NCBI GenBank assembly: GCA_040756475.1
Contig: JBFLZB010000003.1
Coordinates: forward strand, 3,965 to 67,964
Direction: 5' to 3'
Length of the DNA: 64,000 nucleotides
Origin: Thermodesulfobacteriota bacterium
GTDB lineage: Bacteria > Desulfobacterota > Deferrisomatia > Deferrisomatales > JACRMM01
Shown here: positions 1-64,000 of the stretch, one piece after another
Layout: every line of letters begins with the position of its first letter
How positions within the stretch are numbered: the first letter of the stretch is position 1
Notes under the pieces: model-generated
What the model was told of the DNA's origin: nothing
What the model saw: only the letters and a program-made list of their open reading frames with translations
Database searches by the model: none
Made by a program: the position numbers and the translations under genes

Positions 1-170
1 ACCACCCGGGCCACCTGGCGCAGGCCGATCCCCAGGGCCCGCAGGGCCCGGGACGCCGTATGGCCCGCGTCGACGAGAAAGGGCTCGCCCCGACCCGGCC
101 GCACGAGGAAGTTGGTCTGGGAAAGGGTCTTGGCAAAGGCCTCGCCCACGCCCAGGGGGACGATCTCCAT
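1..170 (-). CDS. MBL-fold metallo-hydrolase, N-terminal fragment (gene continues past the left edge)
   Basis: Own translation of the minus strand from ATG 170-168 gives MEIVPLGVGEAFAKTLSQTNFLVRPGRGEPFLVDAGHTASRALRALGIGLRQVARV. It shows the LG.G.AF...LVDAGH pattern of beta-lactamase-fold N-termini, with GGAG 6 nt upstream. Not in the ORF track because no stop lies in the window. Confidence 0.5.
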   Translation of the reverse strand, partial: MEIVPLGVGEAFAKTLSQTNFLVRPGRGEPFLVDAGHTASRALRALGIGLRQVARV

Positions 171-350
171 GAACGCTCCGAGACGGCAGTATGCCGCGTT
201 CCTATCGGATCGGCCGAAGCACGTCCAAAGTCAAGGGGGTTCTCCCCCGGAGAGTCAACCCAGGGGCCACGGGGGGCGCGTTGCGCGTGGCGTGTGGCGG
301 GTTGGCGGGCCGATGGGACCTATGGGACAGAGGCGAGGAAGGCCGGATTC

Positions 351-385
351 TTCACCCTTCACCCTTCACCCTTCACCCGTCACAG
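351..385. repeat. tandem heptamer array (TTCACCC)x4 + GTCACAG
   Basis: Read directly from the sequence. The array overlaps the TGA stop (380-382) of the epimerase gene. Confidence 0.9.
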
Positions 386-1315
386 GTTCTCCCGATACCA
401 CCCGATGGCCTCCTCCAGGCCTCGGCGGACGTCGTGGGAGGGCTCGTAGCCGAGAAGGCGGCGGGCGGCGCCGATGTCGGCCAGGCTGTGGCGCACGTCG
501 CCCGCCCGGGCAGCGGCGTAGACGGGGTGCCGGTCGCTGCCCAGGAGCCGCGCGATCTCCCGGTAGAGCCCGTTGAGGCTGATCCGCTCCCCGCACGCCA
601 CGTTGAAGACCTGGCCGCAGGCTTCGCGCGGAGCCGTGCAGGCCTTGAGGTTGGCCTGCACCACGTCGGCCACGTAGGTGAAGTCCCGGGTCTGCTCCCC
701 GTCTCCGTAGATCTCGGGGGAACACCCCGCCAGCAGGGCGGAGACAAACCGCGGGATGACCGCGGCGTAGGCGCCCGACGGGTCCTGGCGGCGCCCGAAG
801 ACGTTGAAGTACCGAAGGCTCACCGTCTCGAGGCCGTAGAGCTCGGAGAAGAGCCGGCAGTACTGCTCCCCGGTGAGCTTGGTCAGCGCGTAGGGGGAGA
901 GGGGGCGGGGGGCCATGGTCTCGACCTTGGGCAGGGTCGGGGTGTCCCCGTAGGCCGACGAGCTCGCCGCGAACACAAACCGCCTGGCTCCCGCGTCCCG
1001 GGCCGCCAGGAGCATCTGGAGGGTGCCCGTGACGTTGCACTCGTTGGAGAGGAGCGGGTTGGCCAGGCTGCGGGGCACCGAGCCCAGGGCCGCCTGGTGG
1101 AGCACGTAGTCCACCCCCTCGCAGGCCCGGGCGCAGGCCTCCGGGTCCCGCACGTCGCCCTCCAGGAACTCGGCCGCCTCCAGACCCCGCAGGTTCTCCC
1201 GCTTCCCGGTCAGGAAGTTGTCGAGCCCCCGCACCGTCTCCCCCCGGGCGAGCAGGGCCTCCACGAGGTTCGAGCCGATGAAGCCGGCGGCGCCGGTGAC
1301 GAGGAAGCGCGGCAT
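380..1315 (-). CDS. NAD-dependent nucleotide-sugar 4-epimerase, WbpP/TviC-like (UDP-GlcNAc / UDP-GlcNAcA 4-epimerase family)
   Basis: MPRFLVTGAAGFIGSNL Rossmann motif, SSSAYG and YALTK (YxxxK) extended-SDR motifs. Start moved to Met22 of the track ORF because the 21 upstream codons are heptamer-repeat read-through (PSPVTRHPSPVTRH). Confidence 0.85.
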   Translation of the reverse strand: MPRFLVTGAAGFIGSNLVEALLARGETVRGLDNFLTGKRENLRGLEAAEFLEGDVRDPEACARACEGVDYVLHQAALGSVPRSLANPLLSNECNVTGTLQMLLAARDAGARRFVFAASSSAYGDTPTLPKVETMAPRPLSPYALTKLTGEQYCRLFSELYGLETVSLRYFNVFGRRQDPSGAYAAVIPRFVSALLAGCSPEIYGDGEQTRDFTYVADVVQANLKACTAPREACGQVFNVACGERISLNGLYREIARLLGSDRHPVYAAARAGDVRHSLADIGAARRLLGYEPSHDVRRGLEEAIGWYRENL

Positions 1316-1324
1316 TTGGACTCC

Positions 1325-1380
1325 GTGACGGGTGACGGGTGACGGGTGACGAGTCACGGGTGACGGGTCACCCGTCACCC
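1325..1380. repeat. tandem heptamer array, 8 units (GTGACGG x3, GTGACGA, GTCACGG, GTGACGG, GTCACCC x2)
   Basis: Read directly. Orientation flips inside the array, giving a perfect 9-bp hairpin GGGTGACGG-gtcac-CCGTCACCC at 1358-1380. Confidence 0.9.
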
Positions 1381-1382
1381 CT

Positions 1383-2714
1383 TTACAACGACCAGTAGTA
1401 CAGCCCCAGGGCCTGGGCTTCGGCCCGGGAGTAGGCCATCTTCACGTCGGCAAACACGCCCCGGCCCCCGAATGGGCCGGAGCCGGGCCGGTAGAAGCCC
1501 TGGAGCCTCTCCAGGGTGAGCTCCCGGAAGGCCCGGTGGCTCACGGCGGCCACGATGGCGTCCACCGGACCGGCCTCCTCCAGCGCCAGGGGCCGCAACC
1601 CGAACTCGTGCTCGGCCTCGGCCGAGTCCACGAGCGGGTCGTGGGCCACCACGTCGACGCCGTACTCCCGCAGCTCGGCGATCACGTCCGCGACACGGGA
1701 GTTTCGAAGATCCGAGACGTTCTCCTTGAAGGTCAGTCCCAAAATCAGCACCCGGCTGCCCTGCACGGCCTTGCCGCAGCGGATCAGGCCCTTGACCACG
1801 TTCTCGGCCACGTGCTTGCCCATGCCGTCGTTGATGGTCCGGCCGGCCAGGATCACCTGGGGCTGGTAGCCGAGCTCCTGGGCCTTGTGGGTCAGGTAGT
1901 AGGGGTCCACGCCGATGCAGTGGCCGCCCACCAGGCCCGGCGTAAACGGCAGGAAGTTCCACTTGGTGCCCGCGGCCCGCAGCACCTCCCGGGTCTCGAT
2001 CCCCATGCGGCCGAAGATGACCGAGAGCTCGTTCATGAGGGCGATGTTGAGATCCCGCTGGGTGTTCTCGATCACCTTGGCGGCCTCGGCGGTCTTGATG
2101 GTGGGCGCCCGGTGCACCCCCGCCTCGACGACCAGCTCGTAGACCCGGGCCACCCGCTCCAGCGTCGCCGCGTCCTGGCCCGCCACCACTTTCACGATGC
2201 GCTCCAGGGTGTGCTCCCGGTCGCCGGGATTGATCCGCTCCGGGGAGTAGCCCACCGTGAAGTCCACCCCGCACCGAAGCCCCGACGCCCGTTCCAGGAT
2301 GGGAACGCACACCTCCTCGGTGACCCCCGGGTAGACCGTGGACTCGAAGACCACGGTGGCGCCGGGCGAGAGGTTCGCCCCCACCGCCCGGGAGGCCGCC
2401 TCTACGGGGGTGAGGTCGGGGCGCTTGTGCCGGTCGATGGGGGTGGGCACCGCCACCACCACGAACCCGGCGCGGCGCAGGTCCCCGGGGTTGGTGGTGT
2501 ACTGGATGCGGCCCGCCTCCACCTCGGCCTGGCTGAGCTCGCCGGTGGGGTCGATCCCCCTTCGCAGCGAGGCCACCTTGGCTTCGTTCACGTCGAAGCC
2601 GATCACCGGCACCTTCTTCCCAAACGCCACGGCCAGGGGCAACCCCACATACCCCAGCCCCACCACCGCCAGGCACGCCTCCCCGCGGGTCAGTTTCTCG
2701 ACGAAATCGGACAT
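1383..2714 (-). CDS. nucleotide-sugar 6-dehydrogenase, WbpO/TviB/VipA-like (UDP-GlcNAc 6-dehydrogenase family)
   Basis: MSDFVEKLTRGEACLAVVGLGYVGLPLAVAF N-terminal NAD fold and GGHCIGVDP catalytic Cys region. Paired with the WbpP/TviC-like epimerase downstream. Start set at Met11 of the track ORF. Confidence 0.85.
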   Translation of the reverse strand: MSDFVEKLTRGEACLAVVGLGYVGLPLAVAFGKKVPVIGFDVNEAKVASLRRGIDPTGELSQAEVEAGRIQYTTNPGDLRRAGFVVVAVPTPIDRHKRPDLTPVEAASRAVGANLSPGATVVFESTVYPGVTEEVCVPILERASGLRCGVDFTVGYSPERINPGDREHTLERIVKVVAGQDAATLERVARVYELVVEAGVHRAPTIKTAEAAKVIENTQRDLNIALMNELSVIFGRMGIETREVLRAAGTKWNFLPFTPGLVGGHCIGVDPYYLTHKAQELGYQPQVILAGRTINDGMGKHVAENVVKGLIRCGKAVQGSRVLILGLTFKENVSDLRNSRVADVIAELREYGVDVVAHDPLVDSAEAEHEFGLRPLALEEAGPVDAIVAAVSHRAFRELTLERLQGFYRPGSGPFGGRGVFADVKMAYSRAEAQALGLYYWSL

Positions 2715-2731
2715 GGATGTCTCCTCTAGCC

Positions 2732-2759
2732 CTTCACTTTTCACTCTTCACGCCCCACG
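2732..2759. repeat. degenerate heptamer array (CTTCACT TTTCACT CTTCACG CCCCACG)
   Basis: Read directly. Spans the stop codon (2741-2743) of the UDP-GlcA epimerase gene. Confidence 0.75.
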
Positions 2760-3709
2760 CCATGATACTCCCGATACCACTCCACGAACCGCGGGATGCC
2801 CTCCTCGATGGGGGTGGTGGGCTCCCAACCCAGGAGGCGCCGGCTCCGGGCGACGTCCGCGCAGGTGCGGGGCACGTCGCCGGGCTGCATGGGCAGGAGA
2901 TTGCGCCGGGCCTCCTTCCCGAGCGCCCGCTCCAGCACGCCGATGAAGTGTTCCAGCCGCACCGGGCGGTGGTTGCCCAGGTTGAGCACCTCGTCCCCCA
3001 GGGGGCGGTCCAGGGCAGCGAGCACGCCCGCCGTGATGTCGTCCACGTAGGTGAAATCCCGCTCCATCTCCCCCCGGTTGTACACGTCGATGGGCTGCCC
3101 CTCGAGGATCTGGCGGGTAAACGAGTACAGCGCCATGTCCGGGCGCCCCCAGGGCCCATAGACCGTAAAGAACCGCAGCCCCGTCGCGGGCAGGGCATAG
3201 AGGTGGTGGTAGGTGCGGGCCATGAGCTCGTTGGCCACCTTGGTGGCGGCGTACAGGCTCACGGGGCGGTCGACCCGGTCCTCCTCGGAAAAGGGCACCT
3301 TCTCGTTGGCCCCGTACACCGAGGAAGACGACGCGTACACGAGATTTCCCGTTCCCCGGTGGCGACACGCTTCGAGCACGTGGAGGAATCCCATGAGGTT
3401 CGCGTGGCCGTAGACCACCGGGTTTTCCAGGCTGTAGCGCACGCCCGCCTGGGCGGCCAGGTGGCAGACGGCGTCGAAGGGCCCGTCGTCGAAGGCCCGG
3501 GCGAGCCCGGCGGGGTCGGCCACGTCGGCCCGGTGAAACGAGAATCCCTCCCGGGGTGCCAGCAGCGCCAGGCGCGCCTGCTTGAGGCGCACGTCGTAGT
3601 AGTCGTTGAGGTTGTCGAGCCCTACCACGCGATCGCCGCGCCGCAGGAGCGCCCGGGCGACGTGGAACCCGATGAATCCGGCAGCGCCGGTGACGAGGTA
3701 GCGGGCCAT
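2741..3709 (-). CDS. UDP-glucuronate 4-epimerase-like extended SDR
   Basis: MARYLVTGAAGFIGFHVARALL, ASSSSVYG, YAATK and RFFTVYGPWGRPDMA motifs are typical of the Cap1J/LpsL UDP-GlcA epimerase family. Start at Met127 of the track ORF; the upstream part has no protein-like composition. Confidence 0.85.
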   Translation of the reverse strand: MARYLVTGAAGFIGFHVARALLRRGDRVVGLDNLNDYYDVRLKQARLALLAPREGFSFHRADVADPAGLARAFDDGPFDAVCHLAAQAGVRYSLENPVVYGHANLMGFLHVLEACRHRGTGNLVYASSSSVYGANEKVPFSEEDRVDRPVSLYAATKVANELMARTYHHLYALPATGLRFFTVYGPWGRPDMALYSFTRQILEGQPIDVYNRGEMERDFTYVDDITAGVLAALDRPLGDEVLNLGNHRPVRLEHFIGVLERALGKEARRNLLPMQPGDVPRTCADVARSRRLLGWEPTTPIEEGIPRFVEWYREYHGVGREE

Positions 3710-3899
3710 GGAGCCTTCCTGGGGTGCCGTGAGCAGACGACCGGCGGGATAGTAGCAGAGGCCGGCGCGCCCGATCCAGGCGAAACCCCCGGAACGCTTC
3801 GGGAAAGCGCGGCTTTCTTGACCCTCTGGAATCGCGGTTGCTATACTGCGCCGTTCTTCTCTGGCCGCCTCTTGGCGGCAGCCTCTCGGCAGGGGGTTC

Positions 3900-4433
3900 A
3901 TGGATCTTTTCGACGCCATCCGGTCCCGGCGCAGCGTGCGGGCCTTCCGCCCCGACCCCGTGCCGGGAGAGCTCCTGGAGCAGGTGCTGGAGGCGGCCCG
4001 CTGGGCTCCCTCGGGGCTCAACAACCAGCCCTGGCGGTTCCACGTGGTGCGAGACCCCGCGGTGCTCGAAGGGCTCGCGGGCCTCACCCGCTACGGCCAC
4101 GTGCTGCGCTCCGCCCGGGCGGCGGTTGCCGTGTTCCTGGACGGCGAGGCCTCCTACCACCGGGACAAGGACTGCCAGGGGATCGGAGCGTGCCTCCAGA
4201 ACCTTCTCCTGGCCGCCCACGGCCTCGGGCTGGGCGCTTGCTGGCTCGGGGAGATCCTCAACCGCCGGGAGGAGGTGGAGCGTCTCCTGGGCGCCCCCGC
4301 CGCCTGCGAGCTCATGGCGGTGGTGGCCCTGGGGTTCCCCGCACGGGAGAACCAGGGACGAGGCGAGCGCCTGCCCCTGGAGCATTTGATCGTGGGCACG
4401 AGCCCGCCCCCCCCGCCCCTGGAGGACGCATGA
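3900..4433 (+). CDS. nitroreductase family protein
   Basis: RRSVRAFRPDPVP...APSGLNNQPWRFHVV signature of the NAD(P)H-flavin nitroreductase fold. Confidence 0.8.
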   Translation: MDLFDAIRSRRSVRAFRPDPVPGELLEQVLEAARWAPSGLNNQPWRFHVVRDPAVLEGLAGLTRYGHVLRSARAAVAVFLDGEASYHRDKDCQGIGACLQNLLLAAHGLGLGACWLGEILNRREEVERLLGAPAACELMAVVALGFPARENQGRGERLPLEHLIVGTSPPPPPLEDA

Positions 4434-5860
4434 AGACGGCCATCGTGAAGTTCGGCACCTCGGGCTGGAGAGCGGTGCTGTGCGACGACTTCACCTTCGA
4501 GAACGTCCGGGTCGTGGTGCAGGCCGTCGCGGACCACCTCAAGGCCGGAGGGCTCGACGAGCGCGGCGTCCTGGTCGCCCACGACAGCCGGTTCCTGGGG
4601 CCGCGCTTCGCCCAGGTGGCGGCCGAGGTGCTGGCGGGCAACGGTCTCAAGGCCTTCCTGCCCGACCGCGACGTTCCCACCCCGGTGGTCTCCTTCGACA
4701 TCCTGCACCACCAGCGGGACGGCGCGCTCAACTTCACCGCCTCCCACAACCCCCCCGAGTACAATGGCATCAAGTTCAGCCCCGCCTGGGGTGGGCCCGC
4801 CCTGCCCGAGACCACCAGGGACATCGAGGTGCGGGCCAACGCGGGCATGGCCCGGGGCGAGTACCGCCGGCTCGGCTTCGAGGAAGGCCGGGACCAGGGG
4901 CTCATCGCCTCCCACGACCCGCGCCCCGCGTACCTGGACCGCCTGCGGGAGCTCGTGGACTTCGACCGCATCCGGGCTGCGGGGCTTCGACTGGCCCTGG
5001 ATCCCCTCTTCGGGACGGCCCGCGGGTACCTCGACCACCTCCTGGCCGAGGCGGGATGCGAGCTCCACATGGTGCACGACTACCCCGACCCCCTCTTCGG
5101 CGGGCGACCCCCGGAGCCCAGCGAGGCCCACATCCCCGAGCTCATCGACCTCACCGCACGGGATTCGGGCATCCGGCTGGGCCTGGCAACCGACGGCGAC
5201 GCCGACCGCTTCGGCATCGTGGACGCCGGCGGCCGGTACCTGGAGCCCAACTATTTCCTGGCGCTGCTCTTCGACTACCTGGTGCGCGACCGGGGCTTCG
5301 AGGGGGGTGCGGCCCGCAGCGTGGCCACGACCCACCTCCTGGATGCGGTGGCGCGCGACCTGGGCCGCGCAGTCCACGAGACCCCGGTAGGCTTCAAGTT
5401 CATCGGCGACCTGATCCGCAAGGGCCAGGTGGCCCTGGGGGGCGAGGAATCGGCCGGGCTCTCGATTCGAGGCCACGTGCCCGAGAAGGACGGCATCCTG
5501 GCCTGCTGCCTGGCGGCCGAGATGGTGGCCCGGCGGGGCAAGACTCTCTTCGCCCAACTGGAGGAGCTCTACGCCCGGGTGGGCCGGGTGCTCACCCGCA
5601 GGGTCAACCTGCACCTGACCCCGAGCCAGGAGCAGGCGCTGGCCGAGAAGCTCGCCCGGCCGCCCGCGTCCTTTGCCGGCCGAGGGGTCACCGAGACCGT
5701 GACCCTCGACGGCCACAAGTTCCTCCTGGAGGGCGGCGCCTGGCTCCTGGTGCGCAAGTCCGGCACCGAGCCCGTGGTACGCCTCTACCTGGAGGCTGCG
5801 GACGATCCGATCCTGGACGAGCTCACGACCGCCGGCCGGGACTGGATCCTCTCCGCCTAG
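4430..5860 (+). CDS. phosphoglucomutase/phosphomannomutase family protein
   Basis: MKTAIVKFGTSGWRAV, TASHNPPEYNGIKF (active-site Ser loop), ATDGDADRFG (Mg site) and GGEESAG motifs. The ATG overlaps the nitroreductase stop (ATGA). Confidence 0.9.
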   Translation: MKTAIVKFGTSGWRAVLCDDFTFENVRVVVQAVADHLKAGGLDERGVLVAHDSRFLGPRFAQVAAEVLAGNGLKAFLPDRDVPTPVVSFDILHHQRDGALNFTASHNPPEYNGIKFSPAWGGPALPETTRDIEVRANAGMARGEYRRLGFEEGRDQGLIASHDPRPAYLDRLRELVDFDRIRAAGLRLALDPLFGTARGYLDHLLAEAGCELHMVHDYPDPLFGGRPPEPSEAHIPELIDLTARDSGIRLGLATDGDADRFGIVDAGGRYLEPNYFLALLFDYLVRDRGFEGGAARSVATTHLLDAVARDLGRAVHETPVGFKFIGDLIRKGQVALGGEESAGLSIRGHVPEKDGILACCLAAEMVARRGKTLFAQLEELYARVGRVLTRRVNLHLTPSQEQALAEKLARPPASFAGRGVTETVTLDGHKFLLEGGAWLLVRKSGTEPVVRLYLEAADDPILDELTTAGRDWILSA

Positions 5861-5862
5861 CG

Positions 5863-5904
5863 TTCACCCTTCACCCTTCACCCTTCACTCTTCACCCGTC
5901 ACGA
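5863..5904. repeat. tandem heptamer array, 6 units (TTCACCC x3, TTCACTC, TTCACCC, GTCACGA)
   Basis: Read directly. Fills the gap between the PGM stop (5860) and the MBL gene start (5913). Confidence 0.9.
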
Positions 5905-5912
5905 GGCCCCCC

Positions 5913-6533
5913 ATGATCCTCGATATCCATCCCGTCGGCATGATCCAGGCCAACTGCTACATCCTGGGGGACGAAGAGACCCGGGAAGCCGTGGTGATCG
6001 ATCCCGGCGGCGACACCCCCATGCTGGTGCGGTCCCTGGAGACCCGCCGGCTCAAGCCCGTGGCGATCCTGGCCACCCACGGCCACTTCGACCACGTGGA
6101 GGGACTCGCCGCGCTCAAGCGCGCCACCGGGGCTCCGATCCACGTCCACAAGGGAGACCTGCCCCTGATCCAGGGTATGGCCGGACAGGGGCTCCTCTTC
6201 GGCGTGCGGGTCGAGGCGGCCCCGCCCCCCGACGCGTTCCTGGAGGACGGCGACGCCGTGCCCTTCGGCGGGCACAGCCTCCAGGTGCTCCACACCCCCG
6301 GCCACTCCCAGGGCTCGGTGAGCTACCTGATCGACAAGAGCGTCTTCGTGGGCGACCTCCTCTTTGCAGGCTCCATCGGGCGCACCGACCTCCAGGGGGG
6401 AGACTACGACACCCTCCTGCGCTCGGTGCGCGCAAAGATCTTCACCCTGCCCGACGACACCGTGGTCTACCCGGGCCACGGCCCCGCCACTACGGTGGGT
6501 ACCGAGAAGCGGTCGAATCCGTTCTTCCGGTAG
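5913..6533 (+). CDS. MBL-fold metallo-hydrolase (GloB/hydroxyacylglutathione hydrolase-like)
   Basis: THGHFDH metal motif, HTPGHSQGS, and a size of about 206 aa. Confidence 0.8.
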   Translation: MILDIHPVGMIQANCYILGDEETREAVVIDPGGDTPMLVRSLETRRLKPVAILATHGHFDHVEGLAALKRATGAPIHVHKGDLPLIQGMAGQGLLFGVRVEAAPPPDAFLEDGDAVPFGGHSLQVLHTPGHSQGSVSYLIDKSVFVGDLLFAGSIGRTDLQGGDYDTLLRSVRAKIFTLPDDTVVYPGHGPATTVGTEKRSNPFFR

Positions 6534-6542
6534 GTCAGGATC

Positions 6543-6577
6543 GTGAGACGTGAAGCGTGAGACGTGGAGCGTGAACC
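6543..6577. repeat. tandem heptamer array (GTGAGAC GTGAAGC GTGAGAC GTGGAGC GTGAACC)
   Basis: Read directly. Positions 6549-6562 are a perfect 14-nt reverse complement of 6688-6701. Confidence 0.9.
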
Positions 6578-6680
6578 GTCTTCCGAAAGCGCCGAGGTAC
6601 CGCACGTGAGACAAGCGACTCGCAGGATCGCCACCCCCCTTCCCACCGCCTGTTTCAAGCTGCACGCCCGAGGATGGGCG

Positions 6681-6701
6681 TTTCACCTCTCACGCTTCAC
6701 G
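6681..6701. repeat. heptamer array in inverted orientation (TTTCACC TCTCACG CTTCACG)
   Basis: Read directly. It is the inverted partner of the 6543-6577 array and lies 17 nt upstream of the coaBC ATG. Confidence 0.85.
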
Positions 6702-6717
6702 TTCGGCCGGCACTGAC

Positions 6718-7977
6718 ATGCTCAGAGACCGTGAGATCATCCTCGGGGTCGCGGGGGGCATCGCCGCCTACAAGAGCGTGCTCCTGTGCCGCGACCTCAC
6801 CCAGGCAGGCGCCAACGTCCACGTGGTGATGACGGAAAATGCAACCCAGTTCGTCACGCCGCTCACCTTCCAGACCATCTCGGGAAATCCCGTCACCCAC
6901 CAGCTCTTCGCCCTGTTTCAGGGGTCGGAGATCGGCCACGTGACCCTGGCCGACCGCGCCCACGCCATGGTGGTGGCGCCCGCCACGGCAAACCTCCTGG
7001 GCAAGGTGGCCAACGGCATCGCCGACGACTTCCTCTCCACCATGATCATGGCCACGCGGGTGCCGGTGGTCTTCGCACCGGCCATGAACGTGGTGATGTG
7101 GGAGAGCCGGGCGGTACAGCGAAACGTGGCACTGCTGGGCGAAGCCGGCTACCACCTGGTGGGGCCGGTACCCGGGGAGCTGGCCTGCGGCGTCACGGGC
7201 AAGGGGAAGATGGCCTCGCCCGCAGAGATCATCGACGCCCTCGAGATCATCCTCTCCCCCAAGGACCTGGCCGGGGAGCGCGTGCTCGTCACAGCGGGGC
7301 CGACCCTGGAGCCCATCGACCCGGTGCGGTTCATCTCCAACCACTCGTCCGGGAAGATGGGCTACGCCCTGGCCCGCGCCGCGGTGCGCCGGGGGGCCCA
7401 GGTCACCCTGGTCACGGGGCCCACGGCGCTGGCGTCCCCCCTGCACGTGCGCGTGGTGCGCGTGACCACCGCGCGAGAGATGCACGAGGCGGTGCTGCGG
7501 GAGGCGCAGGAGGCCACGGTCGTCCTCAAGGCGGCGGCGGTGTGCGACTGGCGGCCCACCGCCTCGGCCGCACAGAAGATCAAGAAGCGGCAGGGCAGCC
7601 CCCCCTCCCTTCTCCTCGAACCCAACCCCGACATCCTCCGGGACCTGGGGGTACACAAGCCCCCCGGGCAGCTCCTCATCGGATTTGCCGCCGAGACCAC
7701 CGAGCTCGAGGCCAACGCCCGGGCGAAGCTCGCCGAGAAGAACCTGGACGCGGTGGTGGCCAACGACGTGACCGCTCCGGGGGCGGGGTTCCTGGTCGAC
7801 ACCAACGCCGTTCGCATCTTCACGGCCGACGGCGCCGAGATCGGGGTACCCCTCACCACCAAGGAGCGCGTGGCCGACCGGGTGCTGGGCGTGGTGGTAA
7901 AGCTGCGCACCGGTTCCCAGAAGCAGGTGTGGGAGCCCCCGGCGGAGCCCTTGAGATTCTGGCCGGAAGAGCCGTGA
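6718..7977 (+). CDS. coaBC: bifunctional phosphopantothenoylcysteine decarboxylase / phosphopantothenate-cysteine ligase
   Basis: [12 protein letters not shown] flavoprotein N-domain, PAMN, and a C-terminal [13 protein letters not shown]-binding ligase motif. Confidence 0.9.
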
Positions 7978-7987
7978 AGGATCCAAC

Positions 7988-9331
7988 ATGAAACTCTGCA
8001 TCATCGGCACCGGCTACGTGGGATTGGTCACCGGCACGTGCTTCGCGGAGATGGGCAACGACGTGGTCTGCGTGGACGTGGACGCGCCCAAGATCGCCAT
8101 GCTCCAGGAGAAGAAACTCCCCATCTACGAGCCGGGGCTCCAGGAGATCCTCGACCGCAACGTGGACGAGGGGCGCCTGACCTTCACCACGGACCTCGCC
8201 GCGGGCATGACGGAGAGCCTCATCCTGTTCATCGCCGTGGGCACCCCGGAGGGAGAGGACGGCTCGGCCGACCTCCAGCACGTGCTCGCCGTGGCGCGCG
8301 CCATCGGCCGGGAGCTGGACGCCTACCGGATCGTCGTGACCAAGTCCACGGTGCCGGTGGGCACGGCCGAGCGTGTGCGCGGTGCCATCCAGGAAGAGCT
8401 CGCCTCCCGGGGGGCCGAGGTGGAGTTCGACGTGGTCTCCAACCCCGAGTTCCTCAAGGAGGGCAACGCGGTCCAGGACTGCTTGAAGCCCGACCGCATC
8501 GTGGTGGGCACCGACAACGTGCGCACCGCCGAGCTCCTGAAGGAGCTCTACGGCCCCTTCACCCGCACCAACCACCCCGTGATCGTCATGGACGTGCGCT
8601 CGGCAGAGATGACCAAGTACGCCGCCAACGCCATGCTCGCCACCAAGATCAGCTTCATCAACGAGATGGCGAACCTGTGCGAGCGGGTGGGGGCCGACGT
8701 GGCCAACGTGCGCCTGGGGATCGGGGCCGACAGCCGCATCGGCTACCAGTTCCTCTTCCCCGGGGTGGGCTACGGCGGGTCGTGTTTTCCCAAGGACGTC
8801 AAGGCCTTGATCCGCACGGCACGGGCCGCGGGCTGCGAGCCGCGCATCCTGGAAGCGGTGGAGGCGGTCAACGTCCGGCAAAAGGCCGTGCTGCCCGAGA
8901 AGATCCTGGCCCACTTCGCCGCCCAGGGCGCCGACCCCCGGTCCGCGACGGTGGCCGTGTGGGGCCTGGCCTTCAAGCCCAACACCGACGACATGCGGGA
9001 GGCACCGAGCCTCACGGTGGTGGGGCGGCTCCTGGAGGCGGGCGTCACCGTGCGCGCCTATGACCCGGTGGCCGAGGAGACCGCCCGCCGGGCCTTCGGA
9101 GACCGCCCAGCAAACGGGGGCCTCACGTTTTGCTCCACCAACTACGACGCCCTCCAGGGGGCCCACGCCCTGGCCATCTGCACCGAGTGGGGCGCCTTTC
9201 GCCGGCCCGACTTCGCCCGCATGAAGTCCCTCATGGCCTCCCCCGTCATCTTCGACGGCCGAAACCTCTACGAGCCCAAGGACATGCGCCGGCTGGGCTT
9301 CACCTACTTCGGGATCGGGCGAACGGCGTAA
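7988..9331 (+). CDS. ugd: UDP-glucose 6-dehydrogenase
   Basis: [32 protein letters not shown] catalytic Cys and [13 protein letters not shown] motifs. Confidence 0.9.
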
Positions 9332-9336
9332 CGGAC

Positions 9337-9385
9337 CATCCGTCCCCCGTTACCCGTTACCCGTTACCCGTTACCCGTCCCCCGT
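9337..9385. repeat. tandem heptamer array, 7 units (CATCCGT, CCCCCGT, TACCCGT x4, CCCCCGT)
   Basis: Read directly. Lies between the ugd stop (9331) and the UXS start (9398). Confidence 0.9.
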
Positions 9386-9397
9386 CTCGAGGCCCCC

Positions 9398-10384
9398 ATG
9401 CCCGTCGATCGCAACCACCACCTCTACAACACGTCCCTGCGCTCCGACCTCCGGGTACTGGTCACGGGGGGCGCGGGGTTTCTGGGCTCCCACCTGTGCG
9501 AGGCACTCCTGGCCCAGGGACGCGAGGTGATCTGCGCCGACAACTTCTTCACCGGGCGCAAGGCCAACGTCGCGCACCTCCTCGACCACCCCCGCTTCGA
9601 GCTCCTGCGCCACGACGTGACCCACCCCCTCTTCGTGGAGGTGGACCGGATCTACAACCTGGCCTGTCCTGCCAGCCCCGTCCACTACCAGTACAATCCG
9701 GTCAAGACCATCAAGACCAGCGTGCTGGGGGCGATCCACATGCTCGGCCTCGCCAAGCGGGTGCGGGCGCGCATCCTCCAGGCCTCCACGAGCGAGGTGT
9801 ACGGCGACCCGGCGGTCCACCCCCAGCCCGAGACCTACTGGGGCCACGTCAACCCCATCGGGATCCGCAGCTGCTACGACGAGGGCAAGCGATCGGCCGA
9901 GTGCCTCTTCATGGACTACCACCGCCAGAACGGGGTGGACATCCGCATCGCCCGCATCTTCAACACCTACGGCCCCCGCATGCTCCCCAACGACGGCCGG
10001 GTGGTCTCGAACTTCATCGTCCAGGCCCTGCGGGGCGAGCCCCTCACCGTATACGGCACCGGCTCCCAGACCCGCAGCTTCTGCTACGTGGACGACCTGG
10101 TGGACGGCCTCGTACGCCTCATGAACACCGAAGGCCTCACGGGCCCGCTCAACCTCGGCAACCCCTCGGAGTTCACGATCCTGGAGCTCGCCCAGCAGGT
10201 TCGTGAGCTCACCGGCTCCCGCTCCGAGATCCGCTTCCTCCCCCTGCCCTGCGACGACCCGACCCAGCGCCAGCCCGACATTTCCCAGGCGCGGGAAAAG
10301 CTCGACTGGACTCCCAAGGTGCCGTTGGCAGAGGGGCTTCGGAAGACGGTCGTGTACTTCGACGCGCTGTTGACGCAGACCTGA
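9398..10384 (+). CDS. UDP-glucuronate decarboxylase (UDP-xylose synthase)
   Basis: [35 protein letters not shown] and YDEGKR motifs characteristic of UXS-type SDRs. Confidence 0.9.
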
Positions 10385-10433
10385 CCGGGCGCCAACTCTC
10401 CGGCCCCGCCTGCTTCGCTCCAAGGAATCCCCC

Positions 10434-11441
10434 ATGCCCGAAGCCATCCTGGTCGCCGGCGGCGCCGGCTACATCGGAAGCCACGTGGCGAAGCTCCTCG
10501 CCCGGCGGGGCTATCACCCGGTGGTGCTGGACAACCTCGTCTGCGGCCACCGCTGGGCCGCCAGGTGGGGCACCTTCGTCGAGGCAGATCTGGCGGACAA
10601 GGAGGCGGTCCGGGAGGTCCTTCTCGCCCACCGCATCCGGGCGGTCATGCACTTTGCGGCCTACGCGTACGTGGGAGAGTCGGTGCGGGACCCGGGGAAG
10701 TACTACCGGAACAACGTCGCCAACACGCTTTCGCTGCTGGAGGTGATGGCCGAGGTGGAGAGCGAGCACTTCATCTTCTCCTCCTCCTGCGCCACCTACG
10801 GCGAGCCTTCCTCGATTCCCATCGCGGAGGACCACCCCCAGCGGCCCATCAATCCCTACGGGCGCACCAAGCTCGTGGTGGAGCAGATGCTGGCAGACTT
10901 CGAAACGGCCCACGGGCTGCGCCACGTGAACCTGCGCTACTTCAACGCGGCGGGGGCGGACCCGGAGGGAGAGCTGGGGGAAGACCACGACCCGGAAACC
11001 CACCTGATTCCCCTGGTGCTGCAGGTGGCCCTGGGCAAGCGCCCCCACGTCGCCGTGTTCGGCACCGACTACCCCACCCCCGACGGCACCTGCGTGCGCG
11101 ACTACATCCACGTGAGCGACCTCGCCGAGGCCCACGTGCTGGCCCTGGAACACCTGCTCGGCGGGGGCGCCAGCCGCTCCTACAACCTGGGCAACGGCCA
11201 GGGCACCTCGGTGGGCCAGGTCCTGGAAGAGGCCCGGCGGCTCACCGGCCACCCGATCCCGGCCCTGGAGGCGCGCCGTCGCTGGGGAGACCCGGCCTCC
11301 CTCGTGGCCAGCGCCGCGAGGATTCAGGCCGAGCTGGGCTGGAAGCCCCGCTTCCCGGACCTCCCCGCCATCCTCGAGACGGCCTGGCACTGGCACCGGG
11401 GACGGAGAGGTTCGCAGGCCGTCGAAAGACCTCCCAGCTAG
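10434..11441 (+). CDS. galE: UDP-glucose 4-epimerase
   Basis: ILVAGGAGYIGSHV, SSSCATYG, YGRTK and RYFNAAGA motifs. Confidence 0.9.
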   Translation: MPEAILVAGGAGYIGSHVAKLLARRGYHPVVLDNLVCGHRWAARWGTFVEADLADKEAVREVLLAHRIRAVMHFAAYAYVGESVRDPGKYYRNNVANTLSLLEVMAEVESEHFIFSSSCATYGEPSSIPIAEDHPQRPINPYGRTKLVVEQMLADFETAHGLRHVNLRYFNAAGADPEGELGEDHDPETHLIPLVLQVALGKRPHVAVFGTDYPTPDGTCVRDYIHVSDLAEAHVLALEHLLGGGASRSYNLGNGQGTSVGQVLEEARRLTGHPIPALEARRRWGDPASLVASAARIQAELGWKPRFPDLPAILETAWHWHRGRRGSQAVERPPS

Positions 11442-14400
11442 AAGATCGCCACCGCCACGCCCGCGGCGATGGCGATCTGGTAGAGGATCTGGGAGATGTC
11501 CCGGAACTCCTTCAGGTAACTCACCCGCAGGAGTCTTTCCGGAACCAGGACTGTGTCGCCGGGGTAGAGGTCGAGGCTCCGGATGCCGCCCCGCGTCCAC
11601 CAGTTGGTGCCCCCCTCGCCCTCGGAGCTGACCACCGTGCCGTCCGCCCGAACGACGTACATGCGCTTTTCCTCGGCATCGGGGGTCGGGCCGCCGGTAC
11701 GCTGGAGGTAGTAGCCGGCCCGGCGGTTGTCGGGCTCCCAGAGAAGGCTGGTGGGGTTGTACACCTGGCCCACCACGGCCACGGTCTGGGGCCTCTCGGG
11801 CACCGCCAGGGAGTCGCCATCCTCGAGGATCACGTCCCACTCGGTCCCCTCCAGCTCCCGAAGCGGGAGAAGTTGGATCACCACCCGCCCCGAGGCCTGG
11901 ATGCTCACGAGCTTCTGGAGCAGGGCCTGCTGGGAGGCCAGGAAGTGCTGCTGGATGGCTACGTCCTCCGGGCTCAGCGCCGCCTGGACCTCCTGGGAGG
12001 ACGCGCGGAACACGGCTTCCTGGAGGCGGTCCCGCAGCTCGTTCAGGCGCTGCTGCTGCTGGCGGCGGGCGCTCTCCCGGGTGAAGACCGCCCCCCGCAG
12101 GTACGCCTCTGCAGTATACCCCCCGGCCCGCCGCAGGACGCTCGACAGGCGTTCCCCCTTGGCCACGTGATACGCTCCGGGAAACGTGACCTCCCCCTCC
12201 AGGGTGACCTGCCGGGCCCGCTTCCACTCCGGAATCTTCTTGACGAAGAGCCGGTCGTAGGGCTGGAGGGGAAAGTTCGCGGCAGGATCGCCGGCCATGG
12301 CGGCCGCCAGATCGAAGGGGAGGGTTCGGGTTTCCCCCGTCTCTCCGGCCAGGAGCTCGGTGCGCACCACCTCCGCCTCGGCCACGTAGGCCTCCTCGGT
12401 GAGACCGCCGGCGGCGAGCACCAGGTCGCGCACCCTCATGTTGCCGGCGTACGGGTAGTCGCCCGGGCGGTTCACCATGCCGGAGGCGCTGATCCGCTGC
12501 ACCGGGGCGAAGTCGTAGGCCGAGTGGATGACCACGTGGTCCAGGTCCTGGAGCACCAGGTTCGCATCCGGATCCCCGGTGAGGGCACCTCCGAGGTCGA
12601 ACACGTGGATGGTCACCGCCTTGGTGGCGGGATCGGTCCGGTACAGGTGGGCCACGGGAAGATGTGCGTCCTTGGTCAGGCCTCCCGCCTTGAACACCAG
12701 ATCCCGGGCCGTCATCCCTCGCGTGAGCGGGACCGCCAGGGCCACGACCTCCTCCCGCTTGGGGGGCTCCGGCGGCTCCAGGGGCACCTCGGCGACCTGC
12801 GACCCGGGCGCCGTCGCCCCCGGAACGGCGGACAGCCCCGCCCGCTGGCGGGCGAACAGGCCCGAGGGCGTCATCGCCCCGGTTGCCGCGATGGCGCGTC
12901 GCATCGCCTCCGCGTCCGCCCGGTCCGCTTCCTCCGCGGTCTTCTCCGAGGTGATCTTGCGCTCCAGTCGCTCCCGGATGGAGAGCCCCCGGGCCAGCTC
13001 GGCCTCCTCGAAGGGGAGTCTGGCCTTCTCGTCCTGTCGCTCAAGGACCTTTTCCTTGAAGCGGAAGACCTCCCCTTCGACGAGCACGGTGGGTTCCTGC
13101 ACCGCGGACCAGGCCTTGTGCACGATCAGCTCGTCCTCGTCCTGGAGCACGAGATTCTGGACGGGGTCGCCCGACAGGGCCAGCGCCAGGTTCAGGTACA
13201 GGGTTTCGCGGGCGCGGTCGGGAAGGTAGCGCAGCAGCTCGGCACGGCTGAGAAGGGCATCCGGCGCAAGCCCCCCCGCCAAGCGCGCCAGGTCGGCCAC
13301 CCGGCTGCCCTCGGCGATGCGGTACACGCCTGCGTTTCGCAGCTTTCCAGTGGCCCTGGCCCGCAGCGGGGGGCGGAACTGCTCTCGGGGAAATACGTAG
13401 ACCTCGTCCCGGGGCTCGAGGCGCAGGTTGTCTTCCGACCCACGAGAGGAGAGCGCCTCCCCCAGGCGGAACGGAAGCACCGCGGGCATCCGGGCGTCGC
13501 CGCTCTGCCGCAGGACCACCGCGTAGGAGAGATCCACCTCGGGCTTGAGTCGCTCGGCGGGACCGACCAGGTCGGCGGCGCGCATGCCCTCGCGAAAGGT
13601 GTAGGTGCCCGGTTGATAGACGTGGCCGAACAACGAAACCTTATTGGACAGCTCCGGGGACAGGGGGTACACGCGCACGACGTCGCCGTCCAGGAGGATC
13701 AGATCCTGTTCGGGGGCCGCGAGCGAGGCGTCGAGGGTGACGCGGCTTCGGTTCTCCAGGGTGCGCTCCACCCGGACGCGCCCGGCATCCCCGTCGGCGT
13801 CCAGCCCGCCGGCAAGAGCCAGGAGGGCGCGAAGGCCCTCACCTCCGCGCAGCTCGTAGATCGCGGGCCGCCGCACCTTGCCGTGGAGGTGCACGAGCGT
13901 TTGCGCCTTGGGCACCATCACCACGTCCCCGCTCTGGAGCGGCGGCCCCTCGGCTGTCTCCTCGGCCTGGAGAAAGGCGTAGAGGTCGAGGGTACCGACC
14001 GCTCGGCCCCCCCGGCGGTGGGTGACGGCCCGCAGCGACCCCAGGGGTGTGGGCCCGCCTGCCGCCATCAGGGCATGGACGGCCCCGGAGAGGGGGGAGA
14101 GGGTGACGGTCCCCGGGCGTTCCACCTCCCCCACCACGAAGACCTGAACGGCGCGCATCCGGCCCATGGAGACCGCGGCGCTCACCCCCGTGATCGACTC
14201 GGCCCGAGCCTGGAGCAAGGCGCGGGCCTGGGCGTAGGTGAGACCCCCCACGCGCACCGTGCCCACCTTGGGGAACTGGACGCTCCCCTCACCGTCCACC
14301 AGCAGGACGTGCTCCTCGGAGAGCCGCCCCCACAGGCTTACGAGCAACTCGTCGCCGGGACCGAGCCGGTAGCCGTCCGGCGGCGGCATGCCCTCGGGAG

Positions 14401-15214
14401 GAATGAAGGCGTCGGCCGGAGCCTCGAAGAGCTTGCGACCATAGAGCTCGAGCTTTTCTTCCACACGGGCCACCGTCTCGCCCCGCGCGCGGATGCCGGA
14501 CAAGACGTCACGAATCCCGTCCCTCAGCTCGATCCGGGCTGCCTCCAGCGCCTCCCGATGTTCCTCCTCGGTGACTCCCAGCGCCTTGCGTCTCTCCTTG
14601 AGGTGCTTCTCCTCCGAGGTGTCGAGGAAGTCGTCCTCGAGGAAGACGAGCAGGATGGACCGGTAGAGCTCGTTACGCCGGTGCTGTTCCAGAACCCGGT
14701 CCACCAGGCGCTCCCCCTCGGCGTCGGTCATTCCCTGGTCCCGCGCCCGCATGACCAGGAACCGGCGGTCGTCCTCGGAGACCTCCCCTTCCTCGGCCAG
14801 GGCCTGGACCTGCTTCAGGAGGTACGTAAAGCGCTCGGACTCCTGCCGGGTGACCTTCTCGGCGAGCTCGGCCGCCTCCCGGGGCTCGATCTGGAGCTCC
14901 CGGGCCTTGAGCTCCAGGAAGCGCTTCTCGTCGTCGTCGAGAAACCGATCCCGGAAGAGGTCCCGCACCAGGCTCTCGTACACCTTGCGGTTGCTGACCC
15001 GAAGCTCTTCTTCCTCCGTGGGGCGGCGTTCCGCAGAGGGCCGCTCCCGCTGGCTCGGAGCGGCTCGCGGGTCCTGGCCCCGCACCCCGCCGGTACCGAG
15101 AAGCCGCTCCAGGTTCTGGAGTTGGGCAGGGTCGACCCCCGAAGGAACCTGGGCCGCGGCAACACCGGCTGCGAGGACCAAAGCCAGCAGAAGGCAGAAG
15201 AAACGGTGCCGCAT
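11438..15214 (-). CDS. polysaccharide export protein, very large Wza/Poly_export + multiple SLBB-domain type, with signal peptide
   Basis: N-terminal MRHRFFCLLLALVLAAGVAAAQ signal peptide. YRLGPGDELLVSLWG Poly_export motif, followed by many repeats of the ...G.V..PG.Y.......L.DL...AGG SLBB pattern. Hydrophobic C-terminal helix QIAIAAGVAVAIF. Converges on galE with a 4-nt CTAG stop overlap. Confidence 0.8.
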   Translation of the reverse strand: MRHRFFCLLLALVLAAGVAAAQVPSGVDPAQLQNLERLLGTGGVRGQDPRAAPSQRERPSAERRPTEEEELRVSNRKVYESLVRDLFRDRFLDDDEKRFLELKARELQIEPREAAELAEKVTRQESERFTYLLKQVQALAEEGEVSEDDRRFLVMRARDQGMTDAEGERLVDRVLEQHRRNELYRSILLVFLEDDFLDTSEEKHLKERRKALGVTEEEHREALEAARIELRDGIRDVLSGIRARGETVARVEEKLELYGRKLFEAPADAFIPPEGMPPPDGYRLGPGDELLVSLWGRLSEEHVLLVDGEGSVQFPKVGTVRVGGLTYAQARALLQARAESITGVSAAVSMGRMRAVQVFVVGEVERPGTVTLSPLSGAVHALMAAGGPTPLGSLRAVTHRRGGRAVGTLDLYAFLQAEETAEGPPLQSGDVVMVPKAQTLVHLHGKVRRPAIYELRGGEGLRALLALAGGLDADGDAGRVRVERTLENRSRVTLDASLAAPEQDLILLDGDVVRVYPLSPELSNKVSLFGHVYQPGTYTFREGMRAADLVGPAERLKPEVDLSYAVVLRQSGDARMPAVLPFRLGEALSSRGSEDNLRLEPRDEVYVFPREQFRPPLRARATGKLRNAGVYRIAEGSRVADLARLAGGLAPDALLSRAELLRYLPDRARETLYLNLALALSGDPVQNLVLQDEDELIVHKAWSAVQEPTVLVEGEVFRFKEKVLERQDEKARLPFEEAELARGLSIRERLERKITSEKTAEEADRADAEAMRRAIAATGAMTPSGLFARQRAGLSAVPGATAPGSQVAEVPLEPPEPPKREEVVALAVPLTRGMTARDLVFKAGGLTKDAHLPVAHLYRTDPATKAVTIHVFDLGGALTGDPDANLVLQDLDHVVIHSAYDFAPVQRISASGMVNRPGDYPYAGNMRVRDLVLAAGGLTEEAYVAEAEVVRTELLAGETGETRTLPFDLAAAMAGDPAANFPLQPYDRLFVKKIPEWKRARQVTLEGEVTFPGAYHVAKGERLSSVLRRAGGYTAEAYLRGAVFTRESARRQQQQRLNELRDRLQEAVFRASSQEVQAALSPEDVAIQQHFLASQQALLQKLVSIQASGRVVIQLLPLRELEGTEWDVILEDGDSLAVPERPQTVAVVGQVYNPTSLLWEPDNRRAGYYLQRTGGPTPDAEEKRMYVVRADGTVVSSEGEGGTNWWTRGGIRSLDLYPGDTVLVPERLLRVSYLKEFRDISQILYQIAIAAGVAVAIF

Positions 15215-15556
15215 GCGCTACCTCGCAAAGACGGTTTCCAACGGGGTTCCTGCCTCGAAGCCTGTGCCGGGGCGCCCACCGCCGGCTTCGCCCGTCCCGG
15301 TCGAAGCCGGCAGAAGAAACGCAAGCCGGACGCCCGAGCCGGCTCGCCGGCAGTTGCGCAACGCGCCGGCCCGGCAGGAAGTACCGCAAGGACGCGCTGG
15401 GCAAGGAGGGATGGTCGGCCCGCGGGTCCGGGTGGGGAGGGGTTATAGCACGCGGCTGCGAGGGGCGGCAACGGCCCCGGAACCCCTGGAGCCACCCCCC
15501 GGGTGGTAAGCGGGGTACGGGACGCCGGCGCTACCCGACTCCACGTCGGAAGGTCG

Positions 15557-16696
15557 TCAGAACCTCTCCACCAGCTTCTCGATGAGGTAGCTCGACTCGC
15601 GGATGGCCTGGTCGCCGAAGGGGCCGAACCACTCGGAGATGCGCCGGAACTCCCGGACGAAGGCATCCTTGTCCCCGGTCTCGATCATGGCGAGATTCTC
15701 GGCCACGCTCTCCAGGTAGCGGCGCAGGAGCGCCCGGCGCTCGGGCGTGGCGAAGACGATCTCGGCATACAGGCCCGGGTCCTGGGCGAAGAGGCGTCCC
15801 ACCATCCCGAGCTCCAGGCGGTAGATCGGGCTCGAGAAATCCAGGGTCCGGGTCAGGGCCACGCCCTGGCGGCACAGGAACTGCCCGAAGGCAAAAGAAG
15901 CAAAGTGCCGAAGGGCCTGCACCACCGCCATCACCTCGTCGTGCTCCTCGGCGGTGGCCTGCACCAGCACCGCCCCCCAGGCGGCCAACTGCTCGAGAAC
16001 CCAGAGGCAGTCCTCTTCCCGGCGCCCCGGGGTGACCACGACGATCTGCTTGTCCATGGTGGTCGTGGTGGGGCCGAACATGGGGTGGAGCCCCACCACG
16101 GGGCCCGGATGGGCCGCGAGCATGGCGTGCAGCGGCCCGGTCTTCACGCTGGTGATGTCGGCCAGCACGCAATCCGGCGCCAGATGGGGTCCGAGGCGGG
16201 AGGCCGCTTCCGCGGTGGCGTCGATGGGAACGGCCAGGACCGCCAGATCCACCCCCGCCGCCAGCTCACCCGCCCGCTCCCAGTCGTCCCGCTCCAGCAC
16301 CCGCACCTCGTACCCTGCGGTGCGAAACCACCCCTGGAGCCCCCGGCCCATGCTCCCCTGCCCTCCCACCAGGAGCACCGCGGCGCCGGGACGCACGCCG
16401 TGGTATGCCAGGGAACGGGACTGGGCCACCCGGGACGAGCGCAGCAGTCGCCGAAACACGTCCTCCACCAGGTCCGGGTCCAGGCCGGCCGCCTCCCCCT
16501 GCCCCCGCCGCCGCGAGATGAGATCTTCCTCGCGCGCCGGGTGGTAGAGGGGAAGCCCGCGAGCCCTCTTGAGCTCCCCGACCTGCTCCACGACCCGGCG
16601 CCGCTCCGCCAGGAGCTCCACCAGCGCCGCATCCGCGGCGTCGATGCGGCGGCGCAGCGCCTCCAGCTCCTCCCGATCCCGTCCGTCGTCGTTCAT
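15557..16696 (-). CDS. tyrA: bifunctional chorismate mutase / prephenate dehydrogenase
   Basis: N-terminal LRRRIDAADAALVELLAERRRV...R..E chorismate mutase helix, followed by a GGQGSMG NAD fold and a prephenate dehydrogenase core. Confidence 0.85.
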   Translation of the reverse strand: MNDDGRDREELEALRRRIDAADAALVELLAERRRVVEQVGELKRARGLPLYHPAREEDLISRRRGQGEAAGLDPDLVEDVFRRLLRSSRVAQSRSLAYHGVRPGAAVLLVGGQGSMGRGLQGWFRTAGYEVRVLERDDWERAGELAAGVDLAVLAVPIDATAEAASRLGPHLAPDCVLADITSVKTGPLHAMLAAHPGPVVGLHPMFGPTTTTMDKQIVVVTPGRREEDCLWVLEQLAAWGAVLVQATAEEHDEVMAVVQALRHFASFAFGQFLCRQGVALTRTLDFSSPIYRLELGMVGRLFAQDPGLYAEIVFATPERRALLRRYLESVAENLAMIETGDKDAFVREFRRISEWFGPFGDQAIRESSYLIEKLVERF

Positions 16697-16756
16697 TGCA
16701 CCGTGTCCATGGGCGGCAGGAAGAGCAGCCCGTTGCCGAACAGAACGGGCGAGGCC

Positions 16757-16990
16757 TCACCCCCCCGCCACGGGTGGAAAGACGCTCAGGGTATCGCCGT
16801 CGGCCAGGGGCTGCTCCAACGTGGCATGGCGGCCGTTCACGAGGAGGATCTTGGGCTTTTCGAGGGGAACCCGGTAGCGCGCGAGAATCTCGCCCACGGT
16901 GGCGCCCCCGGGTATCTCGGCCGGGTAGGGAACGGGCTCGGGGGGCAGGAAGTCGCGCAGGCCTGCGAAGAACTTGAGGTGAACCACCAT
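16757..16990 (-). CDS. MoaD/ThiS-family ubiquitin-like sulfur carrier
   Basis: 77 aa, MVVHLKFFAGLRDF..., ending in FPPVAGG (C-terminal Gly-Gly). Start at Met5 of the track ORF. Lies directly downstream of aor. Confidence 0.7.
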   Translation of the reverse strand: MVVHLKFFAGLRDFLPPEPVPYPAEIPGGATVGEILARYRVPLEKPKILLVNGRHATLEQPLADGDTLSVFPPVAGG

Positions 16991-17050
16991 GGGGAGCCTC
17001 AATGGAAAAGAGACGGGGGCCCCGGAGGGCCCCCGTAGGCACTGGAATAC

Positions 17051-18802
17051 CTATTTCACAAAATTGAAGACCTGATCGAGCTCTGCGTCGGGCACCGTGA
17101 ACACGGTGTTGTGGGGCGCGAGCTTCTCGGTGCGCATCCAGTCCGGGAGCCGGTCGTGGGCGTTGGTGAAGCCCGCCGCCTGGTTGAACTTGCGCTCCAT
17201 GGAGAGGACCGTCTTTCCCAGCTCCACCACGTCGTCCACCTTGAGCTCGGTGCCGTAGAGGCCGTTGATCATCTCGCAGGCCTGGGGCAGGCCGTCGGGG
17301 TTGTCCAGGAGCGCAAAGGCCACGAAGAGGCAAAGGCCCGTGGAGTCCACCGCCGCCGTGGCGATCTGGAGGTTGCGGGAGAGGTCCACCTGCCCCTCGG
17401 GCTTCAAGGGGTCCACGTAGCCCCCCACCTTGAGGATGTTGGTGGCGATGGCGTACCCGGCGGTGTGATCCGCCCCCTGGGTGGAGGTGGCGTAGGTGAC
17501 GCCGATCCCCTGGATGGCCCGAGGCTCGTAGGCCGGCATGGCCTGACCCTTGACCGTGGGGATGTGGTCCACCCCGAAGCATCGCCCCGTGGTGTCGGTT
17601 CCGCAGCCCAGGATGCGCCCGAGCGGGGTGCCCTTGCGCACCTCCTCCAGGAGCCGGATGGCCGCGCCGGCGTCGCCGAACTTCGCGAGCCCCGCCTCCA
17701 TGGCCACGCCGATGGTGGCCCCCATCTCGATGGTGTCCAGCCCGATGTCGTCGTCCAGGTAGTCCATGCGTGCGATGGCGTCCAGGTCGTCGATGCAGCA
17801 GTTGGTGCCGTGGGCCCAGATGGTCTCGTACTCGGGCCCCTTGGAAATGTAGTGGCCGTCCTTGTCCGCGTAGATCCGCGAGCACTGGATGATGCAACCC
17901 GAGTGGCAGCCATGGGGGAGCTTCCCGTCGCCGCCCCGCTTCACGATCCGGTCGTGCTGCTCCTCGCCCGAGATCTTGGACGCCCCTTCAAAGCTCCCGA
18001 GCCGGAAGTTCTTGGTGGGGAGCCCGCCGGCCTCGTTGATGATGTTCTGGAGCACGTTGGTCCCGTAAGTGGGGAGCCCCTCGCCGGTGACCGCGTGGTC
18101 CTTCAAGATCTTGGCGAACTTGCGGGACGCCTCGCTCAGCCGCGCCTTGTCCTTGGGCTCCTTCATGGACGTGCCGTTGTCGTCGCACACGATGGCCTTG
18201 AGCCGCTTGGAGCCCATGAGCGCCCCCAGCCCGCCGCGGCCCGCGTGGCGGGTGGGCCGCAGCTCCGGGTCGGTGCAGGCAATCGAGGCCGCGGTGAGGC
18301 CCCACTCGCCCGCCATGCCGATGGTGATGTAGCCCATCTTCTTTTCGCCATACTTGGCCGTGAGCTTCTTCACCGCGTCGTAATTGCCGAGCTCCTTGAG
18401 CTCCGGGCTCTCCACCAGGGAGATCCCGTCCTTCTTGAGCACCAGGGTGTAGAGCTTGGCGGGATCTTCGGGCTTGTCCTCGATGACCAGGGCCCGGATG
18501 CCGAGCCGGCCGAGAATCTGCCCGGGCTGCCCGCCTGCATTGGACTCCTTGATCGTCCCGGTCAGCGGGCTCTTGCCCCCCACCGAGATCCGGCCCGACT
18601 GGACCGCCGAGGAGCCGCCCAGGAGCCCCGGAGCGAAGACGAGCTTGTTGGTCGCGCCCAGCGGCGGGCAGGTGGGGGGCACCTCCTGGGAGACGATGGC
18701 CGAGGTCATGGCCCGGCCGCCGAACGCGGCCCACTGGGCGGGTATGGGCTCCTCCGTGATCTTCCGGGTCCTCATGTTGACGCGCACGATCCGGTCTGCC
18801 AT
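17051..18802 (-). CDS. aor: aldehyde:ferredoxin oxidoreductase (tungstopterin AOR family)
   Basis: MADRIVRVNMRT...GGR N-terminus, GLGA.MGSK, the 4Fe-4S ligand region C..HGCHSGCIIQC, and GLD family hallmarks. 583 aa. Confidence 0.9.
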   Translation of the reverse strand: MADRIVRVNMRTRKITEEPIPAQWAAFGGRAMTSAIVSQEVPPTCPPLGATNKLVFAPGLLGGSSAVQSGRISVGGKSPLTGTIKESNAGGQPGQILGRLGIRALVIEDKPEDPAKLYTLVLKKDGISLVESPELKELGNYDAVKKLTAKYGEKKMGYITIGMAGEWGLTAASIACTDPELRPTRHAGRGGLGALMGSKRLKAIVCDDNGTSMKEPKDKARLSEASRKFAKILKDHAVTGEGLPTYGTNVLQNIINEAGGLPTKNFRLGSFEGASKISGEEQHDRIVKRGGDGKLPHGCHSGCIIQCSRIYADKDGHYISKGPEYETIWAHGTNCCIDDLDAIARMDYLDDDIGLDTIEMGATIGVAMEAGLAKFGDAGAAIRLLEEVRKGTPLGRILGCGTDTTGRCFGVDHIPTVKGQAMPAYEPRAIQGIGVTYATSTQGADHTAGYAIATNILKVGGYVDPLKPEGQVDLSRNLQIATAAVDSTGLCLFVAFALLDNPDGLPQACEMINGLYGTELKVDDVVELGKTVLSMERKFNQAAGFTNAHDRLPDWMRTEKLAPHNTVFTVPDAELDQVFNFVK

Positions 18803-18867
18803 CTGATCCTCCTTTTCCCGTGGGAGTGGGGTGACGAAACACCGCGAGATCCGAGGCGCCGTGGAGT

Positions 18868-36115: not shown

Positions 36116-37621
36116 CTATCCGCCCCCCTTGGCCGAGGGCAGCTTCGAGACGAGCCGCAGCGACACCGTGAGCCCTTCGAGCTGGTAATGGGGCCGCAGG
36201 TAGAACTTGGAGGTGTAGTAGCCGGGGTTGCCCTCCACCTCCTCCACCACCACCTCGGCGGACGCCAGGGGCTTCATGGCCTTGGTCTCCTCGCTGGAGT
36301 GGGCGGGGTCCCCGTCCACGTACTGGAGGATCCAGTCCTGGAGCCAGCGCTGCATCTCCTCGCGCTCCTTGAACGACCCGATCTTGTCCCGCACGATGCA
36401 CTTCAAGTAGTGGGCAAACCGGCAGCTCGCGAAGAGATAGGGGAAGCGCGCCGCCAGGTTGGCGTTGGCCGTGGCGTCGGGGTCGCTGTACTCCGCGGGC
36501 TTCTGGAGGGACTGGGCGCCGATGAACGCGGCGAAGTCGGTGTTCTTCTTGTGCACCAGGGGCATGAAGCCGTTCTTGGCGAGCTCGGCCTCCCGCCGGT
36601 CGCTGATGGCGATCTCGGTGGGGCACTTCATGTCGACCCCCCCGTCGTCGGTGGGGAAGGTGTGGGTGGGCAGGCCCTCCACCGCCCCCCCCGACTCCAC
36701 GCCCCGGATGCGGGAGCACCAGCCATAGAGCTTGAAGGCGCGGTTGATGTTCACGGCCATGGCGTAGGCCGCGTTGGCCCAGGTGTACTTGTCGTGGCGG
36801 GCGCCCTCCACGTCCTCCTCGAAGTCGAACTCCTCCACGGGGCTGGTGCGGGCGCCGTAGGGCAGCCGCGCCAGGAAGCGCGGCATGGCCAGGCCGATGT
36901 AGCGGGCGTCCTCCGACTCCCGCAGGGAACGCCACGCCGCGTACTCGGGCGTTTGGAAGATCTTGGTGAGGTCCCGCGGGTTGGCGAGCTCCTGCCAGGA
37001 GTCCATCTGCATCACCGTGGGCGCCGCCGCCGTAAGGAAGGGCGCGTGGGATGCCGCCGAGACCTGGGCGATCTGTCCCAGGAGCTCCACGTCGGGCGGG
37101 CTGTGGTCGAAGGTGTAGTCGCCCACGAGGCAGCCGAAGGGCTCGCCCCCGAACTGACCGTACTCCTCCTCGTAGAGCTTCTTGAACAGCGGGCTCTGGT
37201 CCCAGGCCGTGCCCTTGTACTTCTTGAGCGTCTTTCCGAGCTCCTTTTTCGAGATGTTCAGGACGCGGATCTTGAGCATCTCGTCGGTCTCGGTGTTGTT
37301 GACCAGGTAGTGGAGTCCCCGCCACGCACCCTCGAGCTGCTGGAAGTCCTCGTGGTGGAGGATGCGGTTGACCTGCTCGGTGAGCTTGCGGTCGATCTCG
37401 GCGATGATCGCCGAGATCGTCGTCAGGGCATCCTCGGAGACGAGCCGGGTCTGGGCCAGGGCCTGGGCCGCCAGGGTGCGCACCGCAGTTTCCACCGCTT
37501 CCCGGGCCTGGTCGGACTTGGGCTTGAACTCCTTCTGGAGCAGGGACGCAAACTCGCTCACCTCGGCAACCGCAGCGGCAGGCTGGGCTCCCGCCTGGGC
37601 CTGGGTCTTCTCCTCCGCCAT
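36116..37621 (-). CDS. tssC: T6SS contractile sheath large subunit TssC (VipB)
   Basis: FQQLEGAWRGLHYLV....LKIRVLNISKKEL and LPYGA...EEF.FEE motifs. 501 aa. Confidence 0.95.
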   Translation of the reverse strand: MAEEKTQAQAGAQPAAAVAEVSEFASLLQKEFKPKSDQAREAVETAVRTLAAQALAQTRLVSEDALTTISAIIAEIDRKLTEQVNRILHHEDFQQLEGAWRGLHYLVNNTETDEMLKIRVLNISKKELGKTLKKYKGTAWDQSPLFKKLYEEEYGQFGGEPFGCLVGDYTFDHSPPDVELLGQIAQVSAASHAPFLTAAAPTVMQMDSWQELANPRDLTKIFQTPEYAAWRSLRESEDARYIGLAMPRFLARLPYGARTSPVEEFDFEEDVEGARHDKYTWANAAYAMAVNINRAFKLYGWCSRIRGVESGGAVEGLPTHTFPTDDGGVDMKCPTEIAISDRREAELAKNGFMPLVHKKNTDFAAFIGAQSLQKPAEYSDPDATANANLAARFPYLFASCRFAHYLKCIVRDKIGSFKEREEMQRWLQDWILQYVDGDPAHSSEETKAMKPLASAEVVVEEVEGNPGYYTSKFYLRPHYQLEGLTVSLRLVSKLPSAKGGG

Positions 37622-37624
37622 GGC

Positions 37625-38149
37625 TCAGCCCTCCTCTTTCGCAGGTGCGTCGGTCTGGGGCTTGGGCGCCGACGCCAGCGCCTGGAGGAGCGCCGGGTCC
37701 TGGAGAACCTTCGCGATGAGCTCCTCGGCACCGGTCTTCCCGTCCATGTACGTCATGAGGTTCGAGAGCTGGGTGCGGGCCTGGAGGAGCTGGTTCAAGG
37801 CATCGACCTTGCGGGCCACGGCCGCGGGGGAGAAGTCGTCCATGCTCTCGAAAGTGATGTCCACGTTGAGGTTGCCCTCCCCCGTGAGGGTGTTGGGCAC
37901 CTGGAACGCCACCCGGGGCTTCATGGCCTTGAGGCGCTCGTCGAAGTTGTCCACGTCGATCGAGAGCATCTTGCGGTCAGCCACGGGGGCGAGGGGCTCG
38001 GCGGGCTTGCCCGAGAGGTCGGCCAGCACCCCCATGACGAAGGGAAGCTGGATCTTCTTCTCGGCCCCGTAGAGCTCCACGTCGTACTCGATCTGGACCC
38101 GGGGCGCCCGGTTGCGGGCAATGAACTTCTGGCTGCTCATCTTGGCCAA
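37625..38149 (-). CDS. tssB: T6SS contractile sheath small subunit TssB (VipA)
   Basis: SQKFIARNRAPRVQIEYDVELYGAEKKIQLPFVMGVLADLSG. 174 aa. Confidence 0.95.
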   Translation of the reverse strand: MAKMSSQKFIARNRAPRVQIEYDVELYGAEKKIQLPFVMGVLADLSGKPAEPLAPVADRKMLSIDVDNFDERLKAMKPRVAFQVPNTLTGEGNLNVDITFESMDDFSPAAVARKVDALNQLLQARTQLSNLMTYMDGKTGAEELIAKVLQDPALLQALASAPKPQTDAPAKEEG

Positions 38150-38222
38150 GTCTCACCTCCTCCGGCGTGCGTGCCGCGCCTGCCCACTTCGTGTCACCTG
38201 CTTACTTCAAGTGCGTTTCCTG

Positions 38223-39275
38223 TCAACCCCCCTCCTCGGGGCCGCGGATCGTCTCCACCTGTGCGACGCCGTCGGGGGCGAGATCCCGAACGATCTCCAG
38301 GAAGCTCTTGGAGACCAGCCGCTGGGCCCTGCGGAGCAGGAGCGGCACAGGGCTCGAGGGCTCGTGGCGGGCGAAGTACTCGCAGACCCCGTCGAGCGCC
38401 CGCACCACGTCCTCGCGGGTCGCGATCTGGCCAGGAGCGGCAGGGGCGACGGCAGGCCGCGCCGCTGCCCCGGCAGGAGCCCCCTGGACGGCAGATCCCC
38501 CGTCGGCTGCCGCACCCCCGGAAACCCCGCGTTTGCCCAGCGCCTCGTCCACCACCTTGGCCCCGCTTCGCAGGAGTTCCCGAAGCTCCTCCAGGTCCGG
38601 CGCCTGCGCCGCTCCCACCTGCTCGGTCACCAGGGTCTCGATGCCGGTCACGCCCTCCAGGCAGCGTCCGAGTACCCGTGCCGTCTCCTGGAGCGCCCCG
38701 AGCTCGCACCCCCGGAAGGCGGCCTCCACGACGCCGGGGTCCGGGGGTGCTCCCGCCCCCGGCGGAAGCGCCAGGAGGCCGGTGGCCGCCTGCACGTCGC
38801 GCAGGCTGTACCGGCCCAGGGCGGGGGAGGCGACCAGGGGCGCCTCGCGCACCGCGCGCAGGGTCGCCTCGGGATCCCGCAGCGACGCGATACAGTTCAC
38901 GCGCAGGGTCGGATCGTTGTCGTCCTCCGGGTCGAGCCGGGGGTGCAGCCCTTCCCAGTACCGTTCCACGAGCCCTTTCACTAGGTCCAGGCCGTCGGCA
39001 AGGCCCGCCAGGCCGTCGGTACGCGCCAGGGCCCGGGCGAGGTACACTGCCGCTCGCAGGTCCTTGCTCCAGCCCAGGAGAGCCGCCGCCTGCTTCTTCA
39101 CGGCGCTCCAATCCGGCGCCTCGGCGGGAATGACCGTGTCGCCATACTGCTGCTCGGGTTTGCCTTGGGCGGCGCGTTCCAACTCGCCGAAGGCAGGGTC
39201 GTATTCCAGGTTCTCCCCGCAGGGGTCGGCCCCGGGCACCGGCTGCAGCAGCTCCTCCACGTCGATCGCGCTCAT
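38223..39275 (-). CDS. tssA: T6SS protein TssA (ImpA N-terminal domain family)
   Basis: MSAIDVEELLQPVPGADPCGENLEYDPAFGELERA...DW..V......LL..SKDLR ImpA_N pattern. Start at Met30 of the track ORF. Confidence 0.85.
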   Translation of the reverse strand: MSAIDVEELLQPVPGADPCGENLEYDPAFGELERAAQGKPEQQYGDTVIPAEAPDWSAVKKQAAALLGWSKDLRAAVYLARALARTDGLAGLADGLDLVKGLVERYWEGLHPRLDPEDDNDPTLRVNCIASLRDPEATLRAVREAPLVASPALGRYSLRDVQAATGLLALPPGAGAPPDPGVVEAAFRGCELGALQETARVLGRCLEGVTGIETLVTEQVGAAQAPDLEELRELLRSGAKVVDEALGKRGVSGGAAADGGSAVQGAPAGAAARPAVAPAAPGQIATREDVVRALDGVCEYFARHEPSSPVPLLLRRAQRLVSKSFLEIVRDLAPDGVAQVETIRGPEEGG

Positions 39276-39333
39276 GGGAGATCCTCGGCTCCAGGTGTTC
39301 GGTCTTCCCGCGGGGCATCTCCTGCCTGGCTGC

Positions 39334-39362
39334 AAATAGAACACGCGTCCATCAACTGTCAA
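39334..39362 (-). promoter_or_regulatory. candidate sigma-70 promoter of the T6SS operon (TTGACA-N17-CTATTT)
   Basis: The minus strand reads cattGACAgttgatggacgcgtgttCTATTTgca. It has a perfect -35 and a weak -10, about 60 nt upstream of the tssA ATG and just after the upstream terminator hairpin. Confidence 0.3.
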
Positions 39363-39367
39363 TGGGT

Positions 39368-39390
39368 GGAAAAGGACCGGTGGGTCCTTC
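39368..39390 (-). terminator. hairpin terminator after the glycosyltransferase gene
   Basis: The minus strand reads AAGGACC-cacc-GGTCCTT followed by TTCC (GGTCCTTTTCC), 27 nt after the stop at 39417. The U-tract is short. Confidence 0.35.
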
Positions 39391-39416
39391 CCGCGGCTCG
39401 GCGACGAGGGGCCCCG

Positions 39417-40538
39417 TCAGCCTCCGTCCCGTCGCCTGCACCGTGCCGCCACCCGTGCCCAGACCGCCTCGTAGGACGCCACCATGCGGTCCACCGCGAA
39501 GCGCTCGAGAACCCGTGCCCTTCCCGCCTCGCCGTGGGTTCGGGCCGCTTCGGGCTGGGCTCGGTAGTGCTCCAGGGCGGCGGCCAGGGCGAGTGCGTCT
39601 CCCGGCGGCACCAGGGCTCCCGTGAGCCCGTCCTGCACGAGCTCCGGGTTTCCCCCCACCCGGGTCGCCACCACCGGCAGCCCCGCGGCCATCGCCTCGA
39701 GGATGGTGTTGGAGATCCCCTCGTTGCGGGAGGGCAGCACGAACACGTCCAGGACACGCAGGAGCTCGGGCACCTCCCGGCGGTCCCCCAGGAAGAGCAC
39801 CCCCTCCCCCGCCTCCGACTCCAGGCGCGAGCGCTCGGGCCCGTCGCCCAACACGAGGAGGCGCGCGCCGACGTCGGCCGCATGCAGCCGGGAGAAGGCG
39901 CGAAACAAGGTGGCATGGTCCTTGATGGGGTCGAGCCGGCCCACCACCCCAAGGACGAAGGAGTTCGGGGCAATCCCCAGGGTCTCGCGCAAGGCCTGCC
40001 CTTCGGGCCCCGGCCGGTATCGCAGGGCGTCGATGCCGTTGTAGATCTGGGTAATGGGCCGGCGCACGCCCACCTCCCGGCGCAGCCAGCCCACCATGGC
40101 CTGGGAAACGCAGGTGTACTCCCGCACCCAGCGCTGCACGAAACGGCGCACCCGGAGCCTCCGGGGGCTCGAGCCCTCCGGGTCGTCCATGCCCCAGCCG
40201 TGCTCGCCGTGGACCACGTCTTGGAGGCCCGCCAGGCGCGCCGCAAGGACGCCGTCGATCCCGCTCCAGTTGCGGGTGTGGACCACGTCGGGGGCGAGCC
40301 GGCGCAGCACCCGGCTCAGGCGCCAGAGAAAGGCCGGCGAGTTGCCTGGCGGCTTCCCGAGCGCCACCACCGGAGTCGCCGGCGGCAGCAGGCGCTCCGA
40401 CGCGCCGGACCCGGTCAGGCACACCACCGTGTGCGCGAACCCCGGCGAAGCGCCGCGCACCACCGTGGCGATGCCCTTCTCGAGGCCTCCGGTGCCGAAG
40501 GAGTAGAGGACGTGGGCGACGCGGACCGGTGCCGGCAC
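39417..40538 (-). CDS. GT4-family glycosyltransferase (PEP-CTERM/EpsH1-system-associated sugar transferase type)
   Basis: RVAHVLYSFGTGGLEKGI N-terminus, C-terminal ...FVLPSRNEGISNTILEAMAAGLPVVATRVGGNPELV (EX7E region). Proposed GTG start at 40538 (Val118 of the track ORF), because the longer ORF would overlap asnB. Confidence 0.8.
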   Translation of the reverse strand: MPAPVRVAHVLYSFGTGGLEKGIATVVRGASPGFAHTVVCLTGSGASERLLPPATPVVALGKPPGNSPAFLWRLSRVLRRLAPDVVHTRNWSGIDGVLAARLAGLQDVVHGEHGWGMDDPEGSSPRRLRVRRFVQRWVREYTCVSQAMVGWLRREVGVRRPITQIYNGIDALRYRPGPEGQALRETLGIAPNSFVLGVVGRLDPIKDHATLFRAFSRLHAADVGARLLVLGDGPERSRLESEAGEGVLFLGDRREVPELLRVLDVFVLPSRNEGISNTILEAMAAGLPVVATRVGGNPELVQDGLTGALVPPGDALALAAALEHYRAQPEAARTHGEAGRARVLERFAVDRMVASYEAVWARVAARCRRRDGG

Positions 40539-40549
40539 GGGGTACCCCC

Positions 40550-42532
40550 CTACCCCCCCGGAGCCTGGACGAACCGCCGGTGCCACAGGTTGAGCATCAT
40601 CACGACCCAGAGCTCCGTGGCGCGGTTGCGCAGCCCGCTCTGGTGCTCGCTCCAGAGCCGTTCCAGGTAGGTGCGGTCCAGGTAGTCCCGGGTGGCGCCG
40701 CCCTCCAACACGAGGTCTCGGCCGTACTCCCTGAGATCTCCCCGGAGCCACTCCAGGATCGGCACCCCGAAGCCCATCTTCTTGCGATACAGGATGTCGT
40801 CGGGCAGGTAGCGCTTGAGGGCCTTCTTGAAGATGTGCTTTCCCTCCAGGCCCACGAGCTTCAGGCGGGCCGGAATGCGGGCGGCACACTCCATGAAGAC
40901 GTGGTCGAGCACGGGGCAGCGCACCTCCAGGGAGACCGCCATGCTGGCCCGGTCGACCTTGGTGAGGATGTCCTCGGTGAGGTAGGTCTTGATGTCGAGA
41001 TACTGGATCCTGGAGAGGTGGTCCGGGGCCGGCGCCCGGGCGTAGATCTCGCGGAAGAGGTCCCCCGTGCGATACCCGCCCAGGGCGCGGACCGCGTCGC
41101 GGCTCAGGACCTCGCCCTTGTCCCCGTCCTTGAAGGCGCTCACCGAGTGGAAGTAGGCGTCCGCGGGCTCCCGGGCCACGTTGGAGAGGAACGCCTTGCC
41201 CCGGAAGACCCGGGGAAGGTAGTCGGCCTTGGGGTAGAGCCGCCCGATCAGGCCGAAGATCGGCCGGCGCAGGGGGGAGGGCACGGCGTTGCGCACCAGG
41301 GTCTCCCGGGCGTCCATGTAGTAGCGGCGGTACCCCGCGAAGTTCTCGTCGCCCCCGTCCCCCGAGAGGGACACGGTGACGTTCTCCCGGGCGACCTTGG
41401 AGACGTAGTAGGTGGGCACCGCCGAGGAGTCGGCGAAGGGCTCGTCGTAGTGCCAGGCCAGCTCCTCGATGACCGGCACCGCGTCGGGGGTCACGTGGAA
41501 TTCGTGGTGGTCGGTCCGGTAGAGCTCGGCCACCCGGCGGGCGTGCGCCGCCTCGTCGTAGGCCGCCACGCTGAACGAGATCGAGTTGGTGAGCACCGGC
41601 CTGCCGGGGGAGGCCCGGGCCATGAGGGCCACGACCGCCGAAGAGTCAACCCCCCCGGAGAGGAACGCCCCGAGCGGCACCTCGCTGATCATCCGCAGCC
41701 GCGTGGCCTCTTCGAGGACGCCCAGGAGCTCCTCGATCACCTCCTCCTCGGAGCGGTCTTCCCGAGGCTCGAAGGTGAGGTCCCAGTAGGGCGCCACGGC
41801 CACGCCGTCTCGGGTCACCAGGGCCGAGTGGGCCGCGGGGAGCTTGCGGACTGCGCGAAAGATGGACTTGGGGGAGGGAACGTAGAGCAGGGAGAGGTAG
41901 TCCGAAAGCGCCGTGAGATCCAGGTCTCGGGGCACCCCGGGCGCTCCGAGGACGGCCTTGAGCTCCGACCCGAAGACGAACCGGTCGGCGTCGGCCAGGT
42001 AGTACAGGGGCTTCTTCCCCACCCGGTCCCGGGCGAGCCAGAGCACCTGGCGGCGCTCGTCCCAGAGGGCGAAGGCGAACATCCCGCGGAACCGCTTCAC
42101 CGCCTCGGCGCCCCACTCCTCCCAGGCGTGGACGATGACCTCCGTGTCCGAGTGGGTACGGAACCGGTGCCCCAGGACTTGGAGCTCCCGGTGCAGCTCC
42201 TGGAAATTGTAGATCTCCCCGTTGAAGGAGACCCAGACCGTGCCGTCCTCATTTGCCAGGGGCTGTTGCCCGGTGGAGAGGTCGATGATGGAGAGCCGCC
42301 GGTGCCCCAGGCCCACGTTGCCGGCGCCCTTGGCGAGCCCCCCCCGCAGGGGCGGCGGGCCCTCGGCCCCGGCCTTCTCCCCCAGCGCCGCTGCCCAGCC
42401 CTCCGAGGGCCCGTTGACGAAATACCCTTCCTCGTCGGGTCCCCGGTGGACCAGGGTCCGGGTCATGCGCACGAGCACATCCGGGGCCACCGGAGCCCCG
42501 TTGCGATGATAGATGCCCGCGATGCCGCACAT
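40550..42532 (-). CDS. asnB: asparagine synthase (glutamine-hydrolysing), exosortase/EPS-associated type
   Basis: MCGIAGIYHRNG Ntn-amidotransferase N-terminus (Cys2) and an SGGVDSS PP-loop. Start at Met71 of the track ORF; the upstream codons are hexamer-repeat read-through (EIEIEIEIE). Confidence 0.9.
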   Translation of the reverse strand: MCGIAGIYHRNGAPVAPDVLVRMTRTLVHRGPDEEGYFVNGPSEGWAAALGEKAGAEGPPPLRGGLAKGAGNVGLGHRRLSIIDLSTGQQPLANEDGTVWVSFNGEIYNFQELHRELQVLGHRFRTHSDTEVIVHAWEEWGAEAVKRFRGMFAFALWDERRQVLWLARDRVGKKPLYYLADADRFVFGSELKAVLGAPGVPRDLDLTALSDYLSLLYVPSPKSIFRAVRKLPAAHSALVTRDGVAVAPYWDLTFEPREDRSEEEVIEELLGVLEEATRLRMISEVPLGAFLSGGVDSSAVVALMARASPGRPVLTNSISFSVAAYDEAAHARRVAELYRTDHHEFHVTPDAVPVIEELAWHYDEPFADSSAVPTYYVSKVARENVTVSLSGDGGDENFAGYRRYYMDARETLVRNAVPSPLRRPIFGLIGRLYPKADYLPRVFRGKAFLSNVAREPADAYFHSVSAFKDGDKGEVLSRDAVRALGGYRTGDLFREIYARAPAPDHLSRIQYLDIKTYLTEDILTKVDRASMAVSLEVRCPVLDHVFMECAARIPARLKLVGLEGKHIFKKALKRYLPDDILYRKKMGFGVPILEWLRGDLREYGRDLVLEGGATRDYLDRTYLERLWSEHQSGLRNRATELWVVMMLNLWHRRFVQAPGG

Positions 42533-42710
42533 GCCGGTTCCCCCGAGAGGAGTGGAGGCTCTGGGACGGCCGTTTGTAGCACGCACGCAAAGACCGTTGC
42601 AATTCGGGGCGGCGCCGTCGGGTGCCGCACAACCGCACCCCGCCCCTGACGGGAGTGCCGTGGCTCGCCCCCCGCGGGAATCGGGACCGAGAACGGGGTA
42701 GTGTCCGTCT

Positions 42711-42734
42711 TCGATTTCGATTTCGATCTCGATC
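42711..42734. repeat. tandem hexamer array (TCGATT x2, TCGATC x2)
   Basis: Read directly. About 180 nt upstream of the asnB start. Confidence 0.85.
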
Positions 42735-42782
42735 TCTGGCATACAGGGCGGGGGGAGCCCCGGCCTGCGCGCGAAGTCCCGG

Positions 42783-44183
42783 CTACTCCCCCATGAGGTA
42801 GGCGTGGATGGCGTCGGCGGCGGTGCGGCCGGCGCCCATGGCGAGGATGACCGTGGCGGCGCCGGTCACGACGTCGCCCCCCGCATAGACGCCGGGCATG
42901 GTGGTGGCGCCGGTGGCCTCGTCCACGATGACCGTGCCCCACTTGCTCACCTGGATCTGGGGCGTGGTGCTGGGGATGAGGGGATTGGGGGAGTTGCCGA
43001 TGGCCACGACCACCGTATCCACCTCGAGGACGAACTCCGAGCCCTTCATCTCCCGGGGCTTGCGCCGGCCCGACTCGTCGGGCTCCCCGAGCTCCATGCG
43101 CAGGCACTCCATCCCCCGCACCCAGCCGCCCTCCCCGGGAAGGATGCGCACCGGGTTGGTGAGGAGCTGGAGGTCGACCCCCTCCTCCTCGGCGTGGTGG
43201 ATCTCCTCGGCCCGGGCCGGCATCTCGTCGCGCCCCCGGCGGTACACGATGATCGAGGCCTCGGCCCCGAGGCGAAGCGCGGTGCGCGCCGCGTCCATGG
43301 CCACGTTGCCGCCCCCCAGCACCGCCACGCGCCGGCCCCGGAGGATGGGGGTGTCGTACTCGGGAAAGAGGTAGGCCTTCATGAGGTTGGAGCGGGTCAG
43401 GTACTCGTTGGCCGAGTACACGCCGTTCAAGTTCTCCCCGGGGATCCCCATGAAGCGCGGCAGGCCCGCCCCCGAGCCCACGAAGACCGCGTCGAAGCCG
43501 TCCTCTTCGAAGAGCTCCTGCACGGTGCGGGTCTTGCCGATCACCGCGTTCACCTCGATCTTCACCCCGAGCCGGGTGAGGAAGTCCACCTCTGCCTGGA
43601 CGATGGCCTTGGGGAGACGGAACTCGGGGATGCCGTAGACGAGCACCCCCCCGGGCTTGTGGAGCGCCTCGAAGACGGTGACCTCGTGGCCCTTGCGGAT
43701 GAGGTCCCCCGCCACCGTGAGTCCCGCGGGCCCGGAGCCGATCACCGCGACCTTCTTGCCGGTGCGGGGCGCGAGCTCCGGGAGCGCCGGGTCGCCCTGG
43801 GTGCGCTCCCAGTCCGCGGCAAAGCGCTCCAGGCGCCCGATGGCCACGGGCTGGTCCTTCTTGCCCACCACGCAGTAGATCTCGCACTGGCTCTCCTGCG
43901 GGCAGACCCGGCCGCACACCGCCGGAAGACTGTTCTTTTCCTTGAGGACCTCTGCGGCCCGCCGGAAGTTGCCCTCGCCGATCTGGGCGATGAAGTCGGG
44001 GATGAAGACTTGGACCGGACACCCCTGGCGGCACGCGGGCTTCTTGCACTGGAGGCACCGAGACGCTTCCCGGATGGCCATCTCAGGGGTATAGCCCAGG
44101 GGCACTTCGTCGAAGTTGCGGGCGCGGACCTGGGGCTCTTGCTCGGGCATGGAAACCCGGGGGATGCGCTCCTTCTTGGCCAT
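42783..44183 (-). CDS. nfnB: NADPH-dependent oxidoreductase, GltD/SudA/NfnB family (large subunit of an NfnAB-type pair)
   Basis: RNFDEV..GY....A..EA.RCLQCKKPAC..GCPV Fe-S N-terminus, two dinucleotide folds (VAVIGSGPAGL, VAVLGGGNVAMD). 466 aa. Confidence 0.85.
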   Translation of the reverse strand: MAKKERIPRVSMPEQEPQVRARNFDEVPLGYTPEMAIREASRCLQCKKPACRQGCPVQVFIPDFIAQIGEGNFRRAAEVLKEKNSLPAVCGRVCPQESQCEIYCVVGKKDQPVAIGRLERFAADWERTQGDPALPELAPRTGKKVAVIGSGPAGLTVAGDLIRKGHEVTVFEALHKPGGVLVYGIPEFRLPKAIVQAEVDFLTRLGVKIEVNAVIGKTRTVQELFEEDGFDAVFVGSGAGLPRFMGIPGENLNGVYSANEYLTRSNLMKAYLFPEYDTPILRGRRVAVLGGGNVAMDAARTALRLGAEASIIVYRRGRDEMPARAEEIHHAEEEGVDLQLLTNPVRILPGEGGWVRGMECLRMELGEPDESGRRKPREMKGSEFVLEVDTVVVAIGNSPNPLIPSTTPQIQVSKWGTVIVDEATGATTMPGVYAGGDVVTGAATVILAMGAGRTAADAIHAYLMGE

Positions 44184-44214
44184 CGGGATGAACCTCCGGG
44201 ATGGGGGCCTGGGG

Positions 44215-45066
44215 TCAGGAACAGCGGTGGGCGTGGCCTTCGTGGAAGACCTGCATGGCCCGCTTCTCGTCGTCCAGGTAGATGCGCAGGCGCTGGGTCA
44301 GCTCGTCGAAGTCCACCTGGTGGCCGTCGAACTCGGGGCCGTCCACGCAGGCGAACTTGGTCTCGCCACCCACGCTCACACGGCACGCCCCGCACATGCC
44401 GGTGGCGTCCACCATGATGGGGTTCAGGCTCACCTCGGTCGGCACTGCGTACTCCCGGGTCACCTTGCAGCAGGCCCGCATCATGGGGACAGGACCGATG
44501 GCCATGACGAGGGAGACCCTGTCCTTTCCCTCGCGCTCGATCACCTGGCGCAGCACGTCGGTGACGAAACCGTGGTGGCCGTAGGAGCCGTCGTCGGTGG
44601 CCACCAGGAGCTCGTCGCTCGCCCGGCGCATCTCGTCCTCCAGGATGAGGAGCTCCTGGGTGCGCGCCCCGATGATCGAGACAACCCGGTTGCCGGCGTC
44701 TCGCAGGGCGCGGGCGATGGGGTGGACGGGCGCCACGCCGATGCCGCCCCCGACGCACACCGTCACCCCCGGAAACTTCTCGATGTGGGTGGGGCGCCCC
44801 AGGGGCCCGGCCAGGTCCAGGAGGCGGCTGCCCACCGGCAGCTCGCCGAGCTCGGTGGTGGTCTTCCCCACCGCCTGGAAGACCAGGGTGAGGGTGCCCG
44901 CCTCGGGATCCTTGTCGGCCACGGTGAGGGGGATGCGTTCCCCCTTCTCGTGGATGCGCAGCATGACGAAGTTGCCCGCCCTGTGCTTCCGGGCGACCTC
45001 GGGCGCCCGCAGCACGAGCCGGTAGACCGTGGGGGCGAGGGTCTGGTTCTCCAGGATCTCGAACAA
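44215..45066 (-). CDS. nfnA: ferredoxin-NADP reductase-like small subunit, PyrK/SudB/NfnA family
   Basis: FEILENQTLAPTVYRLVLRAPEVARK...RIPLTVAD and the C-terminal cluster CGACRV....KFACVDGPEF. I prefer the TTG start at 45066, preceded by an AAAAGGAGGAG SD; the track start at 45102 is the alternative. Confidence 0.8.
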   Translation of the reverse strand: MFEILENQTLAPTVYRLVLRAPEVARKHRAGNFVMLRIHEKGERIPLTVADKDPEAGTLTLVFQAVGKTTTELGELPVGSRLLDLAGPLGRPTHIEKFPGVTVCVGGGIGVAPVHPIARALRDAGNRVVSIIGARTQELLILEDEMRRASDELLVATDDGSYGHHGFVTDVLRQVIEREGKDRVSLVMAIGPVPMMRACCKVTREYAVPTEVSLNPIMVDATGMCGACRVSVGGETKFACVDGPEFDGHQVDFDELTQRLRIYLDDEKRAMQVFHEGHAHRCS

Positions 45067-45238
45067 CGCGTCTCCTCCTTTTGTCGGCAGCCGCCGGAGC
45101 ATATGCCGCCGGGCCGCCGGCCTGTCAAGGAAACCAACCTCGAGAGCTCACCACCAAGACACCGGGACACGAAGGGAATCGGACTTGCGGCGTGGACGAA
45201 GACCGTTCGCGGCGCGGGCGGAGCGCCCTCCACACCCC

Positions 45239-45268
45239 CTGTGGATAGCCTGTGGACGGCCCTGTGGA
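45239..45268. promoter_or_regulatory. three direct repeats of CTGTGGA spaced 11 and 12 bp
   Basis: CTGTGGAtagc CTGTGGAcggcc CTGTGGA, read directly, about 175-200 nt upstream of nfnA. One-helical-turn spacing is typical of direct-repeat-binding regulators. Confidence 0.3.
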
Positions 45269-45335
45269 TACCCCCGTCCTCCCCAGCGCCGGCGCGGCCC
45301 GGCCGTGGAGTGCACAGACTTTCATCATGGCATAA

Positions 45336-46562
45336 CTACTCGTCATCACTCATGTTTTCAAAATGTGCCCGTCCCTTCGCCACCTTGCGGCCGCCGGGAA
45401 CCCCCCGACCGCTCCGGGAGGAATCCGGGCCCTCCGAATCCCCGAAATACGACCCGTAGAACTCCCGCTTGAACTCCCCGAACCGGTCCTGGAGGATCGC
45501 CTCCCGGGCCCGGGCCGTGAGGCTCACGTAGAAGTGGATGTTGTGCACCGAGGCCAGGGTCTTGCCCAGGGGCTCGTCCACCGTGAAGAGGTGATGGAGG
45601 TAGGCCCGGGAGAACCGGGCGCAGGTGGGGCACGCGCAGGCGGTATCGATGGGGTAGCGGTCCTTGCGGTACTCCTTGCGGTGGATGCGCAGCTTGCCCG
45701 TGCTCGTGAAGAGGGTTCCCCCACGGGCGAGCTTGGTGGGGATGATGCAGTCGAAGAGGTCCATGCCGCGCTCGATGGCCTCCAGGATGTCCTCCGGCCG
45801 CCCCACTCCCATCAGATACCGCGGCTTCTGCGGCGGCAGAAACGGCTCGGAGCACTCCACCGCCCGCTTCATGAGCTCGTGGCCTTCTCCCACGCTCACA
45901 CCCCCCACGGCGTAGCCGGGCAGGTCGAGCTCCGCCAGGGCACGGGCGCAGCGCTCGCGCAGGTCGGGAAACACCGAGCCCTGCACGATCCCGAAGAGGG
46001 CCTGCTCGCCGGGCCGGGCATGGGCCGCCACGCAGCGGCGGGCCCAGCGCAGGGTGCGCTCCACCGACTGGGCGGCGTAGGCGTGCTCGGCGGGGTAGGG
46101 AATGCACTCGTCGAAGGCCATGACGATGTCGGCGCCCAGGTCGTTCTGGGCCCGGGTGGCCTCCTCCGGACCGAGAAAGGTGGGGCTGCCGCCCTTCTCG
46201 AAGGCGAAGCGCACCCCCTCTTCGGAAATCACGCGCCCCGGGAGGCTGAAGACCTGGAACCCCCCGGAATCCGTGAGGATCGGGCCGGACCACCCCATGA
46301 AGCCGTGAAGACCGCCGCAGCGCTTCACCACGGCCGTGCCCGGCTGGAGGAAGAGGTGGTAAGTGTTGGCAAGCACGATGCGGGCGCCCGCCTGGCCCAC
46401 GAGCTCGGGGTGGACGGTCTTCAGGGCGGCCTGGGTGCCCACGGGCATGAAGATCGGCGTCTCCACCTCGCCGCGAAGGGTCGAGAGGACCCCGGCGCGC
46501 GCCCGGGTGCGGGCGTCGGCGTGGACCAGGCGAAACGCCACAGGGGAGTTGGTATCGCTCAC
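45336..46562 (-). CDS. tgt: tRNA-guanine transglycosylase (queuine tRNA-ribosyltransferase)
   Basis: ARAGVL.T.RG.VETPIFMPVGTQA..K, LANTYHL, TDSGGFQV and the zinc site C.C..C motifs. Confidence 0.9.
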   Translation of the reverse strand: MSDTNSPVAFRLVHADARTRARAGVLSTLRGEVETPIFMPVGTQAALKTVHPELVGQAGARIVLANTYHLFLQPGTAVVKRCGGLHGFMGWSGPILTDSGGFQVFSLPGRVISEEGVRFAFEKGGSPTFLGPEEATRAQNDLGADIVMAFDECIPYPAEHAYAAQSVERTLRWARRCVAAHARPGEQALFGIVQGSVFPDLRERCARALAELDLPGYAVGGVSVGEGHELMKRAVECSEPFLPPQKPRYLMGVGRPEDILEAIERGMDLFDCIIPTKLARGGTLFTSTGKLRIHRKEYRKDRYPIDTACACPTCARFSRAYLHHLFTVDEPLGKTLASVHNIHFYVSLTARAREAILQDRFGEFKREFYGSYFGDSEGPDSSRSGRGVPGGRKVAKGRAHFENMSDDE

Positions 46563-48169
46563 GGCTCTTCGGGCCTCCCGAGTTTGGCGTAGAGGGTGTT
46601 TCGGTTGATCCCCAGGAGCCGCGCGGCCTGGAGCCGGACCCCCTGGGCCCGGGCCAGGGCCTGCCCCAGGAGCACCCGCTCCACCCGCTCCACCACGGCG
46701 CGGTAGACGCCCTCGGGCGGGGGCGCCTCGAAGAGCTCCCCCGCGAGCCGCGCCACCGCCGATTCCAGATCTCCCGATGCCGCGGGCGCTTGCGCCGCAG
46801 CCGAGGACCCCTCGGCGAAGAAGAGCGGCAGATCTCGAGCGTCGATCGCGGGTCCCCGGGCCAGCACCACCGCCCGCTCCACCGCGTTCTCCAGCTCCCG
46901 CACGTTTCCGGGCCAGTCATACCGCACCAGGAGCTCGGCGGCCTCGGGAGTGAACCCCTCAAAGGATTTCTGGTTCTCCTCGGAAAACCGTTGGAGGAAG
47001 TGGTGGGCCAGGAGCGGCACGTCCTCCCGGCGTTCCCGGAGGGGGGGCAGGTGGATGGGGACCACGTTGAGGCGGTAGTAGAGGTCCTCGCGAAAGCGGC
47101 CCTCCCGCACCTCCCGCGCCAGGTCCCGGTTGGTAGCGGCGATCACCCGCACGTCGATGCGCCGGGTCTCGTGGCCCCCCAGCCGCTCGAGCTCCCGCTC
47201 CTGGAGCACCCGAAGGAGCTTTACCTGGAGCTCCAGCGGGATCTCTCCTATCTCGTCGAGGAAGATCGTACCCCCGTCGGCGAGCTCGAAGCGCCCGGTC
47301 TTGCGCGCCACCGCCCCGGTAAACGCGCCCCGCTCGTGCCCGAAGAGCTCGCTCTCCAGGAGCGTCGCAGGAAGGCTCGCGCACGAGAGCCGCACGAAGG
47401 GCTTCTGGGCCCGATCGGAGTTGAAGTGGATGGCCTTGGCCACGAGCTCCTTGCCCGTGCCGCTCTCCCCCGTGAGCAGCACGGTGGCACGGCTCTTGGC
47501 CACCAGGTGCACCTGCTCGTACACCGCAAGCATGAGCGGGCTCGTGCCCACCATGTTGTCCAGGCGGTAGGCCCCGTCCAGGGCCCGGCGCAGGCGCCGG
47601 TTCTCGTCGGCGAGCTCCGCCTTCTCCCGGCGCACCATCTGCTGGACCCGCACCGCCTGGGCCACCACTCCCGCAACGATGGACAGGAGCCGCAGGTCTT
47701 CTTCCAGATCCGCCTCTCCGGCCGAGAGGCGGTCTGCGCTCAACACCCCCACTGTGCGGTTGCCGACCTTGACCGGCACGCACAGAAAGGCCACCCGGGA
47801 GCGATCGAGGTCCGCCCGGGCCCCGGTGCGGTCGAGAAAGAGGGGCTCGGCGCCGATGCTCGGGACCAGCAGGGGTTCGCCGGTCTCGAGCACCCGCCCC
47901 ATGACGCCTTCTCCCACCCGGTATCGCCCCCGCTGCTTCTCCGCCTGGGTCAAGCCGTGGGCCGCCTCGATGGCCAGCTCACCGCTCTCCGGGTCCACCA
48001 GCGCCAGGGTCCCCCGCTGCATGCCCAGCTCCTCCGCCAGGATCGAGAGCGTGGCTTCCACCACCTGGCGCAGGTCCAGGGACGCGGACACGGCCTGGCT
48101 CACCCGGTACAGGGCCCGAAGCTCGCGAAACGCCTTGGCTCTCTTGGACATGGGCTCCCGAACGGGCAC
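46559..48169 (-). CDS. sigma-54-dependent Fis-family transcriptional activator with N-terminal GAF domain
   Basis: GAF-like N-terminus, AAA+ core GESGTGKE...GAFTGA...GGTIFLDEIG...ATNRDL, and a C-terminal Fis HTH (AARLLGINRNTLYAKL). GTG start at 48169; an alternative ATG at 48151 has GGGAG 3 nt upstream. Confidence 0.85.
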   Translation of the reverse strand: MPVREPMSKRAKAFRELRALYRVSQAVSASLDLRQVVEATLSILAEELGMQRGTLALVDPESGELAIEAAHGLTQAEKQRGRYRVGEGVMGRVLETGEPLLVPSIGAEPLFLDRTGARADLDRSRVAFLCVPVKVGNRTVGVLSADRLSAGEADLEEDLRLLSIVAGVVAQAVRVQQMVRREKAELADENRRLRRALDGAYRLDNMVGTSPLMLAVYEQVHLVAKSRATVLLTGESGTGKELVAKAIHFNSDRAQKPFVRLSCASLPATLLESELFGHERGAFTGAVARKTGRFELADGGTIFLDEIGEIPLELQVKLLRVLQERELERLGGHETRRIDVRVIAATNRDLAREVREGRFREDLYYRLNVVPIHLPPLRERREDVPLLAHHFLQRFSEENQKSFEGFTPEAAELLVRYDWPGNVRELENAVERAVVLARGPAIDARDLPLFFAEGSSAAAQAPAASGDLESAVARLAGELFEAPPPEGVYRAVVERVERVLLGQALARAQGVRLQAARLLGINRNTLYAKLGRPEEP

Positions 48170-48189
48170 ACAGGGGGCGGGACGGCGCG

Positions 48190-48219
48190 ATTATACGGAG
48201 CCCGCGCAAAAGCGGTCAA
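48190..48219 (-). promoter_or_regulatory. candidate sigma-70 promoter (TTGACC-N18-TATAAT) for the sigma-54 activator gene
   Basis: The minus strand reads cgTTGACCgcttttgcgcgggctccgTATAATcg, with a perfect -10. It lies in the 84-nt gap between the response-regulator stop and the activator start. Confidence 0.45.
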
Positions 48220-48253
48220 CGCGACCTGGCCGCCCAGAATCCCGTACCCGCCC

Positions 48254-48826
48254 TCACACCCTGCGGACTCGGGGTGAGGAAGAGATGGCGACGAGCACCT
48301 CTTCCAGCCTGCGGTGCAGCGCCGCGCCGTCGGTGCCCTTGTTCAGGTAGAACGCCGGGGCCAGCTCGTCGAGCAGGGGGCGCAACGTGGGATCGAGGCG
48401 CCGGCCCGACAGGAAGAGCACTCCAGCGGGCGCAGCCCCGAAGCCCCTCTCCACGGCCCGCAGGGCCACGGCGGCGTGCAGACCGTTGAGACGGGGCATG
48501 AGGAGGTCCAAGATCGCCAAGGAGACGGGGCGCTTCTCGCACAGGGCGGCGGTGGCCTTCTCCACCGCCTCGGCACCGTCCCGGGCGGCAACGACCTCGC
48601 CCGCCAAGCGCCGGGAGCGCAGGGTCTCTTCCAGTGCCTTGAGAAAGAACGCGGAGTCGTCGGCCACCAGGACCCGGCGAAACCGCACCAGTCCCTCCCG
48701 GCCCGCGGACTTGGCCAGGGGCATCCCGCACTGGACGCAGCGAACCTCCCGGGTGCCGCTCTCCAGGTCCACGTCATAGGTCTCGACGCTCTCGCCACAC
48801 GCCGCGCAGGCCGCTCGCTCACCCAT
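48254..48826 (-). CDS. single-domain response regulator (REC) with N-terminal CxxC...CxxC zinc ribbon
   Basis: MGERAACAACGESV...VRCVQCG, then RRVLVADDSAFFLKAL...LAILDLLMPRLNG (phospho-acceptor Asp region)...K. The ATG overlaps the polA stop (ATGA). Confidence 0.75.
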   Translation of the reverse strand: MGERAACAACGESVETYDVDLESGTREVRCVQCGMPLAKSAGREGLVRFRRVLVADDSAFFLKALEETLRSRRLAGEVVAARDGAEAVEKATAALCEKRPVSLAILDLLMPRLNGLHAAVALRAVERGFGAAPAGVLFLSGRRLDPTLRPLLDELAPAFYLNKGTDGAALHRRLEEVLVAISSSPRVRRV

Positions 48827-51414
48827 CAGTGCGCCTCGTACCAGTTGCGCCCGGCGCCTGCCTCCACCACCAGCGGCACCCGCAGCGATCGCGCCCCCTC
48901 CATGGCCTCCACCACCCGGGTGCGGACGGCATCCACCTGGGGGGCCGCCACCTCGAAGACGAGCTCGTCGTGCACCTGCAAGATCAAGCGGGCATCGAGG
49001 CCCGCCTGCCCCAGTGCCCGGCTCGCCCCCACCATGGCCGTCTTGATCAGGTCCGCCGCGGTCCCCTGGAGGGGGGTATTGATCGCCATCCGCTCCCCGA
49101 ACTCCCGCTGCGCGCGGTTTCGGGACGTGAGCTCGGGGATGGGGCGGCGCCGGCCGAAGAGCGTCTCGGCGTACCCCCGGGACCGTGCCCCCTCCACGAG
49201 CTCCGCGAGAAACGCCTGCACGGACGGGAACTGTCGGAAGTAGGCCTGGATCATCTTCCGGGCGGCCTCCCGGGTAATGCCGAGCTGACGGGCCAGGCCA
49301 AACGGGCTCATGCCGTAGAGGATGCCGAAGTTCACGGTCTTGGCTTCCCGGCGCATCCGGGCGTCCACCGCCGCGAGCGGCACGCTGAAGATCCGGCTCG
49401 CGGTCTCCGCGTGGACGTCGCGGCCTGCCCGGAAGACCTCGACCAGGGCCGGATCGCCGCTCAGGTGGGCCAAGATGCGAAGCTCCACCTGGGAGTAATC
49501 GGCCGAGAGGAGCCGGCAACCCTCCGCCGCCACGAAGGCCTCCCTGATGCGGCGCCCCTCTTCGCCCCGTACGGGGATGTTCTGGAGATTGGGGGTGCTC
49601 GAGCTCAGGCGCCCGGTGGCGGCCACCGTCTGGTGGAACCGGGCATGGATGCGGCCCGTGGCCGGATCGACGAGACCGGGCAGCACGTCGATGAAGGAGT
49701 TCTTGAGCTTCGAGAGGCTGCGGTGCTCCAGCACCACCCGGGGCAGGGGGTGGTCCAGGGCGAGCTCCTCCAGGACCGAGGCGTCGGTGGAGTAGCCCGT
49801 GGCGGTCTTCTTGCCCACCGGGAGCTTGAGCTTCTCGAAGAGGATCTCCCCGAGCTGGCGGGGGCTCTGGGGGTTGAACTCCTCGCCGGCCAGGGCGAAG
49901 AGCTTGCGCTCCAGCTCGGCGAGCCGCCCGGCGTACTCTCTACTGAGCTGCGCCAACGCCCTCGAGTCCACCCGTACACCGCGGGTCTCCATGCCCGCCA
50001 GCACGGGGATCAGGGGATTTTCGATCTCCCGATAGAGCGCTAGGAGCCCCGCCTCGGCAAGCTCCGCCTCCAGCCGCACAGCCAGCGCAAGGACCGTGGC
50101 CGCCCTGCCCGGGGTCCGCTCGGCGGGTTCGGGGGACGGACCCGCCCCTTCCCCAGCCAGGCCCCGCTCCCGGGCCAGGTCTTCCAGGGGGTAGGCCCGC
50201 CGGCCGGGAGAGAGCAGGTACGCCGCCACCTCCGTGTCGAGCCGGATCCCCTCGAGCGCCTCCCCCGCCCGCCCAAGCGCGACACAGGCCGCCTGGAGCC
50301 CGTGGCCCACTACCGGCACGGCCGGATCGGCGACCAGTCTCCCCCAGGGCTCCGGCAGCCCCCCGGGGCCCGGGGCCGGCACGGCCGCCTTCTCGGCTCC
50401 CCAGGCCAGCCCCCAGGGCTCGCCCGCCCCACCCGGGACCACCGCGACCCAGGCAACGGGTCGCCCGTGCCCCGGCCCTCCGGTCGCCGGCGTCGGTCCC
50501 ACCGCGTTCCCCTCTGGGGGCGGCCGAGGGGGCTGCTCCGCAGCCACCTCTCCAGGGGAACTTTCCCCCTCCAGGCCCAGGTCGCGCAGGAAGCGGTGGA
50601 ACTCCAGTTCCCGCAGGAGCGCCGCGAGACGCGGGCGGTCCTGGGACCCGGGGCGCAGACCCTCCGGTTGGACCTCCAGGGGCACCGCGGTGTCGATGGT
50701 CACCAGGGGCCGGTTCTCGAGGGCGCGCTGCCCGTGCTCCCGCAGGGCCTCGCCTCGCTTGCCCCGGATTTCCGACGCCCGTGCCACGATCTCCTCGAGG
50801 CTTCCGTACTCCTCGAGGAGCTTCGCGGCGGTCTTGGGCCCGATGCCGGGTACACCCGGGATGTTGTCCACCGCGTCCCCCGTGAGGGCCAGCACGTCCA
50901 CCACCCGGTCGGGACCCACCCCAAACTTCTCCGCCACCTCCCCGGGACCGGTCACCTTGTCGCGCATGGTATCCAGCAGCCGGATGCGGGGCCCCACGAG
51001 CTGGCAGAAGTCCTTGTCCCCCGTGACCAGCGTCACCTCCTTCCCGGCATCGGCCAGGCGGCGGGCCAGGGTGCCGAGCACGTCGTCGGCCTCCACTCCC
51101 GGCACGGTGAGCACCGGTATGCCCAGGGCGGCCAGGGCCCTGTGGACGTAGGGGATCTGGATCAGCAGGTCGTCCGGGGTCGCCTCGCGATTGGCCTTGT
51201 ACTCGGGGAACAGGGCGTGGCGCGCCGTGGGCCCAGGGGGGTCGAAGACCACGGCGAACCCCTCGGGCGCCTGCTCGCGCAATACCCGAAAGACCATGGA
51301 GAGGAAGCCGAAGACCACGTGGGTGGGGAGCCCCCCCGCGGTGCGAAACCCTTGAAGGGCGTGGTAGGCGCGGTAGAGGAGGTTGGTGCCGTCGATCAGG
51401 TAGTACCCCCCCAC
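48826..51414 (-). CDS. polA: DNA polymerase I
   Basis: YLIDGTNLLYRAYHA 5'-nuclease N-terminus, C-terminal RRxAKxxNFGxxYG and QVHDELVFE polymerase motifs. Proposed GTG start at 51414 (Val94 of the track ORF), 5 nt after the upstream gene's stop. Confidence 0.9.
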   Translation of the reverse strand: MGGYYLIDGTNLLYRAYHALQGFRTAGGLPTHVVFGFLSMVFRVLREQAPEGFAVVFDPPGPTARHALFPEYKANREATPDDLLIQIPYVHRALAALGIPVLTVPGVEADDVLGTLARRLADAGKEVTLVTGDKDFCQLVGPRIRLLDTMRDKVTGPGEVAEKFGVGPDRVVDVLALTGDAVDNIPGVPGIGPKTAAKLLEEYGSLEEIVARASEIRGKRGEALREHGQRALENRPLVTIDTAVPLEVQPEGLRPGSQDRPRLAALLRELEFHRFLRDLGLEGESSPGEVAAEQPPRPPPEGNAVGPTPATGGPGHGRPVAWVAVVPGGAGEPWGLAWGAEKAAVPAPGPGGLPEPWGRLVADPAVPVVGHGLQAACVALGRAGEALEGIRLDTEVAAYLLSPGRRAYPLEDLARERGLAGEGAGPSPEPAERTPGRAATVLALAVRLEAELAEAGLLALYREIENPLIPVLAGMETRGVRVDSRALAQLSREYAGRLAELERKLFALAGEEFNPQSPRQLGEILFEKLKLPVGKKTATGYSTDASVLEELALDHPLPRVVLEHRSLSKLKNSFIDVLPGLVDPATGRIHARFHQTVAATGRLSSSTPNLQNIPVRGEEGRRIREAFVAAEGCRLLSADYSQVELRILAHLSGDPALVEVFRAGRDVHAETASRIFSVPLAAVDARMRREAKTVNFGILYGMSPFGLARQLGITREAARKMIQAYFRQFPSVQAFLAELVEGARSRGYAETLFGRRRPIPELTSRNRAQREFGERMAINTPLQGTAADLIKTAMVGASRALGQAGLDARLILQVHDELVFEVAAPQVDAVRTRVVEAMEGARSLRVPLVVEAGAGRNWYEAH

Positions 51415-51418
51415 GGGC

Positions 51419-51826
51419 TCACTCCACTCGGCAGACGGCCGTGAGGAGCAGAGCCCCGGCCGCGTCGCGCACCTCCACCGTCCAGTCCCCCCGGTGCTCC
51501 GGCAGGACGGTCTTGGTGCTCCAGGTCCGCCACGTGGGACCCTGCACCGCCAGGGGAATCGAAGCCACCTCGCGGCCGTCGTAGATCCAGACGTGGCGCA
51601 CCTCGGAGGCCCCCTGGACCCCCGCCACCTGGGTAAAAAAGGCCAGCGTTCCCACGTCGGCCGGAAAGACCTGGGCTTCCCCCACGGGCTCACGCGCCTC
51701 GATCCCCCGGGCGAAGGCGTGGCGGACCACCGAAATCTCCGCCCGCGCCGCTGCCGGGGCGAGCAGGCAGCCTAGAAGGAGGACGGCCGAGAGGAGCCCT
51801 CGGGCGGGACCACGTCTGCTCTTCAT
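51419..51826 (-). CDS. secreted small protein, DUF2914-like
   Basis: Signal peptide MKSRRGPARGLLSAVLLLGCLLAPAAARA, then ...VRHVWIYDGREV....L.V.GPTWRTWSTK.....RGDWTVEV.DA.G.LL. The family assignment is from memory of the pattern. Confidence 0.6.
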   Translation of the reverse strand: MKSRRGPARGLLSAVLLLGCLLAPAAARAEISVVRHAFARGIEAREPVGEAQVFPADVGTLAFFTQVAGVQGASEVRHVWIYDGREVASIPLAVQGPTWRTWSTKTVLPEHRGDWTVEVRDAAGALLLTAVCRVE

Positions 51827-51870
51827 TGGGTTCCTCCTCCGCGGGCGGCGGCGGGCCGCCGGGGTTTGGT

Positions 51871-51960
51871 TCGATCCGTATCGGGATCGGGATCGGGATC
51901 CGTTTGGGTTCTGGATCGATACCGATACCGATAGCGATAGCGATCCCGATTCTAATCGGG
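51871..51960. repeat. hexamer-phased tandem array (15 units: TCGATC CGTATC GGGATC x3 ... ATACCG x2 ATAGCG x2 ATCCCG ...), GATC-rich
   Basis: Read directly. Six GATC sites within about 75 nt. The array occupies most of the 142-nt gap between hemB and the DUF2914-like gene. Confidence 0.9.
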
Positions 51961-51968
51961 GACCCGGG

Positions 51969-52943
51969 TCACCCCTGCAGGACCCTGGCGGCCTCGGGGG
52001 CGAAGTAGGTGAGGATCATGTCCGCACCCGCCCGTTTGATGGAGAGCAGGCTCTCCATCATGAGCCCCTTGCCGTCACCCCAGCCCAAGCGCTCCATGGC
52101 CTTCACCATGGCGTACTCCCCGCTCACGTTGTAGGCGGCGGTGGGCATGGCAAACGTGTCCTTGACCCGGCGGATGACGTCCAGGTACGGGAGCGCGGGT
52201 TTCACCATCACGATGTCGGCCCCCTCCGCCACGTCGAGCTCCACCTCTCGGATGGCCTCGTCGCCGTTGGCGGGGTCCATCTGGTAGGAGCGCCGGTCGC
52301 CGAACTGGGGCGGCGACTCGGCGGCGTCCCGGAAGGGCCCGTAAAAGGTGCTCGCAAACTTGGCCGCGTAGGCCATGATGGGGATCTGTCCGAAGCCCTC
52401 GGCATCGAGCGCGGCCCGCAGTGCCCCCACCCGGCCGTCCATCATGTCGGAGGGGGCGACCAGGTCGGCCCCCGCCCGGGCGTGGGAGACCGCTTCCCGG
52501 GCCAGGAGCTCCAGGGTGGGGTCGTTGGCCACGTCGCCCCCCTCGATGACCCCGCAGTGGCCGTGGTCGGTGTACTCGCACAGGCACACATCGGTCATGA
52601 CGCAGAGCTCGGGCAGGGCGTCCTTGAGCGCGCGCACCGCCCGCTGCACGATCCCGTCGTCGGCCCAGGCGCCCGACCCCACGGCGTCCTTGTGGTCGGG
52701 AATGCCAAACAGGATCACCGAGGGCACCCCCAGCCCCCAGGCGGCCCGGGCCTCCCGTACCGCCTCGTCCACCGAGAGCTGGAACTGCCCCGGCATGCTC
52801 CCGATGGGATTGCGGATGCCCGTGCCCTCCCGGACGAAGAGCGGGTAGATGAAGTCCGAAGGCGAGAGCGCCGTCTCCCGCACCATGCGGCGCAGGGTCT
52901 CGTTCTTGCGCAAGCGGCGCATGCGAAGGGTGGGGAACGTCAT
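51969..52943 (-). CDS. hemB: porphobilinogen synthase (5-aminolevulinate dehydratase)
   Basis: [19 protein letters not shown]...DFIYPLFV N-terminus, [14 protein letters not shown] metal site and active-site Lys regions ([10 protein letters not shown]). Start at Met32 of the track ORF. Confidence 0.9.
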
Positions 52944-53015
52944 GGGAACCTCGTGGGAACCTCGTGGGTTGGGGGTTGCAGGTTGCGCGTTGGGGGTCGC
53001 GGGTTGTGGGTTGGG
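52944..53015. repeat. 2 x 11-mer (GGGAACCTCGT) abutting the hemB start, followed by 7 heptamers (GGTTGGG GGTTGCA GGTTGCG CGTTGGG GGTCGCG GGTTGTG GGTTGGG)
   Basis: Read directly. On the minus strand each 11-mer reads ACGAGGTTCCC, so the hemB SD-like GAGG is duplicated. Confidence 0.9.
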
Positions 53016-53023
53016 CCTGCGTG

Positions 53024-53058
53024 CCCACTCCGTCACTCGTCAGCACTCACTTTTCACT
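53024..53058. repeat. degenerate heptamer array (CCCACTC CGTCACT CGTCAGC ACTCACT TTTCACT)
   Basis: Read directly. Lies between the fixX stop (53110) and the hemB upstream repeats. Confidence 0.75.
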
Positions 53059-53109
53059 TCTCCCGCAGACTTTCTCCAACATGCAACGCGCCACACACAA
53101 CGTGCCCAT

Positions 53110-53433
53110 CTATCCATAGCGATAACAAATCCCCATCCCCCCCATGGGATAGCGCCAGGTGATGTTGGCGTGGGGGCAGACCAGGCGGCAGGTGCCGCAC
53201 TCCAGGCAGTTCTCGAAGCGGATCGTGAGGCGCCCCTCCTCGTCGCTCCAGCGGTAGGTCTCGGCGGGGCAGGTGCGCACGCACTCCTTGCCCGCGCACC
53301 CTGGGCAGCGGGAGGGATCGGAGACGCCCAGGTGGGAGACCGCGTCGGGCCGGGTCTCGTCCGCGTAGAGGCGCTCTTCCACGGTCAGGGGCTTGCCCGA
53401 CCCCCGGATGCCCCCCGGTTCCCCTCTCGTCAC
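53110..53433 (-). CDS. fixX: ferredoxin-like protein FixX
   Basis: ...CAGKECVRTCPAETYRW...RFENCLECGTCRLVCP...ITWRYPMGGMGICYRYG is the typical FixX 4Fe-4S ferredoxin-like C-terminus. The GTG start at 53433 is my best guess; there is no in-frame ATG. Confidence 0.75.
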   Translation of the reverse strand: MTRGEPGGIRGSGKPLTVEERLYADETRPDAVSHLGVSDPSRCPGCAGKECVRTCPAETYRWSDEEGRLTIRFENCLECGTCRLVCPHANITWRYPMGGMGICYRYG

Positions 53434-53443
53434 GTGCCGCTCC

Positions 53444-54820
53444 TCACCAGTTCTTCGCCAGGTATTCCAGGATCCGGTCGCTCTTCCCGTAGCCGAGCAC
53501 CCGCAGGGCGTTTCGCAGCTGGAGCGCGGTGGCGGCAAAGGGGAGGATGCCCACCCGGCGCTGGAAGAGCTCCCAGAGCTCCCCGCCCCGCTCGGAGCGG
53601 GGACCGCCCCCCACCCGCAGCAGGCTCTCGGCGGCAGAGGACAGGGCCTCGGGCCAGCGGGCGAGCACGTGGGGGTTGCCCTCGAGGAAGCGGGGCCAGT
53701 CCCGGTAGTGCTCCATGTCCTTGAGGACGAAGCTGTCCTCCAGGTACCGCCGGTAGCAGGAGAGGGTCGAGGCGGTGAAGTCCCCCGCGGCGTGAGCTGC
53801 CAGAGCCGCCCTTCCCGCCATCACGCCGGAGGCCATGGCGTAGTTCGATCCCTCGTGGTGGGGCGAGGTGCTCACGAGCCCCGCCGCGTCCCCCGCCAGG
53901 AGGAGCCCGTCCTTGTAGAGGATCGGGAGGGCGTCGTATCCGGTCTCGGGGATGAGGTGCGCGCCATACTCCAGGAGCTCCGCCCCCTCCACCAGGGGGG
54001 CTACGGCCGGGTGGGCCTTGAACCGGTCCAGGAGCTCCACGGGGCTCGCCGCCTGCTGCGCCAGGTCGGACGCGTAGACCACCACCCCCACCGAGAGGCT
54101 TTCCCGGTTCGTGTAGACGAACCCCGAGCCCCGCAGCCCCCCCGTGGCCTCCCCCAGGTACTCCCATGCGCTTCCCTGGTCGCCCCGAACCCCAAACCGC
54201 TCCTCGATCTTCTCCCGGGGAAGGCCCAGCACCTCCTTCACGCCCAGGGCCGCACGCCGGCTCGAAAGGGGCGGCCGAAGCCCCTCCGCCTCGGCCAGGA
54301 GGGAGCTGGCACCGTCGGCGACGACCACCACGGGGGCCTTGAGCCGCCCGCCTTCGGCGGACTCCCCCTCGGGCATGCGGACCTCCACCCCCACCACCCG
54401 GCCGCTGTCGTCCTTGAGGGTGCGGTCCACCACGACCCCGCTCACCACCTCGACCCCTTCGGCCTCGGCCCGGGAGGCAAACCAGCGGTCGAAGCGCGCC
54501 CGCAGGACGGTAAAGCTGTGGTTGTGGGGAGCTCGGTCCCAGGCCGCGGTGCGAAACGAGAGGGCCGTTTCCGCCTCGCCCGTGAGGACCGAGAGCCCCT
54601 TCTTCGCCACGTGGCGCTCCAGGGGGGCTCCCTCGGTCTGGAAGTCGGGCACGAGCTCGGCGAGGACGTCGGTGTAGAGCACCCCGCCCATCAGGCTCTT
54701 CGCGCCCGGGTAGGGCCCACGCTCCAGGAGTCCCACCCTGAGGCCCCCCCGGGCCATGGTGAGGGCCGCGCTCACCCCTGCCGGGCCCGCGCCGATGACG
54801 ATCGCGTCGAAGTCGCTCAC
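53444..54820 (-). CDS. fixC: FAD-dependent electron-transfer-flavoprotein:quinone oxidoreductase-like protein FixC
   Basis: V(GTG)SDFDAIVIGAGPAGVSAALTMARGGLRVGLLERG FAD fold and LLAGDAAG. The GTG overlaps the hemY stop (GTGA). Confidence 0.85.
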   Translation of the reverse strand: MSDFDAIVIGAGPAGVSAALTMARGGLRVGLLERGPYPGAKSLMGGVLYTDVLAELVPDFQTEGAPLERHVAKKGLSVLTGEAETALSFRTAAWDRAPHNHSFTVLRARFDRWFASRAEAEGVEVVSGVVVDRTLKDDSGRVVGVEVRMPEGESAEGGRLKAPVVVVADGASSLLAEAEGLRPPLSSRRAALGVKEVLGLPREKIEERFGVRGDQGSAWEYLGEATGGLRGSGFVYTNRESLSVGVVVYASDLAQQAASPVELLDRFKAHPAVAPLVEGAELLEYGAHLIPETGYDALPILYKDGLLLAGDAAGLVSTSPHHEGSNYAMASGVMAGRAALAAHAAGDFTASTLSCYRRYLEDSFVLKDMEHYRDWPRFLEGNPHVLARWPEALSSAAESLLRVGGGPRSERGGELWELFQRRVGILPFAATALQLRNALRVLGYGKSDRILEYLAKNW

Positions 54821-56256
54821 CCCGAGACCCCTTCCCCGCCGGCCGCCGCCGCCGTGCCGGGGGCCGCCAGGAGATCCGCCACCCGGGGCCCCAGGGCCGT
54901 CCCGTGTGCGGTGCAGTCGTTGATGCCGATGCCGTAGTAGGCGTTGCCCCCGAGAAAGAGGCCTCCCAGGGCCGCCACCCGGCCCTCGATCTCCTGGAGG
55001 CGGGCCGCGTGCCCCACCACGTACTGGGGGATCGCCCGGGCCCAGCGCACCACCCTGGCGAAGCAGGGCTCGGCGCGAATGCCGAGCGTCCAGGCGAGCT
55101 CGTCCTTCACCACTGCCAGGAGGTCCTCGTCGGAGAGGTTCACCAGCTCGGGGTTTCGCGCCCCCCCCACGATCTGGGTGAGGAGCACGCGGCCCTCGGG
55201 GGCGCGCCCCGCGAAGATGGAGGAGCTCCACAACGACCCCAGGATGCGGCGGCCCTCGGCCGAGGGGATGAGGAACCCGAAGCCGTCCAGGGGATGGGCC
55301 ACGTCCTCCCGGCGAAAGCCGGTGCACACCACCGCCGCGGGTACGTAGGGAACGGCGTAGAGGCGCTCCGCCAGGGCGGCGTCGTGCCCTCGCAGGAGTC
55401 TCGCGGCGTCGTAGGCGGGTGTGGCGAGTATCACCGCGTCGGCCCTCAACTCGCCGCCCGCCGTTCGCACCCTCCACCCGCCCCCGGGGTGCCGCTCCAG
55501 GGCCTCGGCTTCCGCGCCGGGGTGAAGCGACCCATCGGGCAGGCTCCGGGCGAGGGTCTCGATCAGCTCTCCCGCGCCCTCCTCCAGGCTCCAGAGCACG
55601 CCGCCGGGCCCCGCGCTCTGGGGACCCTGTACACCCATGGCCTTGGCCATCTTCTGCATGGCCAGCATGCCCTTCAGGAGCCCCCCGAACTGGGCCTCGA
55701 TCTGGGCCACCTTGGGAAAGCAGCTCCGAAGGCTCATCACGTTGGGGTCGCCCGCGTAGATGCCCGCGCTCATGGGGTCGATGAGCTTCTCCAGGGCCTC
55801 GTCCCCCAGGCGCCGGCGCACGAACGCCGCCACCGTCTCGTCCTCCCGGGCGTCCCCCTGGGGAAGCAGGAACTCCGCCGCGAGCCGTAGCTTCCCCCGG
55901 ATGGAGAGCAGGTCCGAGAGGAGGAAGCTCACCGGATCCTCGGGGAGCTGCTTGAGCTCACCCCCGGTGAAGACGAACCGCTTGCGGGCCTTGTCGTTGG
56001 ACTTGAGAAGTCGCGCCTCCGCGCCCAGGCGCCGGACCAGGGCCAGGGTGGAGGGCTTGTTGTCGAGGAACCCGTTGGGACCGTGCTCGCACAGGAAACC
56101 CTCGTCCCGGGTCGAGCGGATCTTTCCCCCCAGGTGAGGGTCCCGCTCCAGCAAGGTGAGCTCCGGGGTCGGCCCGCGCCGCCCGGTCTCGTCGAGCACC
56201 GCGCGCGCCGCCGCGAGCCCCGAGAGCCCTCCTCCCACGATCACCACGCGTCTCAT
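54817..56256 (-). CDS. hemY: protoporphyrinogen/coproporphyrinogen oxidase, HemY (FAD amine-oxidase) family
   Basis: MRRVVIVGGGLSGLAAA...LLERDPHLGGKIRS....GF..E.GPN.F and a C-terminal GGNAYYGIGINDC. Start at Met12 of the track ORF. Confidence 0.85.
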   Translation of the reverse strand: MRRVVIVGGGLSGLAAARAVLDETGRRGPTPELTLLERDPHLGGKIRSTRDEGFLCEHGPNGFLDNKPSTLALVRRLGAEARLLKSNDKARKRFVFTGGELKQLPEDPVSFLLSDLLSIRGKLRLAAEFLLPQGDAREDETVAAFVRRRLGDEALEKLIDPMSAGIYAGDPNVMSLRSCFPKVAQIEAQFGGLLKGMLAMQKMAKAMGVQGPQSAGPGGVLWSLEEGAGELIETLARSLPDGSLHPGAEAEALERHPGGGWRVRTAGGELRADAVILATPAYDAARLLRGHDAALAERLYAVPYVPAAVVCTGFRREDVAHPLDGFGFLIPSAEGRRILGSLWSSSIFAGRAPEGRVLLTQIVGGARNPELVNLSDEDLLAVVKDELAWTLGIRAEPCFARVVRWARAIPQYVVGHAARLQEIEGRVAALGGLFLGGNAYYGIGINDCTAHGTALGPRVADLLAAPGTAAAAGGEGVSG

Positions 56257-56359
56257 GTGCGCTCCGTCCTGGGCAACAGCGAGCGGCAAACATACGCGGC
56301 GCCCCCGCCCGGGTCAAGACGGCCTCACCGCCGACCGACGTCATCTCCGGCCCGCGGAT

Positions 56360-56409
56360 GGGAGCCGGCGAGACCGTCAGCAGCCCCGCGGTCCGGGTCG
56401 CCGGCTCCC
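56360..56409. other. long inverted repeat: GGGAGCCGGCGA ... TCGCCGGCTCCC (12 bp perfect) with inner GACCG/CGGTC pairs
   Basis: Read directly. Lies in the divergent region between hemY (start 56256, minus strand) and the PAS gene (plus strand). Confidence 0.8.
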
Positions 56410-56652
56410 ATCCCCCCCGGTTACGATTCGGAACCCGGTCCGGTACGCAGGGAGCGCTTCGGACGCGTTCTCGTCCTCCGGTGGGGAGCGGACGGGGCGA
56501 AGCGACGGGAGTGGGTGGTATGGAACCTGCATAGTCGGGGGCGTGCGGCATCTCGCCGGGGGAAGGCACGGAGGCCCTCTCAACCCTCGAAGTCCGCCCC
56601 ACCGGGCACCGGCGCGGGACGTGCCGATGCCGGGAAGGAAGGGTCTGGATTC

Positions 56653-57345
56653 GTGGACGCGGCCAGAACCGGAACACGCGCACGCGCCAAGCGATGCAGC
56701 GAAACCGAGTCCTCGCCAGAGCGTGGTCCTGAATCCCTCGGCGCCATCCTTCGCGCCTGGACCGCCACCCTGGACGCGATCGAGGACTTCATCTCCGTCC
56801 ACGACTGGGACTTCCGGATCGTGCGCGCCAACCGTGCCTTGGCGCGGCACCTGGGGTGCGAGCCGGCCCACCTGGTCGGCCAGCGCTGTCACTGGGTCTT
56901 CCACGGCACCGAGGAGCCCTGGCCCGGGTGCCCCCACGACAGGGCCCGCCGAACCGAGACCACCGCCACGGAGGAGATCCTCGATTCCTGCCTGGGCGTG
57001 CCCCTCCAGGTCCGGTGCTCGCCCTACTGCGACGAAGCCGGCCGGGCCGTGGGGACCGTCCACGTGGCGCGGGACATCACACAAGAGAGGCGGCGCGACG
57101 CCGAGCGCGAGGCCCTCATCGCCCGCCTCCAGGAGGCCCTCGCCCAGGCAAAGATCCTCGGAGGGCTCCTCCCGATTTGCTCCTCGTGCAAGAGGATTCG
57201 CGACGACCAGGGGTACTGGAACCAGATCGAGGCTTACATCGGGGAACGCTCCCACGCCGAGTTCACCCACGGCATCTGCCCCGAGTGCGCGCAGGAGCTC
57301 TACCCCCAGTGGGTCGGCCTGCGCAGGAGCCCCTCGCCCCGGTAA
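56653..57345 (+). CDS. PAS-domain protein with C-terminal Cys4 module (LPICSSCKRIRDD...THGICPEC)
   Basis: DAIEDFISVHDWDFRIVRANRALARHLG... PAS core, a coiled linker, then CxxC-x32-CxxC. The start is uncertain: GTG at 56653 is the first plausible in-frame start outside the hemY antisense region. Confidence 0.65.
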   Translation: MDAARTGTRARAKRCSETESSPERGPESLGAILRAWTATLDAIEDFISVHDWDFRIVRANRALARHLGCEPAHLVGQRCHWVFHGTEEPWPGCPHDRARRTETTATEEILDSCLGVPLQVRCSPYCDEAGRAVGTVHVARDITQERRRDAEREALIARLQEALAQAKILGGLLPICSSCKRIRDDQGYWNQIEAYIGERSHAEFTHGICPECAQELYPQWVGLRRSPSPR

Positions 57346-57551
57346 GGGCACCTCTCCCTTGCCAACCCGCCCTTCGAGGTTCGGTCCCAGCCTGGATCCG
57401 CCGCCTGGGTGGCGAGCGGGGTCCGGGAGTCCCTGCGCTCCGCCCCGAGGGACGACAGTCACCCCCTCCTGGAGGTGGCGCTGGCGGCCACACTTTGCCC
57501 TTTTCACAGGAGCGCCCGATGTTGTAGGGTGCGCAGTTCTTCTGAACCTTT

Positions 57552-57636
57552 GCGAGAGTGGCGGAACTGGCAGACGCACTGGACTTAGGATCCAGCGGGT
57601 TACACCGTGGGGGTTCGAGTCCCCCCTCTCGCACCA
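57552..57636 (+). tRNA. tRNA-Leu (anticodon TAG), CCA encoded
   Basis: Hand-folded. Acceptor GCGAGAG/CTCTCGC, anticodon stem CTGGA/TCCAG with loop CTTAGGA, long variable arm, T arm GGGGG-TTCGAGT-CCCCC. Confidence 0.9.
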
Positions 57637-57796
57637 TCTACATGCCATCCGGCGTGCGACCGGTTGGAGAGGAACCGCACGGCGGGACGCGCCGGCATCC
57701 GCTATTGTTCGCCGATCCCCTTTGCGATTCCGGCCGCGAGGGAGCGCCGAGCGGCACCGGCCCCAGCCCGTGACGAGAAGAGGAGACAGGGCACCC

Positions 57797-59110
57797 ATGA
57801 AAGCCCAGGTAGAATCCATCAGCCCGGTCAAACGCAAACTGACCATCCAGGTACCCCCGGAGGACGTCTCCCGGGAAGAGCAATCCCTGCTGCGCGAGCT
57901 GCGCTCCCGGACGACGGTACCGGGTTTCCGCAAGGGAAAGGCGCCCCCGCAGGTGATTCGTCGCATGTACGGCGATCGGATTCGCTCCGACGTGCTGGAA
58001 CGCCTCGTGGGAACGACCTTTCAGGATGCCGTGCGCCAGGAGAACCTGGTGCCGGTGTCCGACCCCGACATCGAGCTCCAGGACTATTCTCCCGACACGG
58101 GCATCGCCTACACCGTCGTCGTGGAGGTGCGACCCCAGGTCAAGGCCCGCGGATACACGGGGCTGCACCTAAAGAAGGAAAAGGTCGTCATCGCCGAACC
58201 CGAGGTGGAGGCCCGCCTCGAAGCCCTCCGCGCGCAGCGCACCACCTTCGAGCCCGCCCCCGAAGGGCACACCCTGGCCCGGGGGGACATGGTCGTGCTG
58301 GACTATCGGGGAACCATCGGCGGGGAGCCCTTCGAAGGAGGCCAGGCCCAGGACCGCACCATCGTCCTCGGCTCCGGCTCGCTCCTCCCCGGCTTCGAGG
58401 ACGGGCTCCTCGGGGCGGCGGCGGGAGAAGAACGAGAGGTCGACGCAACCTTTCCCGACGACCACCCGGTCGCGACCCTGGCGGGCAAGTCGGCCCGCTT
58501 CGAGGTCACGATCAAAGACGTCAAGATCGCCCGCCTGCCCGAGGTCGACGAGGAGTTCGCCAAGGAGGTGGCAGGGGTCGCTTCGGCGGAGGAGCTGCGG
58601 GAGCGGGTGCGCGACGTCATTGCCTCGGAGAAGAGGCGCCGCGCGGAGGATGGCTTTCGAGACCGGGTCATCAATGCCCTCCTCGACGCCAACCCCTTCG
58701 AGGTCCCGGAGACGCTCGTGCGCAACCAGCAGGCCTTCAGCCTCGATCGGATGCGACGGGATCTGAGCAGCCGGGGCATGGACCCCGAGGCCCTGGGGAT
58801 CGGCCGCGCCGAAGTGCAGGAAGTGCACCGGCGTGCCGCGGAGCACACGGTGCGCTGGGCGTTCCTGTTGCGGGCCATCGCCGAGGCCGAGGGCCTCACC
58901 GTCACCGACGAAGAAGTGGAAGAGCGCATTCGGGCGATCGCCCAAGCCGACGGCAGGCCATACGCGGCCGTGCACAAGTTCTTCGAGGAAGGCGACCGCC
59001 TCGACACCCTGCGCAGCCACCTCCTCGACGGCAAGGTCGTCGCCCACGTGGTGGCCGCTTCGACCGTGGACGAGGTGGTGGGCCTGGACCAGGAGGAGAT
59101 CGCCCCATGA
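57797..59110 (+). CDS. tig: trigger factor
   Basis: [20 protein letters not shown]......[10 protein letters not shown] ribosome-binding signature, with a central FKBP-like domain. 437 aa. Confidence 0.95.
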
Positions 59111-59739
59111 GCAGCCTCATTCCCTTCGTGGTCGAGAAGACCAGCCGGGGCGAGAGGTCCTACGACATCTACTCCCGCCTGCTCAAGGACCGGATCATCT
59201 TCCTCGGCTCGGCCATCGACGACAACGTGGCCAACGTGATCATCGCGCAGTTGCTCTTCCTGGAGTCCGAGGACCCCTCGGCCGACATCTACGTGTACGT
59301 GAACTCCCCCGGGGGGCTCGTCACCGCCGGCCTTGCGGTGTACGACACCATGCAGTACGTTCGCCCCGACGTGTGCACCATCTGCCTGGGCCAGGCTGCC
59401 AGCATGGGGGCCCTGCTCCTGGCGGCAGGCGCGAAGGGCAAGCGCTGGGCCCTGCCCCACTCGCGGATCATGATCCACCAGCCCCTGGGGGGGTTCCAGG
59501 GGCAGGCCACCGACATCGAGATCCACGCCCGCGAGATCCTGCGCCTGCGGCGTACCCTCAACGAGATCCTCGCCCGGCACAGCGGCAAGACGCTCGACAC
59601 GATCTCGGTGGACACGGAACGCGACTTCTTTATGGATGGAGAGCAGGCGCGGGCCTATGGTATTATCGACAAGGTCATCGAGAAACACGTAAGGATTGAG
59701 GGCGGAAACGTCATCCGCCCGGGAGAAGTCGCGGGGTGA
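59107..59739 (+). CDS. clpP: ATP-dependent Clp protease proteolytic subunit
   Basis: [19 protein letters not shown], the GQAASMGA active-site Ser and IMIHQP. ATGA overlap with tig. Confidence 0.95.
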
Positions 59740-60995
59740 ATTCGAGAAAGGGCAAGGGCAGCGGCCTATACTGCTCGTTCTGCGGCAAGGGCCAGGAAGA
59801 AGTCCGAAAGCTCATCGCGGGTCCCACGGCCTACATCTGCGACGAGTGCATCACTCTCTGCAACGACATCATCGCCGAGGAAGCCGCCCCCCCGTCCTCC
59901 CTCGACGACAGCCTGCCGGCGCCGCCGGACATCAAGACCTTCCTCGACGACTACGTCATCGGCCAGGAGCGCGCCAAGCGGATCCTCTCCGTAGCCGTCT
60001 ACAACCACTACAAGCGCATCTATTCCCCGCCGCGCAACGCCGACGAGGTGGAGTTGGAGAAATCCAACATCCTGCTCATGGGCCCCACGGGGTGCGGCAA
60101 GACGCTGCTCGCCCAGAGCCTGGCGCGGGTGCTGCGCGTCCCCTTCGCGATGGCCGACGCCACGAGCCTTACCGAAGCCGGATACGTGGGCGAGGACGTG
60201 GAGAACATCATCCTGAGCCTTCTCCAGAACGCCGATTACGACGTGGAAAAGGCCCAGAAGGGCATCGTCTACATCGACGAGATCGACAAGATCGCCAAGA
60301 AGACCGAGGGCCCCAGCATCACCCGGGACGTGAGCGGCGAAGGGGTACAGCAGGCACTGCTGAAGATCCTGGAAGGCACCGTGGCCAGCGTGCCCCCCAA
60401 GGGAGGGCGCAAGCACCCCCAGCAGGACTACATCAAGGTCGACACGCGCAACATCCTGTTCGTCTGCGGCGGAGCCTTCGTGGGCCTCGAAGACATCGTG
60501 GAGCAGCGCCTGGGATCCAAGAGCATCGGCTTTGGGGCAGACGTGAAGAGCCGCAGGCAGAAGCGCGAAGAGGGCGTGCTCTCCCAGGCCCAGCCCCAGG
60601 ACCTGATCCGCTTCGGCATGATTCCCGAGTTCGTGGGGCGCCTGCCCATTCACGCTGCCCTGGAGGAACTGGACGAGGCGGCCTTGGTGCGCATCCTCAA
60701 GGAGCCCAAGAACGCCCTCGTGAAGCAGTACCGCAAACTATTCGACATGGAAGGCGTCACCCTCTCCTTCACGGACGGCTCCCTCAAGGCGGTCGCCCGG
60801 GAGGCCTCGCGCCGCAACACCGGCGCTCGGGGCCTGCGGGCCATCCTCGAGTCCGTGATGCTCGACCTCATGTACGACATCCCCTCCCAGAAGAACGTGG
60901 AGGAGGTGATCGTCAACGAGGACGTCATCAACACCGGGGAGTCCCCCATCATTCTCTACAGCGGCCAGGATACCGGGCGCGTCGGCACCGGCTGA
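59736..60995 (+). CDS. clpX: ATP-dependent Clp protease ATP-binding subunit ClpX
   Basis: CSFCGK....KLIAGP...ICDEC zinc-binding domain, GPTGCGKT Walker A and IVYIDEIDK Walker B. The GTG start overlaps the clpP stop. Confidence 0.95.
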
Positions 60996-61013
60996 GGCCG
61001 GAGAAATACCCCC

Positions 61014-63476
<2,463 letters not shown>

Positions 63477-63485
63477 AAAAGAGCC

Positions 63486-63515
63486 TTGACAGCCTTCGGG
63501 CCCGGTTGCTATAAG
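63486..63515 (+). promoter_or_regulatory. candidate sigma-70 promoter of the HU gene (TTGACA-N18-TATAAG)
   Basis: ccTTGACAgccttcgggcccggttgcTATAAGac, read directly. Followed by an AAGGAGGG SD at 63541 and the GTG start at 63554. Confidence 0.5.
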
Positions 63516-63553
63516 ACGGCCTCACTCTGCGACCCGATTCAAGGAGGGATACC

Positions 63554-63823
63554 GTGACAAAGGCGGAACTCATCGAGGTCATGGCGGCCCGGGCCAACAC
63601 CTCCAAGGCTGCCGCCAAGCGGTTCCTGGGAGCCTTCACCGACGCCGTTTCCGACGCCCTGAAGAAGGGCGACAAGGTGACCCTCGTGGGGTTCGGGACT
63701 TTCAGCGTCACGGAGCGCAAGGCCCGCAAGGGACGCAATCCCCAGACGGGCAAAGAGATCAAGATCGCCGCCAGCAAGGCGCCGAAGTTCAAGGCGGGCA
63801 AAGGCCTCAAGGACAGGGTCTAG
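63554..63823 (+). CDS. hup: HU-family DNA-binding protein
   Basis: [10 protein letters not shown]......KA.A.......T.A....[29 protein letters not shown] is the canonical HU/IHF pattern. 89 aa. Confidence 0.92.
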
Positions 63824-63838
63824 GCCCCAGCCCACTTT

Positions 63839-63914
63839 GGGCGGATAGCTCAGCTGGAAGAGCGCCGGCCTTACAAGCCGGAGGTCGCAGGTTCGAGCCC
63901 TGTTCCGCCTACCA
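63839..63914 (+). tRNA. tRNA-Val (anticodon TAC), CCA encoded
   Basis: Hand-folded. Acceptor GGGCGGA/TCCGCCT (G1:U72), D arm GCTC-AGCTGGAA-GAGC, anticodon stem CCGGC/GCCGG with loop CTTACAA, T arm GCAGG-TTCGAGC-CCTGT. Confidence 0.9.
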
Positions 63915-63935
63915 AGAAAGCGAGAAGCCCTTTGC

Positions 63936-64000
<65 letters not shown>

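Follow-up and report, generated by a model that had tools for sequence, protein, structure and literature searches.

What are the tandem heptanucleotide arrays that stand at gene boundaries in this genome, and what keeps them there? We addressed this question in a 64-kb window, the whole stretch of DNA analyzed, from a Deferrisomatales (Thermodesulfobacteriota) MAG of 70% GC, for which a first-pass annotation had listed eleven arrays at eleven junctions throughout the window. All eleven arrays are real. Nine of them (350-383, 1325-1380, 2732-2751, 5863-5902, 6542-6579, 9346-9386, 20518-20541, 20572-20590, and 52966-53015) were recovered by TRF, direct reading, and a lag-7 scan, and two weaker arrays (6681-6701 and 53024-53058) were seen by eye, with TCAC/TCAG in phase. 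They occupy eight junctions, however, and are clustered at 0.3 to 9.4 kb, 20.5 kb, and 53 kb rather than being window-wide; no heptamer arrays were found at 21 to 52 kb or 54 to 64 kb of the window.

The excess at period 7 is clear. Three phased copies of TCAC or GTGA were seen in the window 12 times at period 7, but not once at periods 4 to 6 or 8 to 11. Strong period-7 segments number 6 in the window versus 0 to 1 in 20 dinucleotide shuffles, a density of ~94 per Mb versus 3.8 per Mb in unrelated bacteria (5 strong segments in 80 loci totaling 1.33 Mb). The placement at gene boundaries holds as annotated: seven of the eight arrays found by the lag-7 scan fall within the 10% of the window called intergenic (gene starts were assigned with a home-made codon-score caller), and the spacers that carry arrays lie between co-directional genes. 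At least four unit subfamilies stand side by side in this one window, and related units recur at separate loci, CCGTCAC at 1325, at 20572, and at the 3' ends of the arrays at 350 and 5863, and CCTTCAC in both of the latter. No shared function unites the genes beside the arrays (sugar nucleotide enzymes, hemB, larB and larE, CoaBC).

A strict rule ties the strand of the arrays to the neighboring genes. The first-pass annotation saw no consistent match between the G-rich and the sense strand, but this hides the rule, by which the G-rich strand is sense after stops and antisense before starts. At 4 to 29 nt from the start codon, the mRNA strand carries the G-poor version (CCGTCAC, CCTTCAC, CCGTTAC, CAACGGA, CCCAACC), with sense C equal to or above G in 17 of 18 start-proximal arrays; at stops it carries the G-rich complement, abutting or overlapping the stop, with sense G above C in all nine stop-proximal arrays. 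The junction at 2732-2759 is an exception, its G/A-rich strand lying 17 nt upstream of a start. Within 10 kb, the arrays reverse their orientation where the genes change strand, so the rule is tied to transcription and not to replication direction, and (CCKTCAC)n has a like strand bias (19 versus 6) in unrelated high-GC metagenome contigs. Read from the sequence, GTGAMGG repeats place TGA in all three frames within 3 units, which is why arrays abut stops, and CCKTCAC repeats hold no stop in any frame, which is why open reading frames are inflated. The N-terminal inflation reported by the first-pass annotation is real, and the extensions seen across arrays (e.g., PSPVTRHPSPVTRH) agree with a stop-free C strand.

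On the minus strand, the post-stop array at 350..385 (sense GTGACGG (GTGAAGG)x4; TRF and direct reading) contains in its first unit the TGA stop (380-382) of an NAD-epimerase gene (380-1315, minus strand; Pfam). Its 209-nt spacer also holds, ~105 nt from the next start, degenerate C-rich heptamers of the CGCCACN type at 276..299 (minus strand; sense CGCCACA CGCCACG CGCAACG) that the earlier list had not included. The pre-start array at 1325..1366 (minus strand; sense (CCGTCAC)x6) runs directly into a GGAG Shine-Dalgarno sequence, with 9 nt left between its end and the epimerase ATG. A single (GTGACGG)n array had been assigned to 1325-1380; 1367..1380 is instead an inverted pair of units, (GGGTGAC)x2 on the minus strand, 2 nt after a UDP-glucose dehydrogenase stop, and these units are predicted to form a 14-bp perfect hairpin with the neighboring CCGTCAC units (MFE −36.8, z −3.6). 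The exceptional array at 2732..2759 (minus strand; sense GTGGGGC GTGAAGA GTGAAAA GTGAAGG) spans the TGA stop (2741-2743) of a UXS-like epimerase gene, and the start 17 nt beyond it is the UDP-glucose dehydrogenase ATG.

On the plus strand, the pre-start array at 5863..5904 ((TTCACCC)x3 TTCACTC TTCACCC GTCAC) fills the 52-nt spacer from PGM to MBL and ends at GAGG-N6-ATG, its leader almost devoid of predicted structure (−3.1 kcal/mol over 66 nt). The post-stop array at 6543..6577 (plus strand; GTGAGAC GTGAAGC GTGAGAC GTGGAGC GTGAACC), 9 nt after the MBL stop, pairs in the predicted fold (z −3.1) with an inverted pre-start partner at 6681..6701 (plus strand; TTCACCT CTCACGC TTCACG), 16 nt before the CoaBC ATG. 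Between the second UDP-glucose dehydrogenase gene and a UXS-type gene, the pre-start array at 9337..9386 (plus strand; (CCCGTTA)x4 CCCGTCC CCCGTC) ends at GAGG-N5-ATG and is unpaired in the MFE fold. A 14-nt (2x7) repeat, GGCNGCCTCTYGGC, at 3855..3890 (plus strand; TRF), also absent from the earlier list, is part of a nitroreductase gene's 5' leader and lies downstream of a promoter-like site. The remaining arrays are on the minus strand. At 20518..20541, a pre-start array (sense (CAACGGA)x3.4) ends 4 nt before the ATG of larB (AIRC domain), and at 20572..20590 an array of the other orientation (sense (GTGACGG)x2.7) overlaps the last codons and TGA stop (20574-20576) of a larE-like gene. Upstream of hemB, two copies of an 11-nt unit with a Shine-Dalgarno sequence (52944-52965) stand between the ATG and the pre-start array at 52966..53015 (sense CCCAACC CACAACC CGCGACC CCCAACG CGCAACC TGCAACC CCCAACC), and degenerate G/A-rich heptamers at 53024..53058 (sense GAAGTGA AAAGTGA GTGCTGA CGAGTGA CGGAGTG) lie ~50 nt after the stop of a Fer4/ETF-QO ferredoxin gene.

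Copy number varies between strains, as the slipped-strand variation foreseen in the annotation would have it: a 99.3%-identical strain (L001) differs by exactly 14 bp, two GTGACGG units being missing at 1325-1338. The same contig has 14 nt more at the 3855..3890 repeat and breaks inside the 5863..5904 array; assemblies break within arrays. Comparison of orthologous junctions reveals that relatives differ in unit as well as in copy number. In one relative (CoaBC 97% identical), (CCGTCAC)x9 takes the place of the window's (CCTTCAC)x5 and CCGTCAC that of CCGTTAC, and an inverted array pair stands at a junction with a 10-nt gap in the window. At the hemB junction, hemB relatives of 97% identity have GTGAGAC/GTGAAGC units followed by TAACTGA/CCACTGA units. 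The units in D. camini-like and D. palaeochoriense loci are GACCGNN/GCGGTCY. Heptamer arrays are abundant across the Deferrisomatales, and in relatives the position and strand rule is kept with units unable to form a G-quadruplex (G4), namely CAACTGA, GTCCGTT, and GACCGTA. At some of the array junctions, relatives at 77-78% identity have 4-5 nt gaps.

We favor, at somewhat better than an even chance, a reading in which the arrays are hypermutable heptanucleotide "long SSR" repeats filtered, in transcribed co-directional spacers, by the orientation that the transcript tolerates. Arrays would grow, shrink, and change unit through replication slippage and concerted evolution, and would survive only in transcribed spacers of co-directional genes and only in the tolerated orientation. 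Directly 5' of the ribosome-binding site, the mRNA would have the G-poor strand (CCGUCAC, CCUUCAC, CCGUUAC, CAACGGA, CCCAACC), which would be unable to self-fold and would keep the start codon and the Shine-Dalgarno sequence accessible in a genome of 70% GC. Directly 3' of the stop, it would have the G-rich complement (GUGACGG, GUGAAGG, GUGAGAC), giving UGA in all three frames, and where both arms are present the G-rich arm may pair with the downstream arm as an intercistronic hairpin. Predicted folding is consistent with this: 60-nt leaders average −11.5 kcal/mol with arrays versus −19.9 without (p = 0.02), and the ribosome-binding site is predicted to be unpaired with a probability of 0.575 versus 0.44 (p = 0.007), in a comparison of just 6 array-bearing leaders with 46 others that relies on the home-made caller for gene starts. 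Single-arm spacers are nearly unstructured in predicted folds. These data suggest that RNA or translation is the level at which the strand rule is imposed, that the arrays may be functional, and that the G-poor leader may be beneficial rather than merely the least harmful orientation. The 4-5 nt gaps in relatives mean that arrays are not needed, so a neutral filter for the least harmful orientation fits as well as benefit. The G/A-rich strand before a start at 2732-2759 and the ~105-nt distance of 276..299 from the next start also count against the favored reading. The SSR model does not explain the reuse of a few related units at independent loci or an apparent four-unit excess in metagenome matches; both hint at sequence-specific or G4-type constraints.

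A G4 reading, which we regard as unlikely, holds that G3-N4 arrays fold as G4 in G-rich DNA or RNA, and as i-motifs on the C strand, and thereby modulate transcription or translation at gene ends. The GGG every 7 nt on which the first-pass annotation laid weight is present in about 6 of the 11 arrays, but 5 (GTGAGAC, CTTCACT, TCCGTTG, and others) are without G3 tracts; with about half of the arrays lacking them, G4 capacity is not general. Its claimed fit to the quadruplex motif stands for the 3 arrays with a strict G3-N1-7 x4 motif and fails for the others, and 32 other G4 motifs occur in the window, mostly inside genes. G4-aware folding gives no G4 in any sense-strand array transcript; on the antisense strand it predicts one for three (5863, 9346, and hemB) of the four leader arrays that were folded. 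The position and strand rule equals that of the G4-forming GGGNATC repeats (PMC4692102), yet relatives obey it with the non-G4 units given above. Metagenome matches to (CCKTCAC)n with exactly four units outnumber those with five (61 versus 13), an excess cut off by the search floor of four. G4 or i-motif formation is not supported as the common denominator of the arrays.

A somewhat more doubtful reading takes the arrays as tandem targets of a protein of the cold-shock, S1, or CsrA type that would act in trans, bind single-stranded RNA or DNA over 7 nt, and thereby define a post-transcriptional regulon. A few related units (CCGTCAC, CCTTCAC) do recur at independent loci, arrays adjoin the Shine-Dalgarno sequence, and CAACGGA contains the CsrA core ANGGA, which we count in favor of this reading. 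Relatives have CAACTGA, CCACTGA, and TAACTGA units directly upstream of starts, matching the placement reported by MacGregor, who proposed a regulon of this type for TAACTGA repeats (PMC4679880), as Aklujkar did for the Geobacter heptamer sites (PMC2700814). Unit sequence, however, changes freely at the same junction among 97%-identical relatives while strand composition is kept, which argues for composition and not sequence recognition; the multiplicity of unit subfamilies, the unrelated functions of the linked genes, and the want of a candidate protein also weigh against binding sites.

Quite improbable is a role as putative Rho loading (rut) sites, C-rich, G-poor arrays that would couple downstream-cistron transcription to translation and give tunable operon polarity. 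Unstructured C-rich, G-poor RNA is the textbook rut signature, and pre-start arrays are 40 to 66 nt of predicted-unstructured RNA (C ≥0.5, G ≤0.17) sited in intercistronic spacers of co-directional genes. Some arrays, however, span just ~21 to 28 nt, below a full Rho footprint, CAACGGA and GACCGTA units do not have C over G, and the G-rich post-stop arrays are left without explanation.

We hold it very unlikely that these are contingency (phase-variation) loci at which copy-number change switches surface-polysaccharide genes on and off. Six of the eight junctions do fall within a nucleotide-sugar/polysaccharide-export cluster (0.3 to 15 kb), and copy number does differ between strains. The arrays, however, are placed after stops or on the upstream side of the Shine-Dalgarno sequence and never in ORFs, in a −35/−10 spacer, or in the Shine-Dalgarno-ATG gap, so unit changes alter neither frame nor Shine-Dalgarno-to-ATG spacing. 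In addition, hemB, larB/larE, and CoaBC are housekeeping genes, and Rehm came to a like negative conclusion on GGGNATC repeats (PMC4692102). That the spacers are miniature mobile elements bounded by inverted heptamer repeats, or that the arrays are assembly artefacts, is scarcely credible: inverted arms surround a unique core at three junctions, but neither the window nor the ~2.3 Mb of fetched loci contains a second copy of these cores, and the arrays are present in independent JGI, NCBI, ENA, and Logan assemblies.

The first-pass annotation knew of no described family in this kind of genome; a literature search for heptamer arrays in Deferrisomatales indeed found nothing, but the kind is described elsewhere. 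Its analogy between these non-coding, head-to-tail heptamers at gene ends and the cyanobacterial STRR is apt, the STRR also being intergenic tandem heptanucleotides with several unit types per genome, although units and phylum differ. Mazel et al. reportedly described STRR1 CCCCAGT, STRR2 TTGGTCA, and STRR3 CAACAGT in 1990, and we know of no published start/stop strand rule for them. STRR heptamers are mentioned in the paper on another close precedent, the G-rich heptamers GGGAATC and GGGGA(C/T)T of Xanthomonas and Nostoc (Rehm et al. 2015, PLoS One; PMC4692102). Those repeats are likewise tandem heptamers, many here also with a G3 tract; they are genome-wide, strongly non-coding, and between co-directional ORFs, and they follow the strand rule matched here (G-rich antisense within ~50 nt upstream of an ORF, sense within ~50 nt after a stop). 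They share much length and sequence variation between close relatives at given junctions, linked genes of unrelated function, and inverted pairs able to form hairpins. They differ in unit (GGGNATC versus GGGTGAM, GGGTAAC, GTGAGAC, TCCGTTG, or GGTTGSG here) and lineage, in their G3 tracts, and in the absence of a clear four-unit preference in our window.

The TAACTGA direct repeats of marine Beggiatoaceae, cyanobacteria, and Bacteroidetes (MacGregor 2015, Front Microbiol; PMC4679880) are also heptamers; their 2-6 copies stand a few nucleotides before the start codons of genes without a functional theme, for the most part in a single orientation, and the window's relatives have CAACTGA, CCACTGA, and even TAACTGA units in this position. 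In that system, however, the array replaces the Shine-Dalgarno sequence, whereas here GGAG/GAGG comes after the array, and our arrays have many different units and a complementary post-stop class. Tandem heptamers at many loci are also known from Geobacter metallireducens, with four GGGACCG repeats at the 49 Gmet_H4## sites and five MTYCTGA repeats at class-3 sites (Aklujkar et al. 2009; PMC2700814). The GACCGNN/GCGGTCY units of Deferrisoma proper share the GACCG core of Geobacter H4, but H4 is a fixed four-unit, BLAST-alignable element, also found inside genes, and not a variable-length gene-end array. We take the window's lineage and Geobacter to share the class Desulfuromonadia; the best UDP-glucose dehydrogenase matches of the window are Desulfuromonadales (63%), and the match list includes Geobacteraceae.

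The broadest frame is that of Mrazek, Guo, and Shah (2007), who, as cited in PMC4679880 and PMC4692102, described long SSRs with 5-11 nt units, heptanucleotides being the most abundant class. As relayed there, these are, like ours, head-to-tail, near-perfect iterations beyond chance and of slippage origin, in large, high-GC, non-pathogen genomes, with units that are not multiples of three excluded from coding DNA; they are defined statistically, with no rule of strand or position, from a set of available genomes that did not then include Deferrisomatales. The arrays of this window are not a new kind of element; they add a new bacterial lineage to those in which intergenic heptanucleotide simple-sequence repeats have been described.

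The heptanucleotide arrays of the window are genuine tandem repeats. Tandem Repeats Finder recovered period-7 arrays at 350-383 (CTTCACC, 4.9 copies), 1325-1368 (GTGACGG, 6.3 copies) and 5863-5902 (TTCACCC, 5.7 copies), with further arrays at 2732-2751, 6542-6579, 9346-9385, 20518-20541, 20572-20590 and 52966-53013; direct reading confirmed these and revealed weaker arrays at 6681-6701 and 53024-53058. Three in-phase copies of TCAC or GTGA occur 12 times in the window at a period of 7 nt and never at periods of 4 to 6 or 8 to 11 nt, and a lag-p self-match scan found six strong segments at p = 7 and zero to three at each other period from 4 to 12. Twenty dinucleotide shuffles of the window returned zero or one strong period-7 segment versus the six observed. 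Our control set of 80 unrelated bacterial loci (1.33 Mb) consisted of the matches from a UDP-glucose dehydrogenase protein query against genome contigs, a search that returned no close relative (best match, 63% identical). These loci held five period-7 segments, or 3.8 per Mb, versus 94 per Mb in the window, a 25-fold difference. The window has a GC content of 70%, and its HemB is 100% identical to a protein of a Thermodesulfobacteriota MAG, ~90% to that of Deferrisomatales MAGs, 87% to that of Deferrisoma palaeochoriense and 86% to that of D. camini, which places the window in an uncultured member of Deferrisomatales. Across seven distinct Deferrisomatales loci (about 165 kb), array density is ~115 per Mb.

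On a gene map built from codon scores and checked against Pfam, seven of eight arrays fall in the intergenic 10% of the window; they are excluded from coding sequence because their unit length, 7 nt, cannot be divided by three. They cluster at 0.3-9.4 kb, 20.5 kb and 53 kb, and all eight array junctions lie between co-directional genes. The first-pass annotation had described arrays at eleven or more gene junctions. The repeat finder, the direct reading, the shuffles and the gene map all bear out the arrays and their position at gene boundaries, and the count of eleven arrays stands, but only eight junctions are occupied. Similarly, a single GTGACGG array had been assigned to 1325-1380, which holds for most of that span, but its final 14 nt are a pair of units in inverted orientation. 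The annotation had also passed over two related repeats, at 276-299 and, as a 14-nt repeat, at 3855-3890. The nitroreductase leader (3818-3890) comprises a promoter-like TTGACC-18-TATACT site followed by the 14-nt repeat GGCNGCCTCTYGGC, and a strain contig (L001) has 14 nt more in this repeat, near 3855-3880.

Intergenic repeats of other kinds were also observed. The 269-nt spacer between a tRNA-guanine transglycosylase gene and a DHODB-like gene holds three tandem units of 11-12 nt at 45237-45274 (CCCTGTGGATAG, CCTGTGGACGG and CCCTGTGGATAC), each with the DnaA-box-like word TGTGGATA(A). Hexamers with a CGAT/GATC core form a second intergenic simple sequence repeat (SSR) family, with TTCGAT/CTCGAT at 42710-42736, (ATCGGG)x3.5 at 51880-51900 and (CGATAC/CGATAG)x5.7 at 51917-51950, the last two just 3' of the hemB stop codon. 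Directly before hemB, an 11-nt unit with a Shine-Dalgarno sequence, ACGAGGTTCCC, is duplicated (52933-52968), and the first hemB codons (ATGACGTTCCC) resemble a third, diverged copy; the unit is single-copy in a 97%-identical relative (L209). The D. palaeochoriense locus contains a long, near-identical intergenic segment with inverted arms GCGGCATCCGGC...GCCGGATGCAGC at 792-1166 and 7030-7517, where one copy precedes ETF-QO and the other follows polA; this dispersed repeat is distinct from the heptamers. Downstream of the epimerase gene, at 3-170 on the minus strand, a truncated copy of an MBL-fold gene matches Pfam Anti-Pycsar_Apyc1 (PF23023) below cutoff, and the 254-aa MBL-fold orthologues in two relatives (L204 and L205) have the same family among their matches, flagged as neither weak nor faint.

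Read in the sense direction of the adjoining gene, the arrays obey a sharp rule of strand and position. Arrays located 4-29 nt before a start codon have one orientation and are G-poor (C equals or exceeds G in 17 of 18), with CCGTCAC, CCTTCAC, CCGTTAC, TTCACCT, CCCAACC, CAACGGA, CAACTGA and GACCGTA as units and, typically, a composition of about 0.5 C and 0.17 or less G. These arrays pass directly into the Shine-Dalgarno sequence, as in ...GTCAC GAGG CCCCCC ATG and ...GTCAC GGAG TCCAA ATG. At stop codons, which they abut or overlap, arrays show the G-rich complement (G exceeds C in all nine), built from units such as GTGACGG, GTGAAGG, GTGAGAC, GTCCGTT and CGGTCGT. Long spacers hold a G-rich array at the stop-codon edge and a G-poor array at the start-codon edge. 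Array orientation switches with gene strand inside the first 10 kb of the window; this links the rule to transcription rather than to the direction of replication, and replication-strand bias is ruled out as its cause.

The G-rich unit GTGAMGG contains TGA and, because 7 leaves a remainder of one when divided by three, three units put a stop into every frame, so that any ORF entering such an array terminates there. The complementary strand is stop-free in all frames, and ORF finders therefore extend N-termini through the array. Extensions such as VTGDPSPVTRHPSPVTRH... are read through this strand, just as the first-pass annotation had held in attributing inflated N-termini to the arrays.

Comparisons among relatives show that the arrays are hypermutable, with slippage-type gain and loss of units, concerted unit change, and gain and loss of whole arrays. 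A JGI contig from a different sample (L001), 99.3% identical to the window over 5.8 kb, lacks two GTGACGG units, visible as an exact 14-bp gap at 1325-1338, and its end falls within the 5863 array. This indel, together with copy numbers that differ at orthologous junctions of relatives, substantiates the slipped-strand variation that had been anticipated. In the relative L202, whose CoaBC is 97% identical to that of the window, the MBL gene is preceded by (CCGTCAC)x9 versus (CCTTCAC)x5 in the window, the UXS-type gene by CCGTCAC units versus CCGTTAC, and CoaBC by a CCGTCAC array; from CoaBC to the second UDP-glucose dehydrogenase gene it carries an inverted pair, GTCCGTN then CAACNGA, and the window a 10-nt gap. 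The more distant L204 and L205 (77-78% identity) have gaps of 4-5 nt from MBL to CoaBC and overlaps at other junctions; in L205, nonetheless, the epimerase junction holds CCGTTCA-type units, ManC is preceded by (CAACGGA)x3, and a GTCCGTG / CAACTGA pair is present as well. That relatives manage with gaps of 4-5 nt shows that the arrays are dispensable. At the hemB junction, 97%-identical relatives, whose contigs begin within the array, have GTGAGAC/GTGAAGC units and then TAACTGA CCACTCA CCACTGA before the Shine-Dalgarno sequence. At a D. camini-like locus this junction measures only 25 nt, with GACCGTA/GACCGAC arrays at other places, and (GCGGTCY)x6 and similar arrays are present in the D. palaeochoriense isolate. 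The strand rule persists despite this complete turnover of unit sequence, which argues that strand composition matters, rather than a G-quadruplex (G4) motif or a specific word.

When metagenome contigs were scanned for exact matches to (CCKTCAC)x4, at least 120 were found, with GC contents from 31 to 72%. Nine of the 120 listed (L093, L105, L109, L130, L142, L184, L186, L189 and L194) are eukaryote-type and telomere-like, dominated by (CCCTAAA)n with the variants CCCTGAA, CCCTTCA and GGGTGTA, and were set aside; (CCCTTCA)n is thus also a telomere-repeat variant in eukaryote-like contigs, and searches by sequence alone therefore mix kingdoms. The remaining listed contigs are mostly GC-rich and prokaryote-like, many with several different heptamer arrays. 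On crude gene calls, 2 of 77 (CCKTCAC)n arrays among the matches listed lie inside called genes, and the orientation bias matches that of the window, at G 15 to C 5 after stops and C 4 to G 1 before starts. Copy numbers among the matches listed (61 arrays of four units, 13 of five, 17 of six, 9 of seven, 7 of eight, and so on) are suggestive of an excess of four-unit arrays, in a distribution cut off below by the search minimum of four units. In one 35% GC metagenome contig from an unrelated organism (L187), the same two-arm layout, with GTGAGTG/GTGAAGA units and directly after them CACCCGT/CACGCGT units, occurs twice, at 619-695 and 2620-2778.

Leaders with a single arm are predicted to be almost structure-free, as from PGM to MBL (-3.1 kcal/mol over 66 nt). 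Among 52 scorable start regions, a small set that depends on codon-score gene starts and in which one region carries a G-type array, 60-nt leaders with a G-poor array have a mean predicted folding energy of -11.5 versus -19.9 kcal/mol without one (n = 6 versus 46; p = 0.02), and the predicted unpaired probability of the ribosome-binding site is 0.575 versus 0.44 (n = 6 versus 46; p = 0.007). Inverted arms at 1316-1382 form a perfect 14-bp stem (z = -3.6), and 6543-6577 is predicted to pair with 6681-6701 (z = -3.1); the nine other junction RNAs are no more stable than shuffles.

We infer that selection acts on the transcript. Adjacent to the ribosome-binding site, only the G-poor strand would persist; this strand would be unable to self-pair and would form no spurious Shine-Dalgarno-like or G-rich structures. 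The G-rich strand, with its stop in every frame, would persist at the 3' end of the preceding cistron and may sometimes pair with a downstream arm. The G-poor leader may be advantageous, or it may simply be the orientation that does least harm.

Several other accounts carry a lower probability than selection on the transcript. A protein could bind the arrays in a 7-nt register, Rho could load at them, or they could serve phase variation. The first-pass annotation had interpreted the arrays as STRR-like repeats unified by G4 or i-motif formation. Its picture of a slippage-prone, non-coding repeat endures, but G4 is not supported as the unifying principle, as the strict motif (G3-N1-7 x4) fits 3 of 11 arrays; a further 32 matches lie elsewhere in the window, mostly in genes. 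G4-aware folding predicted G4s only on the antisense strand, for three of the four leader arrays folded, and none on any sense strand, which counts against RNA G4s in transcripts; we also rank G4 or i-motif regulators lower.

The remaining candidates were rejected. Hairpins are not a general array feature, for only 2 of 11 junction RNAs significantly beat shuffles and the hemB arms are non-complementary. Mimicry of the anti-Shine-Dalgarno or Shine-Dalgarno sequence (a possible likeness of CCUUCACC to the 16S 3' end, and of GGUGA to a Shine-Dalgarno sequence) does not fit most unit types in relatives. Unique spacer cores are single-copy in all sequence searched, which counts against a MITE/REP-type mobile element. 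A terminator and promoter scan of 1-12 kb found no intrinsic terminators at the arrays and no more terminator-like sites than expected from shuffles, which means that the arrays are not terminators in disguise. Rfam at the gathering threshold matched no known RNA family at any array and returned only three tRNA genes (57552-57633, 63839-63911 and 63936-64000, the last cut by the window end).

In most prokaryotic genomes, as later papers relay the work of Mrazek et al. 2007 (PMC4679880, PMC4692102), heptanucleotides are the most frequent type of long SSR; they are especially frequent in large GC-rich genomes, and polymerase slippage was proposed as their source. The window arrays share the hallmarks of that class: iteration beyond chance, exclusion from coding sequence and whole-unit polymorphism. 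The GGGNATC repeats of Xanthomonas and Nostoc (Rehm et al. 2015; PMC4692102) are non-coding, lie between co-directional ORFs, either on the antisense strand no more than 50 nt ahead of an ORF or on the sense strand no more than 50 nt past a stop codon, and differ between close relatives with no functional theme. Arrays of the window and its relatives follow the same strand-position rule (17 of 18 start-proximal, 9 of 9 stop-proximal), but the Rehm unit is GGGAATC or GGGGA(C/T)T, whereas the window units are GGGTGAA, GGGTGAC, GGGTAAC, GTGAGAC, TCCGTTG and GGTTGSG. The TAACTGA repeats of MacGregor 2015 (PMC4679880) sit immediately 5' of start codons, and the window arrays likewise stop 4-29 nt short of the start codon, in a single orientation; TAACTGA is absent from the window, and relatives carry CAACTGA, CCACTGA and one TAACTGA unit at the pre-start position. 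The STRR1-3 repeats belong to heterocystous cyanobacteria and differ in unit from these Deferrisomatales arrays. Geobacter metallireducens has heptanucleotide elements of a fixed four units that occur inside genes too (Aklujkar et al. 2009; PMC2700814). This element, Gmet_H4, is a conserved, BLAST-alignable four-unit GGGACCG sequence, whereas the arrays of the window are of variable length and unit and stay out of genes; the sole common feature is a GACCG core, which Deferrisoma proper alone has. Our literature search found nothing on these exact heptamer units or on Deferrisoma repeats. Because their units match none of these named families, the window arrays are outside the GGGNATC, TAACTGA, STRR and Gmet_H4 sequence families, and in behavior they are like GGGNATC and TAACTGA.

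We think it improbable that the arrays are more than tolerated slippage products and constitute a selected, composition-defined expression module of GC-rich operons, in which a G-poor heptamer platform (for ribosome standby or entry, or for docking of a single-strand-binding protein in a 7-nt register) would be joined to a G-rich cap, combining all-frame stops with structure, after the upstream cistron, by a logic common to the Xanthomonas/Nostoc GGGNATC and Beggiatoaceae TAACTGA repeats. Were it true, it would give one explanation for the old puzzle of heptamers as the commonest long SSR in bacteria. In practice, metagenome assemblies break at the arrays, ORF predictions are inflated by their stop-free strand, and the arrays provide ready-made strain markers. 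They extend intergenic heptanucleotide repeats to another phylum-level lineage, one with cultured members (D. camini and D. palaeochoriense) in which function is testable. Relative to the repeats already described, the main addition is a sharp strand rule that persists through unit turnover in a lineage with cultured representatives.

Follow-up and report, generated by a model that had tools for sequence, protein, structure and literature searches.

A hemY-fixC-fixX unit linked to haem-biosynthesis genes: a possible oxygen-independent electron outlet for a HemY-type porphyrinogen oxidase

Results and Discussion

Organization of the locus

The genes for a HemY-family porphyrinogen oxidase, a FixC-type flavoprotein, a FixX-type ferredoxin and porphobilinogen synthase follow one another on the minus strand of the window, the 64-kb stretch of DNA analysed here (Table 1). 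The TGA stop codon of hemY (54819-54817) overlaps the GTG start codon of fixC (54820-54818), and the same fixC start is found in the public annotation of an identical protein (P0001, 458 aa, 100% identity). The fixC stop codon is separated from the fixX start by 10 nt, and a GGAG is present in this spacer. The initial annotation, which had described hemY and fixC as translationally coupled through a GTGA overlap with fixX 10 nt further on, is thus confirmed in the sequence, and its identification of hemY, fixC, fixX and hemB is borne out by family-model scores and solved homologues. The span of 53110-56256 originally given for the unit holds hemY, fixC and fixX, but the conserved block continues through hemB, the DUF2914 gene and polA. 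The 5' end of the polA reading frame as listed is probably over-extended.

Since the gene upstream of hemY, encoding a PAS protein on the plus strand, is divergent, hemY represents the first gene of the unit. The match to a sigma-70-like promoter in front of hemY is the only promoter-like site between positions 51500 and 57000, where shuffled sequence gives a mean of 0.1. A terminator-like hairpin, weak only, is situated inside the 3' end of fixX (53152-53133), and the region of the fixX-hemB spacer contains three copies of an 11-nt repeat (52933-52965) and two copies of a 21-nt repeat (52968-53009).

No ETF genes were found in the 64-kb window, in agreement with the reported absence of fixAB: eight EtfA/EtfB queries taken from four loci gave short chance matches only, the best with an E-value of 0.005 over 37 residues. 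The gene content had been read as that of an anaerobe, and the genes behind this reading, for an aldehyde:ferredoxin oxidoreductase (AOR) and an NfnAB-like pair, are indeed present. The best explanation of the window is that it carries the haem-synthesis unit hemY-fixC-fixX-hemB of a Deferrisomatales-type anaerobe.

Table 1. Features of the hemY-fixC-fixX-hemB locus and of the surrounding window.
Feature	Positions	Strand	Description
hemY	54817-56256	-	ATG start, 479 aa; HemY-family porphyrinogen oxidase (PgoX/CgoX type)
hemY/fixC overlap	54817-54820	-	GTGA; plus-strand bases TCAC
fixC-like	53444-54820	-	458 aa; EtfC/FixC-type FAD flavoprotein, ETF-QO family, haem-linked clade
fixX-like	53110-53433	-	GTG start, 107 aa; EtfX/FixX-type ferredoxin, eight Cys, two [4Fe-4S] motifs
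fixX-hemB spacer	52944-53109		166 nt; short tandem and G-rich direct repeats
hemB	51969-52943	-	Porphobilinogen synthase, 324 aa; ALAD 506 bits, NF006762 515 bits (cutoff 297)
DUF2914 gene	51419-51826	-	DUF2914 69.6 bits; part of conserved downstream block
polA	48826-51693	-	DNA_pol_A 524 bits; 5'-3' exonuclease domain from residue 98
Sigma-70-like promoter match	56289-56317	-	TTGACC-17-TATGTT, about 33 nt upstream of hemY ATG
Aldehyde:ferredoxin oxidoreductase gene	17051-18802		AOR
NfnAB-like pair	42783-45102		

Family membership of HemY, FixC and FixX

HemY is a full-length member of the protoporphyrinogen oxidase family TIGR00562, which it matches over residues 1-454 with 322.3 bits, above the curated cutoff of 97.85; the match to the Pfam family Amino_oxidase reaches 189 bits. 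A GGGLSG dinucleotide-binding (FAD-binding) motif is located at the N-terminus (VVIVGGGLSGLAAA). The closest solved structure is the PPO of Myxococcus xanthus (2IVD, 304 bits), followed by that of B. subtilis (3I6D, 242 bits), which places HemY nearer to M. xanthus PgoX than to B. subtilis CgoX by a score that does not settle the substrate.

For FixC and FixX, matches in Pfam and NCBIfam are restricted to the ETF-QO, geranylgeranyl-reductase and ferredoxin families. The best NCBIfam matches of FixC are the FixC-type models NF007450 (320 bits) and NF007542 (306 bits), with scores below the curated cutoffs of 466 and 610, respectively; judged by these high cutoffs both are narrow subfamily models, and remoter members of the clade described below fall short of them as well. 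The quinone-binding domain PF21162 (ETFQO_UQ-bd) is matched with 33 bits (cutoff 27.7), and residues 3-430 align with EtfC of the EtfABCX structure (7KOE chain C) with 301 bits. The AF2 model of FixC (pLDDT 91.7) superimposes on the same chain with an E-value of 4e-51, TM-scores of 0.90/0.94 and an r.m.s.d. of 1.8 Å (Foldseek). Beyond the shared fold, the C-terminus of FixC is extended by about 25 aa, which form a short helix of low confidence in the model. By its relation to EtfC, FixC is best explained as an FAD protein that associates with the membrane and has a quinone site.

FixX matches Fer4_ETF_QO (PF05187) with 39.9 bits (cutoff 24) and EtfX (7KOE chain D) over its full length with 90.5 bits. 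Its eight cysteines, corresponding to two [4Fe-4S] clusters, are conserved and align in all clade members. FixC and FixX are thus true relatives of EtfC and EtfX and share structural identity with them. One difference is found in a C-terminal motif of FixX, which reads YP(R/K)GG in the usual protein and YPMGG in the window. The variable position is occupied by Met or Pro at 15 of 15 clade loci, compared with Arg or Lys in 83 of 96 other FixX proteins, namely those in which a motif of this type was found. FixX of the haem-linked clade has therefore lost the conserved basic residue of its ETF-linked counterparts.

A haem-linked branch of the FixC family

FixC of the window belongs to a haem-linked clade of proteins with 454-516 aa, which is characterized by the extra C-terminal helix and by a FixX motif of the form YP-M/P-GG. 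These proteins group together in NJ trees with moderate support (128 of 200 bootstraps, 64%), and among 1.84 billion proteins the type has one 50%-identity representative only. Haem genes accompany the pair in four arrangements: hemY-fixCX-hemB, fixCX-hemY, fixCX-(insert)-marR-hemY and fixCX-ahbD-like-hemE-hemH.

The order hemY-fixC-fixX-hemB recurs at L001-L003 and L094, which come from D. camini and from MAGs with FixC identities as low as 60-64%. L002 and L003, relatives with 57% GC, have the hemY stop codon TAG immediately followed by the fixC ATG and a GGAGG within the end of hemY, and in D. camini both genes are separated by 178 nt. After fixX, hemB is found in all subclade-1 loci, and the DUF2914 gene followed by polA keeps the same position in L001-L004. 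Due to synteny of the whole block through hemB-DUF2914-polA-zapA-rny, subclade 1 alone could reflect inherited gene order. The linkage extends to other subclades. The order fixC-fixX-hemY occurs in L007/L092 and in L093, with unrelated further neighbours, and in L160 a mobile insert of 3.5 kb lies between fixC-fixX and marR-hemY. The adjacency is accordingly not confined to this genome: at least three FixC subclades show hemY next to a FixCX pair, with differing gene orders and otherwise unrelated surroundings, and hemY precedes fixCX in one subclade but follows it in two more. In subclade 3, hemY is the sole conserved neighbour. Searches for HemY and FixC moreover gave 20 match pairs on contigs of equal size, seven of which are shorter than 6.2 kb; a HemY-FixC fusion protein was absent from every match list of these searches.

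A different arrangement is found in subclade 2 (L005, L006, L009; 54-71% GC), where fixCX heads an operon with an ahbD-like gene, hemE and hemH. No hemY was detected within 8 kb at these three loci, even at an E-value of 0.01. The AhbD-like radical SAM/SPASM protein matches TIGR04545 with 433-448 bits, below the curated cutoff of 500, and this model is the best-scoring one, 120-140 bits ahead of NirJ2 or TIGR04053 (next best family about 300 bits). Since FixC of subclade 2 is 58-66% identical to FixC of the hemY-linked subclade 3, the presence or absence of an adjacent hemY probably makes no difference to the function of FixC.

Comparison with FixC loci outside the clade clearly separates the haem-linked pairs from ETF-linked FixC. 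Haem genes are located at 13 of 15 clade loci and at none of 145 ordinary FixC loci; conversely, ETF genes accompany 96 of the 145 ordinary loci and lie within 8-10 kb of fixCX at none of the 15 clade loci. Calculated on non-redundant lineages, Fisher's test gives p = 9e-15 when any haem gene is counted and p = 5e-9 when hemY is counted. The hemY-fixCX arrangement, which recurs across genomes and is absent at the 145 control loci, is hence confirmed to exceed chance, and the haem-linked FixCX proteins are a small side branch of the EtfCX family in which the usual neighbour EtfAB/FixAB has been exchanged for haem-biosynthesis genes.

The closest relatives of the window HemY outside its own clade are FixCX-adjacent HemYs of other subclades (52-56% identity), with Geobacter HemYs ranking slightly lower (49-52%). 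No distinctive insertion or deletion was found in FixCX-linked HemYs as compared with Geobacter-type HemYs. The searches turned up no haem-type FixC from Geobacter and relatives, indicating that FixCX is not a general answer for the HemY of anaerobes.

A possible route for electrons from HemY to quinone

HemY-type enzymes require O2 in vitro (PMC13564367), and members of Deferrisoma respire with Fe(III) or S0 (PMC4707226). CgoX of S. aureus sustains anaerobic haem synthesis with an unidentified electron acceptor (PMC6620371). [quoted passage not shown] The initial proposal that FixCX is a suitable type of electron-carrying partner is supported in this respect, since the closely homologous EtfC and EtfX are known to connect a partner flavoprotein with menaquinone (PMC10734219). 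By analogy, FixCX may form an oxygen-independent electron outlet of HemY to quinone, a reading which we favour over the others and which appears quite possible, albeit tentative. HemY would then stand in for ETF as the electron donor to FixCX. Its FAD would oxidise the porphyrinogen (proto- or coproporphyrinogen) and, instead of being re-oxidised by O2, would release its electrons singly to the iron-sulfur clusters of FixX, from where they could reach the FAD of FixC and finally reduce menaquinone in the membrane. HemY, FixC and FixX together would constitute an oxygen-independent porphyrinogen:quinone oxidoreductase. That HemY and FixCX make physical contact, that electrons flow in this direction and that quinone accepts them is what we infer from the gene linkage and the homology to EtfCX. 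If correct, a HemY-type enzyme could be used by a strict anaerobe that needs much haem for its cytochromes, and HemY-FixCX provides a testable candidate mechanism by which enzymes of this type dispose of electrons in the absence of oxygen. The initial annotation knew of no description of the coupling, and no account of it was found in the searchable literature, including a review of haem synthesis from August 2026.

Alternative roles of FixCX

The adjacency might also be without meaning for haem synthesis, with operon or gene order merely shared and FixCX serving an ETF encoded elsewhere, be it in the usual role of an ETF:quinone oxidoreductase or within a bifurcating FixABCX complex. Adjacent ETF genes are likewise missing at 49 of the 145 FixC loci outside the clade, including one group with unrelated neighbours, which leaves room for a distant ETF partner; the extensive background synteny of subclade 1 and the complete set of cofactor-binding features shared with EtfC and EtfX point in the same direction. 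Nevertheless, this explanation is improbable, because the proximity of fixCX to haem genes extends over four different arrangements and genomic backgrounds within the clade and was seen at none of the 145 loci outside it, because ETF genes are consistently absent from its vicinity, and because the clade has sequence signatures of its own, among them the lost basic residue of FixX. The main alternative is that FixCX itself dehydrogenates porphyrinogen without oxygen, as a functional counterpart of HemY, HemG, HemJ or CgoN. Oxidation of the porphyrinogen would take place at the FAD of FixC, perhaps in the quinone-binding pocket known from EtfC, and electrons would exit through the FixX clusters or to quinone, leaving the adjacent hemY as a mere aerobic or micro-oxic isoenzyme. 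Such a role would suit subclade 2, where hemY is missing from the vicinity of three loci of 54-71% GC and where the operon, provided that FixCX takes the CgoX step, would cover the oxygen-free coproporphyrin-type route from uroporphyrinogen III to haem. Moreover, geranylgeranyl reductases, which are relatives of FixC, accept large hydrophobic substrates, and CgoN is an example of an FAD protein unrelated to HemY that performs the same chemistry with quinone. On the other hand, O2-dependent and O2-independent isoenzymes are not normally translationally coupled, whereas hemY and fixC overlap or abut, and the hemY linkage has survived at least one rearrangement. The FixC model, which adds only the short C-terminal helix to EtfC, displays no new domain, and a third HemY subgroup could belong to the subclade-2 organisms. 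A dehydrogenase role of FixCX is therefore considered unlikely.

A further explanation starts from the ahbD-like gene directly after fixX in subclade 2. FixCX could serve radical-SAM haem enzymes (AhbD-like, HemN-type) as their redox partner, or anaerobic haem synthesis in general as an electron hub, transferring the electron from each oxidative decarboxylation to quinone, with HemY as one client or none. To our knowledge, the electron acceptor of the HemN and AhbD decarboxylases has not been identified, which counts in favour of this role, and a ferredoxin with two clusters would suit the auxiliary clusters of the SPASM domain. However, no radical-SAM haem gene is found near fixCX in the window or at the loci of subclades 1, 3 and 4, hemY is all that is conserved next to the pair in subclade 3, and the AhbD-like proteins do not reach the curated cutoff of their family, so that a partnership of this kind is very improbable. 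In a broader sense, anaerobic haem biosynthesis might include the FixC/FixX-type pair as a dedicated component that has so far gone unrecognised, a possibility which we regard as rather doubtful. In its strongest form, FixCX would represent a fifth kind of oxygen-independent porphyrinogen dehydrogenase and would complete the oxygen-free coproporphyrin-type pathway of the fixC-fixX-ahbD-hemE-hemH operon; in another version, FixCX would be an electron sink common to HemY and the radical-SAM decarboxylase.

Comparison with known systems

The closest characterised system is EtfABCX/FixABCX, the bifurcating NADH:ferredoxin/menaquinone oxidoreductase of Thermotoga maritima (7KOE), which contains the homologues of both FixC and FixX. 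The proposed wire from a partner flavin over two [4Fe-4S] clusters and the FixC FAD to menaquinone is identical to its high-potential branch (PMC10734219). In contrast to EtfABCX, no electron bifurcation is implied for HemY-FixCX, the neighbours are HemY or other haem genes instead of EtfA and EtfB, FixC of the window has an extra C-terminal segment, and clade FixX carries Met or Pro for Arg or Lys. Identity with the bifurcating complex was rejected, etfA and etfB being absent from the window and from all clade loci. Porcine ETF-QO (2GMH) works by the same combination of FAD, 4Fe-4S and quinone and has the same fold (102 bits, TM-score of 0.70 to FixC). However, it is a single, ETF-fed polypeptide with one cluster, whereas FixCX consists of two genes with two clusters and lacks linkage to ETF.

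As to the catalytic subunit, HemY of the window belongs to the family of PgoX from Myxococcus xanthus (2IVD) and CgoX from Bacillus subtilis (3I6D) and S. aureus. The characterised enzymes act alone with O2, and a FixCX partner has been reported for none of them. HemG and CgoN, the oxygen-independent counterpart of CgoX, send the same six electrons to quinones (PMC13564367, PMC10965808). The net reaction proposed here, transfer of six porphyrinogen electrons to the quinone pool without O2, is the one assigned to HemG/PgdH1, HemJ/PgdH2 and CgoN (PMC13564367, PMC10965808). HemG is flavodoxin-like, HemJ resides in the membrane and CgoN is an FAD protein of the DUF1444 family, none of them homologous to FixC or FixX, and the likeness accordingly lies in the proposed function, not in ancestry. 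Unlike in these three enzymes, the catalytic subunit of HemY-FixCX would be an ordinary HemY-type oxidase, connected to quinone by a separate wire of two proteins.

Organization of the hemY-fixCX-hemB unit

The genes hemY, fixC, fixX and hemB follow each other on the minus strand, and two further genes are found downstream. Positions 54817–54820 read TCAC on the plus strand, i.e. GTGA on the coding strand, and hence the TGA stop codon of hemY overlaps the GTG start codon of fixC. The same fixC start is used in the public annotation of the identical protein (P0001). A promoter-like site precedes hemY by about 33 nt; the next gene beyond it is divergent. The initial annotation had described the GTGA overlap, the start of fixX 10 nt past the fixC stop and hemB as the next gene on the same strand, and every detail was borne out by the sequence. 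It had also stated that fixAB is missing, in line with which eight EtfA/EtfB queries detected no ETF gene across the 64-kb window. Haem genes other than hemY and hemB were likewise not found in the window.

Coordinates of the hemY unit and of further features of the window
Feature	Position	Strand	Remarks
hemY	56256-54817	minus	479 aa; TIGR00562 (protoporphyrinogen oxidase) 322 bits, cutoff 97.85; Amino_oxidase 189 bits
fixC	53444-54820	minus	458 aa; GTG start
fixX	53110-53433	minus	107 aa; GGAG ahead of the start
hemB	51969-52943	minus	166-nt spacer between fixX and hemB
DUF2914 gene	51419-51826		downstream of hemB; position between hemB and polA conserved among relatives
polA	48826-51693		ORF as listed; after the DUF2914 gene
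Spacer repeats	52933-53009		between fixX and hemB
PAS-domain gene	~56700-57345	plus	divergent from hemY
tRNA-Leu	57552-57636		adjoins the PAS-domain gene
Type VI secretion cluster	~28462-39362	minus	

The exonuclease domain encoded by the listed polA ORF begins at residue 98, and the ORF is therefore probably over-extended at its 5′ end, where it overlaps the real DUF2914 gene. The spacer between fixX and hemB contains three tandem 11-nt units (GGGAACNTC-A/G-T) as well as two 21-nt G-rich direct repeats; the repeats reach into the hemB start and may be regulatory. The PAS-domain protein encoded on the opposite strand carries a Cys/His-rich C-terminal tail (CSSCKRIRDDQGYW...HGICPEC) and may sense redox state or metals on behalf of the hemY unit.

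FixC and FixX represent an EtfC/EtfX-type module

FixC matches EtfC of Thermotoga maritima EtfABCX (chain C of structure 7KOE) with 301 bits over residues 3–430, and its AlphaFold model (pLDDT 91.7) can be superimposed on this chain with TM-scores of 0.90/0.94 and an r.m.s.d. of 1.8 Å. FixX matches EtfX (chain D) with 90.5 bits, with all eight cluster cysteines aligned. Given this agreement in sequence and fold, FixC and FixX are a real EtfC/EtfX-type module; the one discordant result is that FixC scores below the NCBIfam cutoffs of the narrow FixC subfamily models. Assignment of FixC as a geranylgeranyl reductase or MenJ-like protein was rejected, since these families reached 37–107 bits compared to 320 for FixC, and a TM-score of 0.71 compared to 0.90 for EtfC. 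In EtfABCX, the high-potential electrons leave the ET-FAD, cross both [4Fe-4S] clusters of EtfX and reach the FAD of EtfC, a membrane-associated subunit, which passes them on to bound menaquinone (PMC10734219). In many ordinary FixX proteins (L008, L011, L099 and some 40 further canonical loci) the cysteines number only about five and the first cluster motif is missing; a single [4Fe-4S] cluster is probably bound instead of two.

A narrow FixC clade adjoins haem genes

Searches with the window FixC returned a block of proteins of 454–480 aa with at least 60% identity. The matches that follow, ordinary FixCs of about 435 aa, do not exceed 51% identity. The longer proteins group together, apart from ordinary FixC, in neighbour-joining trees (128/200 bootstraps). 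They share a C-terminal extension which ordinary FixC lacks and which appears in the FixC model as an extra helix (residues 446–457, low confidence). Moreover, in the YP-X-GG motif of the associated FixX (window ~53125–53139), X is Met or Pro at all 15 clade loci, and Arg or Lys in 83 of 96 other FixX proteins among the matches listed. This exchange may mark a changed partner interface. A sister protein of 460 aa with 49% identity (P0127, locus L161) was placed outside the haem-linked group, because its locus is devoid of haem genes and its FixX has the canonical YPRGG.

The clade is narrow. A profile search of 1.84 billion representatives clustered at 50% identity yielded one haem-type protein, aligned to the end of the profile with 731 bits, and the next match was an ordinary FixC with 549 bits. 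A search of genome contigs with the haem-type FixC profile retrieved almost only ETF-linked loci, with one from Deferrisomatales among the matches listed. When metagenome contigs were searched with a profile covering subclade 2 together with subclade 3, three of 68 loci were of haem type and none of the 68 was a new subclade-2 locus.

The ordinary FixC loci of these two large searches served as controls. At the 15 loci of the haem-type clade, ETF genes are never adjacent; any haem gene is found at 13 and hemY at eight, and at the two loci without a haem gene the contigs end directly after fixX. Among the matches listed, the 145 ordinary FixC loci comprise 96 with adjacent ETF genes and none with hemY or any other haem gene. 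Fisher's exact test, with counts that ignore relatedness and cover nine non-redundant lineages, gives p-values of 9e-15 (any haem gene) and 5e-9 (hemY). A stronger argument than these counts is that the linkage survives varied gene orders and genomic backgrounds. The metagenome contigs also contain a coherent group of fixCX pairs (L095–L111, L113–L117, L124–L125) without ETF or haem genes nearby; in L099 the pair is accompanied by VWA, TPR/CAP and peptidase S58 genes.

The linkage recurs in different gene arrangements

Four arrangements can be distinguished within the clade. Subclade 1, comprising the window, Deferrisoma camini (L001), L094 and the MAGs L002 and L003 with 57% GC, displays the order hemY-fixC-fixX-hemB-DUF2914-polA; the contigs of L004 and L010 start at fixC. 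This subclade alone is unconvincing, because the whole region through rny is syntenic. Adjacency of hemB or polA was for this reason rejected as meaningful, being restricted to subclade 1. In D. camini, an opposite-strand DDE_3 transposase gene (L001 11715–12752, JAFN01000001.1) splits fixC from fixX, and L094 has about 500 nt at this site.

In subclade 3 the order is fixC-fixX-hemY (L007/L092, L093), and the neighbours are otherwise unrelated (PAS kinase, large unknown protein, TPR protein, C25 peptidase). A further NCBI contig encodes FixC (MDT8396309) and a HemY whose accession, truncated to MDT839631-, would fit a place two entries further on. The P0123/P0124 group is represented by L160, in which fixC-fixX is followed by a 3.5-kb insert with MarR-like, TumE and Fic genes and then by marR-hemY, the HemY scoring 336 bits with TIGR00562; the FixC P0123 and the HemY P0250 share one 62.8-kb contig. 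Altogether, 20 pairs of HemY and FixC matches lie on contigs of equal size, seven of these contigs being shorter than 6.2 kb, and the GC content of the clade loci ranges from 54 to 71%. The assemblies concerned include GCA_000526155.1 for D. camini, GCA_040960995.1 for L160 and, in subclade 2, GCA_040960625.1 for L006. The adjacency noted initially for this genome thus extends to other lineages, with different gene orders and unrelated neighbours.

Subclade 2 is characterized by the order fixC-fixX-AhbD-like radical SAM/SPASM-hemE-hemH (L005 8001–12943, L006 8001–13815, L009 7097–12161). Its AhbD-like proteins reach 433–448 bits with TIGR04545 (cutoff 500), the next family scoring about 300. 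No hemY was detected within 8 kb of fixCX in these three loci, even at an E-value of 0.01. Multihaem cytochrome and pilin genes adjoin the operon.

HemY relatives with and without FixCX

The closest solved relative of the window HemY is the protoporphyrinogen oxidase of Myxococcus xanthus (2IVD, 304 bits), followed by the Bacillus subtilis enzyme (3I6D, 242 bits). Beyond Deferrisomatales, its closest relatives include the HemYs adjacent to FixCX in L007 (56% identity) and L160 (52%) as well as the HemY of the P0123 contig (55%), and the HemYs of Geobacter and Desulfuromonadales come next (49–52%). None of the searches run returned a haem-type FixC from Geobacter, and HemY in anaerobes therefore does not generally require FixCX. 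Neither HemY-FixC fusion proteins, in four match lists, nor indels separating FixCX-linked from Geobacter-type HemYs were found. A third group within the HemY clade associated with FixCX (P0244, P0245, P0247, P0248, P0249, P0252, P0256) is located on contigs carrying no known haem-type FixC; as a lead rather than a result, these proteins may be the unlinked HemYs of subclade-2 organisms.

Proposed role of FixCX and alternatives

HemY-type oxidases are present in strict anaerobes. These enzymes take six electrons off the porphyrinogen on FAD and need O2 in vitro (PMC13564367). FixCX is built to move electrons of a partner flavoprotein to menaquinone. Anatomy and comparative data are most economically read as FixCX providing HemY with its route to menaquinone, an interpretation that we favour tentatively, at slightly below even chances. 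In this clade HemY would contact FixCX as the donor in place of ETF, with electrons running from the FAD of HemY through the FixX clusters and the FixC FAD to menaquinone as acceptor. The net chemistry has a precedent, as both HemG and CgoN feed quinones.

FixCX might instead be an anaerobic porphyrinogen dehydrogenase itself, in which case the subclade-2 operon would encode a complete O2-free route of the coproporphyrin type. However, hemY is translationally coupled to fixC and its linkage is kept through rearrangement, so that this alternative appears unlikely. That FixCX partners a distant ETF and lies beside haem genes incidentally would agree with 49 of the 145 ordinary FixC loci among the matches listed, which also have no adjacent ETF; with haem genes next to fixCX in four arrangements and at none of the 145 controls, such a role is distinctly unlikely. 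The AhbD-like gene directly following fixX in subclade 2 would suit a module that serves this radical-SAM enzyme or acts as a shared electron hub, but the other subclades lack a radical-SAM haem gene near fixCX, making this the least probable proposal. The FixCs of subclade 3, with hemY alongside, and of subclade 2, with no hemY nearby, are 58–66% identical, and the protein therefore probably does the same molecular job in both.

Relation to known systems

With EtfAB missing, the hemY-fixCX system is not FixABCX/EtfABCX, which it would resemble in the wiring of the high-potential branch. HemG, HemJ and CgoN show no homology to the unit and would be alike in net reaction. Full-text literature searches gave no paper combining HemY or protoporphyrinogen oxidase with FixC, FixX, fixCX or EtfCX, consistent with the initial remark that no description of the coupling was known. 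A review of haem biosynthesis from August 2026 mentions neither FixC nor ETF, names HemG, HemJ and CgoN as the only O2-independent solutions and regards the inventory of the pathway as complete in all essentials (PMC13564367). In Staphylococcus aureus, CgoX is needed for anaerobic haem synthesis, and the authors stated that the anaerobic electron acceptor was still to be identified (PMC6620371).

The genomic link between hemY and FixCX is solid and addresses this question; the mechanism is a proposal. Quinone-linked, O2-independent porphyrinogen oxidation from a new combination of parts is conceivable, with odds just short of balanced. If true, the acceptor missing in at least some lineages would have a concrete candidate in the HemY-FixCX unit, one that can be cloned, and haem synthesis would be tied to the quinone pool along an as yet undescribed route. 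To our knowledge, the unit would also provide the first case of an EtfC/EtfX module serving a donor other than ETF. The fixCX-ahbD-hemE-hemH operon points to what may be, from its gene content, a fully O2-independent haem pathway of the coproporphyrin type, bearing on haem making before oxygen and on the very large cytochrome supply of metal reducers. Because the clade is small its direct reach is limited, and its value lies in the mechanism suggested and in its testability.

Host and remaining genes of the window

The window FixC shows 100% identity to a protein of a Thermodesulfobacteriota MAG. Its near relatives belong to Deferrisomatales, the homologue in D. camini sharing 73% identity. 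Deferrisoma is an anaerobe respiring Fe(III) or S0 (PMC4707226). Elsewhere, the window contains polysaccharide genes, AOR (aldehyde:ferredoxin oxidoreductase), asnB, an NfnAB-like pair, tgt, a sigma-54 activator, tRNA-Leu, clpP, clpX and lon, together with the type VI secretion cluster, which encodes ClpV, TssG, TssF, ImpE, Hcp, VipB, VipA and ImpA.
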